DNA of 64,000 bases from a virus (Duplodnaviria > Caudoviricetes): the IMG/VR virus record IMGVR_UViG_2617270876_000003, positions 64,001-128,000 of that record. The stretch is one strand, 5' to 3'. Positions within the stretch are counted from its first letter, which is position 1. Each line of letters starts with the position of its first letter. The translations under genes were made by a program, and so were the position numbers. Positions 1 to 64,000 of the stretch are shown here, in pieces. The notes beneath the pieces are model-generated. The model saw only the letters and a program-made list of their open reading frames with translations, was not told the origin of the DNA and did not search any database.

Positions 1-128
1 AACACTTGCTATCATTTCTTTGAAATCATTGCTTCCGATTATCTTATTAATCTCACTGTTGATTATTTTTGTATCCATAAACACTCCTCATTTCTTCGTA
101 AAATATGTATTTCTTATAGAATTATTTA

Positions 129-479
129 TTATTCCTGCAAGACAAGTTTGTTATTTTCCCAATGTCCCATTCTAGCCCTGTCGCTTTCGATCTCATTCAA
201 ACTATTCATAACCTTCAAAGCTTCCTCGTAATTTGAAGTTGCAGAAAACACAATTCCACTTCTCCCCTGGACCACATACACTTCTCCCTTCGTAGATTTT
301 ACATTCTCTCTATGCTTCTTAACTTCATTCATTAATCTATAAATTAATACATCATCATCATTTGGATTCATGGGAATTCGAATTACTGCTGTTCTATTTA
401 TAAGTCTGGTTAGTGCTGATCTGGCCATTGATAAATCAACTGGTTCTTTGCATTTCTTATCGAATTCATCTTGATTCAT
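129..479 (-). CDS. hypothetical phage protein
   Basis: 116-aa ORF, translationally coupled to the upstream ORF. Confidence 0.7.
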   Translation of the reverse strand: MNQDEFDKKCKEPVDLSMARSALTRLINRTAVIRIPMNPNDDDVLIYRLMNEVKKHRENVKSTKGEVYVVQGRSGIVFSATSNYEEALKVMNSLNEIESDRARMGHWENNKLVLQE

Positions 480-892
480 TATTTGGTCTCCTTATAAAAA
501 TAATGTTCTTCGCCATTTGTGTGAGTCCATCTGTATTTCCAACCTTCTTTGATCAACAATGGAATTACTTCCTCTAGACTCTTACTGGTGCTTCGAATAA
601 GAGGCTTTGCTTCATTGTTGTAATTGAACCTCCAAGTTCCTATGTCATCTAAATATACTGTGGCTTGTATTTCATTAGGACTATTCTGCTTTTCAATTTC
701 AGTTGCCACATCCAATATCTCTTTAGAAATCTTCCTCAACTTATCAGCAGTCCAAGTTGTTCCTCCACGACCACCAAAATTCAATCCACTATGCAATATG
801 TATGGATGATTCGATGAATCCTTATTACCATCATTCTTTTTGATTGTTCCTGATACAAAGTTTCCTTTTACGATAATCTCATTGCTGAACAT
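479..892 (-). CDS. hypothetical phage protein
   Basis: 137-aa ORF with overlapping stop/start coupling. Confidence 0.7.
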   Translation of the reverse strand: MFSNEIIVKGNFVSGTIKKNDGNKDSSNHPYILHSGLNFGGRGGTTWTADKLRKISKEILDVATEIEKQNSPNEIQATVYLDDIGTWRFNYNNEAKPLIRSTSKSLEEVIPLLIKEGWKYRWTHTNGEEHYFYKETK

Positions 893-1338
893 TAAATCAT
901 CTCCTTAATCTCTACAGAAATAAGCACATACTTTCCAATGTACTGAGCCAACATGTTCTCAATATTATGTCCGCCAATGATTAAGTTTTCGGTACTAAAG
1001 TAAGAAATCGTCAATTCCGAATATCCAATCCAATCTACCTGAACATCTATTTCTCCCATTGAACTTAAAATGTGATAGTTAATTGCCTCATCGGGTGTAA
1101 ATTCTTTTTCGTTCAAGTAAATTTGAACAAAAGCCAGAGGAGATGAAAAGTGTTTAAATATCCCATCGCCGCCAATAGCTTTTCGGTGATAATCGCCATC
1201 ATAATCTGGAAATTCAATATCTGTTAATTTGTTTGCTATGTATTCCCCTAAATTTATTCCGTTGATGATGATGCCGTGGCCTTCTTCTTTATCAATGATT
1301 CCACTTAATATTATTTTATTAATCATTTGCTCATCCAT
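892..1338 (-). CDS. hypothetical phage protein
   Basis: 148-aa ORF with an upstream RBS (GAGGGAG). Confidence 0.75.
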   Translation of the reverse strand: MDEQMINKIILSGIIDKEEGHGIIINGINLGEYIANKLTDIEFPDYDGDYHRKAIGGDGIFKHFSSPLAFVQIYLNEKEFTPDEAINYHILSSMGEIDVQVDWIGYSELTISYFSTENLIIGGHNIENMLAQYIGKYVLISVEIKEMI

Positions 1339-1565
1339 TTCAAAATCTCCCTCGTTCTTTTATTTACTTCATTTTACTCACTTGATTAACCACATGAAAC
1401 ACGCATTTCATTTAGAAATAATAGAATCGAATAATTCATTATACATTATCTTTAGGTGCGTATAACTTTCTTTTTTATTATTATATTTATTATATAAAAC
1501 TATATTCATTATTAAGGATAACACTAATACAAATATCAATATGTACCGAAGATATCTGTTCATAT

Positions 1566-1943
1566 TCAATCCTCCTTCCTATTCTTCAACAATGCTAAGT
1601 CATATCCAGATTCAATAAATTTTAATGTCTTCTTTCTGTTACAATCGTTCCCCAAATATGTATATATCTCGTGCATATCTTCTAAAGTAAAGTCTGTTCC
1701 CAAATATTCATTTATAATTGCTCTAATTCGTTTTTGCCAATACTCACTTACACCCTTACATGCGGGTCTTGATAACCAAGCCAACACTTTCCGTTTAATA
1801 TCGATGTCTGTCTCAACGTCTTCTAGAAGGAAGTAGATATTATTTTTAGGTTCAACGATCAATTCAAAATTTGAATTAATGAAGACATTTGGCGAATGGT
1901 TCTGTACAATTTTCATAAACTTTTGGATTTCAATTAGGTTCAC
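1566..1943 (-). CDS. conserved hypothetical Firmicutes phage protein
   Basis: 125 aa. The WLSR...YLGTDF...IYTYLGN..NR...FIESGYD pattern is one I recall from Bacillota phage hypotheticals. Confidence 0.75.
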   Translation of the reverse strand: MNLIEIQKFMKIVQNHSPNVFINSNFELIVEPKNNIYFLLEDVETDIDIKRKVLAWLSRPACKGVSEYWQKRIRAIINEYLGTDFTLEDMHEIYTYLGNDCNRKKTLKFIESGYDLALLKNRKED

Positions 1944-2131
1944 TTCAGCCCTCCTCCACGTAGAACATTAGTTAACTTTTTTATTCCTTCGTCAAAATAT
2001 TTTCTTGATTCTTTAAATTTAGTAAATGTAACTGGTTCATATCCTTGTGATCTTGCATGATTACAATAGTGACCATACTTTTTGAACATGTAACGGCGTT
2101 CATCTTCAATCATTTCTCGGTATGCGATCAT
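1940..2131 (-). CDS. hypothetical phage protein
   Basis: 63-aa ORF coupled to its neighbours. Confidence 0.65.
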   Translation of the reverse strand: MIAYREMIEDERRYMFKKYGHYCNHARSQGYEPVTFTKFKESRKYFDEGIKKLTNVLRGGGLK

Positions 2132-2358
2132 CCTTTTAGTTCCTCCAATGCATCTTCAAGATTATCTGTCCAACCCCACGTTCCCCCTTGAAGCAATGTT
2201 TCTCCTGTATTTTCATCACTCAAATAAATTTCAGAATACTCTTCTCCTTCTTCATTTGTGTAATTTAACCACCAAATGTCTACATATTTTAAATCTTTGT
2301 TGTTTCTTAACTCTGCTTGAATTTCTTTTGGTAGTTCATCGATCAATACGAATGTCAT
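2128..2358 (-). CDS. hypothetical acidic phage protein
   Basis: 76-aa ORF. Confidence 0.7.
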   Translation of the reverse strand: MTFVLIDELPKEIQAELRNNKDLKYVDIWWLNYTNEEGEEYSEIYLSDENTGETLLQGGTWGWTDNLEDALEELKG

Positions 2359-2388
2359 CTATTCACCCACATTTGTTTTATTTTTACT

Positions 2389-2565
2389 TTATTTATGCTG
2401 CATAAACATTGCCATGAACGAAAATAGTATGATGCTCGCAAAAAATGCTACTGTGACACTAATCATTCCATCTACAAAGCCGATGCTAAAGAGAAACGAA
2501 AAAAGTGATGATAGCACAAGAAATATTAAACAGAAAACCATATCACCTTTATTGATCTTCTTCAT
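2389..2565 (-). CDS. small membrane protein (probable start MKKINKG)
   Basis: Two hydrophobic segments. The RBS (AAGGGAG) follows junction site 2583, so the start is later than in the ORF track. Confidence 0.6.
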   Translation of the reverse strand: MKKINKGDMVFCLIFLVLSSLFSFLFSIGFVDGMISVTVAFFASIILFSFMAMFMQHK

Positions 2566-2646
2566 TTCTTTCTCCCTTCTTGATAAAACGTGCCTTTCAT
2601 TAACAAGAGTGCTTTTTGTTTTATATTTATATTTACTCATTAATTC

Positions 2647-2687
2647 AATTTGTGCGTGTATAGAACTAATCCACACACGCACAAATT
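2647..2687. terminator. hairpin downstream of the kinase gene
   Basis: AATTTGTGCGTGT...ACACGCACAAATT inverted repeat. Confidence 0.6.
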
Positions 2688-2691
2688 CTCT

Positions 2692-4236
2692 TTAAATATG
2701 TTGCATGATGGTTTCACTTACAAGGCTCAAAAAACTTTCGCTCTCAATTATTTCTCCTTCAATTCGAGCCCCCATAACATTAATTTCAATTAAAACCTTA
2801 TCCAAATCTTTTAGTTCAACAGCGAAAGGCTCTAATAAATTAGCTGGCTTTTGATACCACGATGACAACTTGTTCTTCATCATATACCATGATCCATAAA
2901 GCTCACCCTCACCTCTTACTAATATTAAATTAAATCCTCTACCATTCACAACTTCTATATAGCCCCAAGCAACGATAAGTCGATCTTTTAGTTTTGGTCG
3001 CCGTACCACTTTTCTCTTTGTCTCAAAAAAACGATCTTCCTCTATCTTTTCAAAATTCTTGTCATACAAAATTTCAAATTTTAGTGTTCCTCTTTCTCCA
3101 GAAGGAAATCTAATATCAATATTGATTCTGTCTTGTTCAAGGCTTCTTATATCTCCAAGATTAATTTGTCCTTTTGTGTATTTCGTATTAAACTCATCAA
3201 TAAATTCTCTAAGCGGAGAATATATTTCTTGTTGGAATTGGTAGTTAATTTCTTTAATGTATTCTAAATGTTCTTTTCGCTTTCTTTCTGCTTCGAGTTC
3301 GAGTGTTTTAAACGAGTCATCCTTACTCACTCTAATGTTCACCAAATTATCTATTAAACTAGAGTTAGAGGTGGGAGGTATATCATCAATTTGCATGGTT
3401 GCCTCTACTTCATTCCAGTTCTTATATCTTCGGGCCACATTTTTTTCCAACATAGTAGTAATCATCTGAATCATTCCATTTGGGATGGAGTCATTGATTT
3501 GTTTTATTGGCTTGATATTTTGATAGAAATGCGCTTGTTGCCAGCTATGCATATCATCGATTGCAACATCATATGGATGTTGCAATGTAGCCAATTCATA
3601 GAACACAATTCCCATAGAGTAAATATCATTCTGTATGGTATTTGTCTCTTGTCTCCACCTTTCTGGTGCAGTATATTTTATTGAACCATCTGCTTTAAAT
3701 GTAAGTTGTCGCGTACCTTCATTAGCGTTTTTAGAAATGCCAAAATCAGCTATTTTTAAAATTCCATCTTTAATAAGTATATTCTCTAGTTTTATATCTC
3801 TATGTACTAAATGCTCATCCTCATTTATTGCTTTCATACCGTTTATTAATTGTGAATAAAGACCCTTTAACTCTGCCACATCAAAAAACTCGCCTTTTTG
3901 TTTTTGCCTTGTAACTGCATCTAATAATGTACCTTGATTGGCAAACTCCATGATTAAATATGGTGGAAGTCCTTTGTAGGTCTCTCCATCGTGTACATAA
4001 AAATATTTTAAAACATTAGTGTGATTAACTCTAAGTGCTGCCTGACATTCATTAAAAAAGGCATCATATGAGTGGGCCGAAGGGAATCCTGTAGGAAGTG
4101 TTTTTAGTGCGGATATGGAATCATCGACCGTATTTCTTAAACGGTACACAAACCCAAATCCTCCTCTTCCTATCATTTCTAAAACCTCGTAGGCTGTCTG
4201 GGCATGGTCAAATGCAATTGTTCCAGGTGTTATCAT
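2692..4236 (-). CDS. Hanks-type serine/threonine protein kinase
   Basis: IGRGGFGFVY glycine loop, ALK, HRDIKLEN catalytic loop, DFG, YTAPE and DIYSMG, followed by a C-terminal domain of unknown function. Confidence 0.95.
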   Translation of the reverse strand: MITPGTIAFDHAQTAYEVLEMIGRGGFGFVYRLRNTVDDSISALKTLPTGFPSAHSYDAFFNECQAALRVNHTNVLKYFYVHDGETYKGLPPYLIMEFANQGTLLDAVTRQKQKGEFFDVAELKGLYSQLINGMKAINEDEHLVHRDIKLENILIKDGILKIADFGISKNANEGTRQLTFKADGSIKYTAPERWRQETNTIQNDIYSMGIVFYELATLQHPYDVAIDDMHSWQQAHFYQNIKPIKQINDSIPNGMIQMITTMLEKNVARRYKNWNEVEATMQIDDIPPTSNSSLIDNLVNIRVSKDDSFKTLELEAERKRKEHLEYIKEINYQFQQEIYSPLREFIDEFNTKYTKGQINLGDIRSLEQDRINIDIRFPSGERGTLKFEILYDKNFEKIEEDRFFETKRKVVRRPKLKDRLIVAWGYIEVVNGRGFNLILVRGEGELYGSWYMMKNKLSSWYQKPANLLEPFAVELKDLDKVLIEINVMGARIEGEIIESESFLSLVSETIMQHI

Positions 4237-4338
4237 TAGAAATCCTCCTTTGTCGATTATGTTCTAATTATACAATATTTGAAAGCAATGCATCATCAAA
4301 GGATTTTGAATGAAATAGACCTTTCAACGTCTTTTTTC

Positions 4339-4488
4339 TCAGCACCATTCTTTTTGAGTGTTGCCACATTTACGACATTCAATATAAACTTCATTTTCAT
4401 ATTCTCCGGGATTACAAGAGAAATAAATATCTTCACTCCCACAATTATCACAAATAATTGCAAATCCTTTATTCACATCTTCATTCAT
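4339..4488 (-). CDS. 49-aa zinc-ribbon-like protein (not in the ORF track)
   Basis: MNEDVNKGFAIICDNCGSEDIYFSCNPGEYENEVYIECRKCGNTQKEWC, with two CxxC motifs, an RBS, and flanking sites at 4310 and 4510. Confidence 0.7.
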   Translation of the reverse strand: MNEDVNKGFAIICDNCGSEDIYFSCNPGEYENEVYIECRKCGNTQKEWC

Positions 4489-4556
4489 TTATCTCTTCTC
4501 CTTTTCTTAATGAATGAACTCTTTTACTAATCTACAATATTATTGTTGACTATTAG

Positions 4557-4751
4557 TTAATATTGTTTAATCTTTGTGTTTTTCACTTGATCCTCCTCCT
4601 TAGGTAAAAACAGCAATTCATGTAATAACACCATTCTCTCACTACCATCTTCTTCAACAGCATAGAACCCTGGCTTATCTGAGTTTAATTCACATTCAAT
4701 TCCACACTTATCCGCGATACTTAGAACTTCTTCCAGAGTTTTATCAAACAT
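4557..4751 (-). CDS. hypothetical protein
   Basis: 64-aa ORF with RBS. Confidence 0.65.
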   Translation of the reverse strand: MFDKTLEEVLSIADKCGIECELNSDKPGFYAVEEDGSERMVLLHELLFLPKEEDQVKNTKIKQY

Positions 4752-4780
4752 TTGTATTTTCCTTTCTTTTGACTAAAAAT

Positions 4781-5101
4781 TCATCTAAACTCTTTTCTGT
4801 ACTTAAAGTTAATCTTATATGTATATTCTCCTGTCGGGCTTGTAGCTAATGGTGTTCCATCTTTCCTCCAAAATCCTGACACCACACCAGTTTTGTCAAT
4901 TGTTATATCTTTTACATCACATTTCATTAAGTGACCTTTGATTATTGAAAACATAGAATCAATCAATGCCTCTTTTTGTTCTTCTGTGTATGCGAATTCT
5001 GATAACTGATATGGCTTATCTAGATATTCGGCAACTCCCGGTATTTCTCTTACTTCTCTCATAAAATTTTTAAAATCTTGTCCAAGTTTTTTATCTTTCA
5101 T
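4781..5101 (-). CDS. hypothetical protein
   Basis: 106-aa ORF with RBS. Confidence 0.7.
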   Translation of the reverse strand: MKDKKLGQDFKNFMREVREIPGVAEYLDKPYQLSEFAYTEEQKEALIDSMFSIIKGHLMKCDVKDITIDKTGVVSGFWRKDGTPLATSPTGEYTYKINFKYRKEFR

Positions 5102-5146
5102 CTCTCAATTCCTTTTCTTATTTTTTTTAAATTACTTCATTTATTT

Positions 5147-5353
5147 TTACTTAATAATATCAATCGAACTCAATGGAACTACATCCTCAATACCTTTAAT
5201 GTTGGTGCTCTCTGCCCATAAATAATCTACAACTGCGTTTTCTCGATAAAAGACTATTCCGGTTACAATATCGCCCGTATCAAAAGCCTTAAAACGCTCT
5301 CCGTTATTATCCCAATATACGTCTTCTTCAACTTTAAAATTAACCTCTTTCAT
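5147..5353 (-). CDS. small hypothetical protein (probable start MKEVNF)
   Basis: GGAGG RBS before the ATG at 5353, with a promoter at 5404-5432. Confidence 0.6.
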   Translation of the reverse strand: MKEVNFKVEEDVYWDNNGERFKAFDTGDIVTGIVFYRENAVVDYLWAESTNIKGIEDVVPLSSIDIIK

Positions 5354-5403
5354 ATGTATCATCCTCCAAATAAAATAGGTGGTAAATAACTTCACTAAAG
5401 TCA

Positions 5404-5449
5404 TTATACCACCTTGTAATTCTATTGTATATACTTATTTTTACTTTAT
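5404..5449 (-). promoter_or_regulatory. sigma-A-like promoter with upstream ATAAAGTAAAAATA box
   Basis: Minus strand: ATAAAGTAAAAATAAG-TATACA-17 bp-TATAAT with extended TG. Confidence 0.7.
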
Positions 5450-5955
5450 TAACTGAATCTAAGATGTTTTTTGTCCGTTATAAGTTCAACGCCATCAACA
5501 ATTTTTCCGGCCTTAGCATCAGCAAGCAGTGTTTTAGTATCTACTTTTGCTGGTTGCGGAATTTTATAAACTTCTGGGATCTTTTTCTCATCCAGCACAT
5601 TAATTGACGGAGGATTCTTTTGTAATCTCACCTTAAAGATGCCTGCATTAACTTTTTCAATGCCGTTTGCCTCAAGCAATGATTGCACATAAGCTTTAAT
5701 TCCGTCATATCTGCATTGCAATGTCTTGCGTTTCTTTGCAAGCCGCTCTTCTTCGTCTTTGTAGATTTTAATTTCTGATTCAATATTTTTCAATAACTTT
5801 GTTGTGTTCTCTACCTTTACCTCAATCATATCCTCAATTGACTCCAAACTGTCGAGCAATGTCTGAAGATTGTCATCATCGAGATCACCATCTAAAGCAT
5901 CCTCAATGTACTGATTGAGTAAAGTATATTTATCCATTAATTCGTATAATTTCAT
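5449..5955 (-). CDS. Siphovirus Gp157 family protein
   Basis: MKLYEL start, coiled coil (EEERLAKKRK) and KNPPSINVLDEKKIPEVY motif. Confidence 0.9.
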   Translation of the reverse strand: MKLYELMDKYTLLNQYIEDALDGDLDDDNLQTLLDSLESIEDMIEVKVENTTKLLKNIESEIKIYKDEEERLAKKRKTLQCRYDGIKAYVQSLLEANGIEKVNAGIFKVRLQKNPPSINVLDEKKIPEVYKIPQPAKVDTKTLLADAKAGKIVDGVELITDKKHLRFS

Positions 5956-6020
5956 TATTTTATTACTCCTTTATGTATATTTATTAATTAATTTTATGAT
6001 GAAACTTATGTTTTATCGGA

Positions 6021-6945
6021 TTATTTTTCTTTCTCTTTGTAATTAAAGTCATCAAGTATATTTTTTATATCTTGTGTTCGCTCATCTTTTCCATATCCAA
6101 GAGTGTAATTTTTGCTTGTTATTCCAAACTGAATAATTTTATGGTTCCCATTCGACCATTTTTCCTCTAGGACACTAAAAGAAGTGATTGTATTCTTCCC
6201 CTGTGAGAGATAAATTCGCTCATCTCTTTCTTTGTCTTTATTATAATTGTCTATGTATTCTTTAATCAGTCTTACTTCTTCCTCAAATTGAGGATTGTTG
6301 ATAAATCCAAATTTATTAGTGACTTTATGGTTATTTCCAAACATACTCGATTTTGCTCCGCATTTGGGGCATCCTGAAGGATAATAGCCATCACCCATCA
6401 TAGTAGGTTCCTTGGTCATCTCAGATTCTTGTATTTCAGTATTGCAACTATAACAAATCCTAATGTCATCTTTAAGATATTTTCCTAGTTTGTAATCATT
6501 CTTCATGATTTCAATTTTCAAATCATTATCAATAATATAATCAATTATTCTCTCTTTTACCTTCTTTTCTCTGCAACATTCAAGACACATATCACCATGA
6601 CCGGAAATGGTAATAAAACCCTCGTTGAACTTGATTCCGCTGTAGTAAATTGGTTTATCGAAATTCTTGTCGCCTTTGCTATGATACCGTCCTGATCGTG
6701 GATAACGCTTATAATCGGGTTTCTTGTCACAGTAACCACATGAACGGATGCTCTTATATGTCCATGTTAGTTTACCATTCTTTTCGGATTGCTTAATAAT
6801 CTCATTGATAATGGGTAGATCATCAAACCCATAGGATGATTCTTTTTTTGCTTCATCAATGATTTTTTGGGCAGACTCTGATACTTTGCCATCTAGCTGA
6901 AGTAATTCGTTGATTGTAAGTTCAATTTCAAACTTTTTAGAAATA
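6021..6945 (-). CDS. Cys-rich hypothetical protein (several CxxC)
   Basis: CGYC, CLEC, CYSC and CPKC motifs. The GGAGGAG RBS after site 6966 points to a start near ATT-TCT-AAA rather than 7049. Confidence 0.7.
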
Positions 6946-6972
6946 CTAACTCCTCCTTTTTGGTGATGAAAT

Positions 6973-7461
6973 TTAGATTTTGTTTGCTCTCTCATAAACC
7001 GCGCAATATCCAAGCACAAAAATCTTAAAATTAGTGTACAATTCTTCAATTGAATTTGCCGAATTCATAATTGACGGCGTTCCACAAAACATAGGGAACT
7101 GAAATTCTTTTGAATATCCATTCTCATCCATGAAAGTTGTAAATGCATTCAAAAGATCCATGAGATAGGCAGATTCTCCATTTTGATTTTTAAACATATA
7201 GTGAGTTTCAATTCCAAGCATGTAGAGCTTACTTTTTCTATCATATGTAATGTCAATATCATTCATTGTGTAGATACTTGCACTCTTACCCGTTAAATCG
7301 TCCCATGATTGAAGACCCCATACATGCTTCAGAGAACCAACATTAAATTCATTATCTTCGTAATCTGGATATAGTTTCTTACACTTTTTTACCTCAAAAT
7401 AATGTTGTATATTCCAAAACTTATCCTCAAAATACCATTTAATTCTGTTTATAAATTTCAT
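6973..7461 (-). CDS. hypothetical protein
   Basis: 162 aa with RBS, bounded by sites 6966 and 7475. Confidence 0.75.
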   Translation of the reverse strand: MKFINRIKWYFEDKFWNIQHYFEVKKCKKLYPDYEDNEFNVGSLKHVWGLQSWDDLTGKSASIYTMNDIDITYDRKSKLYMLGIETHYMFKNQNGESAYLMDLLNAFTTFMDENGYSKEFQFPMFCGTPSIMNSANSIEELYTNFKIFVLGYCAVYERANKI

Positions 7462-7494
7462 TATTCATCTCCTTATGAAAGTTATATTTCATCA

Positions 7495-8424
7495 TTAATG
7501 TGATTTGTATTTATTGAAAGTAGTCTCATTAAAATTATAATTCACATTTCCAATTACAAATGTTGATTTTTTATAAATCCCTTTTCGATCTTTTTGTTTA
7601 TAAAAATCTCCCACTAACCTAAAATTCTCGTTCAAGTAACTCTCAATCAAGCCTACGGCTACAACTGAATAATAAACCGCAACTCCTACTTCCCCCGTAT
7701 ATATCTTTTCTCGTCTAACGTTGATGAACTCATCCTTATAGCCAATAGTGTTATTGTAAATTCTTAATTCTCTGGCAATCGCATCGACAAACATAAAGTG
7801 GGGCTTATTGCTAGTAGAGAACAGCTTGTATCTTCGTGCGATATTATCATTGGATACAAATCCTTCATTAACCTGTTCTTTGTTAAATTCTTCTTCTAAA
7901 CGCTCAACTTTATTGCCTATTTTAACTATTTTTTTATCTTGCTCTAAATTCTTCTTATCCTGTTCAACCATGAAGTTTACAGTTGCTTGTAAAATTTCCA
8001 ATTCTGTAGGGATTTTTATTGGCACAATATTACCAGATTCCCTCATGTCAAAATACTCATCTAATATTTGATCATATACAGACCATGAATGTTCGTCATC
8101 AAATATCTTTATTAACTTTGCATATCCTCTTTCAGATAATAGGTAGATATTTTTTGCTGCATTAATCGAATTAATTGTAAAAATCTCGCGGTCGACCAAA
8201 TCGACTGCGAAATCTAATCCTTTCACATCAATAACATCTACACCGTCAATAAATCTTTTTCTGTTACTATTGATTGCTTCATTTACGTGCTTCAGTTCTT
8301 TCTTGTGCATTTCAGCGATATGCTTCGCAAGCATTGCTCTTTTGTCTATCCCGAAACCACCCGATATATGTGGAATTGTTTTTCCACGAACAATCACATT
8401 ATTATTAATAGCTAAATTCTCCAA
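7495..8424 (-). CDS. ORF6N-domain phage antirepressor-like DNA-binding protein
   Basis: GGFGIDKRAMLAKHIAEMH...INSNRKRF..GVDVID...IYLLSERGYAKLIKIFDD..SW..YD...DEYF. Confidence 0.85.
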   Translation of the reverse strand: MENLAINNNVIVRGKTIPHISGGFGIDKRAMLAKHIAEMHKKELKHVNEAINSNRKRFIDGVDVIDVKGLDFAVDLVDREIFTINSINAAKNIYLLSERGYAKLIKIFDDEHSWSVYDQILDEYFDMRESGNIVPIKIPTELEILQATVNFMVEQDKKNLEQDKKIVKIGNKVERLEEEFNKEQVNEGFVSNDNIARRYKLFSTSNKPHFMFVDAIARELRIYNNTIGYKDEFINVRREKIYTGEVGVAVYYSVVAVGLIESYLNENFRLVGDFYKQKDRKGIYKKSTFVIGNVNYNFNETTFNKYKSH

Positions 8425-8460
8425 ATATCTATCTCCTCATATTTTGATTAAATCACGATT

Positions 8461-9169
8461 TTATGACCCAAAATGCTCCAACTGGTTATTCTCCAGTATT
8501 TCAATCTCACGCTCACTAAACCCAACGTCATTGAGTCTCAGGAGCATCTTACTGACCTCTTTATTACTTACTGTCATTCCTTCTTTCAACAAATCGTGGG
8601 AGCCTTACAATGGTTCCTACGATGTCCCTGGCCCTGCCCTCGTTGTAATAGATCTTATTCCCTCTTACGAATTTCCAATCGCTCAAGCAAACAACTTTTC
8701 CATTCTTCCAATACGTCATATTGTGCTTGAAGTCAAATTGATTGATCACCTCTTCCGGCTTTCCAATCCATTGAGTAATGATCTGGTATCTCCCAAGTGA
8801 GATTGCATTTTGAGTAATAGTCATATTGATGTCTTTGTACAATCCACCGCTTCGTAAATCGCCTTTGTAGGTTGTTTGGTTCAAGAAATACTCCCTAAGT
8901 CGTTCACCCAAATAATCCGACTCTACAAAAAAATCATAATCCTTCGGTTCCTTACCATGATAAAGACTGTAAATGCAGCCACCAGAGATGTATGACTTAT
9001 CAAAGAATTCTTTTCGCAATCCTTCTGGTAGCAACTTAATTAGGTCATCTTTGACATATAGAAGCTCATTATTGATCTTATTAATCTTCTCATTATGTAT
9101 TTGTTCTGGTGTTTTATATGCATTCTTAAAGATTCCCATCTTCAATAACAATTGTTTAATTCGTTTCAT
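8461..9169 (-). pseudogene. nucleotidyltransferase-like phage protein with a +1 frameshift near 8580
   Basis: YISGGCIYSL...PKDYDFF (GG...DxD) and FDF motifs. Removing one A gives ...RFVERGMTVSNKEV...EHFGS*, which ends at a stop inside site 8447. Confidence 0.65.
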
Positions 9170-9210
9170 TCTATTCTCCCCTCAAAATTCTTGATCAAAT
9201 TCTCCATTTA

Positions 9211-9618
9211 TCAAGTTTTTTGTTCATCTTCATCTTCAATGTCATCCTCAGTTTCGTTATAATATTCATCCAACGAATAATATCCCGTATTGCTTCCACT
9301 GTCTAGCAATCTTTTCTCATGGACGCATGACTTAATGAAGTCAAACAGACAATCATCACACACATTGATTACGAACTCACTTCCGTCCATCTTACTACCA
9401 TAGCCAGCACGATAATGGTTTGGAGAAAGCTCCCATACTTCGTTTTGTAGATACCATTCAGAATGATTATCGTCTAGTGAATACTTTGTTTCTTTGCCGC
9501 ATTTGTCACAAATATGAGTATGTAAAACCCCACATTCTTTTTCATGTTCGGTGCATTGGTATTCATTAGAGAATGTCTCGTTGCATTTTTCGCATTCATA
9601 TGTATTATTAATTTTCAT
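9211..9618 (-). CDS. zinc-finger protein
   Basis: CEKC...C..HE..C, CDKC and CDDC motifs. Confidence 0.75.
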   Translation of the reverse strand: MKINNTYECEKCNETFSNEYQCTEHEKECGVLHTHICDKCGKETKYSLDDNHSEWYLQNEVWELSPNHYRAGYGSKMDGSEFVINVCDDCLFDFIKSCVHEKRLLDSGSNTGYYSLDEYYNETEDDIEDEDEQKT

Positions 9619-9903
9619 TCATTCGCTCTCTTTCTTGTTTTTATTCTTATGCATTTCCTTGAATCTCTCACTTGCTGCCTGTTTTTGCTCATCGCTCATA
9701 TTTCTTTCTTTGCCTGTTCTAAAGGACACTTGATTAAACTTTAGATCTTTATAATAATGACCTCCATCCGAATCAACTTTATAGGCTTCTGCACCTACTT
9801 TACGCAATTTTGTAATGATTGTTTGCTGTAGTGTGTACACAGACCACGTTTTGCAGTCATCGTCGGAGCGAATTATTGTTTCTCGTTCTTCTGCTGTTGC
9901 CAT
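9619..9903 (-). CDS. hypothetical phage protein
   Basis: ERETII...W.VYT...RNMSDEQKQAASERF pattern typical of small Firmicutes phage proteins. Confidence 0.75.
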   Translation of the reverse strand: MATAEERETIIRSDDDCKTWSVYTLQQTIITKLRKVGAEAYKVDSDGGHYYKDLKFNQVSFRTGKERNMSDEQKQAASERFKEMHKNKNKKESE

Positions 9904-9945
9904 ATGTATTAATCATCCCTTCTGTTTAATGATGAAAGTTTCATT

Positions 9946-10602
9946 TTATTCGACTATTTCTAACTTTACTTTTTTGCTTCTGTTGGCAAATCCAGATATA
10001 TCAACACCATCAATAGTTATTTTTGTACTATATTCTTCTCGAACGATCTCCATTTTACCGATGATAGAGGTATTGACATATTGCTCAAAGTTTTTAACAA
10101 ATCCTTCAATATCGCCAAACTTATATTCTTCATGTTCTTCGTATTCATTAAGATTAAATCTGAAGTTAATAAGATGTTCCCCTTCACCTGAAGCTTCCCA
10201 CATTTGATGAACATTTAGCTCAATACCAAATCTCTCGTTGACCTCTTTAATAATTCTCTCGCTAAATTGGAAGAAGTCACCGTAGTGCCTAACTGCCTGT
10301 TCAATATCACTAAAACGGTGATAATAATAATTCCACTCTCCTTCGCCAATCTGAAAAGAGAAATCGCAAATATCTGAATCTAGTGAAACTAGGTAGCCAC
10401 CATCATCTAGATCTGTTTTAACTTTAATATCAACATATTCAGGAAGTGAGCTTCGAAATTTTTTATAAATGTTTTCTATACTTAAGCCATTTTCATCTTC
10501 TACTGAATCAACTTGTTTAACATATGTATTTTTTAAATATTCTATCAACTCGTCTTCACTCAAAAATTCCGTACCATCGATCTTAGAAATATATTTCTTC
10601 AT
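9946..10602 (-). CDS. hypothetical acidic protein
   Basis: 218 aa. The stop codon lies inside site 9932. Confidence 0.75.
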   Translation of the reverse strand: MKKYISKIDGTEFLSEDELIEYLKNTYVKQVDSVEDENGLSIENIYKKFRSSLPEYVDIKVKTDLDDGGYLVSLDSDICDFSFQIGEGEWNYYYHRFSDIEQAVRHYGDFFQFSERIIKEVNERFGIELNVHQMWEASGEGEHLINFRFNLNEYEEHEEYKFGDIEGFVKNFEQYVNTSIIGKMEIVREEYSTKITIDGVDISGFANRSKKVKLEIVE

Positions 10603-10791
10603 GCGTTTCCTCCATTTATTTTTAAGTGAAATGCTGATTTTATTTACTCTTCGACAAGCATTTTAATTTCCCATTTACGCCCATCTTTGTCGGTTATGGT
10701 TGCTACGGCAGTATTTTCAATCAAATGTGTGCCAGTCATCTGTGCCTTCTTGCCAAAGAACTTTGTAAGTTGATTATAAAAATAGATTGAA

Positions 10792-11055
10792 TTATTTGCG
10801 TCCATACCAACACCATCCTTCCGGTTCATCTTCTCCTAATTTCCAATCATCATTTTCACATGCTTCACAACCAGGACATGGACAATAATCATCTACATCA
10901 ACCGCATATCCAATTTGACCAGTTCCATTACAGAGATTCATTGCCTGATTGGAACTCAAATCGACACCAATATAATAGCCTTTTCCTCTTATATTCATGT
11001 TAGATTGCTGAATCTGAATTTTACTACCATTCGCAAGCACGATTTCATCCACCAA
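10792..11055 (-). CDS. hypothetical Cys-containing protein
   Basis: 87 aa, with CNGTG...CPCPGCEAC. Confidence 0.55.
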   Translation of the reverse strand: MVDEIVLANGSKIQIQQSNMNIRGKGYYIGVDLSSNQAMNLCNGTGQIGYAVDVDDYCPCPGCEACENDDWKLGEDEPEGWCWYGRK

Positions 11056-11088
11056 CTACACACCTTCTTTCCTGATAAATGATCCATT

Positions 11089-11313
11089 TTACTGGGACAA
11101 AATTTTGGCAATATGATGCAAAGACTCACTCAGACGCAAAGAACCATCGACTGTTTTCTTAACGATTTCAGTAGTAGCTAAAATCTGTTCCTCCAGCAAT
11201 TTATCTTTTACGGCTTGGATAAAGTTATTTCGACCTCCATTTAATTCAATATACTCTTGATAAGTTAGACTTCCCAAAACTTCCTTTTCAATTTCGCTTC
11301 TATTTTTAGACAT
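11089..11313 (-). CDS. hypothetical protein
   Basis: 74 aa, bounded by sites 11075 and 11332. Confidence 0.7.
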   Translation of the reverse strand: MSKNRSEIEKEVLGSLTYQEYIELNGGRNNFIQAVKDKLLEEQILATTEIVKKTVDGSLRLSESLHHIAKILSQ

Positions 11314-11345
11314 TGCCTATCTCCTTTCTAAATGAAATATCAATT

Positions 11346-11711
11346 TTATCTGCTTAATAACTTTGCCGCTACTCCATGCAGATTGTTGACTTTTTGTATC
11401 TCCTTCTTCAAAATTCTTTTAAATTCATTTTGGTCACTCACATCTGAAATTCCTTTATAGGAGAAATATGAATAACCTCTTTCGAATTTCCCTTCAGCAG
11501 AGAATTCGACTATATATTTGTAATCATCTTTCCCCAATAGTACATTTGTGGTGACAACTACGTATTTTTTGTCTTTGTGAAAACAACTAATCTCAATTGA
11601 TTCTGGATAGTAAAGTTTATATCCGTAATCAATGTAAAACTGCATGTCTCCGATAATTTCTATGCTCTCTGTTTTAATTACTTTGGGATCAATCTTATTC
11701 TGATTATTCAT
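11346..11711 (-). CDS. hypothetical protein (probable start MNNQNK)
   Basis: RBS AAAGGAAAAG. The stop lies inside site 11332. Confidence 0.65.
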   Translation of the reverse strand: MNNQNKIDPKVIKTESIEIIGDMQFYIDYGYKLYYPESIEISCFHKDKKYVVVTTNVLLGKDDYKYIVEFSAEGKFERGYSYFSYKGISDVSDQNEFKRILKKEIQKVNNLHGVAAKLLSR

Positions 11712-11958
11712 TTTTATCTTTTCCTTTCCAGCCATTAATCCATCCAACCAGCCCCTTAGACGAATAAGAAATTTCACCACCAAACAAACCGCACCAGACC
11801 AACGAACCACCTACACAGGTTAAAATCCAGAAGTATGCCCAAGCAAAACCACCACTCATCTCAACTGTTACATTGGGATATAGAATGCTGAAGACTATAA
11901 ATGGAATTGCTAAGAAAAACAAAAACCAGTTGTTCTTAAAATAATTTTTCATTTTCAA
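11704..11958 (-). CDS. small membrane protein
   Basis: Two hydrophobic helices. Confidence 0.65.
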   Translation of the reverse strand: MKMKNYFKNNWFLFFLAIPFIVFSILYPNVTVEMSGGFAWAYFWILTCVGGSLVWCGLFGGEISYSSKGLVGWINGWKGKDKNE

Positions 11959-12126
11959 ATTTCTCCATTCCTTAAAATTGGCCTTAATTTGCCTTACGCA
12001 CCGAAAATTACTATAACCTTCCTATGTTGATCATACAATTAACTCCTTGTTTCACCATTGGTTGCAGTTTGTAGAAATCAAATCAAATATGTATGATTAA
12101 AATAACTTAATGAGGAGGTGTTAAAT

Positions 12127-12270
12127 ATGGTACAAACCATTTATCAAATGATCAATAAGAAAACAAACGCTCGTACTGAATGTACCAAAAAATACATTCA
12201 GAAATGGACCAAACTTGGTTTTGAAATCGAATCAACGCGCTTTGGAAAACTATTGGATGAGGAGGTGTAA
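12127..12270 (+). CDS. 47-aa protein on the opposite strand (not in the ORF track)
   Basis: Strong RBS GAGGAGGTG, then MVQTIYQMINKKTNARTECTKKYIQKWTKLGFEIESTRFGKLLDEEV*, followed by a hairpin and T-tract. Confidence 0.7.
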   Translation: MVQTIYQMINKKTNARTECTKKYIQKWTKLGFEIESTRFGKLLDEEV

Positions 12271-12297
12271 CCTCCTTTTCTGCGTGAAATCCTTATT

Positions 12298-12543
12298 TTA
12301 TGGTTCGATATATTTGCTTACTTCTTCATATGTATCAAACATGCATCCTGAATCTTGAACAATTTCTTCTCCTTCTTGATTCAGATACTCAAAGTCAACA
12401 TCCAAGATTGCATGTTGTTTCATTAATCTAACCAAAACTTCTCTTCGAATCTCATGACCTTCTTCAATTAGATTTCCCTTGTGATACAAGCCTTCCCAAT
12501 CATTTAAACCAACGACAATGAATTTGTTTTCCATTTTAACCAC
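12298..12543 (-). CDS. hypothetical phage protein
   Basis: DWEGLY..G.L..EGH motif. The stop lies inside site 12284. Confidence 0.75.
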   Translation of the reverse strand: MVKMENKFIVVGLNDWEGLYHKGNLIEEGHEIRREVLVRLMKQHAILDVDFEYLNQEGEEIVQDSGCMFDTYEEVSKYIEP

Positions 12544-12545
12544 CT

Positions 12546-12812
12546 CTACATTGTTTTGTTGTACATATATTTCATTTCTTCTTCTAATGATTCATATCCA
12601 AATCTATGTTTTGTTTGTGGAAAGATAACCTTACTAAAGGCTAATCCACAATGCTGAATTGTAAGAATAATTTTATGATCAACGTCTTTACCGCCTGTTT
12701 CCTCTTTTTCATAAAGAAGACTAACCGTAAAGATTGGAGGTTCTTCATTGTCTTTATATTTTTCATTAACGATTTTGTCTACTTGTGTTTGAACACACTC
12801 AAAAATATCCAC
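12546..12812 (-). CDS. hypothetical protein
   Basis: 88-aa ORF with RBS. Confidence 0.7.
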   Translation of the reverse strand: MDIFECVQTQVDKIVNEKYKDNEEPPIFTVSLLYEKEETGGKDVDHKIILTIQHCGLAFSKVIFPQTKHRFGYESLEEEMKYMYNKTM

Positions 12813-12834
12813 TATTCGCCTGTCTCCTTCTGTT

Positions 12835-13059
12835 TCATTTATACACCACTCTTAAATTGCCATCATACGGACTACACAATCCTTCATCTTCCATGCGCTG
12901 CATGATGTGCATACTGGCATACCAATTAAGACCGAATACTCTATTGATCCATCCGTATGTGATTGTGCCGTTTTGAATGGCTTTGTTTACGACTTGTTCA
13001 TAAATTAAATCGGACTTATCAATTGAGTTGTCCATGTATTCCTGGGTAAATTCTATCAT
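12835..13059 (-). CDS. FtsK-gamma-like winged-helix protein
   Basis: LIYEQVV...ITYGWINRVFGLNWYASMHIMQRMEDEGLCSPYDG resembles the FtsK gamma domain (LQR.L.IGYNRAARII..ME..G.V.P..G). Confidence 0.55.
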   Translation of the reverse strand: MIEFTQEYMDNSIDKSDLIYEQVVNKAIQNGTITYGWINRVFGLNWYASMHIMQRMEDEGLCSPYDGNLRVVYK

Positions 13060-13069
13060 TGGCTATCTC

Positions 13070-13312
13070 CTATTGATATTGGATTTTATCAATTCGTTTT
13101 TGAAGTTTCTGCTTTGCTCTACGCTTCTTAGTGCGTTGCTGAATCTTTTGTAGGCGCTGAATTTCTGAACTTTTTTCAATTACCTCTACAAAGCGTTTGC
13201 CGTCTACTTCAATTGGTTTAACTTCAATGCTATTAGTTACTTCGACAATATCGTTTTGCTGAACCAAAGACTTTTCTTTCTTCTTAAACAGATTTCTAAG
13301 ACAAAATGCCAT
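13070..13312 (-). CDS. basic hypothetical protein
   Basis: 80 aa, with the RTKKRRAKQKLQKRI motif. Confidence 0.7.
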   Translation of the reverse strand: MAFCLRNLFKKKEKSLVQQNDIVEVTNSIEVKPIEVDGKRFVEVIEKSSEIQRLQKIQQRTKKRRAKQKLQKRIDKIQYQ

Positions 13313-13422
13313 ATTATTATTCTCCTTTTATTTTTATTTTCTTAATCAAATACGAATTATATAATTATTGAAAAAAATTAATTTACATGGTATAATCTTC
13401 TTCCAATCTTGGGGAAGAAAGG

Positions 13423-13629
13423 GTGTTGTGCGTGGCTACTCTTTATAAAACACACGAACGTGCATTATTGGATTGGGCAAGCGATAAGGTTTCCGATCCT
13501 GTAGAGATGGGTAAAATTGCTCCATTGATTGCTCAATCACTGAATCGAACCGAATGTGCAATTCGGAAGCAAATTGAAGAGCGTAAGAAAGCCAAAGGTC
13601 ACAGGGAATTCTTCTGGGCTAACACATAA
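13423..13629 (+). CDS. small Myb/RsfA-like HTH protein
   Basis: IAQSLNRTECAIRKQI. It has its own extended -10 (TGGTATAAT at about 13388) and a terminator at 13638-13665. Confidence 0.6.
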   Translation: MLCVATLYKTHERALLDWASDKVSDPVEMGKIAPLIAQSLNRTECAIRKQIEERKKAKGHREFFWANT

Positions 13630-14061
13630 ACTCAATTTCTCCCCTTCATGGGGAGTTTTTATTTTGTCTTTCTTAATTCATCCACCAATTGCTGCACCTT
13701 CAGGCCATATTCCTTTCGACTATCCAGTGATGCAGCAATGATGTTGTTTACATCCCATTTATTCTGTTTAATATCGTTCAGGATTTTTTCAATTGGCGTT
13801 TCTGCTATGTATTTTATAGTGTTAAGTCTGTTCATGACAATCATATTCCAAATTCACAATCTCAAATTCTATATTTAGTGCTTTTAGTACATTCATCAGT
13901 AATCCTTTGTTCACTTCACTATATTCACTTACCAATTTATCATTAACAAAAATTCTTGTGCCATATTCTCCACTAAAAGGGTCTCCCTTTGTATAATCCC
14001 AATCCTGAAAAAATATCTTATCCATTACTTCTTCTCCTTTTCTCATAAAATAACAGTTTGA

Positions 14062-14322
14062 TCAAATTAACACTTCATGTATCATAAGTCTCTTATCGTA
14101 TTGTTTCTTTGTTAATTCATACAATACATAGTAATTTGGTGTGTCTATTACATATCCGGTAATTAAATAATATCTAGGAACATTTCCATCTGGAACAATG
14201 ACGTGTCTGTTTATTTCAGAAAATAGTGGTGAACTGATTAACTTTCTTGACGGAATTCCCTTAATTTCCTCTTTAGTTAGGTGATTAATCAGCTTCATAT
14301 TGATCCATTTTTCTTTCAACAT
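14062..14322 (-). CDS. hypothetical protein
   Basis: 86-aa ORF that ends at site 14045. Confidence 0.6.
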   Translation of the reverse strand: MLKEKWINMKLINHLTKEEIKGIPSRKLISSPLFSEINRHVIVPDGNVPRYYLITGYVIDTPNYYVLYELTKKQYDKRLMIHEVLI

Positions 14323-14456
14323 CGTCTTTAATATCTTTCAATTTATCTCTAAACTCAATCATGTCACTGTACGTCAAAACATCGTCTTCATAATCCATAA
14401 GAAGTTCTTTGAAAATATCTAAATTAACAGACATAATTATCGCTCCTTGATCAATT

Positions 14457-14990
14457 TTAGACTTCTTCGTTCTCAGTTTTGATTATGAATTCAATGATTT
14501 TTACGGCTTTATCAAAATCATAATTAACAACTTTATAATCAAACTTTTTATCTCTGAACTTGATACCATCTTGAGTAATGCGACTTAGAATTTTATCCAC
14601 ACTATCACCACGTTTTTGCATTCTTTTAATTCTCGTACTCTTGTCAACTTTAATATAGATTGTGATGAACTCAATGTCTTTAGTTTTTTGCTTGAGGTCA
14701 ACAATTCCATCAGGATCACAAACATATATATCCGTGTTATAAAGCTGATTTTTTGTACTAAAGTAATGATTCCCTTCAATTAACGAGTAAGCCGCAATTT
14801 CGCCTTTACTCTTAAATTCTTCATATTCTTCAGCAGTGCAGAACATATGTCCATACTCATTTTCATAGCGTGGTTGACGAGTTGTATATGATTGAAGGAC
14901 ATTATATCCTTTCGTTTCTAGGTGTTTAGCAATCTCTGTTTTTCCCGCTCCAGAGTAAGCCATTAAAATATACAATTTCTTCTTCATCAA
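14457..14990 (-). CDS. gmk: guanylate kinase-like protein
   Basis: AYSGAGKT P-loop, SYTTRQPR, and RMQKRGDS..KI..RI..D. Confidence 0.88.
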   Translation of the reverse strand: MMKKKLYILMAYSGAGKTEIAKHLETKGYNVLQSYTTRQPRYENEYGHMFCTAEEYEEFKSKGEIAAYSLIEGNHYFSTKNQLYNTDIYVCDPDGIVDLKQKTKDIEFITIYIKVDKSTRIKRMQKRGDSVDKILSRITQDGIKFRDKKFDYKVVNYDFDKAVKIIEFIIKTENEEV

Positions 14991-15565
14991 ATCTTCCCTT
15001 TCCCCATTTTGATAATTCTAACCTTTAAATTCCTAACGCCAAAGTTTAATGCTTCTTTATGACTTTCTATGTATAAATCCAAACGTCTGCCACGAATTGC
15101 GGAGCCAGAATCGGTAATTGTTCTAATCCCAACGGACTCAATTTCAATAACCGTTCCTATTGGCAAGATGTTTAAATCTGCGCTAACTGTGCGCCCTTCT
15201 TTGACCTTTTCTCCAGATTTGGTAATCCTATAACCTTTATCTCCTGGACTTTTACCTGTGGATTGTACACCAGAATCATAGGCAGTTATTCTGTACGTCG
15301 TCCAATTATCATTATTCTTCTTTTTATTAATTATTTTTTCAGCAGTTTTCTTCGTTTCTGATTCAGTCTTAAGTTTATTTACCATTCCAACTTGCTTAAT
15401 ATGTATTTGTTTTTCTTCTCTTTCGTCGTCCTTAACGGCTTGAGCAACTTGATTAATCGTCACTGTGTTTTTCATTTCTTTTATTACGTCTACGCTTTGC
15501 ACTGTGTTAAAGTGTGAGCTAGGTAGTACGAATAAAAGAGAGAGTAATAATCTCTCTAGCATCAT
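14987..15565 (-). CDS. secreted 3D-domain protein (YorM-like, peptidoglycan-acting)
   Basis: Signal peptide, then ITAY...ITKSG...GRTVSADLNILPIGT...DSGSAIRGRRLDLY...ALNFG. Confidence 0.9.
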   Translation of the reverse strand: MMLERLLLSLLFVLPSSHFNTVQSVDVIKEMKNTVTINQVAQAVKDDEREEKQIHIKQVGMVNKLKTESETKKTAEKIINKKKNNDNWTTYRITAYDSGVQSTGKSPGDKGYRITKSGEKVKEGRTVSADLNILPIGTVIEIESVGIRTITDSGSAIRGRRLDLYIESHKEALNFGVRNLKVRIIKMGKGKI

Positions 15566-15584
15566 AACCTCCTGATTTTAAATA

Positions 15585-15612
15585 TAGCCCCACTTGTTAC
15601 AGTGAGGCTATT
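15585..15612. terminator. intrinsic terminator
   Basis: ATAGCCCCACT...AGTGAGGCTAT hairpin. Confidence 0.55.
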
Positions 15613-15810
15613 GTATTTTTATTTACTTATCATTGCCTTTCTACTTCAAACCATATCCCCATACTACTATCATTTCTAATTTTCATTGCATGATTAAAAG
15701 CAGAAGTATGATTTTCAAATACTAGATGATTATTGTTACTGTCAACAGCATAACTACTCATTTTTCTACCTACATTAATTTTTACTTTATACAAAATATC
15801 ATAACTCTCT

Positions 15811-16200
15811 TTAATGCTTACAGCATCCCTTTACTTCTTCAACTTTTACTTGTCCAAGTGGAGTTACAATTACCGTAGCATCAGACAGAGTGAGTTTCTT
15901 TTCGGTCAATGTTGTGTACACTCCAGCGTTAAATTTTGCATTTTCTTGATCTGGCGCAACAAGTTTAGCGTCAATAATAATTTCCTTCTGTTTTGTTACT
16001 ACAATAACCTGATATAGAGTTTCCATTTTTTCATTCTCCCTTAGATTATAATTATTAAATGATGTTTTCAGTACAACATCTCCTGATTGAGTTGTCGTTG
16101 TGGTTCCACTAAGGATGTTGCTAATCTTATCACTAGTAATCCAACTACCTGAACTAATCGTAGGGTTTAAGATTGCAAATCCATCATTATGATTATACAT
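15811..16200 (-). CDS. hypothetical protein
   Basis: 129 aa with RBS. Confidence 0.65.
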   Translation of the reverse strand: MYNHNDGFAILNPTISSGSWITSDKISNILSGTTTTTQSGDVVLKTSFNNYNLRENEKMETLYQVIVVTKQKEIIIDAKLVAPDQENAKFNAGVYTTLTEKKLTLSDATVIVTPLGQVKVEEVKGCCKH

Positions 16201-16317
16201 ATTTTCTCCTATTCTTAATATATTTTTGCTATATATAGTTTGTATAATTTGAGTAACATACTATATATAGATGTCAAATCACGTTAAAATCTGTCTTTTA
16301 TTCAAACCTATGTATTA

Positions 16318-17310
16318 TTACTTTACTTCTTCAAGTGCTTTTACTTCATCATTCAATTCATCAAGAACGCCAACCATCATTTCTACATGATTTTTCGTAA
16401 AGTCAGTGACCTTTTTACCTTTACCAAGTCCATTTTCAATAATTTCAGTAACAACATCGCCCTTATTATTTGAATGAAGAAGTTTACCAGCAGCAATAAT
16501 TTCGGCTTTGAGTTTTTCGAAATCCAAAACTTCTGATTTTAGTGTTTCTTTTTGCTCATTGTAAGATACTGCTTTAATCCCCTCTACTTCTTCTTGACGC
16601 TCAATGGCTTTAATAATTGCTTCCTCAAGAGCTTCTGCTGTAAATTCTTGTAGTCCAGTTTGGATGTAATCAAAACGACTACGAGCAAAGAATTTATCGG
16701 TCTCGGCAAGGAAAGCAGACGACTTAATGACTTGATTCTTTTCGTCTGTACCATTAGAACGAACATGAACAACAATATCACTATTATCGATGATTGGTGC
16801 CAGTGCTCTCTTATCTCCTTTAGGCCATACTTTACCTTCCTTATCTTCTGTCTGGTGGGCAATGAACACAACCGTAAATCCTGCACCGATCAACTTGTCG
16901 ATTTCTTCCCAGTATGCAGTTTCATATTCCTTCCATAGACCAAATCCATCTCGACCAGAAGCAATCGTATCAGAATCATATTTGTCGCAAATGAATTTAG
17001 AGCAATAACGTGCAGATGCTTCAACCTCATCAAAAATAATTGTCTGATAAAACTCTTTTGCTTTCTCTACTGTTGATTTATGTGTAAGCTGCTTATTAAC
17101 TTTTTTAAAATCAGACCAGTTATTGATAGCAGCGAATGGTACACCAGCAATAGCATTTAAACCTTTTTCAAAGCCAAGATAGTACGGTTTCTTAAAACGT
17201 GTTGCTTGCTTTGTCTTACCTAAGTTATTGCTTCCGTAAATCGTAATGATTTTTCCCTCAAGACCTTTTGCTACCTTGGAAACAACCGGATTAAAAATAT
17301 CTAGTGACAT
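16318..17310 (-). CDS. AAA_24-type ATPase (SPbeta YorG-like, Sak4-like recombination protein)
   Basis: YGSNNLGKT Walker A, FEKG, IIFDE Walker B, VVFIAH and FARSRF. Confidence 0.88.
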   Translation of the reverse strand: MSLDIFNPVVSKVAKGLEGKIITIYGSNNLGKTKQATRFKKPYYLGFEKGLNAIAGVPFAAINNWSDFKKVNKQLTHKSTVEKAKEFYQTIIFDEVEASARYCSKFICDKYDSDTIASGRDGFGLWKEYETAYWEEIDKLIGAGFTVVFIAHQTEDKEGKVWPKGDKRALAPIIDNSDIVVHVRSNGTDEKNQVIKSSAFLAETDKFFARSRFDYIQTGLQEFTAEALEEAIIKAIERQEEVEGIKAVSYNEQKETLKSEVLDFEKLKAEIIAAGKLLHSNNKGDVVTEIIENGLGKGKKVTDFTKNHVEMMVGVLDELNDEVKALEEVK

Positions 17311-17347
17311 ATTTATAAAATCTCTCCTTGTTCAGTGATTTTTGTGT

Positions 17348-17375
17348 GGGTAGTCATATACCAAATGACTACCCA
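17348..17375. terminator. hairpin between the SSB-like and ATPase genes
   Basis: TGGGTAGTCAT...ATGACTACCCA. Confidence 0.55.
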
Positions 17376-17412
17376 ATATTAGAATTTTAGTTATTACATT
17401 ATTTTTTACTTA

Positions 17413-18381
17413 TTAAAAAGGCAAATCGTCGTCCGAGATATCAATTGGCTTTCCTGCTCCGAACGTATTTTCATCAGGCGCAAACGGATCTTTCTTTGTG
17501 TTTGCACTAGAGAAGGGGTCATTATTATTGTTTCCACTGCCACCATTCCGCTGCTCTTTTGCCTTCTTCTTGTCTCTCATGCCTTGAATGTAAACTTCTT
17601 CACGATACTTTAGGGCTTTTTTAACCAGTTCTACATCAAAAGCATTTTTATCGTCTTCATCAAGGGGAACAGATCCACCTTCTACGAGGTATTCACGAAC
17701 TGTTTTGCGGTCAATCTTTTCTTGTGGTTCTCCAAAACCCACTTCAACTAGACGTTTTGTTACAATAGTTTGATTGACAATTTTGCCATGAACCGATACC
17801 GTCAACCCTTTCTCATAATTATTTGTAACGTAATTAACTGCGTGAGGATTAGCCACAACCACTTCAAAAGGAATTACCGATCCATTGTACATAGGAATGT
17901 AGCCTTTGATGATTGCCCGACCTGTTTCTTCTCCATCTTTTGTTTCCTCTTTAACATTTGCCACCATCATATCTAGCGAAAAAGTAGCTTGAGGATTAAA
18001 TTCTTCATTATCTTTTACTCGATTAATAAAATTGGAGTTGATTTTTGGATAAGATTTCAGTTTGTCGTCTTGTCCAATGTATTCATTGAGATCAACCTTG
18101 CCTTGAGTAACACGAACTCTGTCTCCCTCTTTTAGCTCTTCTTGAATTGTTTTGATTCCTTTGTAAATGGAATTAATATCTGTAGTGCCTTTTTTTAGTT
18201 TAAAGGAAAACACATTGATTGTATGGATAGAGTTTTCATCAACTTGAATATCAACCTCACCCTTAATCAGTTCCCGTCCATCTGGCATAGGCAGTTTATC
18301 TTCTTCAATACGAACTTCTTTTACGATACCTTCAATATGTACAACATTTTGCGCCTCTTGCAAAGTTTTTTCATTAGTCAT
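17413..18381 (-). CDS. YorF-like single-stranded DNA-binding protein
   Basis: Tandem OB-fold-like halves and an acidic SSB-type tail DISDDDLPF, adjacent to the YorG-like ATPase. Confidence 0.82.
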   Translation of the reverse strand: MTNEKTLQEAQNVVHIEGIVKEVRIEEDKLPMPDGRELIKGEVDIQVDENSIHTINVFSFKLKKGTTDINSIYKGIKTIQEELKEGDRVRVTQGKVDLNEYIGQDDKLKSYPKINSNFINRVKDNEEFNPQATFSLDMMVANVKEETKDGEETGRAIIKGYIPMYNGSVIPFEVVVANPHAVNYVTNNYEKGLTVSVHGKIVNQTIVTKRLVEVGFGEPQEKIDRKTVREYLVEGGSVPLDEDDKNAFDVELVKKALKYREEVYIQGMRDKKKAKEQRNGGSGNNNNDPFSSANTKKDPFAPDENTFGAGKPIDISDDDLPF

Positions 18382-18507
18382 TATTAATTTATCTCTCCTA
18401 TAATATGTATTATTTTAGTTTTTAAAAGATTATATTTTAGTTTTATCAGCGCGTTTATTGTTTAGGTGGACTTCGCATTGAACAAGTATCTATGCCCTCA
18501 CATCCTT

Positions 18508-19443
18508 TCAAAATCCAAATTTATTGAATCCTTCTTTTATAACTTCATTATCTTCCTCGAATGGTGAACCAGTTATCGTTCGTGGCTCCAAATCTTCTTT
18601 TGAGTATTTTTCAGACTCTAAGACACTCCCACCTGTAACAACTAATTCTTTTATTGATGTGCCAACAACAACTCGCTGTCCTTCATCATTTGTTGTTATT
18701 GGCACATAATGCCGTATGTTTCCATACACCTTGATTAACGAACCAAAGTGAATTTTATTGCTCAAATAATCAATTAATTCAGTGTTATCGCCTGATTTAT
18801 AAACGATAAAGTTGTAAGGAATTGCTCTAAAGCCACTCGACTCTTTAATAACTATTTTTCCAAATAAACTATATTTATTTTTATCTATTTGCTCAAAACC
18901 CACAAAAATAACTTCCTGGCTAAAATAAGCCGATATAAAATATTTTTTATCGTCAAAGTTGATTGGATCGTAAGAATAAATACTTTTGATAGTAAACTTT
19001 TCTTGTATTTCTCCATTATAATCTTCAATCTTCGTTGTACCTCTGATCAGTATGGTGTCTCCATCATTTAAATTACTGTTTAGATAGGTGATTGCGTCAT
19101 AACTCATCTGCACTAAATCAGATGGTTCATCATTGATATTTATCTTTATCATATTCGGAATCTTATATTTCTTAGTAATGAATTTATTTAATTCGTTCCA
19201 ATCAACCATTATGTATTTATTATCTTCTCTATTACCATATGCTTCATATACTTTAACCCTTGATGTTTTCATACCCATCAATTCCACATATACAAAGGCG
19301 TTATGGCTTACCTTTATTCCGAATTGTAGTCTTTTCCATTGGCAATCTTCCTTCTCTCCTTCTGTTACGGATTTCGTACTGGACAATCCAGTTACAATTC
19401 CTATTGCTTCGAAGTAACCGTATGTCGGCTGAAGTTCCATCAA
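18508..19443 (-). CDS. second OB-fold/SSB-like protein (paralogue of the neighbouring gene)
   Basis: Similar architecture (IKVYGNI...KELVVTGG) and a C-terminal SPFEED...FGF. Confidence 0.6.
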   Translation of the reverse strand: MMELQPTYGYFEAIGIVTGLSSTKSVTEGEKEDCQWKRLQFGIKVSHNAFVYVELMGMKTSRVKVYEAYGNREDNKYIMVDWNELNKFITKKYKIPNMIKININDEPSDLVQMSYDAITYLNSNLNDGDTILIRGTTKIEDYNGEIQEKFTIKSIYSYDPINFDDKKYFISAYFSQEVIFVGFEQIDKNKYSLFGKIVIKESSGFRAIPYNFIVYKSGDNTELIDYLSNKIHFGSLIKVYGNIRHYVPITTNDEGQRVVVGTSIKELVVTGGSVLESEKYSKEDLEPRTITGSPFEEDNEVIKEGFNKFGF

Positions 19444-19461
19444 CTCACTACCTTAATAAAT

Positions 19462-19665
19462 TTATCTAAAGTCTTCCGCAGGAACCCAAGCTTCATACCC
19501 ATTATCGAATTCAACTCTCAAGTCCTGCTCGTAGCAGCCATTAAACAAATCTGATTTCTCGTCGATTACAACCCCACAATCACCATACTCGATTTCACCC
19601 TCACTATCATAACTATGTGAGAACAATTCTACTCTGTCTCCTACTTCATAAAATAATCCCTTCAA
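19462..19665 (-). CDS. small SH3-like hypothetical protein
   Basis: YEVGDRVEL...G.V...VEFDNG...WV. Confidence 0.6.
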   Translation of the reverse strand: MKGLFYEVGDRVELFSHSYDSEGEIEYGDCGVVIDEKSDLFNGCYEQDLRVEFDNGYEAWVPAEDFR

Positions 19666-19847
19666 TGTACTACCTCCTAAATATTAATCGTTTATGTAAT
19701 CGTGCAACTTCACACGTTATTTTAGTACTTCCTCGCTTCAATATCTTTATAAAAGTATTCTTTCAATTAATTATTATTTATTTTTATCTTATAAAGTAAT
19801 TCTATATATTAACGCCTCTAGAAAGCGATACATATTATCTTTAATCT

Positions 19848-19895
19848 CAGAATAACATACAATATATTAATTATCAATACTTATTTTTACTTTAT
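19848..19895 (-). promoter_or_regulatory. promoter with ATAAAGTAAAAATA box driving the recombination/SSB block
   Basis: ATAAAGTAAAAATAAGTA-TTGATA-17 bp-TATTCT. Confidence 0.7.
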
Positions 19896-19925
19896 AAGTT
19901 TAAGCCGAACTCTTTAGTCCGGCCA

Positions 19926-20333
19926 TTATACATACAGTAAGCATTCCATGTACCAGATGTCAAAATTAGACTTACTATGTATGTTGTACAAGTGTGCAGG
20001 ATCGTGCTGTAAAAGAGATATCTTTTTATGATTCAAAGGTTCCTGGAATAATTGCTGCAAAGCATTCTTTTTATCCTTCTTGAAAAATGAAACAAATTCA
20101 TCGCTGGAATTAAACCTATTTTCTTTTAATCGTTTTTTTCTTAAAGAGAAGGTATGTAATTCAATCTCTCTTCTATTTTTACTTTTACATTTATCAATAA
20201 ATCTGGCTTGTTTCTCTTCGTCCCCTTCTGTTACAAATTCAAACATCTCCCAAAATCCAGTGGCGTTTTTGTTGATTTTTAGTGCTTCGCAATAATCTGA
20301 TTTCATTTGCTTCTCTCCATTTTCTGTTTTCAT
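19926..20333 (-). CDS. hypothetical protein downstream of the agr-like cassette
   Basis: 135-aa ORF. Confidence 0.65.
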   Translation of the reverse strand: MKTENGEKQMKSDYCEALKINKNATGFWEMFEFVTEGDEEKQARFIDKCKSKNRREIELHTFSLRKKRLKENRFNSSDEFVSFFKKDKKNALQQLFQEPLNHKKISLLQHDPAHLYNIHSKSNFDIWYMECLLYV

Positions 20334-20570
20334 ATTTTTGTAGTACTTATCACCTATTTCTTATTTACTAGTTTATAATTTCACCCATTTTTATGCAATA
20401 AAGTTAAGTTTGGGACGAATATTTGTTGACAATTACCCATAACTCGTCTTTAAAGTAAATAAATGTCGATTAGTGTCATAAATAAAGTCGAATGAAGGAC
20501 TATTGTTCTATTTATGTAATATATATCACCAATATATAATAAATCATCTTTTTATTTGTCCTTATTCTTG

Positions 20571-20966
20571 TCAAACTTTTTTCTTGAATAGTCGCTCAAG
20601 ATAATCCTTTACGGCTTGCACTCTCTTTTCGGCAACAGTAATTGTCCGCTTGGTTTGGTTCTTCGACTCATATATTAATAAATCATATTTATGATCATAA
20701 TCAGGTTTTTTATTTAAATTTGCTAAAATCCCTCTGTCAATCTTCACCATTCCTTCTTCTTTTTCTAGCAAAGCATACTCTTTATCAACGGATGTGCAGT
20801 TTCTAAATCTTCCCCTACTAGTGTAATATACCTTAAAAGATTTTTCTTTTTTTGTTGATTCTGTATTTATGTAGTCTATTTCGTCTAAACTTATCCATTC
20901 AGCTTCATCACTCATTTTCTCTCCATCCCACTTACAAACTATGAATGACTTCATGTTGACTCCCAC
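20571..20966 (-). CDS. stand-alone LytTR DNA-binding protein (AgrA-like output domain, no receiver)
   Basis: WISLDEIDYI...VYYTSRGRF...GMVKIDRGILANLNK...TITVAEKR fits the LytTR pattern (I.YI, hT..G, F.r.dR..lvN). Confidence 0.8.
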   Translation of the reverse strand: MGVNMKSFIVCKWDGEKMSDEAEWISLDEIDYINTESTKKEKSFKVYYTSRGRFRNCTSVDKEYALLEKEEGMVKIDRGILANLNKKPDYDHKYDLLIYESKNQTKRTITVAEKRVQAVKDYLERLFKKKV

Positions 20967-20974
20967 TCTCCTTT

Positions 20975-21017
20975 AAAAAATATGTGCATATACCAATAAA
21001 ATATGTATATGCACATA
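20975..21017 (-). terminator. terminator between agrD and the LytTR gene
   Basis: 13-bp stem TATGTGCATATAC...GTATATGCACATA, followed by T6 on the minus strand. Confidence 0.7.
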
Positions 21018-21023
21018 CCGTTT

Positions 21024-21149
21024 TTATTTCATATCTTCCGGTACATCTTCTCCGTGGAGGATGGTCCAGCTTGCTGTTGCGGTTTGAACTACTGCAAAAA
21101 CAGTCAAAACTGTTCCAAGAATACTCATAATTTTATACTTACTCTTCAT
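21024..21149 (-). CDS. agrD: AgrD-like cyclic lactone autoinducer precursor, 41 aa (not in the ORF track)
   Basis: RBS AAGGAGGTG, then MKSKYKIMSILGTVLTVFAVVQTATASWTILHGEDVPEDMK*: amphipathic leader, putative S-W-T-I-L ring and acidic E..P tail. Its start overlaps the agrB stop. Confidence 0.9.
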   Translation of the reverse strand: MKSKYKIMSILGTVLTVFAVVQTATASWTILHGEDVPEDMK

Positions 21150-21690
21150 TAACTATCACCTCCTTTGCTGGAATATGGATCAAAGTCAAAGCCTGCATAA
21201 ACATTGCCAATGTTACAGTTGGATTCTTTAGTATTAATGAAAAAATAATCAATATTAAAGAAATTATCTTAAAAATATGGAAATTTTCTTTTCTGATTCT
21301 TGTACTATTGTTTATTTTAGAAGGAGAAAATATTAAACATAATAAAAAACTAATAATATTAAAAACAATGGAAAGTGAATCATTTACATATACCGAAATC
21401 TCCGTTATTGACAAGATTAAAAGTGTTGACGCAACAATACAAATATCAGCATTTTTCAAGTGGAATCCACCTGAAAATTGACGCAAGATTGAAAATGACA
21501 ATAAACATATTAAACATTTTATGAGAGTATCAGAATATAGACCATATCCAAATATTAATAACAATGGAAGCAGATTAGTAATAATTAACTTGATCGAATA
21601 TCTAGTTTTTTGATATGATGGCATTTCATCTTTGTAATTATTAGTTAGCCATCGAGCAATAAATTCAGAAAAATAATTAATCAATATCAT
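21139..21690 (-). CDS. agrB: AgrB-family membrane peptidase
   Basis: LRQFSGGFHLKNADIC retains the R-x6-H-x6-C catalytic spacing of AgrB. Multi-TM, with an FSP motif. Confidence 0.92.
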   Translation of the reverse strand: MILINYFSEFIARWLTNNYKDEMPSYQKTRYSIKLIITNLLPLLLIFGYGLYSDTLIKCLICLLSFSILRQFSGGFHLKNADICIVASTLLILSITEISVYVNDSLSIVFNIISFLLCLIFSPSKINNSTRIRKENFHIFKIISLILIIFSLILKNPTVTLAMFMQALTLIHIPAKEVIVNEE

Positions 21691-22330
21691 CCCTCATTTG
21701 TTTTTTGGTTTCAAGAACATAAATATTAAAAATACATAATATCCAAAACAGAATTTCTACTATTATATTATTAAACCTTGAAATATTGAGAAACATTATT
21801 ACAACCACTATAGAAGAAAGTATCAAAATTGTGTTTACTTTTGTGAATTTAATTTTATATGAATAATCATAAGGGAGAGTAGTAAAGTATAATCTTTTTC
21901 TTCTCATCAAAACACTTGATAATATCATAATTGATCCACTAATAATTTGAAGTAAACATCTTAAAAAATCGTTCTCTTGAATTTCTGAAATATTTGTATG
22001 TATAACCATAGTTGTAATAAGCACCAATACCAATTGAATTATCGCCTGTGAAACAAATCCTATTATTGTTAATCTAATAGATGAAAATACTGAAATTCTA
22101 AAATAAAATAATAACGATAAAAATAATAATATTAAACTGAACACAGATGTATAATTTTGAAAGTTATCGTGTTGGCTCAAAAAATAATTGCCAGTTGATA
22201 TAATAAACGCCGTAAGGAATATTTCTTTCCAATAACTTTTTAAATCAACTTTGAATGATCCAAAAGCAAATGTCAGAATTGAAACACCATCAATCATTGA
22301 AAACAGTATGTATACCAAAGCACTTCCCAT
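21677..22330 (-). CDS. polytopic membrane protein, AgrC-sensor-like but with no histidine kinase domain
   Basis: About 7 TM helices, coupled to agrB. It ends immediately after the last TM, with no H-box or HATPase. Confidence 0.7.
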   Translation of the reverse strand: MGSALVYILFSMIDGVSILTFAFGSFKVDLKSYWKEIFLTAFIISTGNYFLSQHDNFQNYTSVFSLILLFLSLLFYFRISVFSSIRLTIIGFVSQAIIQLVLVLITTMVIHTNISEIQENDFLRCLLQIISGSIMILSSVLMRRKRLYFTTLPYDYSYKIKFTKVNTILILSSIVVVIMFLNISRFNNIIVEILFWILCIFNIYVLETKKQMRDDID

Positions 22331-22381
22331 TACCCTTCCCCCGTTCGATTTATAAAGTAAATATAATTAACTTATGAATTA

Positions 22382-22409
22382 ATAATACCACAATATTCTA
22401 GCATGTCAA
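22382..22409 (-). promoter_or_regulatory. sigma-A promoter of the agr-like operon
   Basis: TTGACA-16 bp-TATTAT with extended TG. Confidence 0.7.
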
Positions 22410-22420
22410 CACTAAAATTC

Positions 22421-22454
22421 AAAAAAAAAGAAACGGGCTATTCTCCCGTTTCTT
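22421..22454 (-). terminator. terminator of the yopQ/yopR-like operon
   Basis: AAGAAACGGG/CCCGTTTCTT stem followed by a T-tract on the minus strand. Confidence 0.75.
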
Positions 22455-23442
22455 CGTCACCAATTAGTGGGTATAAAGATTCAATAGTTTCAATGTTTAG
22501 GAAGTCTGTTGTTAAGCGATTTACTCCTTTATAATCAATGTCAAACTTTCTACATACTTTCATTAGCTCTGTGCGTTCAAACTTGCCACTCTCACGATAA
22601 AGCTCATTTGCGTACTTCAACATACCCGATTTTCTGATATTAATTGGTGTTAAGTATGGGTAATCGAACCATTTGGCTATTTTTTTTATTCGTCTTGAGA
22701 CCAAGTTCGGTGGAGCATTATCTATATATTTTACATTTAATGCAACTGGTCTAAATACATAAGGAGACTCAATTAACTCTGCATCTCTAGCTTTAATAAA
22801 AACACTTTCGTTTCCGTTTGACTTATAATACACGGTTTGATGTGCAGCACTATATAGTAAGTTCATTAATTTTTGACTTATTTCTATTTCCCTTGTTTCC
22901 AGTGGCCCTTCTGCTGGTTTATTGCGAAGCGTAATATAACCATTTCCCCGGTCTACATCTTTCTCTAAGATATTTAATATTTCTGAGTATGCTCTTCCCA
23001 TTATCCCCTCGAATAAACACTGTATCAATGCAGAGTCTTGGGGATTGACAATGCGCCCAATAAACGAATTAATTTCTTCATCCGAAAACAAATATTTATT
23101 ACTTGTATCCACATAACTTTGTATTAATTCATCAGTTAGAGCTGCATCTAAAGGATTTATATTGTCAGCCCTAAGGTCTTCTTTAATTGCCCATCTTATA
23201 TATCTTCTAATTGTTAGTATCTGTGATTTACTTGACAAAAAAGTTGTTGGTGAAAGTAATTTCATTAACTGCCCAATTTCATACAAATTAAAATTAAATA
23301 AATCTTTGTTTAATTGCTCTTCTAAATAAGAGGCTCTTTTCAATACCCTAGAATAAGTATTGTATGTAGATTCCTCTAATCCCTTTAGATATCGATCTTT
23401 CTGGGGTTTATTAAAAAATTTATCTTCATATATTTTATTCAT
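22438..23442 (-). CDS. yopR: YopR/MrpR-like lytic-cycle repressor (degenerate tyrosine-recombinase fold)
   Basis: FN...K..YL, EE.LNKDLFNF, YI.WA, VNPQD..LI..LFEGI.G..YSE.L, YY.SNG and LTP.NI.KSG.L match SPbeta YopR as I recall it. The GxRxxE Arg and the HxLR His are substituted. Confidence 0.85.
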   Translation of the reverse strand: MNKIYEDKFFNKPQKDRYLKGLEESTYNTYSRVLKRASYLEEQLNKDLFNFNLYEIGQLMKLLSPTTFLSSKSQILTIRRYIRWAIKEDLRADNINPLDAALTDELIQSYVDTSNKYLFSDEEINSFIGRIVNPQDSALIQCLFEGIMGRAYSEILNILEKDVDRGNGYITLRNKPAEGPLETREIEISQKLMNLLYSAAHQTVYYKSNGNESVFIKARDAELIESPYVFRPVALNVKYIDNAPPNLVSRRIKKIAKWFDYPYLTPINIRKSGMLKYANELYRESGKFERTELMKVCRKFDIDYKGVNRLTTDFLNIETIESLYPLIGDEETGE

Positions 23443-24764
23443 TTTTTCTCCCCGCTTTCAACAAGAGCGTTGAAATATTTTAATACCTTTTTTCTTAAGG
23501 CTGATGAATTAATACCTCTTTTAGTATCACTAAGCAATCCATTTAGCTCTTCATCTTTTAAATTTAAGTTTTCAACATAGTTCTTTAATTCTTTTAATTC
23601 AATATTGTTGTCTTGAAAATACTTGGCAATTACAGTATATCCAATAAACATCAAAGGATGATTAATATTTGTGTCTTTGTATTTTTGAGGGCTTAATAAA
23701 AACTGGTCAACAAAACTTCCCGTCAGATAATCATAAAATTTAATCAGATATGTCGCCACTTCTCTTGCTTCAAGATTACTTTTTGGCTTAAATACATTTT
23801 CAATAGCATAAGACATTATATCAAATGTTGTAAGTTGCCCTGCAATTTCTGAAATTTTTGGCGATGATGCAATTTTTCCTTTTAGGTCTGACTTTTGTTG
23901 AAGTTCCTGTACAACAATGTCTTCTTTTCCTTCTGAAATCAATTCTTTTCTTCTTTGTTCCGGCACAACATTTATCGTATTTATTTGACCAAAAAATCTT
24001 TTTGCTGTTTCATCATTATAAACCCTAATCGACAAACCCATCATTTGAGGAAGTTCTGAATTAATTGATATAGCTCTAATCCCACCTTGAAGTCGATGAA
24101 ATCCATCAAGAATCGAAATTATCACATTTTCATTTATTATAAGTGTTTTCGCTTCCTCATTATATTCTACTGGATTATCACTATCTGAATATATATTTAA
24201 TGTTATGGTATCGTCCAAATAATTTTCTTTTAACATCTCTCTGGAAATGTCTTCAACACTTGATGGATTAATATCTGGTACCTGTACAATCCCATCTCTT
24301 CCTGCTATATATTTTGCGCTTCGTTGAGTTTCGAATTTATAAATAATTAATTGTGAATGAAACATTTGCACTAAATAAGACATCTCAACCTTGGTCAAGT
24401 AACTATTCTGTGTCACTCTTATTACATCATTAAATGCAATTGGCAAATATATTCGGTTTTCTTTTGTGTAAAGTGATCTAGCGTGTTTTTTAGATGTTTC
24501 AATCTCATTCTCAGTAAACCACTCCTTAGGATCTACATCCTTATAACCTGTAATTTGGTAAATTCCATCTGTTAATAAACAAAGAACAGGAGACTCAATT
24601 AAAGATACTTGTTGTATACCTTTAACGATATCTTCAAATGTTCCCAGTGGAATTCCATACTCCAAAAGATAACTACTTATATTGAATATTTTCTTTCTCG
24701 ATTTTTTTACTTCCCTTATTCTTTCTTGAATATGCAATTCAAGTTCTTCCCGATCTTTTAACAT
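23439..24764 (-). CDS. yopQ: YopQ-like DndB/DGQHR (ParB-fold) protein
   Basis: ETQR, ITLN, ILDGFHRL and F.QIN motifs, coupled upstream of the yopR-like gene as in SPbeta. Confidence 0.82.
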   Translation of the reverse strand: MLKDREELELHIQERIREVKKSRKKIFNISSYLLEYGIPLGTFEDIVKGIQQVSLIESPVLCLLTDGIYQITGYKDVDPKEWFTENEIETSKKHARSLYTKENRIYLPIAFNDVIRVTQNSYLTKVEMSYLVQMFHSQLIIYKFETQRSAKYIAGRDGIVQVPDINPSSVEDISREMLKENYLDDTITLNIYSDSDNPVEYNEEAKTLIINENVIISILDGFHRLQGGIRAISINSELPQMMGLSIRVYNDETAKRFFGQINTINVVPEQRRKELISEGKEDIVVQELQQKSDLKGKIASSPKISEIAGQLTTFDIMSYAIENVFKPKSNLEAREVATYLIKFYDYLTGSFVDQFLLSPQKYKDTNINHPLMFIGYTVIAKYFQDNNIELKELKNYVENLNLKDEELNGLLSDTKRGINSSALRKKVLKYFNALVESGEKK

Positions 24765-24818
24765 ATTTTCACTCCTTCTTTATTTAAATTATAACACAAA
24801 AATAAACTATGTTATAAT

Positions 24819-25610
24819 TTAAATGATTTTTCCCTTAAATATAGTTAACAAATTTTTTTGATTTAAACTTGTGTAAATTATTTTTTGACTAATATCTATC
24901 AAGGTATGTCTGTCCATATTTCTAATATTATCAACTATTTTTTGTCTATATATTTTAAAGCATTGATCGCAATATATTTCACTTTCATCATTTGGTGTGA
25001 ATTGCCTAAAACAATTGTGTTCAGCACACACTTTATCTTTAACACTCACAGATGTCCCATATGGCCTGTATCCAGCTTTCTTCATTGCTTCTGTCCAAGA
25101 CACCCCTAATGTACTTAAAGCGTCTCTAGATGGCTTTAATTTGTTCTGCTTGTATTCATCGCTAGTTGGTATGTACCCAAGTTGTTTAATTGTATTTTTC
25201 AACTCTCTAACAGCATCATCCACTGACAAGTACTTACTATTCGCTAATTTAACATTTGCTACTTTGGCTATTTCATCCCAACCATAATGCTTGCTAATAT
25301 AGTCACTGCTGGGAGTTAAACTTGGCTTATAATTATCATATAATGTCTTTGATACTTCTCCGCGTTCAAGGTTTATGATCTTAAAGTTACTTATTGCTTT
25401 AATCCTATTCTCCTTTTTTAAAAACTCATCTTTGTTGTCTATCTCGCACAAATTTAACAACTCGGAGAACTCAATATTTAAGTTCTTTTTTAGTATTTCC
25501 CAACTTGGCAAATCTCCTCTATGCTTATCATAAAGCATTGTTGTTAAATATCCACCAGCTTGATTTGCAGCATATTGTATTTTCTTTATTACTACTTTGT
25601 CTAACTTCAT
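24819..25610 (-). CDS. protein with homing-endonuclease-associated repeats and a Zn ribbon
   Basis: Repeated Y......PS.........W units (LGYIPTSDEY...PS...SWTEAMKKAG) and CAEHNC...YCDQC. Confidence 0.65.
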   Translation of the reverse strand: MKLDKVVIKKIQYAANQAGGYLTTMLYDKHRGDLPSWEILKKNLNIEFSELLNLCEIDNKDEFLKKENRIKAISNFKIINLERGEVSKTLYDNYKPSLTPSSDYISKHYGWDEIAKVANVKLANSKYLSVDDAVRELKNTIKQLGYIPTSDEYKQNKLKPSRDALSTLGVSWTEAMKKAGYRPYGTSVSVKDKVCAEHNCFRQFTPNDESEIYCDQCFKIYRQKIVDNIRNMDRHTLIDISQKIIYTSLNQKNLLTIFKGKII

Positions 25611-26101
25611 GACTGCTCCTCTTCATTATTAGAATAGTAATAAGCCTTACCTTTATTAGTATTAATCATTCCCAATTGTTCCTGAAGATAAACTTTCGAT
25701 TTACACTTAGTACAGATAGTTTCAGGCATCTTATAGATCAAATCGGTTGTATATTGTGTACTACATTTTTTACATTCGACTCTTGCAACAATCTGTTTTA
25801 CTTCATATGCTTCTAATAATTCTTTACTCTCTAGTATCTCTTTTGGTTGGATAACTTCTAGTTGTCTACGTTGTTCTGAATATACATTATGTACTTTATA
25901 GTCAGCTACGCAGTTTGGATTTAGTCCAAAATGCTCATCCCCAACATAGGTCACAAACCTAGTTCCAATTTTAAAACAATCAATCCACTCTTTTATCTGT
26001 ACAAGAGATAGGTTTACCGTACCTTTAATACCACTATTAAGTGTGTAAGTCATTGTATATAATGTATCCACTTCAATCAATTTATCACCTCCAATTCTCA
26101 C
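25607..26101 (-). CDS. hypothetical protein with a C-terminal Zn ribbon
   Basis: CKKC...CTKC. Confidence 0.65.
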   Translation of the reverse strand: MRIGGDKLIEVDTLYTMTYTLNSGIKGTVNLSLVQIKEWIDCFKIGTRFVTYVGDEHFGLNPNCVADYKVHNVYSEQRRQLEVIQPKEILESKELLEAYEVKQIVARVECKKCSTQYTTDLIYKMPETICTKCKSKVYLQEQLGMINTNKGKAYYYSNNEEEQS

Positions 26102-26260
26102 ATTACTATAATTACAATAAATTGCAAGACTTTTTCGTGCTCCAGATTCTAGTTGTTAAAAGACAAAAAGACCCCACATATTATTTTCAATATGTATAGG
26201 ATCTTTAATCTAATAATTTATTGCTATGCAGTTGTTGTGAAATGCCAATTTTATATATTT

Positions 26261-27616
26261 TTAAATTGCATTACCGAGTCCACGAATTTCATTTAATTCC
26301 TGTATAGTGTATCGCTTTCCCTCAATACCAAGATAATATTCTTCATCCTTTATTACCTTAGCTTCTTCATAATCCTCGATGGCGTATTTCTTCACTTCAT
26401 CAATAAAAATGCTTAATTTATAAACCAATACTCGATTTTTTTCAATATCTACTATATCAACTTCATCCCTTATGTGTGATTCATCATGAATTCTAAAACT
26501 TAATTTACGTTCAAAGTATTGGAATCTATCATTTACTAATTCTAAAACTATTTCCTTTGAGTTGTTACTGTAGATATTACTTATTTTTAACAAATTCTTC
26601 ATATTAAGCACTGCTTTGGGCTTGCTATCTAATAGCAAATGACCAAAATAATCAACAATTTTTTTGAATGGGCAGCTAATCCATATGCCACCTGCATACA
26701 CATTTAAACTCATAATGAATTCTTCGGCATCGTAATTAATGTCTTCAACGTCTAGTTCTAGTGTTTGTAGCATTGAAACAATCTCTGGTTCAATCCGTTT
26801 TATAAAACTTTTCTCATGAATGAATTCTATTGTGCTAAAATCTATGTACCCTGTTTCTTTTAATTGCTTTATCACAGTATCCTTTTTATTTCTATCAAGC
26901 CATCTAATTATATTTTTAGTTGCTACAAATTTGCTATTTTTATGAGTAGTCTCAAACTGATTCATTTCCTCAACAAACCCATGATATCTTTTGAACATTT
27001 TCCCAATCACTTCGAATGTCGAATCGTTATATTTAAGATTTAGAAACCCTTCATATTTTTCTTTTATTTGATCTCTTAATTGTAAATATGGTATCCGAAT
27101 TGAATTTGGTATTAAAATATCATAACTGTCTAATTTCCTTTCCCATGTTTCAATAATATTATCTATTCCATTAAAATGTTTATTAACATCTCCCATACGT
27201 TTAACTTTCCTGGCTTCTGAAACTAGTTGAGAACGTGTCTTGCCATATTGAAGACCCTCAAAATCAACAAACTCATTAATGCAATCACTACCAACATTCA
27301 AAGTAATTCCATTCACCTTATTTTTAATATAATGAATAAGTCTGTTGGGAGTACCACACAATGCACAACGGATACGTTTATCTCCTAAATCTTCAACAGG
27401 ATAAAGTAGATCCTCGTTCCCTTTCCATTCTTCACCAGCTTGTTTGATAATAAAAGGTGCTACATTAATAAAATCGCTGTGATATTCATCCCCAACGTCA
27501 CTTGCAATAAGTTTCGTATTCTTTTTCAGTAGTTGGAAAAGCCAAGGAAATTCTTGAGTAACAGCACTATTGAGCAACAAATTTCGTTGTTTCTTACTGA
27601 TCTTTAATTCACTCAA
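26261..27616 (-). CDS. 451-aa hypothetical protein with a CxxC...N..NG..L.VGSDCI domain
   Basis: Long ORF with AGGAGG RBS and its own promoter (TTGTAC-17 bp-TAAAAT at about 27662-27690), bounded by sites 26237 and 27725. Confidence 0.8.
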   Translation of the reverse strand: MSELKISKKQRNLLLNSAVTQEFPWLFQLLKKNTKLIASDVGDEYHSDFINVAPFIIKQAGEEWKGNEDLLYPVEDLGDKRIRCALCGTPNRLIHYIKNKVNGITLNVGSDCINEFVDFEGLQYGKTRSQLVSEARKVKRMGDVNKHFNGIDNIIETWERKLDSYDILIPNSIRIPYLQLRDQIKEKYEGFLNLKYNDSTFEVIGKMFKRYHGFVEEMNQFETTHKNSKFVATKNIIRWLDRNKKDTVIKQLKETGYIDFSTIEFIHEKSFIKRIEPEIVSMLQTLELDVEDINYDAEEFIMSLNVYAGGIWISCPFKKIVDYFGHLLLDSKPKAVLNMKNLLKISNIYSNNSKEIVLELVNDRFQYFERKLSFRIHDESHIRDEVDIVDIEKNRVLVYKLSIFIDEVKKYAIEDYEEAKVIKDEEYYLGIEGKRYTIQELNEIRGLGNAI

Positions 27617-27742
27617 AAAAAAGTCCTCCTAAACAAAATAAGAATATATGTTTGTAAGAATATTTTACCATAACTAACTCAATAGTACAAACCAATTACC
27701 CATTTTTTGTGATTCGAAATACTCATAAAAACGATATTTCAA

Positions 27743-28270
27743 TCAAAATTCTACTCGTTTTCTTGCTACAAAATGTTCTACTTTATTAATTTTATCTAGA
27801 GTTATTCTACCTGTAACTCCCTGTAACCACTCGCCTGTTCCACTCCAGTTTGAATTAATATTTCTATTCAAATCAAATATTCTTTCCCAACTTTCTTCTT
27901 TGGTTATGCTTAGTTCTCCTCTGTAAAACGCTTCGTATTCATCTTCACTATCTGCGTTAAACGAATCGTTTAATACCATATGCCAGTTCTCAAAATCCGA
28001 AATAAGAACATCTTTTTCGTCTAATTCAACAGTTAACCTTACACATTTGGTCCCACTCTCAAAATGACTTGTAGACCTCATATCTGGCTTTTTGAGCCAC
28101 AACCACACTGGGTACTCTCCATTGTATTCAGGAAGTCTCAAAGCCATCTGCTGCATCATCCATTTATATTCTTCTGGATATAGAGCATACTCTTCTGAAC
28201 CTTCAATATACCCCAATTTTTTGAATTCATTCCAAACTTCTTCGGTTTTAAGTGTCCAATATTTTGTCAT
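27743..28270 (-). CDS. DUF3841 family protein
   Basis: Y.WM..QM..RL.......YPVWLW...PD.R...VL.SDF..WH..LN...ESWERIFD. Confidence 0.85.
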   Translation of the reverse strand: MTKYWTLKTEEVWNEFKKLGYIEGSEEYALYPEEYKWMMQQMALRLPEYNGEYPVWLWLKKPDMRSTSHFESGTKCVRLTVELDEKDVLISDFENWHMVLNDSFNADSEDEYEAFYRGELSITKEESWERIFDLNRNINSNWSGTGEWLQGVTGRITLDKINKVEHFVARKRVEF

Positions 28271-28301
28271 CTATGCATATTCCTTCGAAATGTTGTTTTT
28301 A

Positions 28302-28553
28302 TTATAATCCCAGTTTTTCAAATCTTTCTTCCGCCTCAGTTTTAGGTTTAATTGGTACACCTCTAGAAGTATCCCATCCAAGCGTAAACACCGTACTTTG
28401 ATGTCTCTCAACGGGATGCCCGTAGTCAGTTGTGTGAATATTTAAAAGTACCCACCCTGCTTATAGGAAAAGATTAATTTTTTCTGTATTATTGTCTTGA
28501 TAAATCTCTATATACTTTTCTAAATTTATACGAACAATTTCTTTGTCATACAT
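28302..28553 (-). pseudogene. 84-codon gene interrupted by an in-frame TAA (28461-28463)
   Basis: MYDKEIV...INLFL*AGWVLLNIHTTDYGHP...FTLGWD...KLGL*, with RBS, bounded by sites 28285 and 28571. Confidence 0.7.
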
Positions 28554-28613
28554 TATTATCATTCCTCTCTATCAAATCATCGCTTTATGATTTTTCTTTG
28601 TTCTTTTTTAACA

Positions 28614-28859
28614 TCATAGCCAATGCTCTGTTCCGATACTTTTTTCTATAACAATTGTATGACCATCAATAAAAGTCAATTTTCCTGTCATTAGAACAAA
28701 ATTATCAACTTTTTCAGGATTGACTCTATAGCGTCCTAAGTCCACATAATTTTGATTCTTCGCAATTTCCTCCATGTCATAATCCTTAAGTGGATAAAAA
28801 GTTTCTCCTTTGGCTGTATGGATTATTACGTCTCTATTGATTTCTGGTTTGTCGTTCAT
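28614..28859 (-). CDS. small protein, possibly degenerate LytTR-like
   Basis: VIIHTAKGETFY...YVDLGRYRVNPEKV. Confidence 0.5.
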   Translation of the reverse strand: MNDKPEINRDVIIHTAKGETFYPLKDYDMEEIAKNQNYVDLGRYRVNPEKVDNFVLMTGKLTFIDGHTIVIEKSIGTEHWL

Positions 28860-28888
28860 GGCTCCAATCTTCCTTTCTTTTAAAACCG

Positions 28889-29134
28889 TTATTTCAAAGA
28901 TATTTTATCGATCTTAGCCTTACACTCCAGCCATGTTTCAAGCAGCCAATCCTCTACCTCTCGACCTCTATATGCCTTAATATCCTTCTCGCCACTCTTT
29001 GAAAATATAATTGTTCCGTCACCAACAAAGGTGGAAGCCCATCCATTATAGGGAAAGTTCTTGATTACATGATAATTAATTTCTTCATTGGTGATTAAAT
29101 CTCGCTTCGCAATAATATCATTGAAATCACTCAT
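28889..29134 (-). CDS. hypothetical protein
   Basis: 81 aa, bounded by sites 28880 and 29152. Confidence 0.7.
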   Translation of the reverse strand: MSDFNDIIAKRDLITNEEINYHVIKNFPYNGWASTFVGDGTIIFSKSGEKDIKAYRGREVEDWLLETWLECKAKIDKISLK

Positions 29135-29165
29135 CTTAATATCAACTCCTTATAAAATAGTCCTT

Positions 29166-30194
29166 TTACAAATTCAATTGAAGCAGTGTGTTCAAAACGA
29201 GTTTATCAGGTCTCAGATAATTCTTATAGTATTCATGATTACTTTTCTTGATTTCCATTAATAGTTCTTTATCTTTGTAAAGTTTCCTCACTTGTTCTAC
29301 ACACTCTAAAGGGTTGTTAAACTCTAGATAATGCTGATTATTATAAAAACTTGGAACATAATAATATAACTTCTCTGCAACAATTGCTTTGCTGGCAGCA
29401 ACATATTCAGCAAGCTTCCAGCCGTTAGATTTATGAAGTCCGATAGTTGATATGCATATATCGGAATCTCTAACTAGTCTTATATAATTTTCTTTTTTTG
29501 TAGCTGAATCATCTAATACACAATCTGAATATAGTTCTAAGGCTTCTTTTCGTGTTGAAAATCCACCAGTAAAGTCTTCACCAAACTCCTTGCGTAGCAT
29601 CCGAATACATGTGGCTCTTGTATCATTAATATGTCTGAATTCGTCTTGTTCTAAGCCTGGAGCTTCATCGATTCCCCACGTTCTAGCCATAAATAGAATC
29701 CTTGGCTTATTAATTGGCTCCTTTGGATCATGTTCGAATCTATCTACATAAAACTGTTGATGATAATTCTTGCCCATTGCCTCTTTTATGCACCAATTCA
29801 TACGTTCGCTAAAATTTTTATATGTTTTATCCATAATATTGTTCTTGGTTGTTACAAAATAATTTAATCCAAGTGGACGAACTTTCTTAGCAAAGTCATA
29901 ATGTGAGTGTTCATTTTCATTAAAACTTCTTTTAAAAACAAAATTGGAACGCTCAATAACTTTTTGAACTCTATCTAAATCAAAATGATAACCGTCTGCC
30001 ATATCATAAGCAATTCTTATGCTCCCATTAACTACAACTTCTATAATAGACAAAATACAAGAGTCAGATATCTCAACATCGAGATTTATTAACCTCTGAT
30101 CAGCAAGCATTTTGTAACCTGTAATAATTTGATGTAAGTGACCTTCTGTTCGTCTAGGATGTGGAGTGTATAATCTGCAACTGTACTTTGTCAT
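29166..30194 (-). CDS. glycosyltransferase (GT-B, CgeB/Glyco_trans_1_2-like C-terminus)
   Basis: YI.LVRDSDICIST.GLH.SNGWKLAEYVAASKAIVAE...F.....Y..F...N.EYY..YL.P. Confidence 0.8.
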   Translation of the reverse strand: MTKYSCRLYTPHPRRTEGHLHQIITGYKMLADQRLINLDVEISDSCILSIIEVVVNGSIRIAYDMADGYHFDLDRVQKVIERSNFVFKRSFNENEHSHYDFAKKVRPLGLNYFVTTKNNIMDKTYKNFSERMNWCIKEAMGKNYHQQFYVDRFEHDPKEPINKPRILFMARTWGIDEAPGLEQDEFRHINDTRATCIRMLRKEFGEDFTGGFSTRKEALELYSDCVLDDSATKKENYIRLVRDSDICISTIGLHKSNGWKLAEYVAASKAIVAEKLYYYVPSFYNNQHYLEFNNPLECVEQVRKLYKDKELLMEIKKSNHEYYKNYLRPDKLVLNTLLQLNL

Positions 30195-30283
30195 ATACTT
30201 GCTCCTTTTTTTAATAGATTCAAATGTTTACCACACAATTATATCCTAATTTATGTATAAACACAGATTGTTTTTACAGGATT

Positions 30284-30328
30284 ATTATATCAAAAATCAA
30301 TATTATTATCTATTTATTTTTACTCTAT
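30284..30328 (-). promoter_or_regulatory. promoter with an ATAGAGTAAAAATA box
   Basis: ATAGAGTAAAAATAAA-TAGATA-17 bp-TATAAT. Confidence 0.65.
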
Positions 30329-30743
30329 AAATGAAAAACTGCCTTATTTTATTGGCAGTCCGTTTTCATCGTATTTAATTTTATAGACCCAGTTTAAATG
30401 AGTGTCATAAATACGATAGTTGTTCACTAAAAAACTAGAAAGTTGAAATGGATCATCTACAGACAGACATGTTCGTTCCCATCGTTCAACATTCGTTTCT
30501 TCGTTATATTCAATCAAATGTTCTAGTACAAATCTTTTCATATTGTCACCTACTGCAATAATTATCCTTTTTAATTTTATAAAATCTGTTATTATAGTTC
30601 TATATGCATAATTGTACAGCAAATACTCCCTTTGATTGTCATGGGGAGTGTTTCGTATGCCCAAAAAATGAAACGTTTAGCGTTTCACCTATAATATACA
30701 TCTATGTATAATCCATGTCAATACTCGTTTTGGAGGAGAAATA

Positions 30744-30977
30744 ATGTCATCAGTCGAAATATTACTAAACGACATACTTGATCGAAAAGACATCTCAAGA
30801 CGAGAATTATCTCGTAGAACAAAGATTAGACAAAGTACAATCAATGAAATGTGCAATAATACAATAAAAAGACTTCCATTAGAAAATATAGCCTTAATAT
30901 GTGATGAACTTGAGATTGAAATCCACGAACTATTACGTTTGAAAAAAATAGATTCAAACGTTAAAACTCCAGATTAA
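30744..30977 (+). CDS. Cro/CI-type HTH regulator (YozG/HTH_26-like)
   Basis: L..ILD...ISRRELSRRT.IRQSTINEMCNN..KRLPL..IA.IC..LEI.I.ELL. Confidence 0.9.
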   Translation: MSSVEILLNDILDRKDISRRELSRRTKIRQSTINEMCNNTIKRLPLENIALICDELEIEIHELLRLKKIDSNVKTPD

Positions 30978-30998
30978 ATATTCTGGAGTTTATTTTTT
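30964..30998. terminator. bidirectional terminator
   Basis: AAACTCCAGA...TCTGGAGTTT between convergent genes. Confidence 0.7.
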
Positions 30999-31021
30999 GG
31001 ATTTTATGTACGTTTCTTCTG

Positions 31022-31444
31022 TTATCTAAAATTTGTTCTGTTGCTATAATATTTTTTATTCCCTAACATGCTAATCATCCACGCTTTTTCTAATTCATCA
31101 TGATACTCTTCAGGTATATGTGTCAACTTCCTATTACCAATTAGTTCTGTATCTTTACTTAGGGTGAATATTTGTTCGAATTGAATAATACTATCACGTT
31201 GAAAGCCAACATCTTCTGCTGAGATATGTACCTGTGTCGGTAATTTGTTTTTAGTTTTGCTACTTGTAATAGGAGCTACAATAACCACAGGAGATCTTTG
31301 ATTTCCAACATCATTGCTAATGACAAGGACTGGTCTTTTTCCACCTTGAACATGTCCATTTGATTCTCCTAAATCTGCAAACCACACATCATATTGTTTA
31401 ACATCTTTTAATTTATTTTTATTTTCATAAGTTAGTGTACTCAT
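31022..31444 (-). CDS. mazF: PemK/MazF (EndoA/NdoA-like) endoribonuclease toxin
   Basis: DVWFADLG...G.VQGGKRPVLVISNDVGN..SP.VIVAPITS....KLPT.V...RDS.I..EQI.T.SK. The RBS GGAGG precedes MSTLTY. Confidence 0.92.
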   Translation of the reverse strand: MSTLTYENKNKLKDVKQYDVWFADLGESNGHVQGGKRPVLVISNDVGNQRSPVVIVAPITSSKTKNKLPTQVHISAEDVGFQRDSIIQFEQIFTLSKDTELIGNRKLTHIPEEYHDELEKAWMISMLGNKKYYSNRTNFR

Positions 31445-31550
31445 ATTATTGCCTCCTAAAACATGTCTTATATGTACTGTAGCTACTACTTTATGTTTCA
31501 TTCTTCCCTCTTATGTATTTAATTATACTTATCTTTTAAATTATCTCAAG

Positions 31551-31564
31551 GGAACATTTGTTCT
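31551..31564. promoter_or_regulatory. LexA/DinR (Cheo) box upstream of the mazF-like gene
   Basis: gGAAC-ATTT-GTTCt next to the -35 (TTGAGA...TATAAT on the minus strand). Confidence 0.7.
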
Positions 31565-31691
31565 AAATAATATTTAAATTTTGATATGTCAACCCCATTT
31601 CACAGGCTACGAATTTTCTTCCAGAATGTGAGAATAGTCTATTGACTTTTTGGATATATATGTTATTAAGACAAATTTAGGGGGGATTGAT

Positions 31692-32180
31692 ATGACAACT
31701 GTGAGGCAGGACGCATGGAGTCAATCAGACGACGATACATTGGCCGAGACAGTGATTAGCCACATAAGTAATGGTAGAACCCAGTTGGAAGCCTTTGATC
31801 AGGTAGCAAGTCAATTAAATCGCACTCAAGCTGCTTGTGGCTTTCGCTGGAATAGCGCTTTGCGGAAAAATTACACAGTAGAGATTCAACAGGCCAAAGA
31901 GCAGAGACTAAATTCTAAGCCAAACAATCGGCAAACAAAGAGGATAGACAAGTCGGAAATTAACATTGACAATGTTATCGATTTCTTAGTATCAATTAAA
32001 CAAATTATAAATGATGTGAAACAAGAAAACTTATCTTTACGAAGTAAAATTGACGATTTGAACAGTCAATTACAAAATAATCATCTTGAGATACCAATGG
32101 ATGAGGTCAGAGACTTCGCTAGGATGCTTCAGAAAGTGGTACAAATGCAAGAAAACGACAAAGAGATGCCAACGGGTTAA
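31692..32180 (+). CDS. rsfA: RsfA-family (prespore) transcription regulator
   Basis: RQDAWS..DD..LAETV..HI..G.TQL.AF..V...LNRT.AACGFRWNS..RK.Y...I..AK. Confidence 0.92.
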   Translation: MTTVRQDAWSQSDDDTLAETVISHISNGRTQLEAFDQVASQLNRTQAACGFRWNSALRKNYTVEIQQAKEQRLNSKPNNRQTKRIDKSEINIDNVIDFLVSIKQIINDVKQENLSLRSKIDDLNSQLQNNHLEIPMDEVRDFARMLQKVVQMQENDKEMPTG

Positions 32181-32200
32181 TTCCCGGAAGCATCTCTTTT
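32160..32200. terminator. terminator after the rsfA-like gene
   Basis: AAAGAGATGC...GCATCTCTTTT. Confidence 0.65.
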
Positions 32201-32227
32201 CTTCGTGAAATTCGTCTTTTATTGAAA

Positions 32228-32527
32228 TTAACCAAACGGATTGAGAATCTTTGTTCTTCCATCATCTTCATATTTCTCCCAAGCTTCAGAAGCCCAGTCC
32301 ATTATATCACTGGTGAAAATTGAATCACTGGCAGCACTTTCGCCAACACCGCCGTTTCCTTTGTCAAAGGTGCTCCATCTAGTTACATATTCAAGATGCG
32401 AAACTGCACCAGCACCAGCACCTTGGATAAGTTCAAAGTGAGCATTTGTTTTTAGAATAAGGACATAGTCCTGTGAATCGTCTACGGCACTTAAGGTTCC
32501 CTTTAATTGATCTAGTGTTGGCTTCAT
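32228..32527 (-). CDS. hypothetical protein (probable start MKPTLDQ)
   Basis: GGGAGG RBS before the ATG at 32527. Confidence 0.65.
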   Translation of the reverse strand: MKPTLDQLKGTLSAVDDSQDYVLILKTNAHFELIQGAGAGAVSHLEYVTRWSTFDKGNGGVGESAASDSIFTSDIMDWASEAWEKYEDDGRTKILNPFG

Positions 32528-32603
32528 AAAATGCCTCCCATATTTACATATGTACTCCAATAGGATACCACATAATATTAATGTATTGATTACAGCAGAG
32601 TAA

Positions 32604-32813
32604 TTATTGATAACTTCTTTTTGCAATCTCAAATAAGATAGGCTCTGTCATCATATGGATAGGATATGTTGATTGTAACTCCTTGTAACTCTCCCACAAA
32701 GTCCGAACTCTTGCTTCCATAGGTAAATATCCTTGTTTTCTCCATTCGACAATCTCATCAAAACACGTTTTCAAATCATCGTCGGATAATTTTGAAATCA
32801 TTTCTTCTAACAT
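32604..32813 (-). CDS. small helical protein, paralogue of 38729..38959
   Basis: EWRKQGYL...IHMMTEPILFEIAKR. Confidence 0.7.
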   Translation of the reverse strand: MLEEMISKLSDDDLKTCFDEIVEWRKQGYLPMEARVRTLWESYKELQSTYPIHMMTEPILFEIAKRSYQ

Positions 32814-32853
32814 ACATACTCTCCTTTTGTATGACATGAAATCTACATTTCAT

Positions 32854-33216
32854 CTAGTTACCAGAATACACATTCTTTGTGATTGGATAATAATAAATCT
32901 CAATATCTTCGTGAATGAAGCCTCTTCTTTGAGCAGCCAAAAGAGTTTCATACATGTTTGCTCTTCCTACGGGATTGTCTGTATGTAAATATATCTTATC
33001 AACTTTTAATCCATACTCACAAAAATATTTAACTAAATCATAGCCATTTGGTAACTCATGTCCATGTTCATCTTCGCCTAGATCATGATCCAGAGTCAAA
33101 ATATTAACATCTTGAGATTCAATAATGGCTATTGCCTCTTCATATGTACGAGCAAGTATAAACCCTTCAGGACAATCACGAAGATCGTCTACATACAGGT
33201 TAATTTGCTGTGGCAT
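32854..33216 (-). CDS. cyclic-phosphate-processing receiver-domain protein
   Basis: LYVDDLR..P.GF..ART..EAI...LDHDLG...GYD......HT.NP.G..NM. Confidence 0.85.
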   Translation of the reverse strand: MPQQINLYVDDLRDCPEGFILARTYEEAIAIIESQDVNILTLDHDLGEDEHGHELPNGYDLVKYFCEYGLKVDKIYLHTDNPVGRANMYETLLAAQRRGFIHEDIEIYYYPITKNVYSGN

Positions 33217-33249
33217 GTGCTCACTCCTCTCAGTAAAACTTGCATTTGA

Positions 33250-33513
33250 TTAAGAATTCAATCTTAAAAGAGTTTCTTGATAATTGTGCTCCAAGTTAGT
33301 CCAGAAGCTCTTAGGAATTTGAAAAACTTGCTGCAGTAGTGAAGATACTTTTTCGTCATCATATCTTATCTTGCTAGTGTTTAGCGCATCATAATATTCT
33401 TCACTGACTCCAGTTTCCTTAATAAACTTCTCTTTAGTCCACTCTCTGTCTTCAAGCACTTCTTTAAAGGTTTCACATGGAGGAACAGCAATTGGTGCTT
33501 GATATTCATTCAT
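33250..33513 (-). CDS. HigA-like HTH antitoxin/regulator
   Basis: AVPP.ET..E.LE.R.WT...F....G....L..VF..P.SFW.NLE..Y. Confidence 0.75.
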   Translation of the reverse strand: MNEYQAPIAVPPCETFKEVLEDREWTKEKFIKETGVSEEYYDALNTSKIRYDDEKVSSLLQQVFQIPKSFWTNLEHNYQETLLRLNS

Positions 33514-33561
33514 AACTCATCACTCCTTTTGATTTGATAAAACATGTCATTTACTTATTAA

Positions 33562-33789
33562 TCAGATTAAATTTTTCATAGTATAAATGTATCCGTAAAC
33601 TCGGTACTGTTCAATGACATGTTGAGTTGTGCCATTATCAGTGAAACACCTTACATCTAATCCTCTCTCCTGAGCTTCCGCAACTGCATTTGTCAATGCG
33701 GTATCATCAAAAACATTAGAATGTACATTAAACTCTTTAGTTGTATTATTGACCACAACAAACGTAAAACCATTTGAGTTATTTTTCAT
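33562..33789 (-). CDS. hypothetical protein
   Basis: Start MKNNSNG after the RBS, bounded by sites 33537 and 33808. Confidence 0.65.
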   Translation of the reverse strand: MKNNSNGFTFVVVNNTTKEFNVHSNVFDDTALTNAVAEAQERGLDVRCFTDNGTTQHVIEQYRVYGYIYTMKNLI

Positions 33790-34158
33790 TATAATCTCTC
33801 CTTTTTTATGAAAGAACCACTTCAAAGTGATCTAAGTACCCATCAATTCATTCAAGCATTCTATAATATCAATACTTCTGTATTATAAGTTAGTTCCCAA
33901 AATTGCTCCAAGGCTGCGCTCATGGCTCTCCATCGAGTTGTGGCCTCTTCCTCTATAGTTCCAACTTCTCCGTTAATTGTACGGTATTCTAACGTGTGTT
34001 TGACCATTTCTACCTCATCCCTCTCTTCCTGATTCGGTATAATTTTGCCTAATAGCACCTTGAATAATTTGCTCTATATCATCTGAAGTGCCTTCACTAT
34101 TAGATAGTCTATCAACGACAAGAAGAAAGCATTCCTCCCACATAATCAAATAGCCATT

Positions 34159-34977
34159 TTATCCAGCTTCCTGGATATCAATAAGCATCTGTCTAACTTT
34201 GTCTAAGTGTTCTTCACTCATAATTCTGCCTCCAGTATTAAGCATCAGGAAATATCTTAATTTTTGTTCTCTGTCTAAATTGTGAGTCTCAGCAACATTA
34301 ACAGTGTATCTTTTAAAATGGAGTTGATCTTTTGGAGACAAATCCTTAAAGTAAAATCCTTTGTACTTGAATCTACTTTCATAGAAATCCAAGATCGATT
34401 TATATCTCTGCTTTCCATCAAGTATCTCGTAAGCATATTTAAAACCATTTTTCTCCCACTCATCATCGGAGAGGTGAATAAAAGCAAACTTACCAATATC
34501 CACATTATTATAAATTGCATCAATTAATTTAATCTTATCGGTTTCTTCCCAAACATATTCACGTTGATACTCTGGATCAAAATCCACTCCGAAATAATAA
34601 GCTTTGTGAAACAAAGATTCTAATCCTGTTTGCGAATAATTAAGCCTAATATCATCATTTTTCACAAATGATGCTCTATTATCGTTCAGTTTTTTGACAT
34701 CCATCCAATTACAATAGCTCTTTTGGTTTTCATTTCTAATTGGATTTCCGTAATTATTGTTTATTGAAGTGTATCCTATTTCAATGATTTTCCCATTATG
34801 AAGAATGTTTAATACTACAACATCTTCTAATGCACCAAGTCCAACGCTTTCTCCAATTTCAAAAGAGTAGGTTGGATCGGGGATAAGAAACAATCTGTCC
34901 TCCAAATTCTTTAATTCTCTCATGTGATTATCTTGTTTTAGTCTTTCCTGGTTGGCTTCTGTTTTCTTTTTTGCCAT
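34159..34977 (-). CDS. DUF262 (ParB-like, GmrS-type) domain protein
   Basis: PEYQREYVW...K.KLID.I...IG.F...EILDGKQR...F..LNTGG. Confidence 0.88.
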   Translation of the reverse strand: MAKKKTEANQERLKQDNHMRELKNLEDRLFLIPDPTYSFEIGESVGLGALEDVVVLNILHNGKIIEIGYTSINNNYGNPIRNENQKSYCNWMDVKKLNDNRASFVKNDDIRLNYSQTGLESLFHKAYYFGVDFDPEYQREYVWEETDKIKLIDAIYNNVDIGKFAFIHLSDDEWEKNGFKYAYEILDGKQRYKSILDFYESRFKYKGFYFKDLSPKDQLHFKRYTVNVAETHNLDREQKLRYFLMLNTGGRIMSEEHLDKVRQMLIDIQEAG

Positions 34978-35027
34978 CTATGTATTCCTCCTCAATATAT
35001 GGACATGAAACAGTCATTTGATCTGTA

Positions 35028-35261
35028 TCAATAATTATCAAACCATTCATTAGCTGCAACCTCAACATCGACAAAACTAGAAAATATCTTTTTATCGCTT
35101 CTTGAGTCATAAATAATTCCATTTTTATCTGTTACCTCAAACCAGTAAGAATCTTCCGATTCAGAGGGCAGATGAATTTGTACTTGTATTCCCTTATTCG
35201 TTTCTGCTTCATGAAATGCTACTTCTCCATTTAACCAAGCCACTTCTTTAAATATCAACAC
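35028..35261 (-). CDS. hypothetical protein
   Basis: 77 aa with RBS. Confidence 0.65.
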   Translation of the reverse strand: MLIFKEVAWLNGEVAFHEAETNKGIQVQIHLPSESEDSYWFEVTDKNGIIYDSRSDKKIFSSFVDVEVAANEWFDNY

Positions 35262-35298
35262 AATTATCGTCTCCTCACGAAACAGCTATATTAATAAA

Positions 35299-35607
35299 TT
35301 ATTTTTTTGATTCAAATTCCTGAATTATTTCATCTATTTTTTCATTTTCCTGATATACATACTTTAGAAGTAAATTGCCTGTATTGCCAAATTTGACGAG
35401 CTGTCTATCAAATGAGAACTCTTGTCTTTTAAAATCTACATTCTCCACTTTTGAATTTTTTAGAGCATGTTTGATTTGCCATTCTATCGCTTTAGATACA
35501 TCAATGTCGTTAACTCTAACTTCATTGATTCGATTAAATGAATCCTCGTTTTCGGCTTCGTAATAGTCAATAGTTCCATCCTCAAAAAGTTTAATAATCT
35601 TTACCAT
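35299..35607 (-). CDS. hypothetical protein
   Basis: 102 aa. Confidence 0.7.
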   Translation of the reverse strand: MVKIIKLFEDGTIDYYEAENEDSFNRINEVRVNDIDVSKAIEWQIKHALKNSKVENVDFKRQEFSFDRQLVKFGNTGNLLLKYVYQENEKIDEIIQEFESKK

Positions 35608-35633
35608 AAGTTTAACCCCGCCTTATGAAATAG

Positions 35634-35969
35634 TTATTTTACGATCTCATTCCACTTATTGGAAACTACATAAATATCCAGATTCGATCCATCGAGTTTA
35701 ATAGTGTGGTTTACAATGTTATGCTCAACGACTTTACTTGAATTAATTATTACATCTCTGTCCGCTCTAATAAAATCACTACTTACAGAATTAAGTACCG
35801 CCTGCGCCTCTTCAAGTGTCTGAGGCATATTCAGTTCTCCATATGCAGTGATGTATGTTAGTGATTGATTCTTACTATTTCGAACAGCTAAAATTTCACT
35901 GTCTTTTACCCACATTACTTCAATTTCATTTAACTCATTGCGTTTGATTAATCCGAACATAGTCATCAT
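35634..35969 (-). CDS. second stand-alone LytTR-like protein
   Basis: WVKDSEILAV...YITAYGE...TLEE....L.....DFIRADRDVIINSSKV, bounded by sites 35625 and 36006. Confidence 0.72.
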   Translation of the reverse strand: MMTMFGLIKRNELNEIEVMWVKDSEILAVRNSKNQSLTYITAYGELNMPQTLEEAQAVLNSVSSDFIRADRDVIINSSKVVEHNIVNHTIKLDGSNLDIYVVSNKWNEIVK

Positions 35970-36043
35970 CCTCCGATATTTTATATTATGTATTTCGACA
36001 ACACCATGAAATAAACCTTTCGTCATATCTTACCCACATCTTA

Positions 36044-36091
36044 ATTATACAATAAAGAATTCTATTTATCAATTATTTATTTTTACTTTAT
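36044..36091 (-). promoter_or_regulatory. promoter with ATAAAGTAAAAATA box, immediately upstream of junction site 36006
   Basis: ATAAAGTAAAAATAAATAA-TTGATA-17 bp-TATAAT. Confidence 0.75.
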
Positions 36092-36263
36092 AAATAATAA
36101 GCATTACTCTATCCATAATATATGGTGACGCAATACAAAAAAGCGAATGCACTAGGCACTCGCTTTGATTAAGTCACCATATCTCTTAGCGGCTTCCAGA
36201 AGGTTAATTTCTTCGCCTGAATTAGTCCTAACAACCAATTGACCATCTTTATTACGCCCACTC

Positions 36264-36443
36264 TTAAACATATCGATATAAGCCTCCTGTACGTCTATTA
36301 TAGACTTCTACATAAGACTTTGCTTTGTGAGTCCACTCATATACACGATCCATTAAGATGTAGCACATGGCCATTGTTGAACGTCCTCCTTGTTCAATAG
36401 ACTCAACAACCTCACTGTTTACTATAACATCGTACGTATTCAT
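36264..36443 (-). CDS. 59-aa hypothetical protein (not in the ORF track)
   Basis: AAAGGAG RBS, then MNTYDVIVNSEVVESIEQGG...TGGLYRYV*. Confidence 0.6.
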   Translation of the reverse strand: MNTYDVIVNSEVVESIEQGGRSTMAMCYILMDRVYEWTHKAKSYVEVYNRRTGGLYRYV

Positions 36444-36647
36444 TATATTATCTCCTTTGTATTTTTATTTTATAAGTCCTGAATACTTCATATCAGACAT
36501 GCCTTTGTTTAATCCCGACATAATTGCTTCTCGAATTTCATCACTTGTTAATTTTCTTCGCCAATTTGGATCTGGAACAATGTTTCCTACTAACTTTCTT
36601 CTTTTTGATTCGCCCATAAATTCTCCTCACTTAATCAAATTGCTCTT

Positions 36648-37193
36648 TCATGCTATTTCGTAAATATGGTAACAATAGATTTCCTCAATTTCAGGTTCGT
36701 CATATAGATAATCCGCTTGAGAATTTTGCTTCCCGATATATTCACCCCACTTTTCCCATCTCCAACCACCGCTACTTGACTGATTCCTTTTTGTTGTTTT
36801 AGAAAGCCCCAAGACAAACTTACGATCATCTATTTCAAGTTCTGGATATTGGTCTAAGACTTGTTGATAGTCGTCGCAAACACCATAATTCCCTTTGCTT
36901 TCAACACCTTCATCCGAACATTTATTAAAATAATCCCAGTCGATATTACCATCTTCTGTCTTTCTAATTATCGAAAAACTGTCCCATCTTTCAATGATTT
37001 TATCTTCAGAGAACAATTCAATATAGTGATTGAAATTTAGTCCTGTATAATATATCCCCTTGGCGATTCGATGACAAAGCTCATCAGTTCCTTTTACTGA
37101 ATACTTTCGATATTCTTCATCACTATAATGCTCTTTTAATCTTTCATTACATTCATCAATCAAATATTGTTTAAATTCAATGTCGATTAGCAT
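36648..37193 (-). CDS. conserved hypothetical phage protein
   Basis: YGVCDD..QV...Q...GGWRW.KWG.YIG....Q.DYLYDE..IE....YHIY. Confidence 0.8.
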   Translation of the reverse strand: MLIDIEFKQYLIDECNERLKEHYSDEEYRKYSVKGTDELCHRIAKGIYYTGLNFNHYIELFSEDKIIERWDSFSIIRKTEDGNIDWDYFNKCSDEGVESKGNYGVCDDYQQVLDQYPELEIDDRKFVLGLSKTTKRNQSSSGGWRWEKWGEYIGKQNSQADYLYDEPEIEEIYCYHIYEIA

Positions 37194-37230
37194 TATTTAT
37201 TCATCTCATTTATGTATCTTTATCAAAGAC

Positions 37231-37512
37231 TTATTTCATCAACTCAAGAGCAGCCTTCAGTTGTGCTATATTCTCTTCGATTTTAGTTTTAATTTTCTCA
37301 ATTGCTTCTTGTCTTGCGAGTTCATCATCCGTATTTTCAAGAACTTGCTGTTTAATTTGCATGAAATCTGAAGACATCAACCAAGTATCTTTAGGGTAAT
37401 AAATATGACGATGAATTTTTACATCGATTCCATTTAAAAGTGCCAACCAGCAATTGGGAACTTTCTCTTTATCATTTCGACTATATGAGGATTTATCTTT
37501 CCATTCGATCAT
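37231..37512 (-). CDS. hypothetical protein (probable start MIEWKDK)
   Basis: The RBS follows site 37530, and the stop lies inside site 37222. Confidence 0.7.
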   Translation of the reverse strand: MIEWKDKSSYSRNDKEKVPNCWLALLNGIDVKIHRHIYYPKDTWLMSSDFMQIKQQVLENTDDELARQEAIEKIKTKIEENIAQLKAALELMK

Positions 37513-37546
37513 CTTTTTTTCTCCTTCCCACGAAATACTTCTTTCA

Positions 37547-37750
37547 TTACCTATTCCATATGTTATCTTCTTTATCATCATTCCTTAAAATCCCACTCAA
37601 TAAAGTAATTGTTTTTAATAATCCTTGCTTTTCAACTTCACTTACTCCTGTATGTTCAATATCATAACGAAGCCATTCGACCATTTCACTTGCTCTTTTG
37701 ATTCTCCTAGCTTTTCTTCTCAAAATTGCTTCTGTTTCAGTCTCAGTCAT
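37547..37750 (-). CDS. hypothetical protein
   Basis: 67 aa, bounded by sites 37530 and 37766. Confidence 0.65.
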   Translation of the reverse strand: MTETETEAILRRKARRIKRASEMVEWLRYDIEHTGVSEVEKQGLLKTITLLSGILRNDDKEDNIWNR

Positions 37751-38130
37751 AGAATGTCCAACCCCTTAAAATAATCCTTTCAAAAACCCCTTACTAATTC
37801 AAACCTTTGGCTAAACCATTCATCATTGTTCCATTCATGATTAATATCACACGCAATCATTTGATACCCCTGGATATGGCAACATTTGTCTTGTTTGCGC
37901 GGAAAGCATATCTTTGTAAATCGAAACATCGTAATTATCACCCTCTTTATACATGAGTTCACCCGCAAAACTATACACATGCTTTAGGCACTTAACCTTC
38001 ATATCCTTCAATCTCCTTATAATAAAGTTCTCGTCTTCTATCTAAAGCGTATCTCATCGCTATTGATTCGTTGTGTTTCTTTATATGAATGCGCTTCGCC
38101 TATGTCACCCTTCGATACCCAAGTTACATA

Positions 38131-38418
38131 TCAACTAGGAAGGATACAGGTATAAGTATGGATGTTCTCACTAATCACAGGCAATTGAAACTCACCACAA
38201 TATTTCGGATATGTAATGTAACCATCAATCAGAAAATCAAAATAGTATTTTTCGATAAAATCAAATTTGTCTAGAGAAGGAACAAGAACAAACCACTTCT
38301 TTTTATCTATTGATTGAGATTGAACCGATAACTCCATACCCTGGTCAATGTTATATTTTTCATTGTCTATCTCGTCTGTAACAGCCATAGTACATACTAT
38401 TCGGCATCTATAATCCAT
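38131..38418 (-). CDS. hypothetical protein
   Basis: 95 aa with RBS. Confidence 0.6.
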   Translation of the reverse strand: MDYRCRIVCTMAVTDEIDNEKYNIDQGMELSVQSQSIDKKKWFVLVPSLDKFDFIEKYYFDFLIDGYITYPKYCGEFQLPVISENIHTYTCILPS

Positions 38419-38443
38419 ATTTTTCCTCTCCTTGTTAAAATAT

Positions 38444-38695
38444 CTATCGTCTATTTAAGACCACCTGACTTGATTTAATTACTTCTGCTATATCATAGTT
38501 TTCAACTATATCCTTTAACGTTGAAAAGCATTTGATTACAAACGACTGTCTGTTACCACTGAGTTTAATAACTTGAAATCGCTTTGTATTAAAATTGTTG
38601 TAGATAACCATGTGGGGGTTGCCTTTCTTTGTTATGAACACATCGCCTACATTAAGATCAGATTCTTTATTCTCAATTCCCAAGTGTACTTTCAT
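38444..38695 (-). CDS. hypothetical protein
   Basis: 83 aa with RBS after site 38710. Confidence 0.7.
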   Translation of the reverse strand: MKVHLGIENKESDLNVGDVFITKKGNPHMVIYNNFNTKRFQVIKLSGNRQSFVIKCFSTLKDIVENYDIAEVIKSSQVVLNRR

Positions 38696-38728
38696 CTTCT
38701 CATCTCCTCGTGAAAGAATCCTTTTATC

Positions 38729-38959
38729 TTATTTTAACAGTCTTGCTCTATATCGCTTGACCATTTCATAAAGTAATGGCTCAGTGATTAAGTGAATCAT
38801 ATAAGTAACCCCGCCATTAATTTCACAAAACCGATCATAGGTGCTTCGAAGAATACCCTCTTGTAATACCCCAGTTTTTCTCCATTCTTCGTTTTCATGG
38901 AAGGCCGCTTCAATTTGTTCATCAGTCAATTCGGTCATCATCTGCCCAATAGTTTTCAT
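38729..38959 (-). CDS. small helical protein, paralogue of 32604..32813
   Basis: EWRKTGVL...IHLITEPLLYEMVKR. Confidence 0.75.
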   Translation of the reverse strand: MKTIGQMMTELTDEQIEAAFHENEEWRKTGVLQEGILRSTYDRFCEINGGVTYMIHLITEPLLYEMVKRYRARLLK

Positions 38960-38988
38960 TTCGTTTGTCTCCTTTTAAAATAATCTTT

Positions 38989-39378
38989 TCATCGTCCATT
39001 AAAATATTCTAAAACTTCATCTAAAGTATCCAAAGGTGTTATGTACTCTGATCCTTCAAACTTAGCCATCCACGGTTTCATAAATTTCAAATCAGCAATG
39101 GGTGTTTTGGTAATAATCTTTTTTCTCGTTTTTATTCGATCATTGTATCTTTCATCATTATCTTTAGTCATTGTGTGAGAGAAGTGATAAAGTTTCAAAA
39201 GTTCCTCATCAGTGAAATCATCTACAATGCCGTTGATAACTACCACAGATTTGCAGTCATAGATGTTGTATAGTGACTTTGTTTTATCTGTGTTTGATTC
39301 TTGCCAAATCCACCAGAACTGATTTAAGTCTCCATTCCACATTAACTTATCGATTAATGACTCTCTGGATACATCCAT
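38989..39378 (-). CDS. hypothetical protein
   Basis: Bounded by sites 38975 and 39406. The start is uncertain (39378 or 39399). Confidence 0.65.
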   Translation of the reverse strand: MDVSRESLIDKLMWNGDLNQFWWIWQESNTDKTKSLYNIYDCKSVVVINGIVDDFTDEELLKLYHFSHTMTKDNDERYNDRIKTRKKIITKTPIADLKFMKPWMAKFEGSEYITPLDTLDEVLEYFNGR

Positions 39379-39638
39379 AATAACTGACACAACACTCATC
39401 TCCTCATGAAATATTCATTTCGTAGTCATCTAAACGGTTCTTTTAATGAATTTTCCACACCAGTACCAATCACCATTATGAAGAGAAAGCGTCTCTTTAA
39501 TTTGGCCGCTACACTCCCAGCCTTCTGACTCCATCTTCTTCACATGACTGTCTCTTTCTTCTTTGGAGTCATATTGAAATGTAGCATTTGTGTATTCAGA
39601 CAATATTTTCATTAATCTCAACCTCCGCATTGTACAAA

Positions 39639-39896
39639 TTAATTAATCTCTTTCCTTATCTCTTTCCCTTCCTTTGTTACAGCTCCCATTCTTATGTATA
39701 CATCAATATTTCGTGGAACCTTAAACTCATCTCTGTCAAACACTGGAGTAATTTCACCGTGTTCACCTGAAATCGATCCTCCTCCAACATGAAACCATCT
39801 ACCGTCATAGTCTCGAATAAACCCCCAGCGTCCAAGATAAAGAGAGTCTTTGCTTGTTATTTTAACAAGTTTACCGATTAAGTTTTCAGGCTTCAT
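39639..39896 (-). CDS. small SH3/KOW-like hypothetical protein
   Basis: LIGKLVKI......G.WG.I...DG..F.V. Confidence 0.65.
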   Translation of the reverse strand: MKPENLIGKLVKITSKDSLYLGRWGFIRDYDGRWFHVGGGSISGEHGEITPVFDRDEFKVPRNIDVYIRMGAVTKEGKEIRKEIN

Positions 39897-39910
39897 AATT
39901 CCCCTCCAAG

Positions 39911-40321
39911 CTATAAAGATTGAAAACGTTCAGTATCGATTCTTGTTAAACGTTCCTTGTTCAGATTATCGTAAATTTTCAAAAGACGATTATCAGAAAT
40001 TAGATTCCTCCCAAGTTGAAATGCTCTCGCTTCAAATTCAAATTTGTTTTCTATATATGACTTAGAATTAAACTTTTCAATTAATTCAGAGTTGTTCTTA
40101 AAGTCTAGATAGTGTCCAAATTCGTGATAAGCAATGCACATAAAAGTATCTTTTAGAAGATAGCCAAATCTTCCACTGATCCCCAGTACTTGACCAATAT
40201 TAAAGTGTATAGAATTGGATTTAGGTCTATAAACCATAGGTTTGTATAATTCCTCATCTTTCACAATCAAGCAATCAAAGTCATTGCTATTGACAATCTC
40301 GTTCAGCAAATCTTCCCACAT
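39911..40321 (-). CDS. HExxH zinc-metallopeptidase-like protein
   Basis: CIAYHEFGHYLD...EARAF. Confidence 0.7.
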   Translation of the reverse strand: MWEDLLNEIVNSNDFDCLIVKDEELYKPMVYRPKSNSIHFNIGQVLGISGRFGYLLKDTFMCIAYHEFGHYLDFKNNSELIEKFNSKSYIENKFEFEARAFQLGRNLISDNRLLKIYDNLNKERLTRIDTERFQSL

Positions 40322-40349
40322 ATTATTAGCTCCTTATCAAAGGATCATT

Positions 40350-40904
40350 TCACGCATTACCTTGATATTCTCCATAATACTTTTTTCTCATTTCGGCGGC
40401 AAATTCCCCAGCCTCATGGACATCCTCAAAAGTTCCAAGGATAGTATTTCTCTTGTTGATTTGTAGTTGAACAGACCACTTTTTAAGCTCTTTATTCCAT
40501 GACACATTTCTATAACCAGATTTATTATTTTTATTCTTTGTTGTTCTATTCATTAAGTTTTTATCTTGTGAAGTGACTCTCAAGTTATCTTCACAGTTAT
40601 TTAACTCGTTATTATCCTCGTGGTCTACAACTTCTCCCTCCTTAATCGGTTTGATAAAATGATGCATATAAATCATTTCATATCTTGGCTTTCCATCAAC
40701 AACTCCTTTATAAACGGAGCATCGCGCATAGTAAGTGTTGTTTACTTTATTCCAATATGTATGCCAAGAATGCCCCAAATCTAAAAATTTTTGAAGATTT
40801 TTTAAATCAATGTAACACTCCATTGTCTCTTTTAGTCTGTTCTTTAAATAAATGATTACCCTATCACCATCAATAACATATTTATTAAATTTCTTTTTAG
40901 CCAT
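40350..40904 (-). CDS. HNH/AP2 homing-endonuclease-like protein
   Basis: MHHFI...VVDHEDNNELNNCEDNLR, then SGYRNVSW....KW........LGTF....EA. Confidence 0.88.
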   Translation of the reverse strand: MAKKKFNKYVIDGDRVIIYLKNRLKETMECYIDLKNLQKFLDLGHSWHTYWNKVNNTYYARCSVYKGVVDGKPRYEMIYMHHFIKPIKEGEVVDHEDNNELNNCEDNLRVTSQDKNLMNRTTKNKNNKSGYRNVSWNKELKKWSVQLQINKRNTILGTFEDVHEAGEFAAEMRKKYYGEYQGNA

Positions 40905-41156
40905 ACCCTTATTTACATTTCTCCTTTTAGATAATGTGATAAAAACATAATTTCATCTTAAGCAACTTCTTTCGTATGAATCATGATAATCCCTTTATCA
41001 CTCTTACACATTTCAATAAATAGCTTCATATCTCCTTCTTTTTCAAATTTGTATCGATTTACACTTAATTTACCGCAGATTTTTTCAATAATTGATACTT
41101 CAAACATTTTATGTGCCACCCTCTTGCTATGTATATTGTTCCTTTGTCTTGTATTA

Positions 41157-41201
41157 ATTATAACACATATAATTATTCATGTCTATTTATTTTTACTTTA
41201 T
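41157..41201 (-). promoter_or_regulatory. promoter with ATAAAGTAAAAATA box
   Basis: ATAAAGTAAAAATAAA-TAGACA-17 bp-TATAAT with extended TG. Confidence 0.8.
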
Positions 41202-41254
41202 AAATCTCAAATAAGAAAAGTGTCGTAGATAAAATCTCAACACTTTTCAGTCTA

Positions 41255-41503
41255 TTAATATTTACTTTTAGATGAGAAATAGAATATGCCTACTGAAACA
41301 ATAATGCAAATAGCAACTAATGGGAAGCTAACAAGATGATTGAATAACCAATTTGCGAAACCTTGTTGAAGCGACATGTCTACTTGTCCACCCAAAAACT
41401 CTTGCTTTTCAGGAGTTGTTACTTTTAATCCGTAGATGATCAAGCAAATTAATGGATAAACCAAAGCCAATGCTCCCAGTGCAATCTTCTGATCACGTTT
41501 CAT
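41255..41503 (-). CDS. two-TM membrane protein
   Basis: AAAGGAGG RBS before MKRDQK, two hydrophobic helices and a downstream hairpin. Confidence 0.7.
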   Translation of the reverse strand: MKRDQKIALGALALVYPLICLIIYGLKVTTPEKQEFLGGQVDMSLQQGFANWLFNHLVSFPLVAICIIVSVGIFYFSSKSKY

Positions 41504-41630
41504 ATTCACCCTCCTTTCATCTATATATTGTATTGCTCGAATCAATCATAACACTATATATAGATTTTGGAAATATTTTTAATTATGACTAAAGGAAATT
41601 AATCTTTCACCGAAAAGAGTAGCCCTTCGG

Positions 41631-41849
41631 CTACTCCTCTTTTATCATCTTGTTCCAAGCGTCTTCAACAGCTTCGGCTTGAGTCATAAAAGAGTCAGAT
41701 ACAGATCTCTTTTTAGTCTCAAAATCTTCAAGATAACACTTAAACATTCCAACGGTTTTTAGAAATACTATGTACTCACGTCCATCCAATTCCATTATTG
41801 AAATCTGTACCTTGTTATTGTGTATTTGAGAATCGTTTATCATCAACAT
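41631..41849 (-). CDS. hypothetical protein
   Basis: 72 aa with RBS. Confidence 0.65.
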   Translation of the reverse strand: MLMINDSQIHNNKVQISIMELDGREYIVFLKTVGMFKCYLEDFETKKRSVSDSFMTQAEAVEDAWNKMIKEE

Positions 41850-41929
41850 ATGATCACTCCTTAATACAATTATATTTTAATATATCATGAATACAGTGTT
41901 AAATGAAACATCTTAATAAACTCAGACTT

Positions 41930-42139
41930 TCATGCTAATTCAATTTGAAGAACATACATATCTGGTTCCATACCACTTTCATTTTTGCCACTATGATTTA
42001 TGAATCTAGAAACAACTTTGAATTTTACGATGCTCATTTTAAAAGTCAATAATACAAAGTCTCCTGTAGCTGGAATGTTCTTAGCTGTCACTAGTTGAAA
42101 TAGATCAAGCGAATCACATGCATAGATAAACTTGTTCAT
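41930..42139 (-). CDS. hypothetical protein
   Basis: 69 aa, bounded by sites 41916 and 42162. Confidence 0.7.
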   Translation of the reverse strand: MNKFIYACDSLDLFQLVTAKNIPATGDFVLLTFKMSIVKFKVVSRFINHSGKNESGMEPDMYVLQIELA

Positions 42140-43220
42140 GCTATTTCTCCTTTTTATCTGACTAAAATCATTCTTTTATGTTAAGCTCATCTTGACTTAC
42201 CCATATTCTATTCCCATCATCACCCGTAATAAGATATTGCATTCTTTGCTCAATAATCTCGTATTTGTCTCCAGCAGGAAAGTATCCAATATAATTTTCC
42301 TGACTTACTTTAAGAATCGCGCTCTTTCCAATTTTCATAACTTTCATAAAAATTCCTCCTGTTTTTGTATTTTAATTTTAACGGAATTCGTTTCATCTAG
42401 ACTAATGCCTTGCCATATCCCTAAAAACCGCTGCAATATCCTCATCATTAATGATCCCTATACTTCCATCAGATTGCAGAATTATTGCTTGTTTCTGATT
42501 TGGATCGTAACCTAAACCGTATCGCTCTGCTGCGGCTTTAATAATTTGTTGAATATCCTTCTCCATTCTAATCACTCCATTATAATATGCATTTCTATTT
42601 GTTTAAAATTCAACTTTCATGAGGCCTGGCTTCATCATTGTTAGTATACATCTTATTAATCATATCGCTTAATCTATTTATAATTCCTGAGTCCCTGCCT
42701 GTTACAGTCTCGATTCCCATAATATAAAACGCCGTATCGTGCAAAAGATCTGTTAACTTCATTTTCAATTCTTCATCCATATAAGTCTCTCCTTTTAAAA
42801 TAACTGTTTCATTCAAATGTATTTACAGTTTTGCTTATACATCTAACGAACAAATTGCTGCCCTCTCTTTTATAAACGAAATAGCTTTTATTTTTAAATA
42901 CAATGCAGTCACTTTCATAAATTTGAATATTCGACTTTACAGTAAATTCTTCTTCATCGTGGATCAATACTTTGTAGTTATTCATAATAACTCTCCTTTT
43001 CTTTGTAAAATCCTGCTTTCTTGGAATTATTAGTTATTATCAAGATCAACTAAATGTTCCCATGCATACGGTGTAATACAGGTCGCTTCTTCCTCGTTAT
43101 AGCAGACTATATCTTTGCCGAATTTATAGTGTGATTCTTTCTTTGTATCAATCTCTTTCCCACAGTAAGCACATTTAACTTTTGCCATTTTATACGCCTC
43201 CTCTTAAAATACTGTTTTGA

Positions 43221-43406
43221 TTAAGAAACTGATTTTAATTGACCAATCGAAAACCTAGCTGTTTTACCTACCGATTTATCTCCCTTAATCATTTCAGTTA
43301 TTTTCACATCCACTTTTGCTGATTTAAATAGGTGTCCAACAACACATCCTTTATAATGCTGTCTTGACGTTTCAATTTCTACTGTCATTCCTACCATTGA
43401 TTTCAT
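43221..43406 (-). CDS. small SH3-like hypothetical protein
   Basis: 61 aa, bounded by sites 43204 and 43444. Confidence 0.65.
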   Translation of the reverse strand: MKSMVGMTVEIETSRQHYKGCVVGHLFKSAKVDVKITEMIKGDKSVGKTARFSIGQLKSVS

Positions 43407-43538
43407 TTTAAATAATCCTCCACTATTTCAATTTCGTTTCAGCATGAAATCGTTGTTTCCTTAAGAATTTTAATATGTTTTTCGTTATTTTTTCTTAATA
43501 ATATTAAATCACCAAATCATTAATTAGTCCATTTATTT

Positions 43539-43742
43539 TCACTTTATAAATTCTTGGCTTGATCTCTCTGTACCATCTTTTATCTTCTGTCGTTTCCTAT
43601 ATTGTATAGTAAATACATTGATTCCCTGATCATATTGGCACTTATAACAAGTTGTGGGAAGCCCTCGACATTCACAGTAATGTGCTGCTGCTTGTGTTGT
43701 GGGGCTTCCACAATGATAACAGATGGGCTTATTATAGGGCAT
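43539..43742 (-). CDS. small Cys-rich protein
   Basis: CYHC...CEC...CYKC. Confidence 0.55.
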   Translation of the reverse strand: MPYNKPICYHCGSPTTQAAAHYCECRGLPTTCYKCQYDQGINVFTIQYRKRQKIKDGTERSSQEFIK

Positions 43743-43802
43743 TTATCATCCTCATTATAATGGTAAAACAGCTATACTGTTTTAATCCACTTCACCATAA
43801 TA

Positions 43803-44816
43803 TTATTTGATACTTACACAGCCATGCTTATCAGTGATAAACCTTATTCCCTCTTCCAATTCCTTATTTTTAGTTCCGGTTGATTCATCTGTGAGAAGAA
43901 TTCTTCGTAAGGAATTTAAATCATTTATAAGTACTTGATTATCTTTTTTATATTTTTCCAACAATTTATTTTTTCTTTTAATTAATCCTTCTTGTTCAAT
44001 AATGGTGATTCTATTATTATTGACTTCCACCTCAAGACGGTTAACTTTTCCGTTTAATTCACTAACAATATTAAGTTGTTTAGAAATATTGCTTAATTTA
44101 TCATTAATGCTAATAAGCTCATCTTTATTTGATTCATAATTTTTGAAATTACCGTGGAAGCATTCATTATTTTCCTGCTGAAGCATTAAACCATTCTCAA
44201 CAATGAATTGGTTCAGTGAGCCATGTCTCTTGGTAATATAATGAACTTTTTGATATACATTATTTGGATTTCTATTCAACTCTTTTGCTGCATTTTTTAT
44301 CGCAGCCATTTTATTAATTCCAGTGTTTTCCTGGATATTCAATATTTTATTTAATAAGACTAAATCGGAATCTGCCCAAGCACCAGTAACAACCTCCTTT
44401 GACTCTTGAGAAGATTGCTCTTCAATATTTAATAAATAGTTTCTAACCTTGACTGAAACTTCACTATCTCGTAAAAGCATACCGATACGTAAAATTGCAC
44501 GTTTGGGCAATAATTTCACTACAAATTGCGAATTCGGTAGGGCTTTCTTCAACTTGAAGAAAGCTTCATCCTTACTGGTAATCGTATTTACACCATCACT
44601 TTCAAATTCATTTTTATGGCGGTTTAGAATAGTTGCAATAGTTTTATAATCAACCTCATAAAACTCTGCTGCCATTTTGACTGTCATATGTTCTTCATCG
44701 GGTAACAAACTTAACATCTTGACTTTTGATAAAACCCCTATTTTCTCTATGTATTGATCCCTAATACTTTTATCTTCAACAAAATTTTGCTCTACTAAAC
44801 TCAATACTGCTCCCAT
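43803..44816 (-). CDS. phage DNA-binding/antirepressor-like protein with a coiled coil
   Basis: KVK.L.LLPD....T..M.A.FYEV......R...E...DG...RAILRIGMLLRDSEV...VR.YLLN.E N-terminal domain. Confidence 0.78.
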   Translation of the reverse strand: MGAVLSLVEQNFVEDKSIRDQYIEKIGVLSKVKMLSLLPDEEHMTVKMAAEFYEVDYKTIATILNRHKNEFESDGVNTITSKDEAFFKLKKALPNSQFVVKLLPKRAILRIGMLLRDSEVSVKVRNYLLNIEEQSSQESKEVVTGAWADSDLVLLNKILNIQENTGINKMAAIKNAAKELNRNPNNVYQKVHYITKRHGSLNQFIVENGLMLQQENNECFHGNFKNYESNKDELISINDKLSNISKQLNIVSELNGKVNRLEVEVNNNRITIIEQEGLIKRKNKLLEKYKKDNQVLINDLNSLRRILLTDESTGTKNKELEEGIRFITDKHGCVSIK

Positions 44817-44840
44817 TATTGTTTATCTCCTTTTATGTAT

Positions 44841-45020
44841 TTAATTGTTATAAGATTCGATTAATGCTTCAAGTTTTGCAATCTGTGGCTTTTGTAAAGG
44901 CTGTTTGTTGTGAATGAACATCGAAAACAATGAATTTGATATATTTAATTTGTTTGCAATGAATGTTTTTTTAATACCTTTATCTTGTATTAATATTAAG
45001 GTTCTCTCTCTTAGTGTCAT
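44841..45020 (-). CDS. small HTH (Cro-like) regulator
   Basis: LRER......KGIK..FIA.KLNIS.S.FS.F. Confidence 0.75.
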   Translation of the reverse strand: MTLRERTLILIQDKGIKKTFIANKLNISNSLFSMFIHNKQPLQKPQIAKLEALIESYNN

Positions 45021-45233
45021 ACATCCTTCTCCATTCAAATAAATTTCAATAGCTATTTAAAAAAATATTCGTTTATTTACGTCTAAATATAGCTATTTTT
45101 ACTTTTATTCAATTATTACGAAAGTAACATTTCATGCAATGAATATATGATATTTGGAAAGCTGTAAGAAAAGTAATGTAGAACCAATATCATGAGTGAA
45201 TAGAAAGAAAAATTCTGCTTATTCTACCGATTC

Positions 45234-45599
45234 TTAATCATATATTTTTAACTGTCTTTGTAAATATGGTGTTAATTTAAACGGGATATTCCTTCCATTT
45301 ATTTCAGGTTCATTACAAGTTAAATTAATTTCATTAAATACATTATCTTTGTCTGTGTATAATACAATTCTTGCACAACTACCCCAATCAGTAGTTAGAT
45401 AAAAATTAGCAATATGATGAACAGAAACAGGGAAATCATTAATATAAATAAATTTGTTATCGAAATTCATATTTATGCTTTCAATTTCTCTTTCATGGTT
45501 TCCATCTTCGCCAAGCGCATGAACAATAATGCTGGTTCCCTCGTTTAACTTGAGAAAACCAATAATTTCATTTACACCAACATACTTTTCATACATCAT
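45234..45599 (-). CDS. hypothetical protein
   Basis: 121 aa with RBS. Confidence 0.7.
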   Translation of the reverse strand: MMYEKYVGVNEIIGFLKLNEGTSIIVHALGEDGNHEREIESINMNFDNKFIYINDFPVSVHHIANFYLTTDWGSCARIVLYTDKDNVFNEINLTCNEPEINGRNIPFKLTPYLQRQLKIYD

Positions 45600-46005
45600 T
45601 ATCGCTCCTCAACTACTTTATTTAATTATTATAACCAACTTCTGAAGATGTCCCAATACGTTCTCAATTAAATTAAAATTTGATCAAAATATTATTTATA
45701 GTAGGAATCATACAGAACTTTGATTGATTCATCATCCAGATGCTCGATTTTATCCCTAAATGTCTCCCTCAAATCAATCATAAATTCTTCGAAACTGGAC
45801 GTAGTATTTTCTGACTTCAATTCTTTAATATAATTTGTTAAAATTACTAATGGAAAATGATTAAGATTTCCTACTTGAACATGCTTCACGCTTTGCTGTC
45901 TCCAAACTATGTATGTATTCTCTAATCTTGACTATATTATACCATCCCGCCACAACAAACACAATGTATTTAATATTTATTTTTACCTTATACCTTCTCC
46001 CTCGC

Positions 46006-46458
46006 TCATCCTCCCCTTATAATCACTTTCTCACCGTTTGCATTTTTAATGACCGCTTTATAAACTCCTGCTTCCTCTACAATCCCCATTAATTCAGATC
46101 CTTTCGTCCAGAACAAATGATACTCTACTGCCTCGCTAAACGCCACAGGTGCACCCAGAGCACGATACAAACTATCATTTACGATATATTCCCCTGACAT
46201 ATCTTCCTCATAAATCTCAGTCAAAATAAACTTACCTTGTGGAGTGCAAAGCACTTTATTAGGATAGTAATGTCCACAATCAGCAGCCATATTAATAATA
46301 GCCCACGTTGCGATTTCGTAGTTATTACTTGATGCTACAGCCTCCAACTCAGATTCATATATGTATTCATCATAAATTGTGTTCCCTCTGTCTGACAGCC
46401 TATCTGTTGCTACAGCAGCATAGTACAAAGTTAGTTCTGGTAGTTGGTTCATTGTCAT
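46006..46458 (-). CDS. hypothetical protein under a putative SOS promoter
   Basis: AAGGGG RBS before MTMNQLP, with a Cheo-like box in the promoter spacer. Confidence 0.7.
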   Translation of the reverse strand: MTMNQLPELTLYYAAVATDRLSDRGNTIYDEYIYESELEAVASSNNYEIATWAIINMAADCGHYYPNKVLCTPQGKFILTEIYEEDMSGEYIVNDSLYRALGAPVAFSEAVEYHLFWTKGSELMGIVEEAGVYKAVIKNANGEKVIIRGG

Positions 46459-46492
46459 ATCCCCTTTTTTATTTAGTATTTTTATAATAACA

Positions 46493-46506
46493 CAAACAAG
46501 TGTTCG
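46493..46506. promoter_or_regulatory. LexA/DinR-like box
   Basis: Minus strand CGAAC-ACTT-GTTTG, between TTTATA (-35) and TATTAT (-10). Confidence 0.6.
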
Positions 46507-46587
46507 TATAAACCTTATTTCGGGATGAAATAGGGAAGATTTTGGGATGATTATTGTTAATACCACTTTAATATGATAAACTCATAT

Positions 46588-46664
46588 TATCCAATTAGGA
46601 TATTATTTTCAAATAGTTTATCCTTATCGGATATTACAAATTGATTATATATCCTAATTGGATA
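46588..46664. promoter_or_regulatory. three TATCC-N5-GGATA operators, 31 bp apart
   Basis: 46588 TATCCAATTAGGATA, 46619 TATCCTTATCGGATA and 46650 TATCCTAATTGGATA, directly upstream of the XRE gene. Confidence 0.8.
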
Positions 46665-46671
46665 AATGTAA

Positions 46672-47217
46672 ATGCTTGGAGGAATCATTTTGGATATTTT
46701 TTCTGCAAGATTAAAATGGGCTAGAGAGAATTTAGATTTATCTCAGAAGGATATAGCTGAAAAAATTGGCATGTCGCCACAAGGATATGGAAAGATTGAG
46801 AATGGACAGCGCGAACCTAATTTGGAGACATTGGCTAAATTACCATCTATTTTGGGTGAAAGTGTTGATTTCTTAATTGGTGTAACCGATCTACACAAAG
46901 AAGCAGAGGAGATAATAAGAGAATTATCAGACACAATAAAAACAATTGATTTTTCACAAAGAAAATTGGCAAATTTAGAATATGAACGTTTAAAACTATC
47001 AAGTGGTTCAAATAATGATAGCTTGCTTCACTTTAAGTTGCGCCAAATAGAAAGGGGAACAGAATATCTTAATACGTATGAAAAACGATTGACTGCAATG
47101 TATGATGAGACAATTATTCAATTATCATTAATTCCCGGTGTTACCAAAGAGAAGGCAATTGAAATTGTTAACAATTTAGAAAATGATATTTTAAATCCAA
47201 GTAATACACAGTTCTAG
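46672..47217 (+). CDS. XRE-family repressor-like protein
   Basis: FSARLKWARE...LSQKDIAEKIGMS.QGYGKIENGQREP.LETL..L...LG.SVDFLIG. The likely start is TTG at 46690, after GGAGG. Confidence 0.9.
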   Translation: MLGGIILDIFSARLKWARENLDLSQKDIAEKIGMSPQGYGKIENGQREPNLETLAKLPSILGESVDFLIGVTDLHKEAEEIIRELSDTIKTIDFSQRKLANLEYERLKLSSGSNNDSLLHFKLRQIERGTEYLNTYEKRLTAMYDETIIQLSLIPGVTKEKAIEIVNNLENDILNPSNTQF

Positions 47218-47230
47218 GTCGTTAATGCAA

Positions 47231-47275
47231 AAAAGAGACGTAAAAGCGGATTTGTCGCTTAAAATCGTCTCTTTT
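47231..47275. terminator. bidirectional terminator
   Basis: AAAAGAGACG...CGTCTCTTTT between convergent genes. Confidence 0.65.
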
Positions 47276-47300
47276 AGCAAATGACTAGCTTTACAAAAAA

Positions 47301-47585
47301 TTAGATAAATTCATCTACATATTCTACCGATATTTTATTCTCTTTGATAATAGTTTCTGCCTCATTCAAATCTATTTTACTATCTGGGTATTGAACAGTA
47401 CTTCCATCAATTTTATTGAATCTTATATATGAGGATATTCGATAGTTTTCTAGCACACCTGATTTATGCCTTTGAGTAACTATCTCAACTTTAGCAATAG
47501 ACTCAATAATAATATCTTGTATACCTTTATAGTTAATGATTGCTTTCCCACCCAAATTTATTGAAGTAAGCCTATAATCGCTCAT
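47301..47585 (-). CDS. hypothetical protein
   Basis: 94 aa with RBS. Confidence 0.7.
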   Translation of the reverse strand: MSDYRLTSINLGGKAIINYKGIQDIIIESIAKVEIVTQRHKSGVLENYRISSYIRFNKIDGSTVQYPDSKIDLNEAETIIKENKISVEYVDEFI

Positions 47586-47679
47586 TATATAACTCTCCTT
47601 CTCATGAATACTGACATCTAATTATAATTACTTTTTTAATAATGTACAATAAGGAAGATAGTATAAATTAAGCATTTTA

Positions 47680-47865
47680 TTAAAATATTAGCAGATCATT
47701 ATTGATAATCCGAATGTAATTTTTGAATTCTCCTTCTATGAATTTTATTCTGCTTGCTTTTATACCCTTATCCAATACTTCAAATTTCGTTCCAGTATCA
47801 ACAACAACTCTTGAATCTGGGTAATCTTTATGTAAAAACAACTCATTTGTTGTTTGGCCTGTCAT
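47680..47865 (-). CDS. hypothetical protein
   Basis: 61 aa, bounded by sites 47663 and 47880. Confidence 0.65.
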   Translation of the reverse strand: MTGQTTNELFLHKDYPDSRVVVDTGTKFEVLDKGIKASRIKFIEGEFKNYIRIINNDLLIF

Positions 47866-47934
47866 TTCGCTTCCTCCTCATGAATCAAGAAATTTATCAA
47901 AAATTATTTTCATCGAATTCAATATTTAATTCAA

Positions 47935-48333
47935 TCAATTTAATGGTCGGCTCCCATAATCTCTTATGTACGCTTCCGGTGTATGCGTTTTTGTTATGCA
48001 TAAAGAATTTATCTTTCGAGCAGACTTCGTGATGGACAGTTCTTTAAGGTAGTCTTCTTCTTTATTCAAACCTTTTGTATGGCAGTACCATCTTGTAAGA
48101 TACTTAACTAATAAATCGTCTAAGCAGAATTCTAATTTGAAATCTGCCAACTCCCTTTTAAACCTTATAACAGAGGTCTTTCCCCAAAAACATATTTCGG
48201 CGTCTCTTCTCATTCCCTTAGTGAATTATATATCACCAGTAAAGCCGATCCCCCATATTTTGTGAGCATAAAAATCGGCTTTACTTTTTAATTTTAAGTT
48301 AAGTAATTCATAATTGATTGAGTTCTTAGCCAT
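47935..48333 (-). pseudogene. 133-codon gene interrupted by an in-frame TAA (48226-48228)
   Basis: MAKNSINYELL...GFTGDI*FTKGMRRDAEICF... is continuous in frame with the tracked 92-aa ORF. Confidence 0.6.
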
Positions 48334-48345
48334 AATCATAAACCT

Positions 48346-48714
48346 CTATTCTTCTTCAATAAAATTTCCCTCATCGTCAAAATCTTCTGAATTGATACTA
48401 TCAATAAAGATTTCTTTAAAGAATTGAATATCATCTTTATTAACAACTACGATTAATGCGTTGTTTTCTATTTTCACATAAATTTTCGCTTCATCAGTGC
48501 TAAAATCATACCCCGCTGTTCCACTTAAACTTTCCAAAACATCAACAGGAGCATAGAGCACAAGTTCATTTTGTGACCAATGATAAACGAGATGCTCTAA
48601 TTCTTCGCTTGTAAGATCGTAATAAGAATCAATATATCCTATTTGTTTGGATAAAAGTTTCTTACCTTCAGTTTGTATAAGGTCCATTTTTTCTTGAATA
48701 TTTTGAATGTTCAT
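48346..48714 (-). CDS. acidic hypothetical protein
   Basis: 122 aa with GGGAGG RBS. Confidence 0.7.
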   Translation of the reverse strand: MNIQNIQEKMDLIQTEGKKLLSKQIGYIDSYYDLTSEELEHLVYHWSQNELVLYAPVDVLESLSGTAGYDFSTDEAKIYVKIENNALIVVVNKDDIQFFKEIFIDSINSEDFDDEGNFIEEE

Positions 48715-48800
48715 TTAAATTCCTCCCGGTATATGTATGGTTTAATTTTACTACATTCTACTAGACAAGTCTGTAAAATCACTCTTTTACTTAGAAATGC

Positions 48801-49043
48801 TTACATCGCTCCATCTAGTTTCAGAAGCCTCACAACTTTATTTACAACAGATTTCGGAATAACATCTTTGTATTCGAGTACCAACATATTCTCCCTCACT
48901 TTATACCCTACACGTTTTCCCAATTCTGTTGTTTTTATATTCCATCTATCTAAAAACAGAATGTCAACAAGCCACTTTTCATCGACTACAATTGTAAAAA
49001 TGGGATCTTCTAAATGCGCACCTCTTTTTGAGCTGAATGGCAT
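48801..49043 (-). CDS. hypothetical protein
   Basis: 80 aa with RBS. Confidence 0.65.
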   Translation of the reverse strand: MPFSSKRGAHLEDPIFTIVVDEKWLVDILFLDRWNIKTTELGKRVGYKVRENMLVLEYKDVIPKSVVNKVVRLLKLDGAM

Positions 49044-49086
49044 AGTTCTCGTCTCCTTATAGAACCCTCATTTAACAACTAACCGA

Positions 49087-49449
49087 TTAATGTACATAGC
49101 GGTATGATTCAAAATCATTAAGACATTCCTCGCATGCTCTACCATTAAAAAGAACATTTCTTTCCTTAATGAAGTCAAATCTTCTTCCGATTACTTTTGA
49201 AACCGATACATATCTTCCACAGCAACGACAATGTTCTTTATAGGCATAAACCTCTTCAAGTTTGGCGTTAGTTACACCTTGTTCCATTACTTCATAAGCA
49301 GACTCTATGCTCTCAAATGTATTATCAATTACCTGTTCCCATCCAGAATCAATTAATGAGAAAAGTTTCTTGTCACTAGTCTTTTCTGCATCCAACACGA
49401 GAGCCACAGCGCCACTTTCATATTCTTTAATAAATCCATAGATGTGCAT
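49087..49449 (-). CDS. hypothetical protein with a Zn ribbon
   Basis: CRCCG...ACEEC. Confidence 0.7.
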   Translation of the reverse strand: MHIYGFIKEYESGAVALVLDAEKTSDKKLFSLIDSGWEQVIDNTFESIESAYEVMEQGVTNAKLEEVYAYKEHCRCCGRYVSVSKVIGRRFDFIKERNVLFNGRACEECLNDFESYRYVH

Positions 49450-49813
49450 CGTTATTCCTCCAAACATGTTATTTGAATCTTAGTATAACATGAAGCTATA
49501 AGAGCTTATAAAATGAGTATTTCTTTTTGTTATCTAACCACCATCAAAGATCCTTTTCCTGCTTCGAATTTATTTTTAAGATATTCACCGTACATCTTTA
49601 CATAATCAAGCTTTTCAAATTCATACATATTTGCACATGAGAACGAATTGTTGAATTCATATTTGAATTCTTCAAAAGACAATCCCGATTCAATTTCATT
49701 CAACGACTCTTGGATTCTTTTGTTCATATTTTTCATTTCAACCGCCTCCTATGTATTACCTTATGAACTAAGTATACATCAGAAGACGGTAATAGTCAAT
49801 ATATTATTTATTT

Positions 49814-50152
49814 TCACTTATTAAAATAACCTTTTACCTCCAAAAAGTTTATCGCTTCTCTTCCGCTGATCTTCTTATAGTCTCCCTCACACACTCCACG
49901 ATTAACACTATAATATCCATAATCGACAGTAAATCCATTGTCATATACAAGCAACATAATAACTTTCTTACCTTTATAAATAAACGGTTTATCTAGACTT
50001 TCAATAACCCGCTGTCTTAATTGTCGTTTTTGTTCAAAGTCACACATCGCATGTACTGCCTGTTTACCAGCAGACCATTCGACTTCTTCGCCAATATTGA
50101 TAGGATCATTACAAAACGGACAAACACTTGTAAATTTTGCTTTGATAATCAT
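49814..50152 (-). CDS. hypothetical protein with a small CxxC...H..C domain
   Basis: AKF.SVCPFCNDPI..GEEV.W......HAMC. Confidence 0.7.
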   Translation of the reverse strand: MIIKAKFTSVCPFCNDPINIGEEVEWSAGKQAVHAMCDFEQKRQLRQRVIESLDKPFIYKGKKVIMLLVYDNGFTVDYGYYSVNRGVCEGDYKKISGREAINFLEVKGYFNK

Positions 50153-50163
50153 GTCTATTATGC

Positions 50164-50503
50164 CTACTCAATATATGAGTCAATAATCTCAATTTCTTCA
50201 TCCGTCTGCTCATCGCCAACATAAATAATATGTACTTTCTTATTAATATATTGTTGTTTAAGTTGTTTTGTTAGTGTCTTATTTTCTTTCTTTGTGGCTA
50301 CTCTTACAACATCAAGTGTCCAGAATCCACCTTGTTTGTCTCTGTTCGTCTCGGCAATGTAGTAGCCGCTCTCTGCTTGATAATATAGTTTTGTAATTGT
50401 GGCGTGCGATTTCGTGTTTAACTGGCGCTGCGGACGTTGTGGACGGCGTAGAGATGACGACAAGGGAAAGGACAGTGATAATAGTAAGAATGATTTTTTT
50501 CAT
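50164..50503 (-). pseudogene. secreted protein split by a +1 frameshift near 50407
   Basis: Signal peptide MKKIILTIITVLSLVVISTPSTTSAAPVKHEI in one frame continues as HATITKLYYQAESG...IIDSYIE* in the next frame. Confidence 0.65.
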
Positions 50504-50586
50504 GGGTAAAACCTCCATATATTTTTATATTTTTAATTATATTTTATATATTTATTTTTATCAAATAAAGTTTTGCTTTCCCCAGT

Positions 50587-51909
50587 TTAAACGTGTGTAA
50601 CCGTTACAAGATTAAATTTAACTAATTCATGTTTCAATATTTCTTCTATATCTTCAAACTTCCAATATGGAATTCGTAAAAGTGGTATATTATTATTATT
50701 ACAGAATTCATTTTTTATTTCGTCATTGTTTCGAGTGTTCATAAATGCCTTTTCACCAAAAATTGGTCTATAGTGCTGTTCTCCATCATATTCAATCAAC
50801 ATGTTAATATCTTGACTTCTCGAAAATACTACAAAATCAAAAGGTAATCTCCTTATATTTTTACATTCTTTAATTCTAAATTGTGTTTTGAAATTAATCT
50901 TCAAATCTGTTAATAATTTTGATATTTGCAATTCTCCTTTGGATTGTATGCATTTCGGGCATCTCTTACCGTTTTTAAAATTACCAAAAGAAGTATAGTA
51001 TACATGATTTTTGTCGCATTGAATTTTCAATTTCTGTGAATTGTTTTTATAGCTCTCTGATAGTAGTCGATAACCTGTATTTGATTTCCCTTCTATATAT
51101 TCTTTTACGTATTTATATTCTAACGGAACTGTACCCATACATATTTTACATCTATGTCCATTGAGAAAATGTATAAACTTCATCTCAACTATATGCCCTT
51201 TTGGGCATTGGACAATTACTTTTTTTGCACTTGTTTCATACGTAGACATTAAGATGTATCCTGCTTTGTTTATTATTAACTCTGCTTCTTCTTGACTTCT
51301 CCTGAGATTATCACTAGCCGTTGCCTTTGAGCATTTGGGACAGTGAGGCCCGTTAAGAATAGTTGACGGAGATGCTTTCCATTCATAACCACATATTTTA
51401 TGTTTGGTTAAAATTGGTGTTTTGCGATTAATATATGTTTCTAAGATTTCATATTCAGTTCCCTTGTTTAAATTTTCGACTTCTTTTAGATAGGAATTAT
51501 GGGTTTTCTTGGGGGTACTAAAACAATATGAACACCTATGTCCATTTAAAAAATTGTTTGGCTTTACTTTATAAATATTTCCGCAATTAACATGTTTCAT
51601 TAAAATGTGTTTATTCGATAACTCATAATCACTTTCTAAAACATATTCATTTCCCACCAAATCATAAATTTCTTTAACAAATTGAGCATGTTCCTTCCTT
51701 GTTTTTTCTTGCAACTTAAATTTTGTACAATTATTACATCGTTGTTTATTTTGGTCTCTGAAATGATTAAAGGTTGTTATAAATATATTGCCGCACTTAC
51801 ACTTAATAGTCAGTTTTTCACGATTATTACTATATTCAGTATTTATCAATACACAGGATTGTTCGTTAATGTATTTACTTACCTCTTCGTAAGTCAATTT
51901 TTTTGTCAT
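50587..51909 (-). CDS. zinc-ribbon-repeat protein with a C-terminal PD-(D/E)XK/Vsr-like nuclease (homing-endonuclease-like)
   Basis: About five C..GH/C..C repeats, then SKGE, LPFDF, IEYDGEQH and KN.FC..NNI.LLRIPYW. Confidence 0.85.
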   Translation of the reverse strand: MTKKLTYEEVSKYINEQSCVLINTEYSNNREKLTIKCKCGNIFITTFNHFRDQNKQRCNNCTKFKLQEKTRKEHAQFVKEIYDLVGNEYVLESDYELSNKHILMKHVNCGNIYKVKPNNFLNGHRCSYCFSTPKKTHNSYLKEVENLNKGTEYEILETYINRKTPILTKHKICGYEWKASPSTILNGPHCPKCSKATASDNLRRSQEEAELIINKAGYILMSTYETSAKKVIVQCPKGHIVEMKFIHFLNGHRCKICMGTVPLEYKYVKEYIEGKSNTGYRLLSESYKNNSQKLKIQCDKNHVYYTSFGNFKNGKRCPKCIQSKGELQISKLLTDLKINFKTQFRIKECKNIRRLPFDFVVFSRSQDINMLIEYDGEQHYRPIFGEKAFMNTRNNDEIKNEFCNNNNIPLLRIPYWKFEDIEEILKHELVKFNLVTVTHV

Positions 51910-51919
51910 AGTTTCTCCT

Positions 51920-54900
51920 TCAAGAAATATTTTGCTCTCCCCATGTTAAGCGTACAGATCCATTTTCATCATATTCTTTTGTAATAATACTACTAAATAT
52001 ATCTAAACTTATCCCAAATTCTCCGAATATCTCAGCATCCTCCTTATATTCACACTGTTTAACAAATTCATTGATCCGTTGTTTGGACATCAACAAAGCC
52101 AGAATATTCTGCTCCAAGGTATTTAAATAAGTTACAAAGTGGATCATTGTTTTATTCTTGCTGTTAAGTCTCGTAAAACGGCCTATATACTGCATCATAT
52201 TCGCAATGTTATATTGTAGACCCTCGCATATTACAACGTCACAAGAAGGGATATTGACGCTCTCAGAGAGACTCATCTGTGTAGAAATGAGCAATCCGTT
52301 TTCTGTTGCTTCAAATTCTTTTATAATCTCTTGACGCTTTTTAAATGGAGTTTCGCCTAATATCAAAAATATAGGTCGCTCTTTAAACTCAGTTCTTAAT
52401 TTATTGTAATAATAAGTTGCCGAATCAATAAATGTTGTTCCGATTGCTACTTTATCGCTATTTGCACTGTTAATAATTTTTACTATTTTTTTATATTTAT
52501 TCGGCTCCACCTTACCATCATATTCCTTCAATTTATGCGGAATAGAAACAGCTTTTTGTAGCAATTGTATCTGTTGAATAATTCTCAACATTGCATCGCG
52601 TCTATAGTTGCCAGACGTTCCATAATAGCCCCTAACAATGGAGTGGAACTCTTCCATAATTAATCTATATACTTCTTGTTCATTGTCATTCTGGCTTATT
52701 CTATGCGTCTTAAACTCGACCACATCTTTAGTCATGACATCAAACATGCTACGGACAATAATAGTTTTTTCAATAAGTTTAACAAGTTTGCTCGAATTCA
52801 TAATGTCTTGATTTCCTTTTTGAATTCCAAACACAGAAGTTTTTTTAGGAGAGAAACAAGAAGAAAAAACGCTTTGTTTGTATGCAGGAAAAGGATGTTT
52901 ATAATATTTATTATGTTCCTCTTTCCACTCTCCTGTTTTTTTATCCTCGGATAAAACAGTTTCACATTCACAAATACAATTTATGCTGCTACCGTAAAGG
53001 ATCATGAATTGTGAATACAATTCGTTAGCTGTATTTTTAGTTGGCGTTCCCGACATTAATAATTTATATGGTACTTTTTGAAATACATTGATGGTCGCCT
53101 TTGTTGTTTTTGTGTTTGGGTATATGCAGCGGTGACTCTCATCTAAAATGAAAGCAATTTTTCTGCCCTGCATCTTTATATATTTTTTGATATTTTTTTG
53201 ATATTTAACTAACATATTAAAAGATATTAAAACTATATCGTCAGGCTGAATATTGTGAATGTCTGATAATGTTTCTATTTTTTTATATGGAAGGTCATAG
53301 GATTCTAATCTATCCGTCCATGTCATTTTAATTGAAATACTGGAAGATACAATAAACGTATTTCTTATGCTATTATTTTCAATGAAATACTTCATCCACG
53401 TTATTCCTGCTTCTGTCTTTCCCAGTCCAACATTCCAAGCAAGCAAAGCCCGATCCTTTTGTAATATCTTTTGTATATCTTCTTTCTGAAAATTTTTAAG
53501 TTTTATAAATTGTTTTGAATTTTTATTATATAGCGTGAAGGCTTCAAGCCAGTCTGATATATATTCATTCTGTCCTATCTCCTTAAATGGCTTGCTTTGC
53601 TGAGTATGTGCTTTAATTTTTTTATTGAGTAGTTTTCTATATGTTTGATCTTCAAACGGGTATTCACCTTTTAAAATCATGTCATTAAAACTAACCTCTT
53701 TAACTCCAGTAAACTTCGATAAGTATATTTTATTTTTGTGTGAGTATCCTTTTAGTTTTAGACTGTTAGATTTCTTGACCAATTTAATACAATCATGCTC
53801 TACTCTGTGTTGATTTTTTAGTATTTTCTTCAACTTTGAAATAATCATATTCGGCGTTAACTTAGCATTAGACCATTCTTCCGCAGACATTCCCTCCGGT
53901 TTTACCTGAATTTTATATCTATGTAACATTTCACTACATTTTGCATAATGAATGCACGTTTTTTGATTTCTTTTAATGTCGAACAAAAGTTTATTAACTT
54001 TGAACTGAAAATCCTGCTCTTCTTTGGTATTACTATTTGCTGCTGCAATCTCATAAAATAGTTTCGCTTTTAATGTTTCCTTTTGTTGCATAACTGGTGC
54101 TATGTATTGAGTATGATATTTATCGGCTATCTCAGCAGAAAACTCACTAATTAATATTCCTTTATTACTGTACGGAATATCTGTTAAATGCCCACTTTTG
54201 CGCTGAAAGAATAATATTTTAGTTTTAAAATTATTTACTCCAACGTTTTTAAATACATCGCTAGGTAAATTTAATTGTAATAAAAAGTTAAATTTATCAT
54301 TAATCATTTCTATATCTATCTTGTTTGAAAATTCATCGGCAAGAAAAGTGTCTGGAACAATGATGCAAAATAGAGAGGAGGGTTTTAAGAGTTCGGCAGA
54401 TTTTAAACAGTAGTACATCTGACTTGTTACTTTCTTATTATCCCATTTGAAGCCCTCTATATTATACGGAGGATTTCCACAAATTAAATCGAAACGGGTT
54501 AATGGTGTATATTCCCGAATATCGCCTAACGTTGCGTTAACTTTAGGATATAAAAATTTTTGAACTTTGAAAGATTTAATGTCAATCTCATTTGTATAAA
54601 CATTCTCATGACACGGCAACCAGTTTAAAAAAGCACCATGACCCGCTGTAAAGTCTCCAATTATGTCGTGAATGGACGGTTTGAGCATCAAAGATAGGAA
54701 ACGGGTTAATTCATAAGGTGTATAAAATTGTCCATTTTCTATTTCACGTTTTGCGGAAGAAAATTCATGGAAGTTGGCATAATCACTAAAAGATAGCCCA
54801 TGTAAACCACCATCTCCAGAATAACATAAAAACACATGATTTTTAGAGATTCCATGCTTTTCTGTCAGATTGTTATCGATCAAATAAAGCACTTTTTCAT

Positions 54901-54961
54901 TTATTTCCTTTCTTTTATTTTGAGGAATAATAACGTTATTTAATTCATACATAATTGTCAC
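51920..54961 (-). CDS. N6-adenine methyltransferase-SNF2 helicase fusion (DarB-like)
   Basis: GQFYTP, DFTAGHGAF and GNPPY, then W.VGLGKT, ILDESH, MSGTP..N, SESVNIP and Q.IGRFTR. Confidence 0.88.
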   Translation of the reverse strand: MTIMYELNNVIIPQNKRKEINEKVLYLIDNNLTEKHGISKNHVFLCYSGDGGLHGLSFSDYANFHEFSSAKREIENGQFYTPYELTRFLSLMLKPSIHDIIGDFTAGHGAFLNWLPCHENVYTNEIDIKSFKVQKFLYPKVNATLGDIREYTPLTRFDLICGNPPYNIEGFKWDNKKVTSQMYYCLKSAELLKPSSLFCIIVPDTFLADEFSNKIDIEMINDKFNFLLQLNLPSDVFKNVGVNNFKTKILFFQRKSGHLTDIPYSNKGILISEFSAEIADKYHTQYIAPVMQQKETLKAKLFYEIAAANSNTKEEQDFQFKVNKLLFDIKRNQKTCIHYAKCSEMLHRYKIQVKPEGMSAEEWSNAKLTPNMIISKLKKILKNQHRVEHDCIKLVKKSNSLKLKGYSHKNKIYLSKFTGVKEVSFNDMILKGEYPFEDQTYRKLLNKKIKAHTQQSKPFKEIGQNEYISDWLEAFTLYNKNSKQFIKLKNFQKEDIQKILQKDRALLAWNVGLGKTEAGITWMKYFIENNSIRNTFIVSSSISIKMTWTDRLESYDLPYKKIETLSDIHNIQPDDIVLISFNMLVKYQKNIKKYIKMQGRKIAFILDESHRCIYPNTKTTKATINVFQKVPYKLLMSGTPTKNTANELYSQFMILYGSSINCICECETVLSEDKKTGEWKEEHNKYYKHPFPAYKQSVFSSCFSPKKTSVFGIQKGNQDIMNSSKLVKLIEKTIIVRSMFDVMTKDVVEFKTHRISQNDNEQEVYRLIMEEFHSIVRGYYGTSGNYRRDAMLRIIQQIQLLQKAVSIPHKLKEYDGKVEPNKYKKIVKIINSANSDKVAIGTTFIDSATYYYNKLRTEFKERPIFLILGETPFKKRQEIIKEFEATENGLLISTQMSLSESVNIPSCDVVICEGLQYNIANMMQYIGRFTRLNSKNKTMIHFVTYLNTLEQNILALLMSKQRINEFVKQCEYKEDAEIFGEFGISLDIFSSIITKEYDENGSVRLTWGEQNIS

Positions 54962-55842
54962 TCCTCATTTCCTTGATATCTAAACTCACCAAAATATTTA
55001 ATTTCTGCCTCTTTTCTTGTTGAAAAAGCATCTTCAAAATTATTGAATGTTCCTAAATGTATGTATTTTTTATTTATATGTATTCCAGCGATGTATTTAC
55101 CATTTTCATATTGTTTGATGCCTGAAATATTTAAACTTTCATTTTTCGGCGTTCTATTTCTTGTATTATCTGCCACAGTGCAGATTCTAATATTGGCCCT
55201 TCTATTATCACAAGGAGTATTATTTTTATGATCAACAATATCATTATTTTTTGCATTTAAAAGTAAACGGTGTAAAGATATTGTCCTAACATTTCCTAAT
55301 TCGTCAGTTTCTCTACTTCTCACATACCCGTTATCATCCATACACCAACTATATTTACTTATCAACTCAAAATCTTCTACATTAAAATAAAATTCCCATC
55401 CCTTAGAAGTCATTCCAACAAAGTAAGTATCACATTCAAAGAACTTATTTATTGATTCTTTATTTTTACATCCACAATGGGTTATTTGTCTACCATCTTT
55501 TCTTTTTAAGTCATTTCTAGGAACAATTTTATCTCCTCCGCAATCACATTGACATAACCATGTCGAAGTATGCCCACTCAATCCCACTCTTTGAACAACA
55601 ACCAAATTCCCAAATCGTTTCCCCGTTAAATCCTTCAACTTCTTCATGTTTCGATTGCATCCACAACTCTTTGATAAACCTCTGACGAGATAAGTTTCAG
55701 GTACAAGTTTTTTAGTTCTATGGCATTCAGTGCAGACGCACAACCATTGTTTTAAATTTGTTTTTTCTTTTTTGGGTCCTTGTTCTAATACAAACCATTT
55801 TCCAAACTTTTCACCAATTAAATCATCTATTTTTTTCTCCAC
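54958..55842 (-). CDS. HNH/AP2 homing endonuclease
   Basis: Two DL.G.KFG...WLC.C.CG...SCGC repeats, LHR...VDHKN....DNRR.N.R and HLGTF..FEDA...RKEAE.KYFGEF. Confidence 0.9.
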   Translation of the reverse strand: MEKKIDDLIGEKFGKWFVLEQGPKKEKTNLKQWLCVCTECHRTKKLVPETYLVRGLSKSCGCNRNMKKLKDLTGKRFGNLVVVQRVGLSGHTSTWLCQCDCGGDKIVPRNDLKRKDGRQITHCGCKNKESINKFFECDTYFVGMTSKGWEFYFNVEDFELISKYSWCMDDNGYVRSRETDELGNVRTISLHRLLLNAKNNDIVDHKNNTPCDNRRANIRICTVADNTRNRTPKNESLNISGIKQYENGKYIAGIHINKKYIHLGTFNNFEDAFSTRKEAEIKYFGEFRYQGNEE

Positions 55843-55925
55843 AAATTCCCTCCTTTTTTTTGCTGTTCTATCAATTATATTATTTCAGCCAGCAAAAAGT
55901 GCTGGCTGTTATACGGTCTTTTAGT

Positions 55926-58127
55926 CTATGCAGATTGTTGATTATATCCGCAATATTCATTTGCAAACTTGGATGCAACTTGATTGGATAAAAATTCAAT
56001 TTCCATTTTACCGTTCTTTAAAAATTTAATTGTTTTTACCTTGCTTAACGTCTGCACTTCGTATTTATCATAATTATCTTTACTTCTTTCGTTGTTATAT
56101 CCGAAATATTTATTTGACAACTCTTCTTTAACATTTGTGTTGCCGTCTTCAAAATGTGATAGTGCCATTAAAATGGACTCATGCTTTCCGGTTAACCTAT
56201 ACTCTTTCCAGATTGAATCATGATAGGCAAAATGTCCGTCTAAGATCAATTTATTGTTACGTATAGTTATTTTGTCATTACTATAAAAAATGTCTTTTGC
56301 TTTGCTTTTTATCTCCTGTTCTGCTTTTTCCGTAAAGTTGAACCCGTCAAGTTGAATAAAAATCTCATCAATAATGTTATTATAGGTGATATCCTCCCCA
56401 TATTTATTTTTAACTTTATCCTCATCAATAGTAATGTTGTATTTTCTTTCAAAATAAGAGCAAACATACATAATAAATGCATTTTTTATATCACTAATAG
56501 CTTTTTCATAATCATGCTTGCTCATGCTGTAATAAAACGCCGTATTTTGAGCGTGAAAGTAATTCTCTGTTTTTTTACCGAATTTTTGCCCATGCTCTTT
56601 ATCTAAAATCGCAATTATCTGAAGTTGTGCATTAAATGTTTTATATGCCGCAATAGTCTTTTTATAAATTTCCTCTTGTTCATTGCAGAATTCCAGATCC
56701 TCGTTAGAAATTTTTTGCTCTGCTGTTATAGTGATGTTGTCAAACTTACTGAAAATATCATCATATGTATTAACCATTCCCTCAACCTCTTTCCCTTCTG
56801 TTTCTGTTGTTTCAGTTTGACTAAAGTTATAATGTATTACGTTGTCTTGCGCCTCTGTATTGCCTCCTGTTGCGGTTTGTTCTGGTTCTACCTCCTCTAT
56901 GCTGTCTACACTGTTATTGCCATTAATAAGACTCTGAGCGAATGCCAAACGTTCTTCTGTTTGTTTCGCCCACCATTTTCCTCCATAAGAAGACCAACGG
57001 AAACCATTTTCTTTTAATGATGTAATAATATCGCTAGAAGGTTTTCCGTTAAACTTTAATTCAATGCCGTTTTTCTCTTCGTTGATTGTAAGTGTAACCT
57101 CATTGCTGTTGTCGCTACCCCTATGTGCGCTTTCTGTTTCTTGGCTTGCTGTTGCTTCGGGTGTCTCAATCTGTGGAGCATTTGAAACAGTTTGTTTACG
57201 TGCTGTTTTCTTGAATACAGTCTTTTCTACATATTGCGTAACCTCTATAAACTCGATTACAGCAATGTGGCCTTTACTCAACAATTCATTAATACGGGTA
57301 ACAGATAAACTCCACATCTTATCGAAACTTTTAGATGGCTTATTGTTTTTGCCAAGCTTAGAGAACACACCGTTATTGATATATGTATATTTATTTCCTT
57401 TGCTTTTTCCGTGTGTATATCCAACTTTCATTACAATAGTGAAACCTTCTTTAATGTCTGCATCTGTTACGGCTGTGACGGCTTTTTCTACGGTTTGAAT
57501 GGTTTTAACGGGAACCTTGATAACTTCGGCCTGTAATGCGTCCGAATCGCTCAAAACCTTTTCTACGCGGCTAACAAATGCTGTGATTTTTTCCTCTTTC
57601 TGTTCTGCTGCTGTTTTCTCTTTATTTTCCCAATCATATGTATTAGTAGAAAATACTCCTTTACCTTTCGCAATAATCTGACCATCCTTTTCAATATGCC
57701 AGCTAGTACCTTTTGGATTAGCATGTGAAAAAGTTGGGTAAACCTCTTTAACCGTATACTCTGGTTCAACTCCTGCTTTCTCTTTTTCTTTTTCAATAAG
57801 TACAGCACAAGAAGCTTTTTCATTTTCAGTGCTTGCTGCATCGTTCATCATTGCGGTTAGTTTAGTGATACGTTCATTTGATACGGTTCTCTTGCTATTA
57901 TAAATATATTCTCTTTCTTCTTTACCAGAAAGAGAAAGATTATAATTACAAATGTCAATTAACAATACATAACCATTTTTAGTTGCTATGCCAGACCAAT
58001 CAGCAGGGTGATAATAATCAGTCATAGAGTCTGATTGATCAGGAGAATAACCAAATGCTTTCCAGCCACTTTCAACCAATTTATGCATGATTCTAACCTT
58101 TGCTTCTCTTTTATCACCGTAGTACAT
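55926..58127 (-). CDS. large polyvalent-type protein with a DUF4942-like C-terminus
   Basis: SDSMTDYY N-terminus, NEEKNGIELKF..KP......LK.NGFRWS....WWAKQ domain and KTIKFLKNGKMEIEF C-terminus, upstream of the MTase-helicase. Confidence 0.7.
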   Translation of the reverse strand: MYYGDKREAKVRIMHKLVESGWKAFGYSPDQSDSMTDYYHPADWSGIATKNGYVLLIDICNYNLSLSGKEEREYIYNSKRTVSNERITKLTAMMNDAASTENEKASCAVLIEKEKEKAGVEPEYTVKEVYPTFSHANPKGTSWHIEKDGQIIAKGKGVFSTNTYDWENKEKTAAEQKEEKITAFVSRVEKVLSDSDALQAEVIKVPVKTIQTVEKAVTAVTDADIKEGFTIVMKVGYTHGKSKGNKYTYINNGVFSKLGKNNKPSKSFDKMWSLSVTRINELLSKGHIAVIEFIEVTQYVEKTVFKKTARKQTVSNAPQIETPEATASQETESAHRGSDNSNEVTLTINEEKNGIELKFNGKPSSDIITSLKENGFRWSSYGGKWWAKQTEERLAFAQSLINGNNSVDSIEEVEPEQTATGGNTEAQDNVIHYNFSQTETTETEGKEVEGMVNTYDDIFSKFDNITITAEQKISNEDLEFCNEQEEIYKKTIAAYKTFNAQLQIIAILDKEHGQKFGKKTENYFHAQNTAFYYSMSKHDYEKAISDIKNAFIMYVCSYFERKYNITIDEDKVKNKYGEDITYNNIIDEIFIQLDGFNFTEKAEQEIKSKAKDIFYSNDKITIRNNKLILDGHFAYHDSIWKEYRLTGKHESILMALSHFEDGNTNVKEELSNKYFGYNNERSKDNYDKYEVQTLSKVKTIKFLKNGKMEIEFLSNQVASKFANEYCGYNQQSA

Positions 58128-58183
58128 TTTAAAACCTCCATAATATGTATTTAGTAACCGTGTCCCTCATTTGCTTATAATTT

Positions 58184-58228
58184 ATTATAGCATGGTTTAT
58201 ATTGTATGTCTATTTATTTTTACTTTAT
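58184..58228 (-). promoter_or_regulatory. promoter with ATAAAGTAAAAATA box
   Basis: ATAAAGTAAAAATAAA-TAGACA-17 bp-TATAAT with extended TG. Confidence 0.8.
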
Positions 58229-58289
58229 AAACAAAAAAATAAAGCCTTTCGGCTTTGTGTTTTCGCATGAAATCTTGTTTTTATGAGAT

Positions 58290-58646
58290 CTAATAGCAAA
58301 CACTTCTAATATTTAATTGCTTAAAAATATGCATTATCTTATCTACATCAAAACCATTTTCTTCATATTTGACAATCTGTTTTAGCGTTTTTTCTTTTTG
58401 TTTGTTTATGTGTTCAAACATACTAATTTCCGCTTCACTCAATTTATCCCATGCAACACTATTGTTTTCATTACGTGGAGCATAAGCCCAAAAATTATTT
58501 AATTCCTTTTCAAATTGTTCGTATTTTTTATGTATTTTAATTATTTTTACTTCTTCTTTATTAAATCCATCGTATCTCACTTTCTTATCAACTCTTGATG
58601 AAACCTTCTTATATCTTAAATTCTGCTTCTCTTTATTTGCACCCAT
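58290..58646 (-). CDS. hypothetical protein
   Basis: 118 aa, bounded by sites 58267 and 58671. Confidence 0.7.
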   Translation of the reverse strand: MGANKEKQNLRYKKVSSRVDKKVRYDGFNKEEVKIIKIHKKYEQFEKELNNFWAYAPRNENNSVAWDKLSEAEISMFEHINKQKEKTLKQIVKYEENGFDVDKIMHIFKQLNIRSVCY

Positions 58647-58692
58647 AGAAATAAAGCCTCCTTAATTAAGATGAAATATGGTTTTTATCATA

Positions 58693-58959
58693 TTAAATGA
58701 TTGGTTTAATCTTCAGCCAAAACTTACCGTTCAAGTAAATGTCTATGGTTCCATCTTCATTGAATTTGGTATCTTTGGCTTTAGGAATATCAAGCCATGA
58801 ATCATTTCCGTTAACTAGTGTTGTTATTGCATTGGTTTGAACCTTGTTAATTTCTCTTACTTGGCCTCCTGCCATTTCTGGTTTCATTGTGTTTTCAATG
58901 AACTGAATTTGCTTGCCTTTCTCTAACCATTTTTTAAATTGGGACATATTTTTAATCAT
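58693..58959 (-). CDS. hypothetical protein (probable start MIKNMSQ)
   Basis: REINKVQTNAI...SWLD.PKA motif with RBS AAAGGA. Confidence 0.7.
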   Translation of the reverse strand: MIKNMSQFKKWLEKGKQIQFIENTMKPEMAGGQVREINKVQTNAITTLVNGNDSWLDIPKAKDTKFNEDGTIDIYLNGKFWLKIKPII

Positions 58960-59001
58960 GTTAATCAATCCTTTTTGTGTATTTTTATTAATAAAGAACA
59001 A

Positions 59002-59256
59002 TTAAGGCAGCAAAGCTACACATTCTCCAGTTTGAATTGTATGAGCTTTTTGCAAAAATGCTAATGTGTAATCATAACAGCCATCTAGGGCTTCAGCGAT
59101 ACTCTCTTTACGCCATTGTATGTATGACTCTATATCATTTACTTTTACTTCTCCACTTACAACCTCATTAATACATCCCTGTGCATTATCCGCAAACCAT
59201 TCTCTTGCTTTTTGAATTGACTCTGCTGATAGTTCTACTCCTGTAAATCGTGCCAT
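59002..59256 (-). CDS. hypothetical protein (probable start MARFTG)
   Basis: The RBS GGAG follows site 59287. Confidence 0.7.
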   Translation of the reverse strand: MARFTGVELSAESIQKAREWFADNAQGCINEVVSGEVKVNDIESYIQWRKESIAEALDGCYDYTLAFLQKAHTIQTGECVALLP

Positions 59257-59321
59257 ATTATCAACTCCGATTAATATTTTCATCTTATAAAATCCGGTTT
59301 TTATCAAGCTCCTAAGAAAGA

Positions 59322-59651
59322 TTAAGCCGTAAAGCGTCTAACAACCACTTCGCAGTTAATTACTGAAACTTTCTTGTTCGTGTCGTTTTTATTCCATGCA
59401 TTTTCCTGTATATAGTTTTTGTTAATCAGCATGCTTCCAGTTGTTTTAATAGAATCCTCAACTTTCGCAATTGACATTGCATAGCTGACAACAGCATCTT
59501 TCAAAGTATCGTAACCATATTCCCAGGTTTGACCTTTTTCTTTAGAACACCATCCGTATTCTTCTTCTTTCCAAAACTCAACTTGATCGTTTTCCCACCT
59601 CTTTTTATTTTTAACCAGTTCAATATTAGATTTGCAATCAATATAACTCAT
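59322..59651 (-). CDS. hypothetical protein (probable start MSYIDC)
   Basis: The RBS AGGAG follows site 59684. Confidence 0.7.
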   Translation of the reverse strand: MSYIDCKSNIELVKNKKRWENDQVEFWKEEEYGWCSKEKGQTWEYGYDTLKDAVVSYAMSIAKVEDSIKTTGSMLINKNYIQENAWNKNDTNKKVSVINCEVVVRRFTA

Positions 59652-59734
59652 ATGTATCAACTCCTGTGATTGTATTAGTTTTGATAAAATTATCATTTGA
59701 TTGGATTGTCCAGAGGAGTCTCAAGACTCCTCTT

Positions 59735-60022
59735 TTAGTTTTTCATCATCCATTCAAGCGCTTTTGATGGATAGCCTTTAGTAAATATCACTTTCTTCTC
59801 GTCCCCATCATAAACTGTTAAAGTTCCCGCTCCATACATCGATTGGCTTGAAAAGCCCATACAAGATTCAAAAACTACTTTCTTTCCCGATTTAGTAAAT
59901 CCAGTTTGAATTGCATTCGTACCATCAAGTTTTACTTCGGTATACTTTGCACATTTCTCGCGTTCTTTTCTTTCTTGTGCTGCTGCTTTAATTCTTTCCG
60001 AACGTTCGTAATCCCATGTCAT
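59735..60022 (-). CDS. hypothetical protein (probable start MTWDYE)
   Basis: GGAGG RBS, promoter TTGTAT-17 bp-TATACT at about 60054-60082, and a terminator at 59711-59736. Confidence 0.7.
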   Translation of the reverse strand: MTWDYERSERIKAAAQERKEREKCAKYTEVKLDGTNAIQTGFTKSGKKVVFESCMGFSSQSMYGAGTLTVYDGDEKKVIFTKGYPSKALEWMMKN

Positions 60023-60723
60023 ATGTATTACCTCCGCTTCATTTGATAAATCAAGTATACCACACATTGTTGCTATATACAATACTTATTTATTTTTATC
60101 TTTTAAATTAACCTACCCATTGGATCAATATCCAGAACCAAATAATAACAGACACAGCCATGATTACTTTATGTTTGATACTCCATTTGTTTTCCTCTCT
60201 AGAGTCTCTGTTAATGATTCTGATGTCCATCTTACATTCCTCCTTATATTTGCATGATTATTTTTATCTTTGTTATAGCGGCTTCTGGGTGGCTTATATT
60301 AGGCGCTAACAACAATTTCAACGGTGTTACCTTGATAACTTACAACATCGTGCATACAACATGTGCAAAGCTCTAACACCTTAAGATTGTCGCCAGAAGT
60401 TTTAATGATTAAAGATCCGTCACGTTTAACAAGTTTGATTGTCTTATTATTCACTATGTATATTCTCCTATTTATTTTTATATTTATAAGGATTGGTCGA
60501 AACCTCTAAAACTTTATAAATACTCCCAATTGACTCTTGCAATGCACACTTTGCACTGCTTTCGGATGAAAAAGAGCCATAACGGAAACTCTTCACGGAT
60601 TTGAAACCTGTTTCTTTGTCTTCCACTAAAGCGACCCATGAGCATTCAGACATTTTAATCATTCTCCTTTTTTGGGCCTCTGACACATTGCATGATTGCA
60701 TCAGAGGCGTTTATATTTACTTT

Positions 60724-61458
60724 TTAGGCAGTAACAGCGGATTTAATATTAAACGTTGTGATGGGTGTTTCTGGGACTGCTGATAGGATATCGGTCAGAT
60801 AGTTATCATTAAAGCAAGCATAATTACCTTGAGTAACTGTCATAGATGGAGTTTCTTTAATAACCGTTTTAGTGATTGAGTCAATATCAACATTAATCCA
60901 GCCATCATATACAATAAAGTTTTCATAGGGCAAGATAGTGTTAGAGTAAAGAGATCTTTTCCGCTTTGGTTTATGAACAATTTTAAGCGATTCTTTGTAT
61001 TGTGCGTATGGTTTAACCTCAACATGGTCAATAACCGTTTGAATAGCAACAGGGAAACCAAAGTCAGTGAATTTAACTATTGTTACTTTTGTTTGAGGCT
61101 GAAGGGCTTCAACAGCTTCAGTAAACACAGATTCAAACGGAACATTGTAGCCATATTGACGAAGCAGAGTAGCCATATTTGTGCATCCTCGATGTTCTGT
61201 GAACTCGATGATATCAAGCGTAAGAGTGATATTATGAGTGTTCAAAGCGTCAAAGAACAGCACTTTAACACGTTGTTTTTCTGTGTCCGAATACTTTGAA
61301 TAATTAACACCTTCCGGTCTAACTTCAAAACAAGCATTTGCAAGAGTATCAGAGAGAACGTCAAATTTATTAGTAATGTACAGCAGATCAAAGTTAGAAA
61401 GAGATGGATATTCGTTTGCCTCTTCTACCGAGATTTTAGCAGCTACTTGATTTGTCAT
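60724..61458 (-). CDS. hypothetical phage protein
   Basis: 244 aa with AAAGGAG RBS. Confidence 0.75.
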   Translation of the reverse strand: MTNQVAAKISVEEANEYPSLSNFDLLYITNKFDVLSDTLANACFEVRPEGVNYSKYSDTEKQRVKVLFFDALNTHNITLTLDIIEFTEHRGCTNMATLLRQYGYNVPFESVFTEAVEALQPQTKVTIVKFTDFGFPVAIQTVIDHVEVKPYAQYKESLKIVHKPKRKRSLYSNTILPYENFIVYDGWINVDIDSITKTVIKETPSMTVTQGNYACFNDNYLTDILSAVPETPITTFNIKSAVTA

Positions 61459-62022
61459 TATAACCGACTCCTTTAATATGTATTAGTACCCATAATGGAT
61501 ACTTAATTTATTACTTAAATTATTTTTACTTTATTAGCGAAGAATCAGACAACCTACGATTAATTTATTTTTGAGTGATTGCTTACGATCCCATTTACTT
61601 TTGAGTACTGCCAGTTGTGATTGAGACATTAATTATCGACTCCTTTGGAATAGGTTATAATGAAATAGTGAATATGTATTCCTTAACCTTGATATAAGTA
61701 TAGCACAGATTGAGTTATGTTTGCAATGATTTATTTATTTTTATTATATAAATAAGAGGCCCATTCTTAGTGAATGAACCTATGTAAAGAGATGTTAAAT
61801 TTTGCATTGGAACGGAACGTTCCTAATGCTCACACGCGACACGCTTGCGTGTTTAGCGTGTGAATTCTTTTGATCTTTAGTTTATCTTTGAACATTAGAA
61901 ATAGCCAGTTTAACAAGTAATAACCCTTATTATATAAAGGTTTTACAAATAATTTCATATTAAATTTTGTCAAATTTGGCTTTATAATATATCTTTATTA
62001 TATCTCTCTTTTTGACAAAATT

Positions 62023-63186
62023 TTAGTACTCTAAGTCTGGATTTCCCTTTGTTTCTGTGGGTAATTTGATACTTTTTATATCATCTTTAATATTCTTTGC
62101 TTCTCTTTCAACAAGTGTGTTGATTAGTTTCTCATTATTTTTTAAATAATTTACTTGTTCCCTGACTGTATATTTCTTATTAACTATTTCACCTTCATTA
62201 TTAACTATTTTCTTTGCTGATGAGTGTCTTTTATTGGCATTGTCATATAGTAATTTTTTAACGTTTTCATTTACATTTTCATTCTTTAATTCAAATTCTT
62301 TATAATTCAATTCATATGTATTAATATCGGCGTAAGCTTTTTCTATGTTGTTGTGATTGAATGTCAATTTATAAGAATTGTAATAGTAAAGTATATTGTA
62401 TTTATTGAATAATATTTCTTTTACTCTATCCGTGCATTGTTTCCACATACCATTAACCACGATATATTTTTTATCTTGTCCTCCAGTAAGATCATATACA
62501 GCTTGTAACTCTGCGTCTGTGATTCCATTCTTTTCTTCTTTCGTTGCTTCCCTGTGTATTTTCTTTAGATTATGAGTAAGATTATATTTGTATTGATTCT
62601 CTCCATATTCATCAGTACCAGTAATATATCTATCAAGTTTAATTCCTGATTCTGATTCATTATTTCGTACATCAGGATCAATGAGGCACACTGTTATAAT
62701 ATCCTCTTTTATTGCTAATGATTTCTTTCTAAGATTTTTAAAAGCAGTCTCTAGACCGTTAGTTAATGAATCCTTTGACAATCCATAAAATTTGTGTATT
62801 TCATTTTCTGATACATCAGTTAAAATACTTAATTTTGGTATGTGATAGCGACAAAAATTATAATTGTCATTGACCATGTTTAAGAGTTTGAAAAGTTTAC
62901 TCTTAGGTAAAAGCAATTCTCCTGTTGTATCTTTAATTAGTATATTTACTATTAATTCTTCAAGATCATTGATTAAACCATATCTGGTTAGTTTACCTCT
63001 GGGATTTCTATACACCTTTTCAATGCTAATTTTATGACCTATTTTAATATATTCAAAATACCTTCCCCATTCATCCAATTGAACTATTTTAGCATTTCCG
63101 GTTTTAGTTTCTTCGCCTAAAAACTTGCATAACTCCTTATAATTCTTAAACGTATAACCTTTTTTTAGTTTTGAAGAGTCTATAAT
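62023..63186 (-). CDS. hypothetical DNA-binding/replication-like phage protein with a probable ATT/ATA start
   Basis: The ORF extends in frame upstream of the tracked start (…FKNYKELCKFLGEETKTGNAK..QLDEWGRYF). AAAGGAAG RBS precedes ATT-ATA, with an in-frame stop just before it. Confidence 0.7.
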   Translation of the reverse strand: MIDSSKLKKGYTFKNYKELCKFLGEETKTGNAKIVQLDEWGRYFEYIKIGHKISIEKVYRNPRGKLTRYGLINDLEELIVNILIKDTTGELLLPKSKLFKLLNMVNDNYNFCRYHIPKLSILTDVSENEIHKFYGLSKDSLTNGLETAFKNLRKKSLAIKEDIITVCLIDPDVRNNESESGIKLDRYITGTDEYGENQYKYNLTHNLKKIHREATKEEKNGITDAELQAVYDLTGGQDKKYIVVNGMWKQCTDRVKEILFNKYNILYYYNSYKLTFNHNNIEKAYADINTYELNYKEFELKNENVNENVKKLLYDNANKRHSSAKKIVNNEGEIVNKKYTVREQVNYLKNNEKLINTLVEREAKNIKDDIKSIKLPTETKGNPDLEY

Positions 63187-63331
63187 TTAACAACTTCCTT
63201 TCTTAATTAATAAGGGATATCCCTCTTGGATTTTATACACATTGTTGCAAAATAATTATATTTTAAATAATTAAATTATATTTACTTATTTAATTGATCA
63301 AAAAAGAAAAGGCTCAACTGTCGAGCCAAAT

Positions 63332-63682
63332 TTAAATATCTGTCTTTCCGCTCTCCTGGTTCAATAAATTAATTAAATTTACAGCATACTCTTCCATGAA
63401 TATTTTAAATTGATTTTGCATTTCTTCCTCTGACTCAATTGCACCAGCTTTATATGCTTCAGCTATTCCGGTAAAGTCTTCAAGTGATGAAGCATTGATT
63501 TCTGCATATCGTGCCGTATTCGAGATTGCAGAAGCTATAACAGATACTTTATAGGCGTTGTCTTTATTTAATCCTTCTTTATGTTCTGCCGCAATTTCTT
63601 CAACCGTTATATTGTTGTTGCTGCTTAATGCATGATTATAGTCATTGTTGTGTTCATTGATATTCAGATTAGACAAGTGTAC
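63332..63682 (-). CDS. hypothetical protein
   Basis: AAAGGAG RBS near 63685, with a terminator-like hairpin at 63307-63330. Confidence 0.6.
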   Translation of the reverse strand, partial: VHLSNLNINEHNNDYNHALSSNNNITVEEIAAEHKEGLNKDNAYKVSVIASAISNTARYAEINASSLEDFTGIAEAYKAGAIESEEEMQNQFKIFMEEYAVNLINLLNQESGKTDI

Positions 63683-64000
63683 CATCTCCTTTATCATCTC
63701 CACTTTCATTATATAGTATATACCACATGGAAAGAAAAATGCAGTCACGGCTAGAAAACCGTGACACACTCAATATATAATTTATTGTTATTATCTACTC
63801 TGAAAGCTATTGCCAGATGTCTTTTGTTGTATCCTTCAAGTAAATATGTATAGTTGTAATATTCATCGTTCCACTTAGGTTCTACATGCTTGGGACGTTT
63901 AAGAATGGATAATAACTTTTGTTCTGTAAAGTTTCTATCAGGTTGAGCCAATCTCATTTTAACGTGATACGAATAATGAATGAAGAATTTAGGATAGAGT

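Follow-up and report, generated by a model that had tools for sequence, protein, structure and literature searches.

The 64-kb window analysed here (the whole stretch of DNA) carries many small accessory genes and raises the question of what an imperfect 18-bp palindrome, RTRAAA-N6-TTTYAY, is doing at the junctions between them. The initial annotation proposed that this phage acquires, shuffles and deletes gene cassettes at these sites by an integron-like site-specific recombination, and named an operator or an RNA signal as alternatives. The window is part of a 196-kb AT-rich island, an SPbeta-like prophage whose genes match those of SPBc2, and this island holds 57 of the 78 exact sites of the genome.

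A palindromic site at gene junctions

The motif is real. There are 19 exact matches in the window against 0.78 expected, a number reached by none of 100 dinucleotide shuffles, so that enrichment over shuffled sequence, proposed as a check, is borne out. Allowing up to one mismatch, 61 matches are found where 15.5 are expected and where the shuffle maximum is 22. By crude gene calls, 47 or more of the 61 are placed at junctions or edges of genes, and the other 14, about as many as chance would give, deep within ORFs. At least five of these 14 (2583, 6966, 36634, 47896 and 48773) are directly 5' of a ribosome binding site (RBS) and are therefore probably true junction sites mis-scored through over-long ORF calls. 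The sites are listed below without strand.

Exact dyad sites:
1394..1411, pattern match
2583..2600, 5' of RBS; intragenic per gene caller
5999..6016, pattern match
7475..7492, pattern match
9932..9949, arm holds stop of 9946-10602 (minus strand)
10626..10643, pattern match
11332..11349, arm holds stop
12284..12301, arm holds stop
26237..26254, core TGCCAA same in G050, where the downstream gene has 51% aa identity
29152..29169, arm holds stop
32205..32222, core TTCGTC same in G052 (flank 48% aa)
32836..32853, left edge of cREC_REC cassette, which is 94% identical in G069
35625..35642, core holds stop (+9)
38710..38727, pattern match
40939..40956, pattern match
48773..48790, between ORFs 48346-48714 and 48801-49043; 5' of RBS; intragenic per caller
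58267..58284, pattern match
58671..58688, G052 homology (88%) begins at first base; core same
59287..59304, pattern match

One-mismatch dyad sites, or matches where so named:
98..115, junction
4310..4327, match at gene edge, no RBS after; may be chance
4510..4527, RBS follows
6966..6983, RBS follows; intragenic per gene caller
8447..8464, arm holds stop; core same in L070
11075..11092, arm holds stop
14045..14062, RBS follows
16284..16301, after YorG-like gene; core TCTGTC invariant in G050, G052, G126 and L070-L073
19749..19766, match at gene edge within conserved block; possibly chance
27725..27742, junction
33233..33250, right edge of cREC_REC cassette; core CTTGCA same in G069, G001 and G050
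33537..33554, RBS follows
34145..34162, arm holds stop; core TAGCCA same in G050, adjoining gene 25.5% aa
35005..35022, G001 homology (84%) begins 2 nt inside; core same
36006..36023, match overlapping start of ORF 35634-36026; probably chance
36634..36651, arm holds stop; 5' of RBS; intragenic per caller
37222..37239, core holds stop (+9)
37530..37547, RBS follows
38975..38992, arm holds stop
39406..39423, RBS follows
40336..40353, arm holds stop
41593..41610, intergenic; no adjoining RBS
41916..41933, arm holds stop
42162..42179, RBS follows
42603..42620, junction
42795..42812, RBS follows
43005..43022, RBS follows
43444..43461, junction
45118..45135, intergenic
47663..47680, intergenic
47896..47913, RBS follows; intragenic per gene caller
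49508..49525, intergenic
59684..59701, junction

The earlier statement that most junctions carry a site was somewhat generous. The window has 95 consecutive minus-strand junctions, 75 of them with 12 nt or more between the genes, and among these 75 a site is present in 38 at up to one mismatch and in 50 at up to two; over the whole prophage only 65 of 258 same-strand junctions have one. The order stop, site, RBS, start holds, but is nearly trivial since the site is a dyad and the sole room in junctions of 20-50 nt lies between stop and RBS; start codons are found anywhere from 13 to more than 40 nt away from the site. A stop codon in the arm at +14, TAA or TGA of a minus-strand gene, is present at all 12 positions described, in sites with 0-2 mismatches. 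For the stop at +9, TAA is found at all four positions, but the site at 45683 has four mismatches and that at 28880 two. The conserved blocks, described as having no junction sites, contain one-mismatch matches only, five of them deep in ORFs (18933, 50676, 54280, 56283 and 60909), but the match at 19749 lies at a gene edge.

Spread among SPbeta-like phages

For comparison, 80 related loci were fetched with a YorG-like gene as anchor:
16318..17310, minus strand, YorG-like gene (AAA_24, Sak4-type)

In SPBc2 (Bacillus phage SPbeta) exact sites number 15, where 1.4 would be expected, and five whole relatives have 37, 53, 56, 77 and 42 against 0-3 for a reversed-pattern control. TAAAA-N6-TTTTA is the top de novo palindrome both in groups A and B taken together and in group C. 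The dyad belongs to a broad SPbeta-like family, the model phage SPbeta included, and is not a system peculiar to one phage.

Homology breakpoints and cassettes at the sites

Alignment of related phages, suggested as a further check, revealed that homology breakpoints accumulate at site edges. We counted, with endpoints (and, below, junction pairs) that come from related phages and are not independent, 161 of 773 unique megablast endpoints at site edges in the Bacillus set of 51 loci, where 7.6 are expected (maximum 15 in 200 randomisations; edge zone at offset -6..+17 from the outer edge). In the window's own family 34 of 164 endpoints are so placed, compared with 2.25 expected (maximum 8 in 500 randomisations). 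Within non-coding zones of the Bacillus set, site edges take up 4.0% of the bases and receive 118 of 460 endpoints (25.7%); about three quarters of the non-coding endpoints lie away from sites. At 104 of 162 endpoints at sites, the site faces the same core (at least 5/6 bases) in the other genome. At position 83687 SPBc2 reads L1-site-R1, and the corresponding arrangement is L2-site-R1 in phi3T and L1-site-R2 in Goe13. Because shared sites are identical between genomes, a crossover can be placed to the site, not to within the 6-bp core. In lab-evolved phi3Ts-SPbeta hybrids, 15 of 16 recombination sites are reported to fall in ordinary homology (bioRxiv 10.1101/2020.05.06.055103), and therefore general recombination dominates in these hybrids.

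Gene replacement, gain and loss among related phages are located at the sites. Both ends coincide with sites in 52 of 282 replacement events (1.6% expected), and one end or both do so in 19 of 22 indels. Alternative cassettes occur between the same two sites, as at a locus with different inserts between cores TCGTCA and TAGTTA; two empty alleles there retain a single fused site, composed of arm and core of one and flank of the other. Indel alleles thus join sites of different cores, so that core identity is not obligatory, and arm microhomology could be their source.

One cassette of the window exemplifies this mobility:
32854..33216, minus strand, one-gene cassette encoding 120 aa with a cREC_REC domain, flanked by sites 32836 and 33233

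It recurs in other contexts in G069, G001, G014, G050 and G072 (76-94% nt identity), and shorter stretches of it match G055 and G095. The homology to G069 over 32836-33250, at 94%, ends at both sites.

Junction-specific cores

All 47 junction cores of the window are distinct, as had been noticed; no two are reverse complements of each other, and no core is itself palindromic. Within genomes cores are likewise all distinct (96/96, 78/78, 61/61 and 70/70). Summed over five phages, there is no identical pair where 7.7 are expected, and 61 pairs agree in 5/6 bases or more where 119.9 are expected; none of 1000 column permutations gave a value as low for either count. Pairs identical as reverse complements are also absent (8.15 expected).

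Between genomes the cores are often kept. Where the flanking proteins are less than 80% identical, 33 of 87 orthologous junction pairs keep at least 5/6 core bases, compared with 710 of 63,922 non-orthologous pairs. Identity in these 33 pairs is 0.96 for the core, 0.59 for the R/Y arm positions and 0.43 for the 12-nt flanks, and such conservation is found in 18 of 41 independent junction families. The four junctions that are orthologous between SPBc2 and the window's family show no such conservation, with 1, 2, 0 and 3 of 6 core bases alike. Conserved orthologous cores had been set down as speaking against cassette exchange; they do occur, but together with the breakpoints they argue instead for the core as the pairing element. 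Three results, the breakpoints at edges, the conserved orthologous cores and the over-dispersion within genomes, point to a recombination in which the core has a role.

In contrast to integrons, free shuffling between any two sites is not apparent here. The integron analogy stands as far as replacement, gain and loss occur at the sites, but the cores are junction-specific, conserved across genomes and different within a genome, and this fits exchange mainly between same-core sites of different genomes.

Candidate recombinase

A tyrosine recombinase was sought elsewhere in the prophage, and two with a complete catalytic set were found. The YopP-like ORF of this prophage combines a Phage_integrase domain with a SAM-like N-terminal domain, retains R, K, HxxR, H and Y, and among solved structures comes closest to XerD and XerA. 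SPBc2's own YopP has HSFK in place of HxxR. YopP-like genes are present in five of five motif-rich and absent from five of five motif-poor records. This phylogenetic profile is confounded, since the same five motif-poor records, which form one clade, also lack MrpR-like and YopQ-like genes. No YopP-like match was found in the small site-bearing islands G001, G069 and G072. Presence of the yopPQR-type module goes with presence of the motif, and two of its genes lie in the window:
22438..23442, minus strand, MrpR/YopR-family repressor-like gene, tyrosine-recombinase fold, part of yopPQR-type module
23439..24764, minus strand, YopQ-like gene, weak DndB hit, yopPQR-type module, candidate partner

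It is unlikely to be the MrpR/YopR-like protein that binds the dyad.

Nature of the site and proposed mechanism

The operator of a dimeric DNA-binding protein stands as a rival to a recombination site. Xer-type sites have 11-bp arms, and the conserved arms of the dyad, at only 6 bp, are short against these. An RNA stem-loop acting in processing or translation is disfavoured, because neither arm positions 3/16 nor 1/18 covary among 71 oriented sites (Fisher p = 0.80 and 0.67; pair 3/16 is A.C 15 times and G.U 14 times) and the hairpin is negligible (mean MFE -1.1 kcal/mol against -0.75 for shuffles); an Rfam search with the site matched no family. Arms without covariation and the negligible hairpin make it likely that the site is a double-stranded DNA element read as two half-sites.

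The explanation that we favour, and to which we would give about an even chance, is that the 18-bp elements are recombination-junction sites of SPbeta-like phages, built of generic arms and an address core. A phage-encoded protein would recognise the inverted arms RTRAAA and TTTYAY as two half-sites, each independently of the other, and the 6-bp core would serve as a junction-specific address. The enzyme might be the Xer-like YopP-type tyrosine recombinase, whose catalytic residues are intact in this prophage, with strand exchange presumably dependent on matching cores. Recombination between same-core sites of two related genomes, the partner being a co-infecting phage, a resident prophage or a remnant island, would exchange everything on one side; two such events would swap a cassette in register, even without homology of the neighbouring genes. 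With all cores of a genome different, its own sites would not recombine with each other, and deletion or inversion would be avoided. Less often, crossing over at the arms of two unlike sites may insert or delete a cassette, with a single fused site as the result. Against this explanation, the selection for 'compatibility' that it involves is second-order. If true, it looks like an undescribed route by which viruses trade genes in register.

Results

Enrichment and position of the dyad in the window

The exact 18-bp dyad RTRAAA-N6-TTTYAY, in which two 6-bp arms with variable R and Y positions enclose a 6-bp core, occurs 19 times in the window, against 0.78 copies expected, and none of 100 dinucleotide shuffles reaches 19. 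At the fixed 6-bp spacing this is a 25-fold excess over the shuffles. When one mismatch is allowed, 61 dyads are found against 15.5 expected, with 22 in the highest shuffle. The enrichment over shuffled sequence that the initial annotation had led one to expect is thus borne out. Nearly all genes of the window are carried by the minus strand, and the polarity described before, from upstream stop codon to dyad to RBS on the coding strand, holds. With simple gene calls of our own, 47 of the 61 dyads map to junctions or gene edges and 14 lie deep in ORFs; the latter number is about chance level, and at least five of these 14 look like junction sites mis-scored by over-long ORF calls. Gene calls, orthology calls and de-duplication were all rough. 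No core is repeated among the 47 junction sites, as had been noticed for the copies read by eye, and the stop codons placed at offset +14 are found in 12 of 12 cases. At offset +9 the stop codon is present in all four cases, but two of these sites are weak, with two and four mismatches. The statement that most junctions carry a site depends on stringency: a dyad with at most one mismatch is found at 38 of the 75 minus-strand junctions that have room for it, and one with at most two mismatches at 50 of the 75. Over the whole prophage 65 of 258 same-strand junctions hold a dyad. Overlap with a stop codon is limited to 16 of about 50 sites. The RBS follows within 0-12 nt of the dyad in many cases and often abuts it, and the distance from dyad to start codon is variable.

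Base frequencies in the arms are symmetric, and the information content outside the 6-bp arms does not exceed about 0.2 bit. An extended asymmetric flank (nAnGA after the site) was rejected, as its orientation tracks the gene strand; the asymmetry arises because the RBS lies on that side. Among 71 gene-oriented sites, the bases at arm positions 3/16 and 1/18 are independent of each other (Fisher p = 0.80 and 0.67, respectively), and A.C mismatches are as frequent as G.U pairs. The mean RNA folding energy of the dyads is -1.1 kcal/mol, against -0.75 for shuffles, and 13% of the sites reach -3. No Rfam family matches the dyad. An RNA hairpin was rejected on these grounds, namely no covariation, negligible folding energy and no Rfam match, and so was pairing of a core loop with its neighbourhood, since a complement within 60 nt exists for 1 of 47 cores with 1.35 expected. 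On duplex DNA, a protein with two-fold symmetry would read independent half-sites held at one spacing, and we infer that the dyad is a site of this kind.

An SPbeta-like prophage and the distribution of the dyad

G000, the genome that holds the prophage, is a single 5.87-Mb contig with 50.2% G+C. An AT-rich island of about 196 kb, at roughly 4,232,000-4,429,000, encloses the window and contains 57 of the 78 exact sites of this genome. In tblastn searches island ORFs match SPBc2 (Bacillus phage SPbeta) with 66% identity for the terminase, 55% for the portal and 65% for YorG, and further ORFs are YonO-, YonN-, YorF-, YorK-, YorL-, YopP-, YopQ-, YopR- and SprA-like; structural, replication and lysogeny genes are all represented. 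A large serine recombinase (integrase) lies at the left end, and the window itself encodes a member of the MrpR family:

22438-23442: MrpR-like ORF of 334 aa, above the cut-off on both MrpR Pfam domains

Judged by the SPBc2-matching genes, the left-end serine recombinase and the MrpR domains, the island is an SPbeta-like prophage of unusual size. A search for tRNA genes gave none. The same genome contains a second, smaller SPbeta-like element outside the window (contig G000:C1, about 3,255,000-3,310,000) with 8 exact dyads only; its genes include a YonO-like one, a YopP-like one (44% identical) and tail genes, and identity to the big prophage reaches 88% for some of them.

SPBc2 contains 15 exact dyads, mostly at junctions, against 1.4 expected (30 first-order Markov simulations, maximum 4), and its consensus is ATAAAA-N6-TTTTAW. 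Three more genomes of the host genus harbor relatives of 140-172 kb with 54, 29 and 39 exact sites in the early prophage half, and the host flanks of these three relatives have no exact dyads. In general the dyads are intergenic, concentrated in the early half of each prophage and rare in the late structural half. In 80 IMG/VR loci fetched via the YorG-like protein, 193 exact sites occur in 1.42 Mb, and five whole records carry 37-77 dyads each, against 0-3 for a reversed-pattern control. When all 5+N+5 palindromes are counted without bias, TAAAA-N6-TTTTA ranks first in both motif-bearing groups of relatives and not in group D, a clade (L133-L149, records G132-G136) of similar base composition. 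The group D phages (YorG 58% identical) are essentially without the dyad, with 3, 5, 3, 9 and 2 copies against 1, 1, 3, 0 and 3 for the control. Arm variants are lineage-specific: the record of locus L072 (G138) has mostly RTAAAA...TTTTAY, that of L077 (G140) mostly ATRAAA...TTTYAT. Co-evolution of the arms with a phage protein would lead to such a pattern.

Homology breakpoints at the sites

Among SPBc2, phi3T and Goe13, many blocks of 93-100% identity start or stop at a dyad. At the SPBc2 dyad at 83687 the arrangement is L1-R1 in SPBc2, L2-R1 in phi3T and L1-R2 in Goe13. In the natural SPbeta-like phages Goe12, SPbetaL2 and Goe13, homology to SPBc2 is lost exactly at the last base (116431) of the dyad 116414-116431, which is 16414-16431 in locus L003. 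Over a Bacillus-group set of 51 loci, in which loci below 10 kb were left out and HSPs below 300 bp or on the opposite strand ignored, 161 of 773 unique HSP endpoints fall at -6 to +17 of the outer edge of a site, against 7.6 at random; these endpoints derive from related phages and are not independent events. In non-coding zones alone, 118 of 460 endpoints are at sites, though 4.0% of such bases lie there, and most of these non-coding breakpoints are not at sites. The endpoint histogram of this set peaks between 6 nt outside the site and its first base, and the core is almost empty. The initial annotation had asked whether breakpoints fall in the 6-bp core; homology ends at the edges of the sites and almost never inside the core. 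Endpoints outside the core are expected when both partners carry the same site, and the site of the other genome has the same core at 104 of the 162 endpoints located at sites.

In the window's own family (HSPs from 150 bp, opposite strand ignored) 34 of 164 endpoints are at sites, with 2.25 expected; here, too, the phages are related and the endpoints are not independent. The locus L074, which is the same phage as genome G050 with 100% identical junctions, was left out of the breakpoint comparison of this family and of the core comparisons. The closer IMG/VR relatives L070-L073 show few sharp breakpoints because their DNA is only 69-80% identical. In laboratory hybrids of phi3Ts and SPbeta, 15 of 16 joints lie in ordinary homology, according to the accessible text of the preprint (bioRxiv 10.1101/2020.05.06.055103). 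For the single non-homologous joint reported, after yosA, the hybrids Hyb2 and Hyb3 proved to be unbroken in that region.

Cassettes, indels and fused sites

An event end was counted as at a site when it lay within 24 nt of a dyad with at most two mismatches (HSPs from 250 bp, opposite strand ignored). Among 282 unique replacement events in the Bacillus set, 52 have both ends at sites, while 1.6% are expected; the 22 pure indels include 4 with both ends and 15 with one end at a site. At one locus different inserts are flanked by two sites whose cores are TCGTCA and TAGTTA. One empty allele joins the arm and core of the TCGTCA site to the right flank of the TAGTTA site, and a second joins the left flank and arm of the TCGTCA site to the core of the TAGTTA site. 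The alternative inserts and the fused empty alleles therefore indicate that the sites are where cassettes come and go, and that the crossover lies in the arm or at its inner end. Joining of sites with different cores is possible, as these fused alleles show. Genes and blocks of note in the window are the following:

2692-4236, minus strand: Ser/Thr kinase ORF of 514 aa with a full eukaryotic-type Pkinase domain (E 3e-44), among accessory genes
32854-33216, minus strand: cREC_REC (cyclic-phosphate processing receiver) gene, 120 aa, the most widely shared cassette
34159-34977, minus strand: GmrSD_N (type IV restriction N-terminal) ORF of 272 aa, within the cassette array
50587-58127, minus strand: conserved block of four ORFs without sites (Pfam)

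The cREC_REC cassette (32836-33250) is 94% identical in genome G069, where homology ends at both sites. The gene, which may be a counter-defence gene, is found at 76-94% nucleotide identity in G069, G001, G014, G050 and G072 in otherwise unrelated contexts; G055 and G095 give shorter matches. Where the cassette is joined on its left in G069 (G069:C1, about 4773650-4773692), two dyads lie 2 nt apart. The outer one has the core TGCCAA, which also occurs at 26237 of the window and in G050, and the second has two mismatches. Adjacent double sites were rejected as a common insertion scar, as they were found at 0 of 559 and 1 of 522 sites. The block at 50587-58127 encodes a 440-aa DUF4379/CapR/DUF2726 protein, a SNF2/ResIII helicase of 1013 aa whose N-terminus is N6_Mtase-like, and two further ORFs of 294 aa and 733 aa, the latter without a Pfam match; it looks like a defence or anti-defence module. 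A megablast search of the block against the phage collection gave no match, and tblastn with the 733-aa ORF gave weak partial matches only.

Conservation and dispersion of the cores

Orthologous junction pairs were defined as sites in different phages with a homologous neighbour gene on at least one side. The mean core identity of such pairs is 0.61 where the flanking proteins are less than 80% identical, 0.54 below 60% and 0.49 below 45%, whereas unrelated site pairs have 0.30. Arm positions 3 and 16 have identities of 0.37 and 0.47 (random 0.43 and 0.41), and the flanks 0.31-0.42. Core identity is bimodal, with at least five of six bases kept in 33 of the 87 orthologous pairs below 80% and, among unrelated ones, in 710 of 63,922. 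For those 33, identity is 0.59 at the R/Y positions and 0.43 in the flanks, and since both have diverged, the conservation of the core points to selection and not to recent transfer. It is seen in 18 of 41 independent junction families, regardless of whether the upstream or the downstream gene is the homologous neighbour, and conserved-core junctions retain at least one such neighbour. At the four orthologous junctions found between SPBc2 and the window's family the cores are not conserved (1, 2, 0 and 3 of 6 bases identical).

Within a genome all cores are distinct (96/96, 78/78, 61/61 and 70/70). Summed over five phages, there are no identical pairs of cores against 7.7 expected, no reverse-complement identical pairs against 8.15, and 61 pairs with at least five of six bases identical against 119.9; none of 1000 column permutations is as low. 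The initial annotation had set conserved cores at orthologous junctions against its own proposal. The cores are indeed conserved, yet breakpoints lie at the sites and cassettes are exchanged.

A candidate enzyme

An intact tyrosine recombinase elsewhere in the phage, for which the initial annotation had called, is present. Two ORFs of the prophage, apart from that of the serine integrase, encode tyrosine recombinases in which R, K, HxxR, H and Y are all kept; one is late and YomM-like, the other YopP-like:

G000 4367213-4368280: YopP-like tyrosine recombinase with the full catalytic residue set

The tyrosine recombinase genes are located outside the window, at distances of 7 to 32 kb from it, and not at the head of an array. 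The YopP-like protein consists of a SAM-like N-terminal domain and a catalytic domain, and its nearest solved structures are XerD and XerA. YopP of phi3T is intact; that of SPBc2 reads HSFK where HxxR is expected, and the MrpR-like protein lacks the His of HxxR. YopP-like genes occur in five of five motif-rich and in none of five motif-poor records. MrpR- and YopQ-like genes are missing from the same five motif-poor records, and as the three are absent together, the profile points to a module and not to a single gene. The group D phages (155-182 kb) are without the whole yopP-yopQ-yopR module and have three to five other tyrosine recombinases each, including a YomM-like one. In the literature accessible to us yopP appears as a core gene of unknown role. 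The YopP-like recombinase is our candidate for the cognate enzyme of the dyads.

Discussion

We read the generic arms as half-sites of a phage protein and the core as a junction-specific address for recombination between genomes, and from the sequence comparisons we regard this reading as evenly poised between right and wrong. A pairing element whose identity permits recombination predicts conservation of the core between genomes and over-dispersion within them, and an operator spacer predicts neither. More tentative, and possible rather than probable, is the specific proposal that SPbeta-like phages possess a natural grid for recombinase-mediated cassette exchange. Each genome would hold 50-100 Xer-type sites with arms in common and cores that are position-specific and mutually incompatible, and YopP would exchange accessory modules, such as counter-defence genes, in register with any relative that bears the same address. 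Exchange via matching cores would need no sequence homology and would carry no risk of self-deletion. Such a grid would give the 'linker' of the modular theory of phage evolution an enzymatic form.

The logic has an engineered counterpart. In heterospecific lox/FRT cassette exchange the arms are identical and the spacer decides pairing, and with two or three sites in use, a cassette between two sites of different spacers is swapped without deletion. The dyads share this arm and spacer logic, and the YopP-like and late YomM-like ORFs have the R-K-HxxR-H/W-Y residues of this recombinase type, their cognate role being putative; the difference would be a natural grid of dozens of sites in which pairing would require spacer identity. 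Such a requirement is favoured indirectly by the shared cores at 104 of 162 breakpoints and by cores that are conserved and over-dispersed, and the fused sites from different cores are a counter-example. Sites of the dif type have 11-bp arms with their own consensus and are served by host XerC/XerD. Like Xer/dif and the pdif modules of Acinetobacter, the dyads have inverted arms around a centre fixed at 6 bp and bound modules, and the phage recombinase is nearest to XerD/XerA. Their arms, however, are 6 bp long, with next to no information beyond, and of another sequence, and there are 50-100 sites per genome, each with a different centre. Identity with the host dif site was rejected by comparison with the dif consensus alone. 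Several observations speak against the address reading. The arms of six bases are short, the majority of breakpoints lie away from sites, dyads are present at only a minority of the same-strand junctions of the prophage, and fused sites join different cores. The laboratory hybrids, as far as the preprint's accessible text goes, were joined in ordinary homology at 15 of 16 joints (bioRxiv 10.1101/2020.05.06.055103).

An operator or roadblock, where a dimeric phage or host regulator binds the arms and silences or times the long co-oriented early operons, is rather unlikely in our estimate. The breakpoints would then be passive, since unrelated genes have no other short stretches of identity between them. 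The independent half-sites, their intergenic position in the early half and rarity in the late structural half, the lineage-dependent arm preference and the company of the lysogeny module yopPQR all agree with a regulator, and the SPbeta family already uses a recombinase-fold protein as repressor, as described in the accessible parts of two studies (PMC10516654; bioRxiv 10.1101/2025.11.27.690993). Yet a spacer between half-sites should drift, while at orthologous junctions no part of the site is as conserved as the core and the R/Y positions are randomised. Nor does an operator predict avoidance of similar cores within a genome, or explain the fused sites in empty alleles and the alternative cassettes between the same cores. 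The known repressor does not seem to be the binder. In the available text on SPbeta, MrpR ChAP-seq gave ten peaks, all at SPBRE promoters (PMC10516654), and SroF/MrpR reads a 24-bp box as a monomer according to the accessible part of the preprint (bioRxiv 10.1101/2025.11.27.690993). As SPBRE also differs in sequence, MrpR/SroF is probably not the reader of the dyad, and identity of the dyad with SPBRE was rejected on its different sequence. The two elements share the phage family and SPBRE is bound by a recombinase-fold protein, of whose family the window encodes a member; SPBRE is longer, of other sequence (SPBc2 upstreams), read by a monomer and present in about ten copies at promoters (PMC10516654; bioRxiv 10.1101/2025.11.27.690993, both as accessible). 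SPBc2 carries both. The stoperators of cluster A mycobacteriophages are likewise tens of short sites across a prophage in short intergenic spaces, but they are asymmetric 13-14-bp sequences of one consensus without a site-specific variable part, at which a monomeric immunity repressor stops elongation, as the accessible text has it (PMC9283540). The dyads have variable cores, symmetric arms and a flank asymmetry that follows the RBS, and the box of the MrpR/SroF type is another sequence of 24 bp.

The initial annotation proposed an integron- or pdif-like system in which recombination between any two sites would let cassettes leave as circles, insert and change their order, both inside one phage and from phage to phage, and we consider this improbable. 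As in integrons, small and mostly promoterless co-oriented ORFs are separated by imperfect palindromes whose centre varies by cassette, the stop codon often lies inside the site, and the element encodes intact tyrosine recombinases. Indel alleles with a single fused site from two different-core sites would also fit, as would the varied contexts of the cREC_REC cassette and its G069 joint with two adjacent sites. An attC site is 57-141 bp long with R''-L''...L'-R' boxes, and IntI acts on it in folded single-stranded form; the reaction takes place at an attI platform that carries a Pc promoter, and every attC is a possible partner for attI. The dyads, in contrast, are 18 bp with no covariation and a negligible hairpin, no attI/Pc platform was seen, the cores are tied to position and kept distinct within a genome, and gene order is collinear among the large prophages. 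Pure indels with a site at both ends number 4 of 22, against 52 such replacements, and adjacent double sites are rare (0/559 and 1/522).

Another improbable account dispenses with a dedicated protein. The dyad would be a by-product of junction composition, that is of stop codons TAA/TGA and A/T runs, or serve an unrelated purpose, and general or microhomology recombination would use it. In its favour, each arm contains TRA, which reads as a stop codon whichever way the site is turned, 12 upstream genes terminate within an arm, fused sites are the expected outcome of slippage between 6-7-bp repeats, and the laboratory hybrids recombined in ordinary homology (bioRxiv 10.1101/2020.05.06.055103, accessible text). 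A by-product should not have a fixed 6-bp spacing with a 25-fold excess over dinucleotide shuffles, rank as the top de novo palindrome in two groups and not in group D of similar composition, vary its arms by lineage, overlap stops in only 16 of about 50 sites, or have conserved and over-dispersed cores. A precedent for exchange at short elements are the PeSLs of T4-type phages, functional sigma-70-type promoters with terminator stem-loops that recombine through their own sequence similarity, according to the available text (PMC2839356; PMC4122927). Both are repeated short intergenic elements in accessory (hyperplastic) regions of large phages, with indels and replacements at them; the dyad is 18 bp, has no promoter or stable hairpin (an RBS within 0-12 nt, -1.1 kcal/mol) where PeSLs have a strong early promoter and a terminator, and combines generic arms with a conserved, over-dispersed, junction-specific core. 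Hardly credible is a small RNA stem-loop 5' of the RBS for mRNA processing, stability or translation: the dyads do lie between stop and RBS, often abutting the latter and all on the transcribed strand of co-oriented genes, but covariation between the arms is absent (A.C occurs as often as G.U), folding energies are negligible with 13% of sites reaching -3, cores lack a nearby partner, Rfam has no match, the distance to the start codon is not constant, and DNA homology breakpoints at the site edges are not predicted.

Phage genomes are mosaics, and it has long been asked how unrelated genes come to be exchanged so neatly at their boundaries. Explanations usually invoke either illegitimate recombination, a rare event on which selection then acts, or homologous recombination between regulatory elements that the partners share. 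In the present case, dense short sites extend across a family of large temperate phages that includes the model phages SPbeta and phi3T of Bacillus subtilis. Full-text literature searches and the accessible text of SPbeta review and comparative papers gave no description of the dyads, and the SPBc2 record annotates stem-loops and two 'palindrome' features, not the dyads. Should the dyads be operators, a model phage family would still have a regulon, so far unreported in the literature searched, with roughly 100 sites. The coincidence of the sites with mosaic boundaries, together with a core that is conserved by position and unique within each genome, is the signature expected of an in-register exchange system. 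If such a system exists, it would explain the turnover of accessory and counter-defence genes in these phages, would give a function to the YopP recombinase, which is conserved but still unexplained, and might become a source of orthogonal recombination sites.

Follow-up and report, generated by a model that had tools for sequence, protein, structure and literature searches.

Enrichment of AUACAUA, a heptamer containing a MazF/EndoA-type site, beside ribosome-binding sites in an SPbeta-like prophage

Why does a single heptamer recur beside the ribosome-binding sites (RBSs) of many genes in one phage? We addressed this question in a 64,000-nt stretch of phage DNA (the window), for which an earlier note had listed plus-strand TATGTAT copies at 16 RBSs and in two leaders. 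Because almost all genes of the window lie on the minus strand, these copies read AUACAUA in mRNA. The window is part of an SPbeta-like prophage island of approximately 196 kb with 33% GC, compared with 50% GC for the host genome, and the host is most likely Paenibacillus. The island encodes homologues of YonO, YopP, YopQ, YopR, YonR, and YomG_N together with a Pol III alpha-type polymerase, and AimR, YosL, YopM, and YopN were not detectable in it. One locus orients the analysis:

22438..24764, minus strand: homologues of SPbeta YopR (master repressor, SroF) and YopQ (SroE); local tblastn E = 3e-25 and 7e-32

Judged by this similarity, the locus marks the lysogeny-management region. Three Paenibacillus relatives, at 55–63% amino acid identity, served for comparison, and the ATACATA pattern recurs in all of them. 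Gene starts were taken from a simple purpose-made gene caller (338 called starts over the whole island); at the 16 RBS sites, the Shine-Dalgarno sequence (SD) and start codon are also visible by eye.

Abundance, strand, and word specificity

TATGTAT occurs 72 times in the window over both strands, a count reached in none of 100 dinucleotide shuffles (18.6 ± 4.3, maximum 29). The copies are distributed as follows:

1..64000, minus strand: AUACAUA background, 57 sense copies (TATGTAT on the plus strand; 29 in coding sequences [CDSs], 19 RBS-flanking, 9 in other noncoding sequence) and 15 on the opposite strand

On the mRNA strand, ATACATA ranks first among all 7-mers of the island. The left arm holds 136 sense copies against 23–33 expected, an expectation that reaches at most 60 over Markov models of order 0–4 (23–60), and 21 antisense copies, equal to expectation, so that the strand specificity described in the earlier note is borne out. 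The enriched strand switches where transcription switches, both here and in all three relatives. Over the whole island, 168 sense copies were found against 34 expected (4.9-fold), a density of about 1 per kb, with most transcripts carrying copies. About half of all copies lie in CDSs, where 105 were counted against 40.1 ± 5.3 after synonymous shuffling (300 shuffles, maximum 55), with all three frames enriched.

The enrichment is confined to a narrow word. Among the 21 single-mismatch variants on the island sense strand, 15 were at or below 1.0-fold and 3 more at 1.1- to 1.3-fold, the exceptions being GTACATA (2.1), ATAAATA (1.6), and ATACATC (1.5). TACATA was enriched 2.2- to 2.9-fold in all five phages tested, whereas TACAT with any other base in the next position was at or below expectation in each (160/192, 171/179, 173/178, 131/140, and 108/124). 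This agrees with B. subtilis EndoA, which cuts U/ACAU only when A comes next, as mapped by Rend-seq and lost in an ndoA deletion (Taggart et al. 2025, PMC11780869). UACAUA has likewise been described as the only site of the B. subtilis and L. monocytogenes MazF enzymes and as the preferred site of S. aureus MazF (preprint 10.64898/2026.08.06.743204). The connection to EndoA made in the earlier note therefore survives in altered form: the heptamer contains U^ACAUA, but the pentamer UACAU is not the enriched unit. The base 5' of TACATA is also constrained, with A enriched 4.0- to 5.6-fold versus 0.8- to 2.2-fold for the other three bases. Because this preference lies outside the published 6-nt site and is significantly stronger than that of SPbeta (Fisher P = 5e-5), it suggests selection beyond the plain EndoA hexamer. 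No conserved sequence flanking ATACATA and no second element were found.

Placement around the ribosome-binding site

In the 45 nt upstream of the 338 starts, ATACATA occurs 40 times against 3.5–3.7 expected from position-specific composition, which upholds the positional constraint claimed earlier. The copies fall on both sides of the SD, with 13 in the SD–start spacer (0.4–0.6 expected) and 24 in the zone just 5' of the SD (1.7–1.9 expected); none lies in the SD zone itself, and 3 lie further upstream (1.2–1.4 expected). In both flanking zones ATACATA is the most frequent 7-mer. An SD-flanking copy is present at 37 of the 338 starts. These 37 copies exceed the 11.1 that would be predicted if the flanks had the ATACATA density of the remaining sense-strand intergenic sequence (Poisson P = 8e-10). 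Pooling the three relatives gave the same picture (spacer, 19 versus 1.1; 5' of the SD, 30 versus 4.0). At 42 of 54 pooled 5'-of-SD sites the predicted cut falls beyond the upstream stop codon.

All 16 RBS coordinates proved right: six sites (5353, 9903, 34979, 59651, 60022, and 60455) lie in the spacer or over the start codon, and the other ten just 5' of the SD, 17–29 nt ahead of the start. Three further copies of this class, at 35987, 41128, and 45912, were absent from the original list. The sites are given below with, where available, the gene and the distance d (nt) to its start.

5353..5359, minus strand: AUACAUA over the start codon (AUACAUAUG), 4 nt past the SD (ggaggaug); gene 5147-5353; d = 6
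5972..5978, minus strand: AUACAUA directly 5' of the SD; gene 5449-5955; d = 23
9903..9909, minus strand: AUACAUA over the start codon; gene 9619-9903; d = 6
16309..16315, minus strand: intergenic AUACAUA right past the stop of gene 16318-17310; 115 nt to the next start
18404..18410, minus strand: AUACAUA 5' of the SD; gene 17413-18381; d = 29
31512..31518, minus strand: AUACAUA directly 5' of the SD; phage MazF gene; d = 17
34979..34985, minus strand: AUACAUA between the SD (gaggagga) and AUG; gene 34159-34977; d = 8
35987..35993, minus strand: AUACAUA 5' of the SD; newly added
37211..37217, minus strand: AUACAUA 5' of the RBS; gene 36648-37193; d = 24
41128..41134, minus strand: AUACAUA 5' of the SD; gene 40958-41107; newly added
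44834..44840, minus strand: AUACAUA between the upstream stop (UAA) and the SD; gene 43803-44816; d = 24
45908..45918, minus strand: two overlapping AUACAUA (AUACAUACAUA) 5' of the SD; gene 45692-45889
48732..48738, minus strand: AUACAUA 5' of the SD; gene 48346-48714; d = 24
49750..49756, minus strand: AUACAUA adjoining the SD (AUACAUAggagg); gene 49530-49736; d = 20
58144..58150, minus strand: AUACAUA between the upstream stop codon and the SD; 733-aa gene 55926-58127; d = 23
59651..59657, minus strand: AUACAUA over the start codon; gene 59322-59651; d = 6
60022..60028, minus strand: AUACAUA over the start codon; gene 59735-60022; d = 6
60455..60461, minus strand: AUACAUA between the SD (aggaga) and the GUG start; gene 60299-60454; d = 7
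61477..61483, minus strand: AUACAUA 5' of the SD; gene 60724-61458; d = 25
61673..61679, minus strand: AUACAUA in the long leader/intergenic region 61459-62022; 221 nt to the next start

The copies at 16309 and 61673, listed earlier as leader sites, lie in longer noncoding stretches. Placement at the RBS is the strongest component of the pattern but not its limit, with 29 of the 57 sense copies in the window lying in CDSs. Individual RBS copies were kept in none of nine orthologue comparisons covering four window genes, for which start positions are approximate. A second operator, one of the functions proposed earlier, has no support, given the lack of flanking conservation and of retention at orthologous genes. 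In SPbeta, TACATA placement is weak (spacer, 3 versus 0.44; 5' of the SD, 5 versus 2.6), so RBS flanking is not general to MazF-site-rich phages.

MazF enzymes of the phage and its host

The earlier statement that the phage encodes a MazF homologue is correct, and the gene lies in the following neighborhood:

31022..31501, minus strand: solo MazF/PemK-family endoribonuclease homologue, 159 aa; Pfam PF02452, E = 2.7e-25; MazF domain ~34-145
31522..31549, minus strand: best sigma-A-like promoter match, TTGAGA-16-TATAAT, 11/12, upstream of the MazF gene; consensus match only
31650..32180, plus strand: divergent Myb-like DNA-binding gene, beside the phage MazF gene in 4/4 prophages
30744..30977, plus strand: Cro/C1-type HTH gene downstream of the MazF gene on the opposite strand, kept in 1/3 relatives

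The nearest solved relative of the phage protein is B. subtilis EndoA (4MDX, E = 3e-26), and it is 48% identical to the host MazF. It retains the QxGxRP motif, and P-[IV]-T-S is retained in three of the four phage copies (P-I-S-S in G003); the loop beyond the latter motif differs from that of EndoA. The gene is present in all four prophages, and in the three relatives its homologues lie 4–12 kb from the related locus. No Pfam antitoxin domain was found among the neighboring genes, nor any MazE-like ORF across the island (best E = 0.5–0.8). By homology, the protein is a candidate trans factor or modulator. The AUACAUA copy at 31512 lies 3 nt past the -10 hexamer of the promoter match, and the MazF transcript may therefore start inside it, cutting the copy short.

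The host carries an alr–RHH antitoxin–MazF operon, whose MazF is approximately 89% identical to B. subtilis EndoA. None of its nine 16S genes contains UACAUA, as in the EndoA system of B. subtilis, and each contains one UACAU. Hexamer-specific avoidance was not seen in host genes: TACATA occurs 528 times against 606 expected genome-wide (0.87), no lower than TACATC (0.84) or TACATT (0.90), and ATACATA 176 times against 176. A 600-kb sample suggesting a twofold depletion was unrepresentative.

Interpretation, rival explanations, and known systems

We consider it probable that AUACAUA is a MazF/EndoA-type site, U^ACAUA with a preferred 5' A, that has accumulated through selection on the transcribed strand. 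The likeliest reader is the host EndoA orthologue, at least as much as the diverged phage MazF. Cleavage of these sites in this phage, the MazF responsible, and the outcome are inferred. MazF activity would be freed by release of the host EndoA orthologue from its MazE antitoxin, through the phage solo MazF, or both, and would cut polycistronic phage mRNAs at U^A. Cleavage just 5' of the SD would split the cistron from upstream RNA and leave a 5'-OH end a few bases ahead of the SD, whereas cleavage within the spacer would part the SD from its start codon. In both cases expression of that cistron would fall without ribosomes stalling on a truncated CDS. The phage program would thereby be hypersensitive to MazF, which could act as a post-transcriptional gate on lytic development, comparable to the way in which phi3T and SPbeta choose between lysis and lysogeny. 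The lysogeny switch proposed in the earlier note fits that published work. Its restriction to early mRNAs holds in this island but fails in two of the three relatives.

The strongest rival, possible although distinctly less probable, is that the phage MazF has evolved a 7-nt specificity for AUACAUA and is the main reader, providing a self-contained transcript shut-off that does not need the host enzyme. The 5' A is found on 57–66% of TACATA in the four MazF-carrying Paenibacillus phages versus 43% in SPbeta, which lacks a MazF, and host genes show no 5'-A-dependent effect; the retained motifs, the differing loop, and the presence of the enzyme in every prophage point the same way. However, the MazFs of the relatives are only 41–48% identical to this copy, yet the same word is enriched in all four phages, and the host enzymes, by contrast, are 91–92% identical among themselves. 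The failure to find an antitoxin in the island also argues against this reading, and the four phages, being one lineage, amount to a single evolutionary observation. It is improbable that the heptamer is instead bound by an RBS-occluding factor, such as a T4 RegA-like translational repressor of the phage or a small RNA whose seed reads UAUGUAU, with the resemblance to a MazF site being coincidental. A bound factor would stop initiation from either side of the SD, and the complete 7-mer is more sharply defined than the 6-mer in the literature. Such a factor would not need intragenic sites, yet CDS copies reach 2.6 times the synonymous-shuffle expectation in all frames; moreover, the A-after-UACAU rule holds also in SPbeta, where MazF dependence is experimentally established, the window gave no match to an Rfam family, and the analysis yielded no candidate factor.

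A signal in the DNA itself that follows the direction of transcription, either a promoter or initiator of the YonO-type polymerase or a replication-associated polar motif, appears very unlikely. It would account for the strict strand specificity in all frames, which flips with the arm, and for the copy at 31512, where the promoter match would begin transcription. Against it, transcripts starting at the 13 island copies in the spacer or over the start would lack an RBS, no conserved flank or second element accompanies the word, and within the island the word is sparsest in the YonO-type late block; the opposite-strand genes span only 3 kb, too few to separate transcription from arm orientation. 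Least credible of all is an absence of function, with the excess arising from A+T-rich composition, from codon usage, or from selection that keeps RBS regions unstructured. The 33% GC content, A-rich sense strand, and A/U-rich RBS flanks favor it, but it is already contradicted by the Markov, shuffle, word-variant, and positional tests: neither synonymous and codon-order shuffles nor position-specific composition reproduced the excess, words of like composition stay near 1-fold (ATATATA 1.0, AAACATA 0.7, ATACAAA 1.0), and the reverse complement is at expectation.

If AUACAUA is indeed a MazF site, a functional parallel outside this phage family is T4 RegB, an endoribonuclease that cuts the RBSs of many early mRNAs as a post-transcriptional shut-off. 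RegB belongs to another enzyme family and cuts inside the SD (GGAG), whereas here the SD zone is devoid of copies and the sites flank it; what the two would share is a phage-programmed cut at the RBSs of many early mRNAs.

The B. subtilis EndoA regulon offers a second comparison. The A after UACAU in that site is mirrored in the enriched word (PMC11780869), and one UACAUA in its 5' UTR was enough to make a GFP reporter subject to MazF-dependent repression, with neighbors in the same cistronic mRNA also reduced by MazF (preprint 10.64898/2026.08.06.743204). In the same preprint, the site occurs in approximately 15% of MazF-nonresponsive genes versus 40% of the repressed set. Unlike that narrow gene set, the phage loads most of its transcripts, and the parts of the two reports on which we draw give no 5'-A rule or RBS preference.

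Within the phage family, excess MazF cleavage sites in phi3T and SPbeta transcripts have already been published (Guler et al., preprint 10.1101/2023.04.27.537455), and phi3T lysis needs MazF to be blocked by AimX or YosL (PMC10769878). In our re-analysis of SPbeta, TACATA reached 2.8-fold and TACAT[CGT] showed no excess; in the early genes, TACATA was found 71 times against 31.1 ± 4.8 expected. The present phage belongs to the same family, with YonO, YopP, YopQ, YopR, and YonR homologues, and shares the core word UACAU(A) on the mRNA strand and an EndoA-orthologue host enzyme. It differs in its most likely Paenibacillus host, prophage size, strong 5' A, own MazF, and missing AimR, YosL, YopM, and YopN. 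The portion of the Guler et al. preprint considered here counts UACAU in ORFs only and does not mention position, and unlike in SPbeta, the sites here are densest on both SD flanks, at 10–30 times composition. What is new here is that the sites flank the RBS, that a 5' A is preferred, and that the phage carries a MazF of its own. A phage component that plugs into host MazE-MazF has a precedent in phi3T_93 and SPbeta YopN (SroB), which binds MazE and frees MazF, is pro-lysogeny, and is encoded upstream of YopQ/YopR in the lysogeny-management region (Zamora-Caballero et al. 2024, PMC10769878). Unlike that mimic, the present protein is a true PemK/MazF homologue that retains the conserved motifs, and its gene likewise lies upstream of the YopQ/YopR homologues, at a distance of approximately 6 kb on their strand.

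The prophage and its Paenibacillus relatives

The window corresponds to G000:C1:4296714-4360713 and lies within an island of ~196 kb and 33% GC (G000:C1:~4232500-4428500, window -64 kb to +132 kb) in a host genome of 5.87 Mb and 50% GC, a gap of 17 points between prophage and chromosome. Genes are read from the minus strand for ~135 kb (the left arm, whole window included) and then from the plus strand for ~60 kb. The island is recognizable from Pfam and tblastn searches as a giant SPbeta-like prophage. A large serine recombinase of 542 aa is encoded at its left end, and its Pfam content includes a Pol III alpha-type polymerase, NrdD, a RecD2-type helicase, a terminase, and a YomG-type tail protein. 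SPbeta proteins used as tblastn queries matched at YonO (E = 6e-23), YopR (3e-25), YopQ (7e-32), YopP (2e-25), and YonR (2e-15), so that the core genes of the SPbeta family were recovered (YonO, the Sro proteins YopP/YopQ/YopR, YomG-type, Pol III alpha-type, and serine recombinase). From the arbitrium module, the MazF inhibitors, and YopM and YopN, the search covered AimR, YosL, YopM, and YopN; these four gave no tblastn match in the island at E <= 0.01, a threshold that distant homologues could escape.

Relatives at 55-63% amino-acid identity were found in Paenibacillus barcinonensis, P. illinoisensis, and P. medicaginis, each in a prophage of 154-173 kb, and the host is therefore most likely a Paenibacillus. 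A megablast search with 12 kb of the window against a phage collection gave zero matches.

Three large proteins stood out in the island. A 733-aa protein (window 55926-58127, minus strand) belongs to no Pfam family and is conserved at 55-63% identity across the three Paenibacillus prophages. A 1010-aa helicase (window 51920-54952, minus strand) has a spread of unexpected breadth, sharing 41.5% identity with a putative helicase of Clostridium phage D-1873 and ~36% with helicases encoded by Tenacibaculum jumbo phages. Outside the window, a 925-aa protein without a Pfam match (L007:17097-19874, plus strand; window +72384 to +75161) shows distant homology to the phage RNA polymerase YonO of SPbeta (25% identity, E = 6e-23); its gene stands at the start of the right arm, in the stretch in which the density of ATACATA bursts and then drops.

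Excess and placement of the AUACAUA word

The window holds 72 copies of TATGTAT, which reads ATACATA on the mRNA strand (57 in plus and 15 in minus orientation), and none of 100 dinucleotide shuffles reached this number (18.6 ± 4.3). The RNA word AUACAUA is an A followed by UACAUA, and it lies predominantly in the sense orientation, as do 57 of the 72 copies in the window. Across the left arm, we counted 136 sense copies against 23-33 expected under Markov models of order 0-3 and 60 under order 4, while the 21 antisense copies equal expectation. Under a maximal-order model, ATACATA ranked first among 14,350 heptamers of the left arm. Genes on the opposite strand amount to only 3,081 bp and contain 0 sense copies and 1 antisense copy, too little to distinguish the direction of transcription from that of the arm.

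The signal is sharp. Among the 21 single-mismatch variants of ATACATA, 15 were at <=1.0x and three at 1.1-1.3x; the outlying variants were GTACATA (2.1), ATAAATA (1.6), and ATACATC (1.5). The bases flanking the heptamer are only weakly preferred, with A before it (0.60) and T after it (0.48). The earlier note had taken the pentamer UACAU as the unit, which did not hold: heptamers in which UACAU is followed by C, G, or U were at 0.3-1.5x, and the enriched unit consists of the 6-mer together with an A on its 5' side. In five phages tested, including SPbeta, TACATA was at 2.2-2.9x and TACAT[CGT] at <=1x, so that the rule of an A after UACAU was matched in all five.

The base before UACAUA differs between the two groups of phages. 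In the four Paenibacillus phages, a preceding A dominates (4.0-5.6x, against 0.8-2.2x for C, G, or U), whereas A, G, and U are all raised in SPbeta (3.7, 3.3, and 2.6, with C at 0.9; Fisher P = 5e-5 for the comparison). The enriched word thus departs from the published site, in which the base preceding the U is free. Because the preference is also present in copies within coding sequence (84 of 137 in the left arm), UAA stop codons do not explain it. The preference describes the enriched words and does not prove that the specificity of the enzyme differs.

We located the copies relative to 338 genes and their starts, as called by our own simple gene caller. Coding sequence contains 105 copies (20, 40, and 45 in the three frames), compared with 40.1 ± 5.3 after synonymous shuffling (maximum 55 of 300 shuffles) and 22.2 ± 5.2 after codon-order shuffling; the reverse complement is at expectation (25 versus 23-26), and copies are evenly distributed along gene length. 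In the 45 nt upstream of the 338 starts, 40 copies were found against ~3.6 expected from position-specific composition, distributed around the Shine-Dalgarno (SD) as follows.

Table. Copies of ATACATA in the 45 nt upstream of 338 gene starts
Spacer between SD and start: 13 observed, 0.4-0.6 expected
SD zone: 0 observed, ~0.03 expected
Just 5' of the SD: 24 observed, 1.7-1.9 expected
Further upstream: 3 observed, 1.2-1.4 expected

ATACATA is the top heptamer in both SD-flanking zones, and eight of the spacer copies read AUACAUAUG. The remaining intergenic DNA, 12.1 kb on the sense strand, holds 19 sense and 2 antisense copies; at this density the flanks of the ribosome-binding sites (RBSs) would hold 11 copies rather than 37 (P = 8e-10). 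All 16 RBS positions listed in the earlier note agree with the gene map, with 6 in the spacer or overlapping the start and 10 just 5' of the SD, and three further RBS copies were absent from that list. Density is highest at the RBSs, but 29 of the 57 sense copies in the window are inside genes. The RBS is a hot spot of the motif, yet the motif is more than an RBS feature. When the copies just 5' of the SD were pooled over the four Paenibacillus phages (n = 54), 42 followed an upstream stop codon, 6 lay inside the upstream gene, and 6 had no upstream gene within 200 nt. A promoter reading was rejected on account of the spacer copies and the absence of flanking conservation.

The pattern is replicated in the prophages of the three relatives. 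All three carry ~10 sense copies per 10 kb in the left arm, with a strand flip at the divergence point and a burst of density where the right arm begins. On gene starts from the caller used above, their spacer copies numbered 9, 7, and 3 (0.27-0.45 expected) and their copies just 5' of the SD 10, 11, and 9 (1.2-1.5 expected). The excess of the motif and its placement are real, strong, and replicated. The four Paenibacillus phages nevertheless form one lineage, in which the phage MazF, the 5' A, and the RBS placement co-occur as a single evolutionary observation. A motif before the start was retained in none of nine orthologue comparisons over four window genes, for which start positions are approximate; this argues for a lineage-level signal with turnover of sites rather than a conserved set of operators, and gene-specific operators were rejected on the same grounds. 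The proposal that early mRNAs are the bearers did not generalize either. Structural genes are without excess in the island (TACATA 13 versus 11.4), but they show it in two of the three relatives (28 versus 12.9 in G001, 25 versus 13.4 in G002; weakly in G003, 8 versus 5.3), so that an exemption of structural genes is not a property of the lineage.

Host and phage-borne MazF

The MazF/EndoA of B. subtilis was long assumed to cut UACAU; Taggart et al. 2025 (PMC11780869) report that it truly cuts only U/ACAU followed by A, at sites mapped by Rend-seq and gone in an ndoA deletion. A 2026 preprint (10.64898/2026.08.06.743204) gives UACAUA as the sole target of the B. subtilis and Listeria enzymes and the preferred target of the S. 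aureus enzyme. It further reports that a single 5'-UTR site is sufficient for reporter repression, that neighbours in the same cistron group are also reduced, that Paenibacillus retains MazF, and that UACAUA is rare in the 16S rRNA of MazF-encoding species.

The host examined here carries a classic alr-RHH antitoxin-MazF operon, and its MazF is ~89% identical to B. subtilis EndoA (13 mismatches in 116 aa by alignment count). Judging from this identity, a cognate UACAUA-specific enzyme is probably present in the cell, and we infer that the AUACAUA copies of the phage are sites cleaved by MazF. None of the nine host 16S genes contains UACAUA, and each contains one UACAU. Avoidance of the site by host genes was considered and dropped: a 600 kb sample (TACATA 31 versus 59) proved misleading, as over all 5,944 called genes TACATA is at 528 versus 606 (0.87), not below control words, and ATACATA at 176 versus 176.

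The phage encodes its own PemK/MazF protein (PF02452, E = 2.7e-25), 48% identical to the host MazF and with an N-terminal extension of ~30 residues. In every relative, the contig with the related locus also carries a MazF homologue, 4-12 kb away from that locus, and a chromosomal copy is present besides. The phage copies are as follows.

Window 31022-31501, minus strand: phage MazF of the island
G001:C2:304385-304741: phage MazF of the first relative's genome
G002:C3:326036-326368: phage MazF of the second relative's genome
G003:C31:215042-215401: phage MazF of the third relative's genome

The other phage MazFs are 41-48% identical to the window copy and the chromosomal MazFs of the four hosts 91-92% identical; this far faster divergence of the phage proteins points to an arms race or to a changed role. 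QxGxRP is kept in all four phage MazFs and P-[IV]-T-S in three (P-I-S-S in G003), motifs that we take to hold the catalytic Arg and Thr. ORF 31022-31501 thus combines the PemK/MazF fold with its conserved motifs, and no adjacent cognate antitoxin gene of the MazE/PemI type was found beside it: none of the six neighbouring ORFs has an antitoxin-type Pfam domain, and no MazE-like ORF was detected in the whole island (best E = 0.5-0.8), although an antitoxin of a novel type could escape both searches. Around it lie a divergent Myb-like DNA-binding gene, which all four phages conserve, a Cro/C1 HTH gene, and small unassigned ORFs.

The promoter region of the MazF gene (window 31440-31660, minus strand) contains a near-consensus sigma-A match, TTGAGA-16-TATAAT. 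The AUACAUA before this gene begins 3 nt past the best sigma-A-like match and may be truncated by the transcription start. As predicted, the transcript would start inside AUACAUA, and its primary 5' end would resemble a MazF cleavage product.

A third MazF-family gene of the host genome (G000:C1:3303007-3303339; L057:1342-1863) encodes 173 aa and adjoins a PIN-domain protein. Like the phage copy, it is extended at length on its N-terminal side; it is 34% identical to that copy and 41% to the chromosomal MazF.

Readings of the sites

SPbeta-family phages are a model for arbitrium-controlled lysis-lysogeny decisions. Host MazF has been described as central to this decision and phage ORFs as rich in its sites (PMC10769878; 10.1101/2023.04.27.537455), so that both the richness in MazF sites and the link to lysis and lysogeny are already published for Bacillus phages. 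In phi3T, lysis is allowed by AimX and YosL, which block MazF, and phi3T_93, the YopN/SroB counterpart, binds MazE, releases MazF, and favours lysogeny (Zamora-Caballero et al. 2024, PMC10769878). The count in the preprint of Guler et al. (10.1101/2023.04.27.537455) was made on UACAU within ORFs; in our count of SPbeta early genes, TACATA is at 71 versus 31.1 ± 4.8 and TACAT without a following A at 46 versus 52.7. Strong placement at the RBS flanks characterises the four Paenibacillus phages; in SPbeta, the sole Bacillus phage examined, it is weak (TACATA in the spacer 3 versus 0.44, 5' of the SD 5 versus 2.6). SPbeta is without a MazF, whereas the Paenibacillus phages carry their own.

The suggestion in the earlier note that MazF reads these words was right in kind and needs correction as to unit, location, and reader. 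The phage does encode a PemK/MazF homologue, which may act as a second reader with a requirement for the 5' A, or as an activator that titrates MazE like phi3T_93; the host MazF is no less likely to read the sites, and the simpler account has a near-invariant host enzyme acting on one conserved word. A more elaborate reading, which we regard as improbable, is that giant SPbeta-like Paenibacillus phages took the MazF switch into their own genome and set its sites at intercistronic junctions. A fast-evolving solo MazF paralogue would then stand in for the MazE-binding mimic SroB (YopN/phi3T_93) and be restrained by host MazE, and it would either cut AUACAUA with 7-nt specificity or free host MazF by titrating MazE. 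Cut sites would be placed deliberately, either in the gap from the upstream stop codon to the SD or within the SD-AUG spacer, and through this placement one RNase activity could switch the phage programme off cistron by cistron without generating non-stop mRNAs.

A listing-level literature search returned no earlier report of the RBS-flanking placement, the 5'-A preference, or a phage-borne MazF. ATACATA together with phage yielded primers and unrelated matches among the matches listed, and AUACAUA itself appeared only as d(AUACAUA), a substrate analogue crystallised with E. coli MazF, which we regard as a coincidence. The locus carries the phenomenon to another host genus and to far larger prophages. 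It adds, in testable form, a sharp positional rule that covers both SD flanks in ~11% of genes and recurs in four phages, the extension of the word by a 5' A, and a phage-borne MazF without a detected antitoxin. If the sites are cut as predicted, this would be a clear case of a virus that has built the code of a host-type RNase into its ribosome-binding sites, making phage gene expression conditional on toxin-antitoxin status, and sense-strand UACAUA excess with an RBS-flank index would offer a sequence signature for spotting other such phages. What merits experiment here is the RBS-flanking rule and the phage-borne solo MazF; the RNA oligonucleotides named as substrates for host versus phage MazF are NUACAUAN.

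The motif in reverse, UAUGUAU in the sense orientation, is present at 19828 and 19928, 100 nt apart, inside and at the margin of a gene-free stretch of ~260 nt (window 19666-19925, minus strand). No Rfam family reached its gathering score in the window, this stretch included, and it is the kind of place that could harbour a small RNA complementary to the motif.

Follow-up and report, generated by a model that had tools for sequence, protein, structure and literature searches.

A kinase-less agr-like cassette with a stand-alone LytTR protein next to the MrpR-type repressor gene of an SPbeta-like prophage

Main finding

In a low-GC, SPbeta-like prophage of ~197 kb, we identified a four-gene module on the minus strand that encodes a seven-helix membrane protein, AgrB, AgrD and a LytTR protein, together with a promoter and a hairpin. 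The cassette is flanked by a MrpR/YopR-like repressor gene and by an SOS-box promoter. We assign a probability of about one half to the reading that it is an intact member of a widespread, uncharacterised, four-gene and phosphorelay-free branch of the agr systems, fixed in the lysis-lysogeny control region of one lineage of SPbeta-like prophages, with contact-based sensing feeding the phage switch. Phage agr genes as such are already known, and kinase-less ones were published in 2014; the novelty lies in the combination with the LytTR protein and in the recurrent link to MrpR switches. We found neither the LytTR partner nor a link to SPbeta-type switches described in the literature.

Organization of the cassette

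The features localized in the window, i.e., the whole stretch of 64,000 nt that was analysed, are listed in Table 1. The cassette anatomy of the original prediction was correct, and every element was found on the minus strand. The gene of the sensor-like membrane protein comes first and the LytTR gene last, with agrB, agrD and the hairpin between them. The coding frames overlap, by 14 nt between the membrane-protein gene and agrB and by 11 nt between agrB and agrD. None of the four ORFs is interrupted, and ribosome-binding sites and overlapping stop and start codons are present. The predicted position also agreed with our results, since the yopQ/yopR-like genes, identified by their profile matches (Table 1), lie 5′ of the cassette, and a Sak4/SSB block, corresponding to the recombination/SSB block, was located beyond it. 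A blastn search of positions 19700-22500 against 50,697 phage records gave zero matches.

Table 1. Positions of the cassette elements and neighbouring features in the window.
Feature	Position	Strand	Evidence or remark
135-aa protein of no known family	19926..20333	-	downstream of SOS-like box
Direct repeat GACA-N5-CGACA	20463..20479	-	invariant columns in 10 aligned phage loci; downstream of SOS-like box
LexA-box-like site GAACAATAGTCC	20497..20508	-	one mismatch to GAAC-N4-GTTC; just after extended -10-like element
Stand-alone divergent LytTR DNA-binding protein, 127 aa from ATG	20571..20954	-	relatives, profile, structure
Hairpin with U6, terminator or attenuator, between agrD and LytTR gene	20975..21017	-	folding compared with shuffles
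AgrD precursor, 41 aa	21024..21149	-	TIGR04223 at 23.5 bits, cut-off 19
AgrB-type membrane peptidase	21139..21690	-	PF04647, E 7.9e-22, 77.9 bits (cut-off 23)
Seven-helix membrane protein, 217 aa, candidate peptide sensor	21677..22330	-	phrog_15604, AF2 model
Operator-like 22-mer in cassette 5′ UTR	22348..22369	+	inverted copy of the phage's promoter-associated box
Cassette promoter TTGACA-16-TGnTATTAT	22382..22409	-	11/12 matches
Intrinsic terminator ending the mrpR/yopR-like gene	22427..22455	-	11-pair stem, 5 GC pairs, then T-run
MrpR/YopR (SroF)-type integrase-fold master repressor gene	22438..23442	-	PF22822 6e-23, PF22823 2.4e-14, phrog_5830 6.5e-79
YopQ (SroE)-like DndB-related gene	23439..24764	-	phrog_5732 at 5.4e-106

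Regulatory sites

The cassette has its own promoter, as had been claimed, with near-consensus hexamers and a TG extension; it is the top-scoring site in positions 19400-22700 and is located directly 3′ of the mrpR terminator. Taken together, promoter-like sites show no enrichment in the region (18 found versus 21.3 expected). The terminator, at the end of mrpR, keeps the repressor transcript and the cassette apart. It abuts the -35 element of the promoter, which leaves no space for an upstream activator site and therefore argues against a P2-like autoinduced promoter. The arrangement of a terminator followed by a promoter was present in 6/6 loci compared. Upstream of 22 cassettes, a search for LytTR-type direct repeats (9-mers with at most one mismatch at a spacing of 18-24 bp) gave a few isolated pairs and nothing consistent, and no repeated 11-mer in the 16-20 kb loci of the relatives reached 4 occurrences.

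The 15-mer core of the promoter-associated box, allowing at most one mismatch, occurs 13 times in the window, where 0.19 occurrences are expected. Twelve of these boxes are on the minus strand; the only inverted copy is that on the plus strand in the 5′ UTR of the cassette. An exact reverse-complement copy lies across a -10 element 24.5 kb upstream of the window. The inverted box in the 5′ UTR suggests that the cassette is wired into phage regulation.

Between agrD and the LytTR gene, where a terminator had been predicted, we found a terminator-like hairpin that could function as a terminator or as an attenuator. Its 13-bp perfect stem (20981-21017) precedes the U6 run, and its folding energy of -19.7 kcal/mol (z -4.3) was equalled by 0/200 shuffles. 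A hairpin with a T-run, of unrelated sequence, is located at the same spot in 4/5 relatives; none was seen in L040.

Peptide-processing genes and membrane protein

The R/H/C spacing of AgrB, reported earlier as intact, was verified by counting on the translation (R70, H77 and C84). The latter two positions, 7 residues apart, do not vary in 35/35 aligned AgrB sequences. The unannotated 41-aa AgrD was likewise recovered, with a profile match above the cut-off (Table 1). Based on the register with the conserved Pro, AgrD would contain a putative Ser-lactone ring, SWTIL, and a tail, HGEDVPEDMK; the sequences at the ring position of its relatives are SWTVI, SWTIV and SWTLI.

The first gene encodes, as predicted, a 7-TM protein with no kinase domain: its AF2 model (mean pLDDT 78.7) shows seven long helices, searches of Pfam and NCBIfam gave no family, and phrog_15604, annotated as "membrane protein", matched at 4.5e-14. 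Its gene directly adjoins the AgrB gene in 30/30 loci, and a LytTR-like gene accompanies it in 21/30. The near-invariant residues of the family are only F26, G91, Q99 and Q128, and its alignment contains no conserved His, Cys, Ser, Asp or Glu; with no conserved catalytic-type residues, the family gives no sign of an enzyme.

A PDB sequence search with the family profile gave no match, and Foldseek returned nothing at E 1e-3 or better. In the ESM Atlas, the model matched a 422-aa cluster of HATPase_c_5 (AgrC-type) kinases with a TM of 0.61 across 204 residues; in its predicted structure, the membrane protein resembles the AgrC sensor module. The hhalign probability was 1% against the N-terminal 205 aa of a host AgrC-type kinase and 7.5% against a 24-sequence alignment of AgrC-type sensor domains; thus, the sequence profiles did not connect the membrane protein with AgrC sensors. 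None of 8000 candidates was a longer fused relative, but this result carries little weight. One fusion-like candidate, a 426-aa frame of G016 lying over a membrane-protein match, was taken as an over-long frame because the match is C-terminal, the DNA is high in GC and an AgrB-sized ORF follows it.

The LytTR protein

The LytTR ORF spans 20966..20571, with a likely start at 20954 (127-131 aa). No direct match to Pfam was obtained for this protein; PF04397 was matched by 14/24 aligned members of its family (best E 1.6e-11), and the best PDB matches of the family profile were the LytTR domain of AgrA (1.3e-3) and ComE (0.013). The protein is also matched by phrog_15081. A word-based homolog search retrieved only the protein itself, and an exhaustive search gave 26 matches, its own 114-aa form included. 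Alignment A1 was built from 23/25 non-self matches; the 76-aa fragment P0018 and the 1380-aa P0026 were excluded.

The receiver domain is missing: 24/25 non-self homologs have 76-145 aa, and the remaining one has 1380 aa. The predicted model (pLDDT 94.8) is a single domain with a C-terminal helix. LytTR domains make up all of the top ten Foldseek rows, with weak scores (best E 1e-2, TM 0.38-0.47), and the structure comparison gave VIA Z values of 5.5 and 4.7; these models lend modest structural support to the LytTR assignment. The earlier description of a stand-alone LytTR protein without a receiver domain is borne out by PF04397 in the relatives, by the short homologs and by the one-domain model.

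Repressor and SOS-box region

The integrase-fold repressor has MrpR domains, the same as those of phi3T, and its gene is preceded by the YopQ-like gene, as in the SPbeta-type switch. The DndB profile scored 24.4 bits on the YopQ-like gene, under its cut-off of 29.1. At the other end of the cassette, among 10 aligned phage loci, the 9 others have a perfect GAAC-N4-GTTC, which we take to be the LexA/SOS box consensus, where GAACAATAGTCC stands here.

The 135-aa protein encoded downstream is, by position only, a candidate SOS-controlled antirepressor. Comparison with phi3T Sar revealed no similarity, and the ESM Atlas offered no usable neighbour. Homologs of this protein are encoded directly 3′ of MrpR in 4 loci without a cassette, two of which have perfect GAAC-N4-GTTC boxes and one a box with one mismatch. 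The downstream LexA-type box at the cassette locus, with its one mismatch here, would match the layout of phi3T and SPbeta, in which a repressor is combined with a LexA-controlled antirepressor, as outlined in bioRxiv 10.1101/2025.11.27.690993.

Distribution of the module and absence of AimR

The module of membrane protein, AgrB, AgrD and LytTR protein is present in 128/401 family genomes, and the same module type occurs in the Brevibacillus phages Abouo and Davies. The position of the cassette is kept in 5 related genomes and in 5 viral IMG/VR contigs (128-204 kb), some of which may duplicate G-handle prophages (the figures of L057 equal those of L038), and the unit is conserved across relatives with just 29-58% protein identity. 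Module parts are located within ~4 kb downstream of 10/30 MrpR-type genes, in rearranged orders, and in the membrane-protein tree the MrpR-linked cassettes are divided among three distinct clades. The near-duplicates L014, L015, L020, L023, L031 and L032 were left out of alignment A2 and the tree, and L054-L057 also of the tree. At the other 20/30 MrpR loci, the surrounding 9 kb are free of a cassette; thus, the module is accessory to the switch. Outside MrpR contexts, it presumably controls host genes, and because it is common there (128/401), a host-directed or cross-talk role is equally open.

Two further cassettes are located in low-GC islands of the same genome, one of which is phage-like. 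Their AgrDs are different peptides (...TASVIYVYQGNTPNELLK and the Lys-type ...AAVLKPLYHSPEIPQELRK), and this second phage-like element has its own cassette with a different AgrD. HATPase_c_5 has 10 matches in the genome, all outside the prophage, and includes an orphan host kinase beside a LytTR response regulator at 1.095 Mb, with no AgrB near.

The absence of a visible AimR, noted in the original prediction, was confirmed by a profile search (PF22871) with 0 matches in the genome itself; the same search gave 0 in 5 relatives and was positive in the B. subtilis control. Extending it to the family gave 0/401 genomes, the 20 cassette-free MrpR loci included. The proposal that the cassette replaces arbitrium thus has little support, AimR being absent from the entire family. 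The suggested survey of mutual exclusivity was uninformative, as AimR is absent with or without a cassette; its absence at cassette-free MrpR loci means that exclusivity says nothing on replacement.

Proposed mechanism and alternative explanations

In the mechanism that we propose, AgrB would cyclise AgrD into a Ser-lactone peptide with the ring SWTIL, released from the cell, and the membrane protein would be the peptide sensor. Without a kinase, control of the LytTR protein would rest on direct contact with the membrane protein, which would retain or free it in the manner of the membrane inhibitors in LytTR Regulatory Systems (LRS). The LytTR output would then feed the phage switch, combining a density or kin signal with SOS induction. 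Both the direct sensing between membrane protein and LytTR and any lysis-lysogeny role are inferred. A broader proposal, which we put forward tentatively, is that the arbitrium-less SPbeta-like phages of this family use a phosphorylation-free agr circuit placed between the master repressor and an SOS-controlled antirepressor. In this circuit, a seven-helix sensor without a kinase would read the cyclic peptide and directly gate a LytTR protein without a receiver, setting lysogenisation or induction by the density of kin phages; co-resident phage-like elements would carry different peptide types, each counting only its own kind.

It is possible, if doubtful, that the cassette is instead a lysogenic-conversion or interference module, which makes and senses its own cyclic peptide to alter the host, or jams or eavesdrops on other agr-like cassettes of the cell and its neighbours, with no input into the phage switch. 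The frequency of the module type outside MrpR contexts would fit such a function, as would the two further cassettes of the same genome with their different AgrDs. The strong promoter behind the repressor terminator is moron-like, morons often carrying their own strong promoter behind a terminator. Roles of this kind were also proposed for phage agr genes by Hargreaves et al. (PMC3901668). However, cassettes of three membrane-protein clades standing exactly behind MrpR-type genes, and a stable position in 10 related phage loci, are unexpected for mere cargo, and the inverted promoter box suggests phage wiring.

We consider it improbable that the membrane protein is a maturation, export or self-protection factor of which the LytTR protein is independent, the peptide, if sensed, being read by a host kinase, e.g., that of the 1.095 Mb pair. 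In S. aureus, peptide maturation does depend on MroQ, a second membrane protease (PMC9388083). The orphan host kinase and LytTR response regulator with no AgrB nearby, the failure of sequence profiles to tie the membrane protein to AgrC-type sensors, and the terminator-like hairpin ahead of the LytTR gene point in the same direction. Nevertheless, the membrane protein has no conserved catalytic-type residues and belongs to no Pfam protease family, it co-occurs with a LytTR-like gene, and in predicted structure it is similar to the membrane portion of AgrC-type kinases. Very improbable is a decaying or silent passenger without present function. The LytTR protein does fall under the Pfam threshold, but its model is confident, the four ORFs are intact and have their ribosome-binding sites and stop-start overlaps, AgrB keeps its catalytic His and Cys, and the unit is conserved in divergent relatives.

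If the reading of a phosphorelay-free agr branch is correct, agr cyclic-peptide signalling without phosphorelay would be widespread, reaching 128/401 sampled genomes of one family, and a new route for a peptide signal across the membrane would be added. The orphan LRS would gain a defined ligand, and peptide communication at the switch of large temperate phages would go beyond arbitrium and RRNPP-type receptors, making the cassette a possible route of phage-phage communication. The system is directly testable, with a predictable peptide, few genes and an SPbeta-like repressor/antirepressor framework that is now understood.

Comparison with known systems

The canonical agr systems (S. aureus agrBDCA and Paenibacillus polymyxa agrABCD) share with the cassette the His/Cys pair of AgrB, the five-residue ring position and the acidic tail with a conserved Pro in AgrD, and, as the likely reading side, a multi-helix membrane protein and a LytTR DNA-binding domain. 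In contrast to them, the membrane protein described here lacks the DHp/ATPase part and the LytTR protein lacks the receiver domain; the sensor-like gene comes first and the LytTR gene last, behind a hairpin; and the promoter is near-consensus, with no consistent repeats found upstream. The published P. polymyxa agr loci are described as being of kinase and regulator types (PMC12180512 and PMC13700820).

In the LRS, such as HdrRM and BrsRM of Streptococcus mutans, a receiver-less LytTR regulator works with a membrane protein and no phosphotransfer (PMC6193735), and the cassette similarly co-encodes a soluble receiver-less LytTR regulator and a membrane protein. The regulator gene of the LRS precedes the gene of the membrane inhibitor, often in a two-gene operon (PMC6193735), whereas here the membrane-protein gene is first, with agrB and agrD between it and the LytTR gene. 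Moreover, the LRS have no peptide-making genes and their signal is not known, while a dedicated peptide is encoded here, and the membrane protein of the cassette matches none of the Pfam families.

Arbitrium (AimR-AimP-AimX) is likewise a phage-encoded system with a secreted peptide, located near yopQ/yopR (sroE/sroF) in an SPbeta-like phage. Its peptide is a linear hexapeptide that is taken up, whereas the peptide of the cassette is predicted to be cyclic and made by AgrB; arbitrium is upstream of the sro operon and the cassette downstream of the repressor gene; and AimR is absent here and in the 401 family genomes. The agr3 genes of the temperate Clostridioides difficile phage phiCDHM1 include agrB and agrD (PMC3901668). 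That phage encodes a complete 453-aa homolog of the AgrC kinase but lacks a regulator, whereas the cassette has no kinase but a LytTR protein; a tblastn search with the AgrB of the cassette did not reach phiCDHM1 at E 1e-3.

Similar cassettes are known from the phages Abouo and Davies and from another carrier, Brevibacillus phage Emery; agr genes with kinase-less membrane proteins were noted in three phages in 2014 by Hargreaves et al. (PMC3901668), and the LytTR partner is not named in the available parts of that paper. Abouo (gp44-47) and Davies (gp45-48) have the same four genes in the same order on one strand, with a membrane protein of ~220 aa, an AgrD of ~40 aa and a fourth protein of ~122 aa. 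The fourth protein, a "peptidase" in GenBank, shares phrog_15081 with the LytTR protein, and the PHROGs common to both cassette types are 15604, 10353 and 15081. The AgrB proteins are 28-33% identical over 67% of the query. The Abouo and Davies cassettes are also located in the lysogeny region, between integrase and repressors; however, these are 45-kb phages with cI-type repressors, while the cassette described here resides in a ~197-kb SPbeta-like prophage with a MrpR-type repressor.

Cassette organization and protein families

The window carries a real, well-preserved kinase-less agr-type cassette, which belongs to a widespread family of putative signalling modules and occupies a central place in an SPbeta-type switch. 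Its parts, their order and their conservation are directly observed. All the cassette genes lie on the minus strand (see table). The first three overlap, by 14 nt between the membrane-protein gene and agrB and by 11 nt between agrB and agrD. The cassette promoter is the best site of the region, which shows no general enrichment of promoter-like sites (18 found versus 21.3 expected).

Features of the cassette and its surroundings in the window
Feature	Position	Strand	Remarks
mrpR/yopR-like gene	22438-23442	-	strong terminator at its end (22455..22427)
Cassette promoter (TTGACA, 16 bp, TG-TATTAT)	22409..22382	-	near-consensus, 11/12 matches; directly after the mrpR terminator
Inverted copy of the repeated box	22348-22369		cassette leader
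Membrane-protein gene, 217 aa	22330..21677	-	
agrB	21690..21139	-	
agrD, 41 aa	21149..21024	-	
Hairpin, perfect 13-bp stem then U6	20981-21017	-	z -4.3; 0/200 shuffles fold equally well
LytTR protein gene, 127-131 aa	20966/20954..20571	-	directly after the hairpin
Direct repeat GACA-N5-CGACA	20463-20479		spacer behind the LytTR gene
Repeated box ATAAAGTAAAAATAA, example sites	19881-19895, 36077-36091, 41187-41201, 58214-58228		

AgrB matched PF04647 with an E-value of 7.9e-22 and has R70, H77 and C84 (counted on the translation). The His and Cys columns, which we take to correspond to the catalytic pair of S. aureus AgrB, are invariant in all 35 aligned sequences. AgrD scored above the NCBIfam TIGR04223 threshold (23.5 bits, cut-off 19). 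Based on the register with the conserved tail Pro, its ring would be SWTIL, closed as a serine lactone, and its tail HGEDVPEDMK, as in the original prediction; the cyclic peptide itself is putative. The membrane protein belongs to no family in Pfam or NCBIfam, and its nearest relatives are named Paenibacillus proteins. In the AF2 model the protein forms seven long helices, at a mean pLDDT of 78.7; only F26, G91, Q99 and Q128 are near-invariant in its family.

The cassette LytTR protein itself has no Pfam match. An exhaustive homolog search returned 26 hits, including its own 114-aa form; 24 of the other 25 are 76-145 aa long, and the remaining one has 1380 aa. PF04397 was matched by 14 of the 24 aligned family sequences (best E 1.6e-11), and in PDB the family profile best matched AgrA (E 1.3e-3) and ComE (0.013), in both cases at the LytTR domain. 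The AF2 model is confident (pLDDT 94.8); the best ten Foldseek rows were all LytTR domains, with weak scores (best E 1e-2, TM 0.38-0.47), and VIA-align of the whole model gave Z 5.5 against ComE and Z 4.7 against 3d6w. Based on the relatives and the model, we read the last protein of the cassette as a divergent LytTR protein that lacks a receiver and is extended by a conserved C-terminal helix (residues 109-125).

A second stand-alone LytTR protein (130 aa; PF04397 27.5 bits, cut-off 22.6) is encoded at 35634-36026 on the minus strand. It is a distant paralog of the cassette protein (hhalign probability 88%), and its gene is the first behind a boxed promoter, with no adjoining membrane-protein gene.

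The prophage and the absence of AimR

The bacterial genome that holds the prophage has 5.87 Mb and 50.2% G+C, and the window lies inside an island of ~197 kb (~4.232-4.428 Mb) with 31-38% G+C. Island genes encode an MrpR-type repressor (PF22822, PF22823), a YopQ-like protein (phrog_5732, 5.4e-106), a Sak4-like annealing protein, a helicase and homing endonucleases. Among phage proteins, those most similar to the repressor (26-31% identity) come from the SPbeta group and other large Bacillus-type phages. In the region 50587-58127, two HNH or homing-endonuclease genes and that of a 733-aa primase-related protein flank a 1013-aa helicase with a methyltransferase-like N-terminal part. A cREC_REC (cyclic-phosphate processing receiver) domain protein (32854-33216, minus strand; PF20274 at 5e-30) is the best conserved of the neighbourhood, with 74-80% identity versus 30-55% for the other genes of the relatives. 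A GmrSD_N protein (34159-34977) and a Ser/Thr-kinase-like protein (2692-4236) were also detected.

Using phi3T AimR and the Pfam AimR model, with a search control that was positive in Bacillus subtilis, we found no AimR in the prophage-bearing genome, in five genomes with syntenic prophages, or in any of the 401 genomes sampled from the host's bacterial family. The absence of AimR that had been noted from the window therefore holds. As support for a cassette that replaces arbitrium, it carries little weight because the whole family lacks AimR, with or without the cassette.

Genomic link to the MrpR-type repressor

The gene order YopQ, MrpR, membrane protein, AgrB, AgrD, LytTR and a 135-aa protein is kept in five sister-genus genomes and in five IMG/VR contigs of 128-204 kb, some of which may represent identical prophages. 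These loci have ~34% G+C, and their protein identities are 29-58%. MrpR homologs occur in 39 of the 401 family genomes. Among 30 fetched MrpR loci, module parts lie no more than ~4 kb downstream of MrpR in 10 (the window, four close relatives and five diverged loci), and the other 20 have no cassette within 9 kb of MrpR. The diverged loci show two orders, namely AgrB, membrane protein, AgrD, LytTR, and LytTR, gap, membrane protein, AgrB, AgrD, LytTR. A tree built from 34 membrane-protein sequences places the MrpR-linked members in three distinct clades (supports 100/100, 100/100 and 92/89), the third having long branches. The MrpR-linked loci include kin and hence are not independent; nevertheless, the recurrence of three separate clades at the same spot behind MrpR argues for a functional tie.

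The 15-mer ATAAAGTAAAAATAA, allowing up to one mismatch, occurs 13 times in the window versus 0.19 expected. Twelve of these run in the gene-sense direction, many abutting a -35 hexamer. The island has 24 copies and the remaining genome 9, of which 4 lie in a second low-GC island. The single inverted copy in the window, in the cassette leader, matches, in reverse complement and without mismatch, a copy overlapping another promoter's -10. The box is a candidate either for the operator bound by the MrpR-type repressor or for a promoter element, and we infer the former; if it is the operator, the cassette may be silenced in lysogens and turned on soon after infection, which is how arbitrium genes behave.

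The downstream promoter and the 135-aa protein

Alignment of 10 phage loci showed that the spacer between the LytTR gene and the next gene (20334-20570 in the window) contains an extended -10-like element, followed by an SOS-like box that reads GAAC-N4-GTTC in 9 of the 10 and GAACAATAGTCC in the window. Further 3', the GACA-N5-CGACA direct repeat is invariant in the 10 loci and is followed by TGTCAA. In 8 of the 10, the first repeat copy is TTCGACA, which on the opposite strand gives TGTCGAA, the Spo0A box; this hints that sporulation status gates the SOS-like-box promoter.

A homolog of the 135-aa protein lies directly behind the repressor gene in four cassette-less MrpR loci, of which two have a perfect GAAC-N4-GTTC and one a one-mismatch box. 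In phi3T and SPbeta, the small antirepressor Sar, whose LexA-controlled gene is just downstream of that of the repressor SroF (YopR), is reported to inactivate SroF, which recognises an asymmetric 24-26-bp box at many phage sites (10.1101/2025.11.27.690993). Its location makes the 135-aa protein a candidate Sar-like antirepressor; it has no sequence similarity to phi3T Sar.

The sole perfect GAAC-N4-GTTC of the window is at 31552-31563, near the start of a phage-borne MazF/PemK-like toxin gene (31022-31563; PF02452 at 2.7e-25). All related phage loci have homologs of this toxin close to their YopQ-like gene. In phi3T, host MazF has been described as part of the arbitrium circuit (PMC10769878).

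Proposed signalling and other agr-type genes

In the proposed mechanism, AgrB would make the peptide from AgrD, and the released peptide would be sensed by the membrane protein. With neither kinase nor receiver, the signal would reach LytTR by direct contact, in the manner of the LytTR Regulatory Systems (PMC6193735). A sensor role is favoured because no conserved catalytic-type residue was found in the membrane-protein family and because the Atlas model matches a cluster of 422-aa HATPase_c_5 kinases (TM 0.61 over 204 residues). It is disfavoured by profile comparisons with the AgrC-type sensor domains of the bacterial family, which were not significant.

The prophage-bearing genome has three AgrB genes (PF04647), each preceded by a membrane-protein gene and followed by a LytTR gene, and all three cassettes lie in low-GC DNA. 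The cassette at 3.263 Mb is inside a 52-kb phage-like island (~3.257-3.310 Mb; fetched locus L037, 3258000-3270000) that is colinear with the virion-gene block of the large prophage and has a CI-like HTH repressor and an integrase; its AgrD ends ...TASVIYVYQGNTPNELLK, unlike the window peptide. The AgrD-like ORF of the 4.727 Mb cassette (5870-5998 of fetched locus L036, ~4.7279 Mb), ...AAVLKPLYHSPEIPQELRK, lacks both Cys and Ser where the ring residue would be expected. At 1.0946-1.0975 Mb (fetched locus L045), an AgrC-type kinase (HATPase_c_5 at 5.2e-23) neighbours a LytTR response regulator, and no AgrB lies near the pair; this kinase is possibly a host reader of foreign cyclic peptides.

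Comparison with known systems

Relatives of the membrane protein occur in 128 of the 401 family genomes. In all 30 fetched loci its gene adjoins AgrB, and 21 also have a LytTR-like gene. We found no description of the four-gene unit in the literature. Published P. polymyxa agr loci are presented as kinase and regulator types (PMC12180512, PMC13700820). Kinase-less agr genes are already known in phages, Hargreaves et al. having noted agr genes with kinase-less membrane proteins in three of them (PMC3901668); as far as our searches go, the unit with LytTR and its recurrent tie to MrpR-type repressors are apparently unpublished. The accessible portion of Hargreaves et al. names no LytTR partner for cassettes of the Abouo/Davies type (PMC3901668). 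In the Brevibacillus phages Abouo (gp44-47) and Davies (gp45-48), all four genes recur in the order seen in the window, placed between the integrase and repressors, with the last gene annotated as 'peptidase'.
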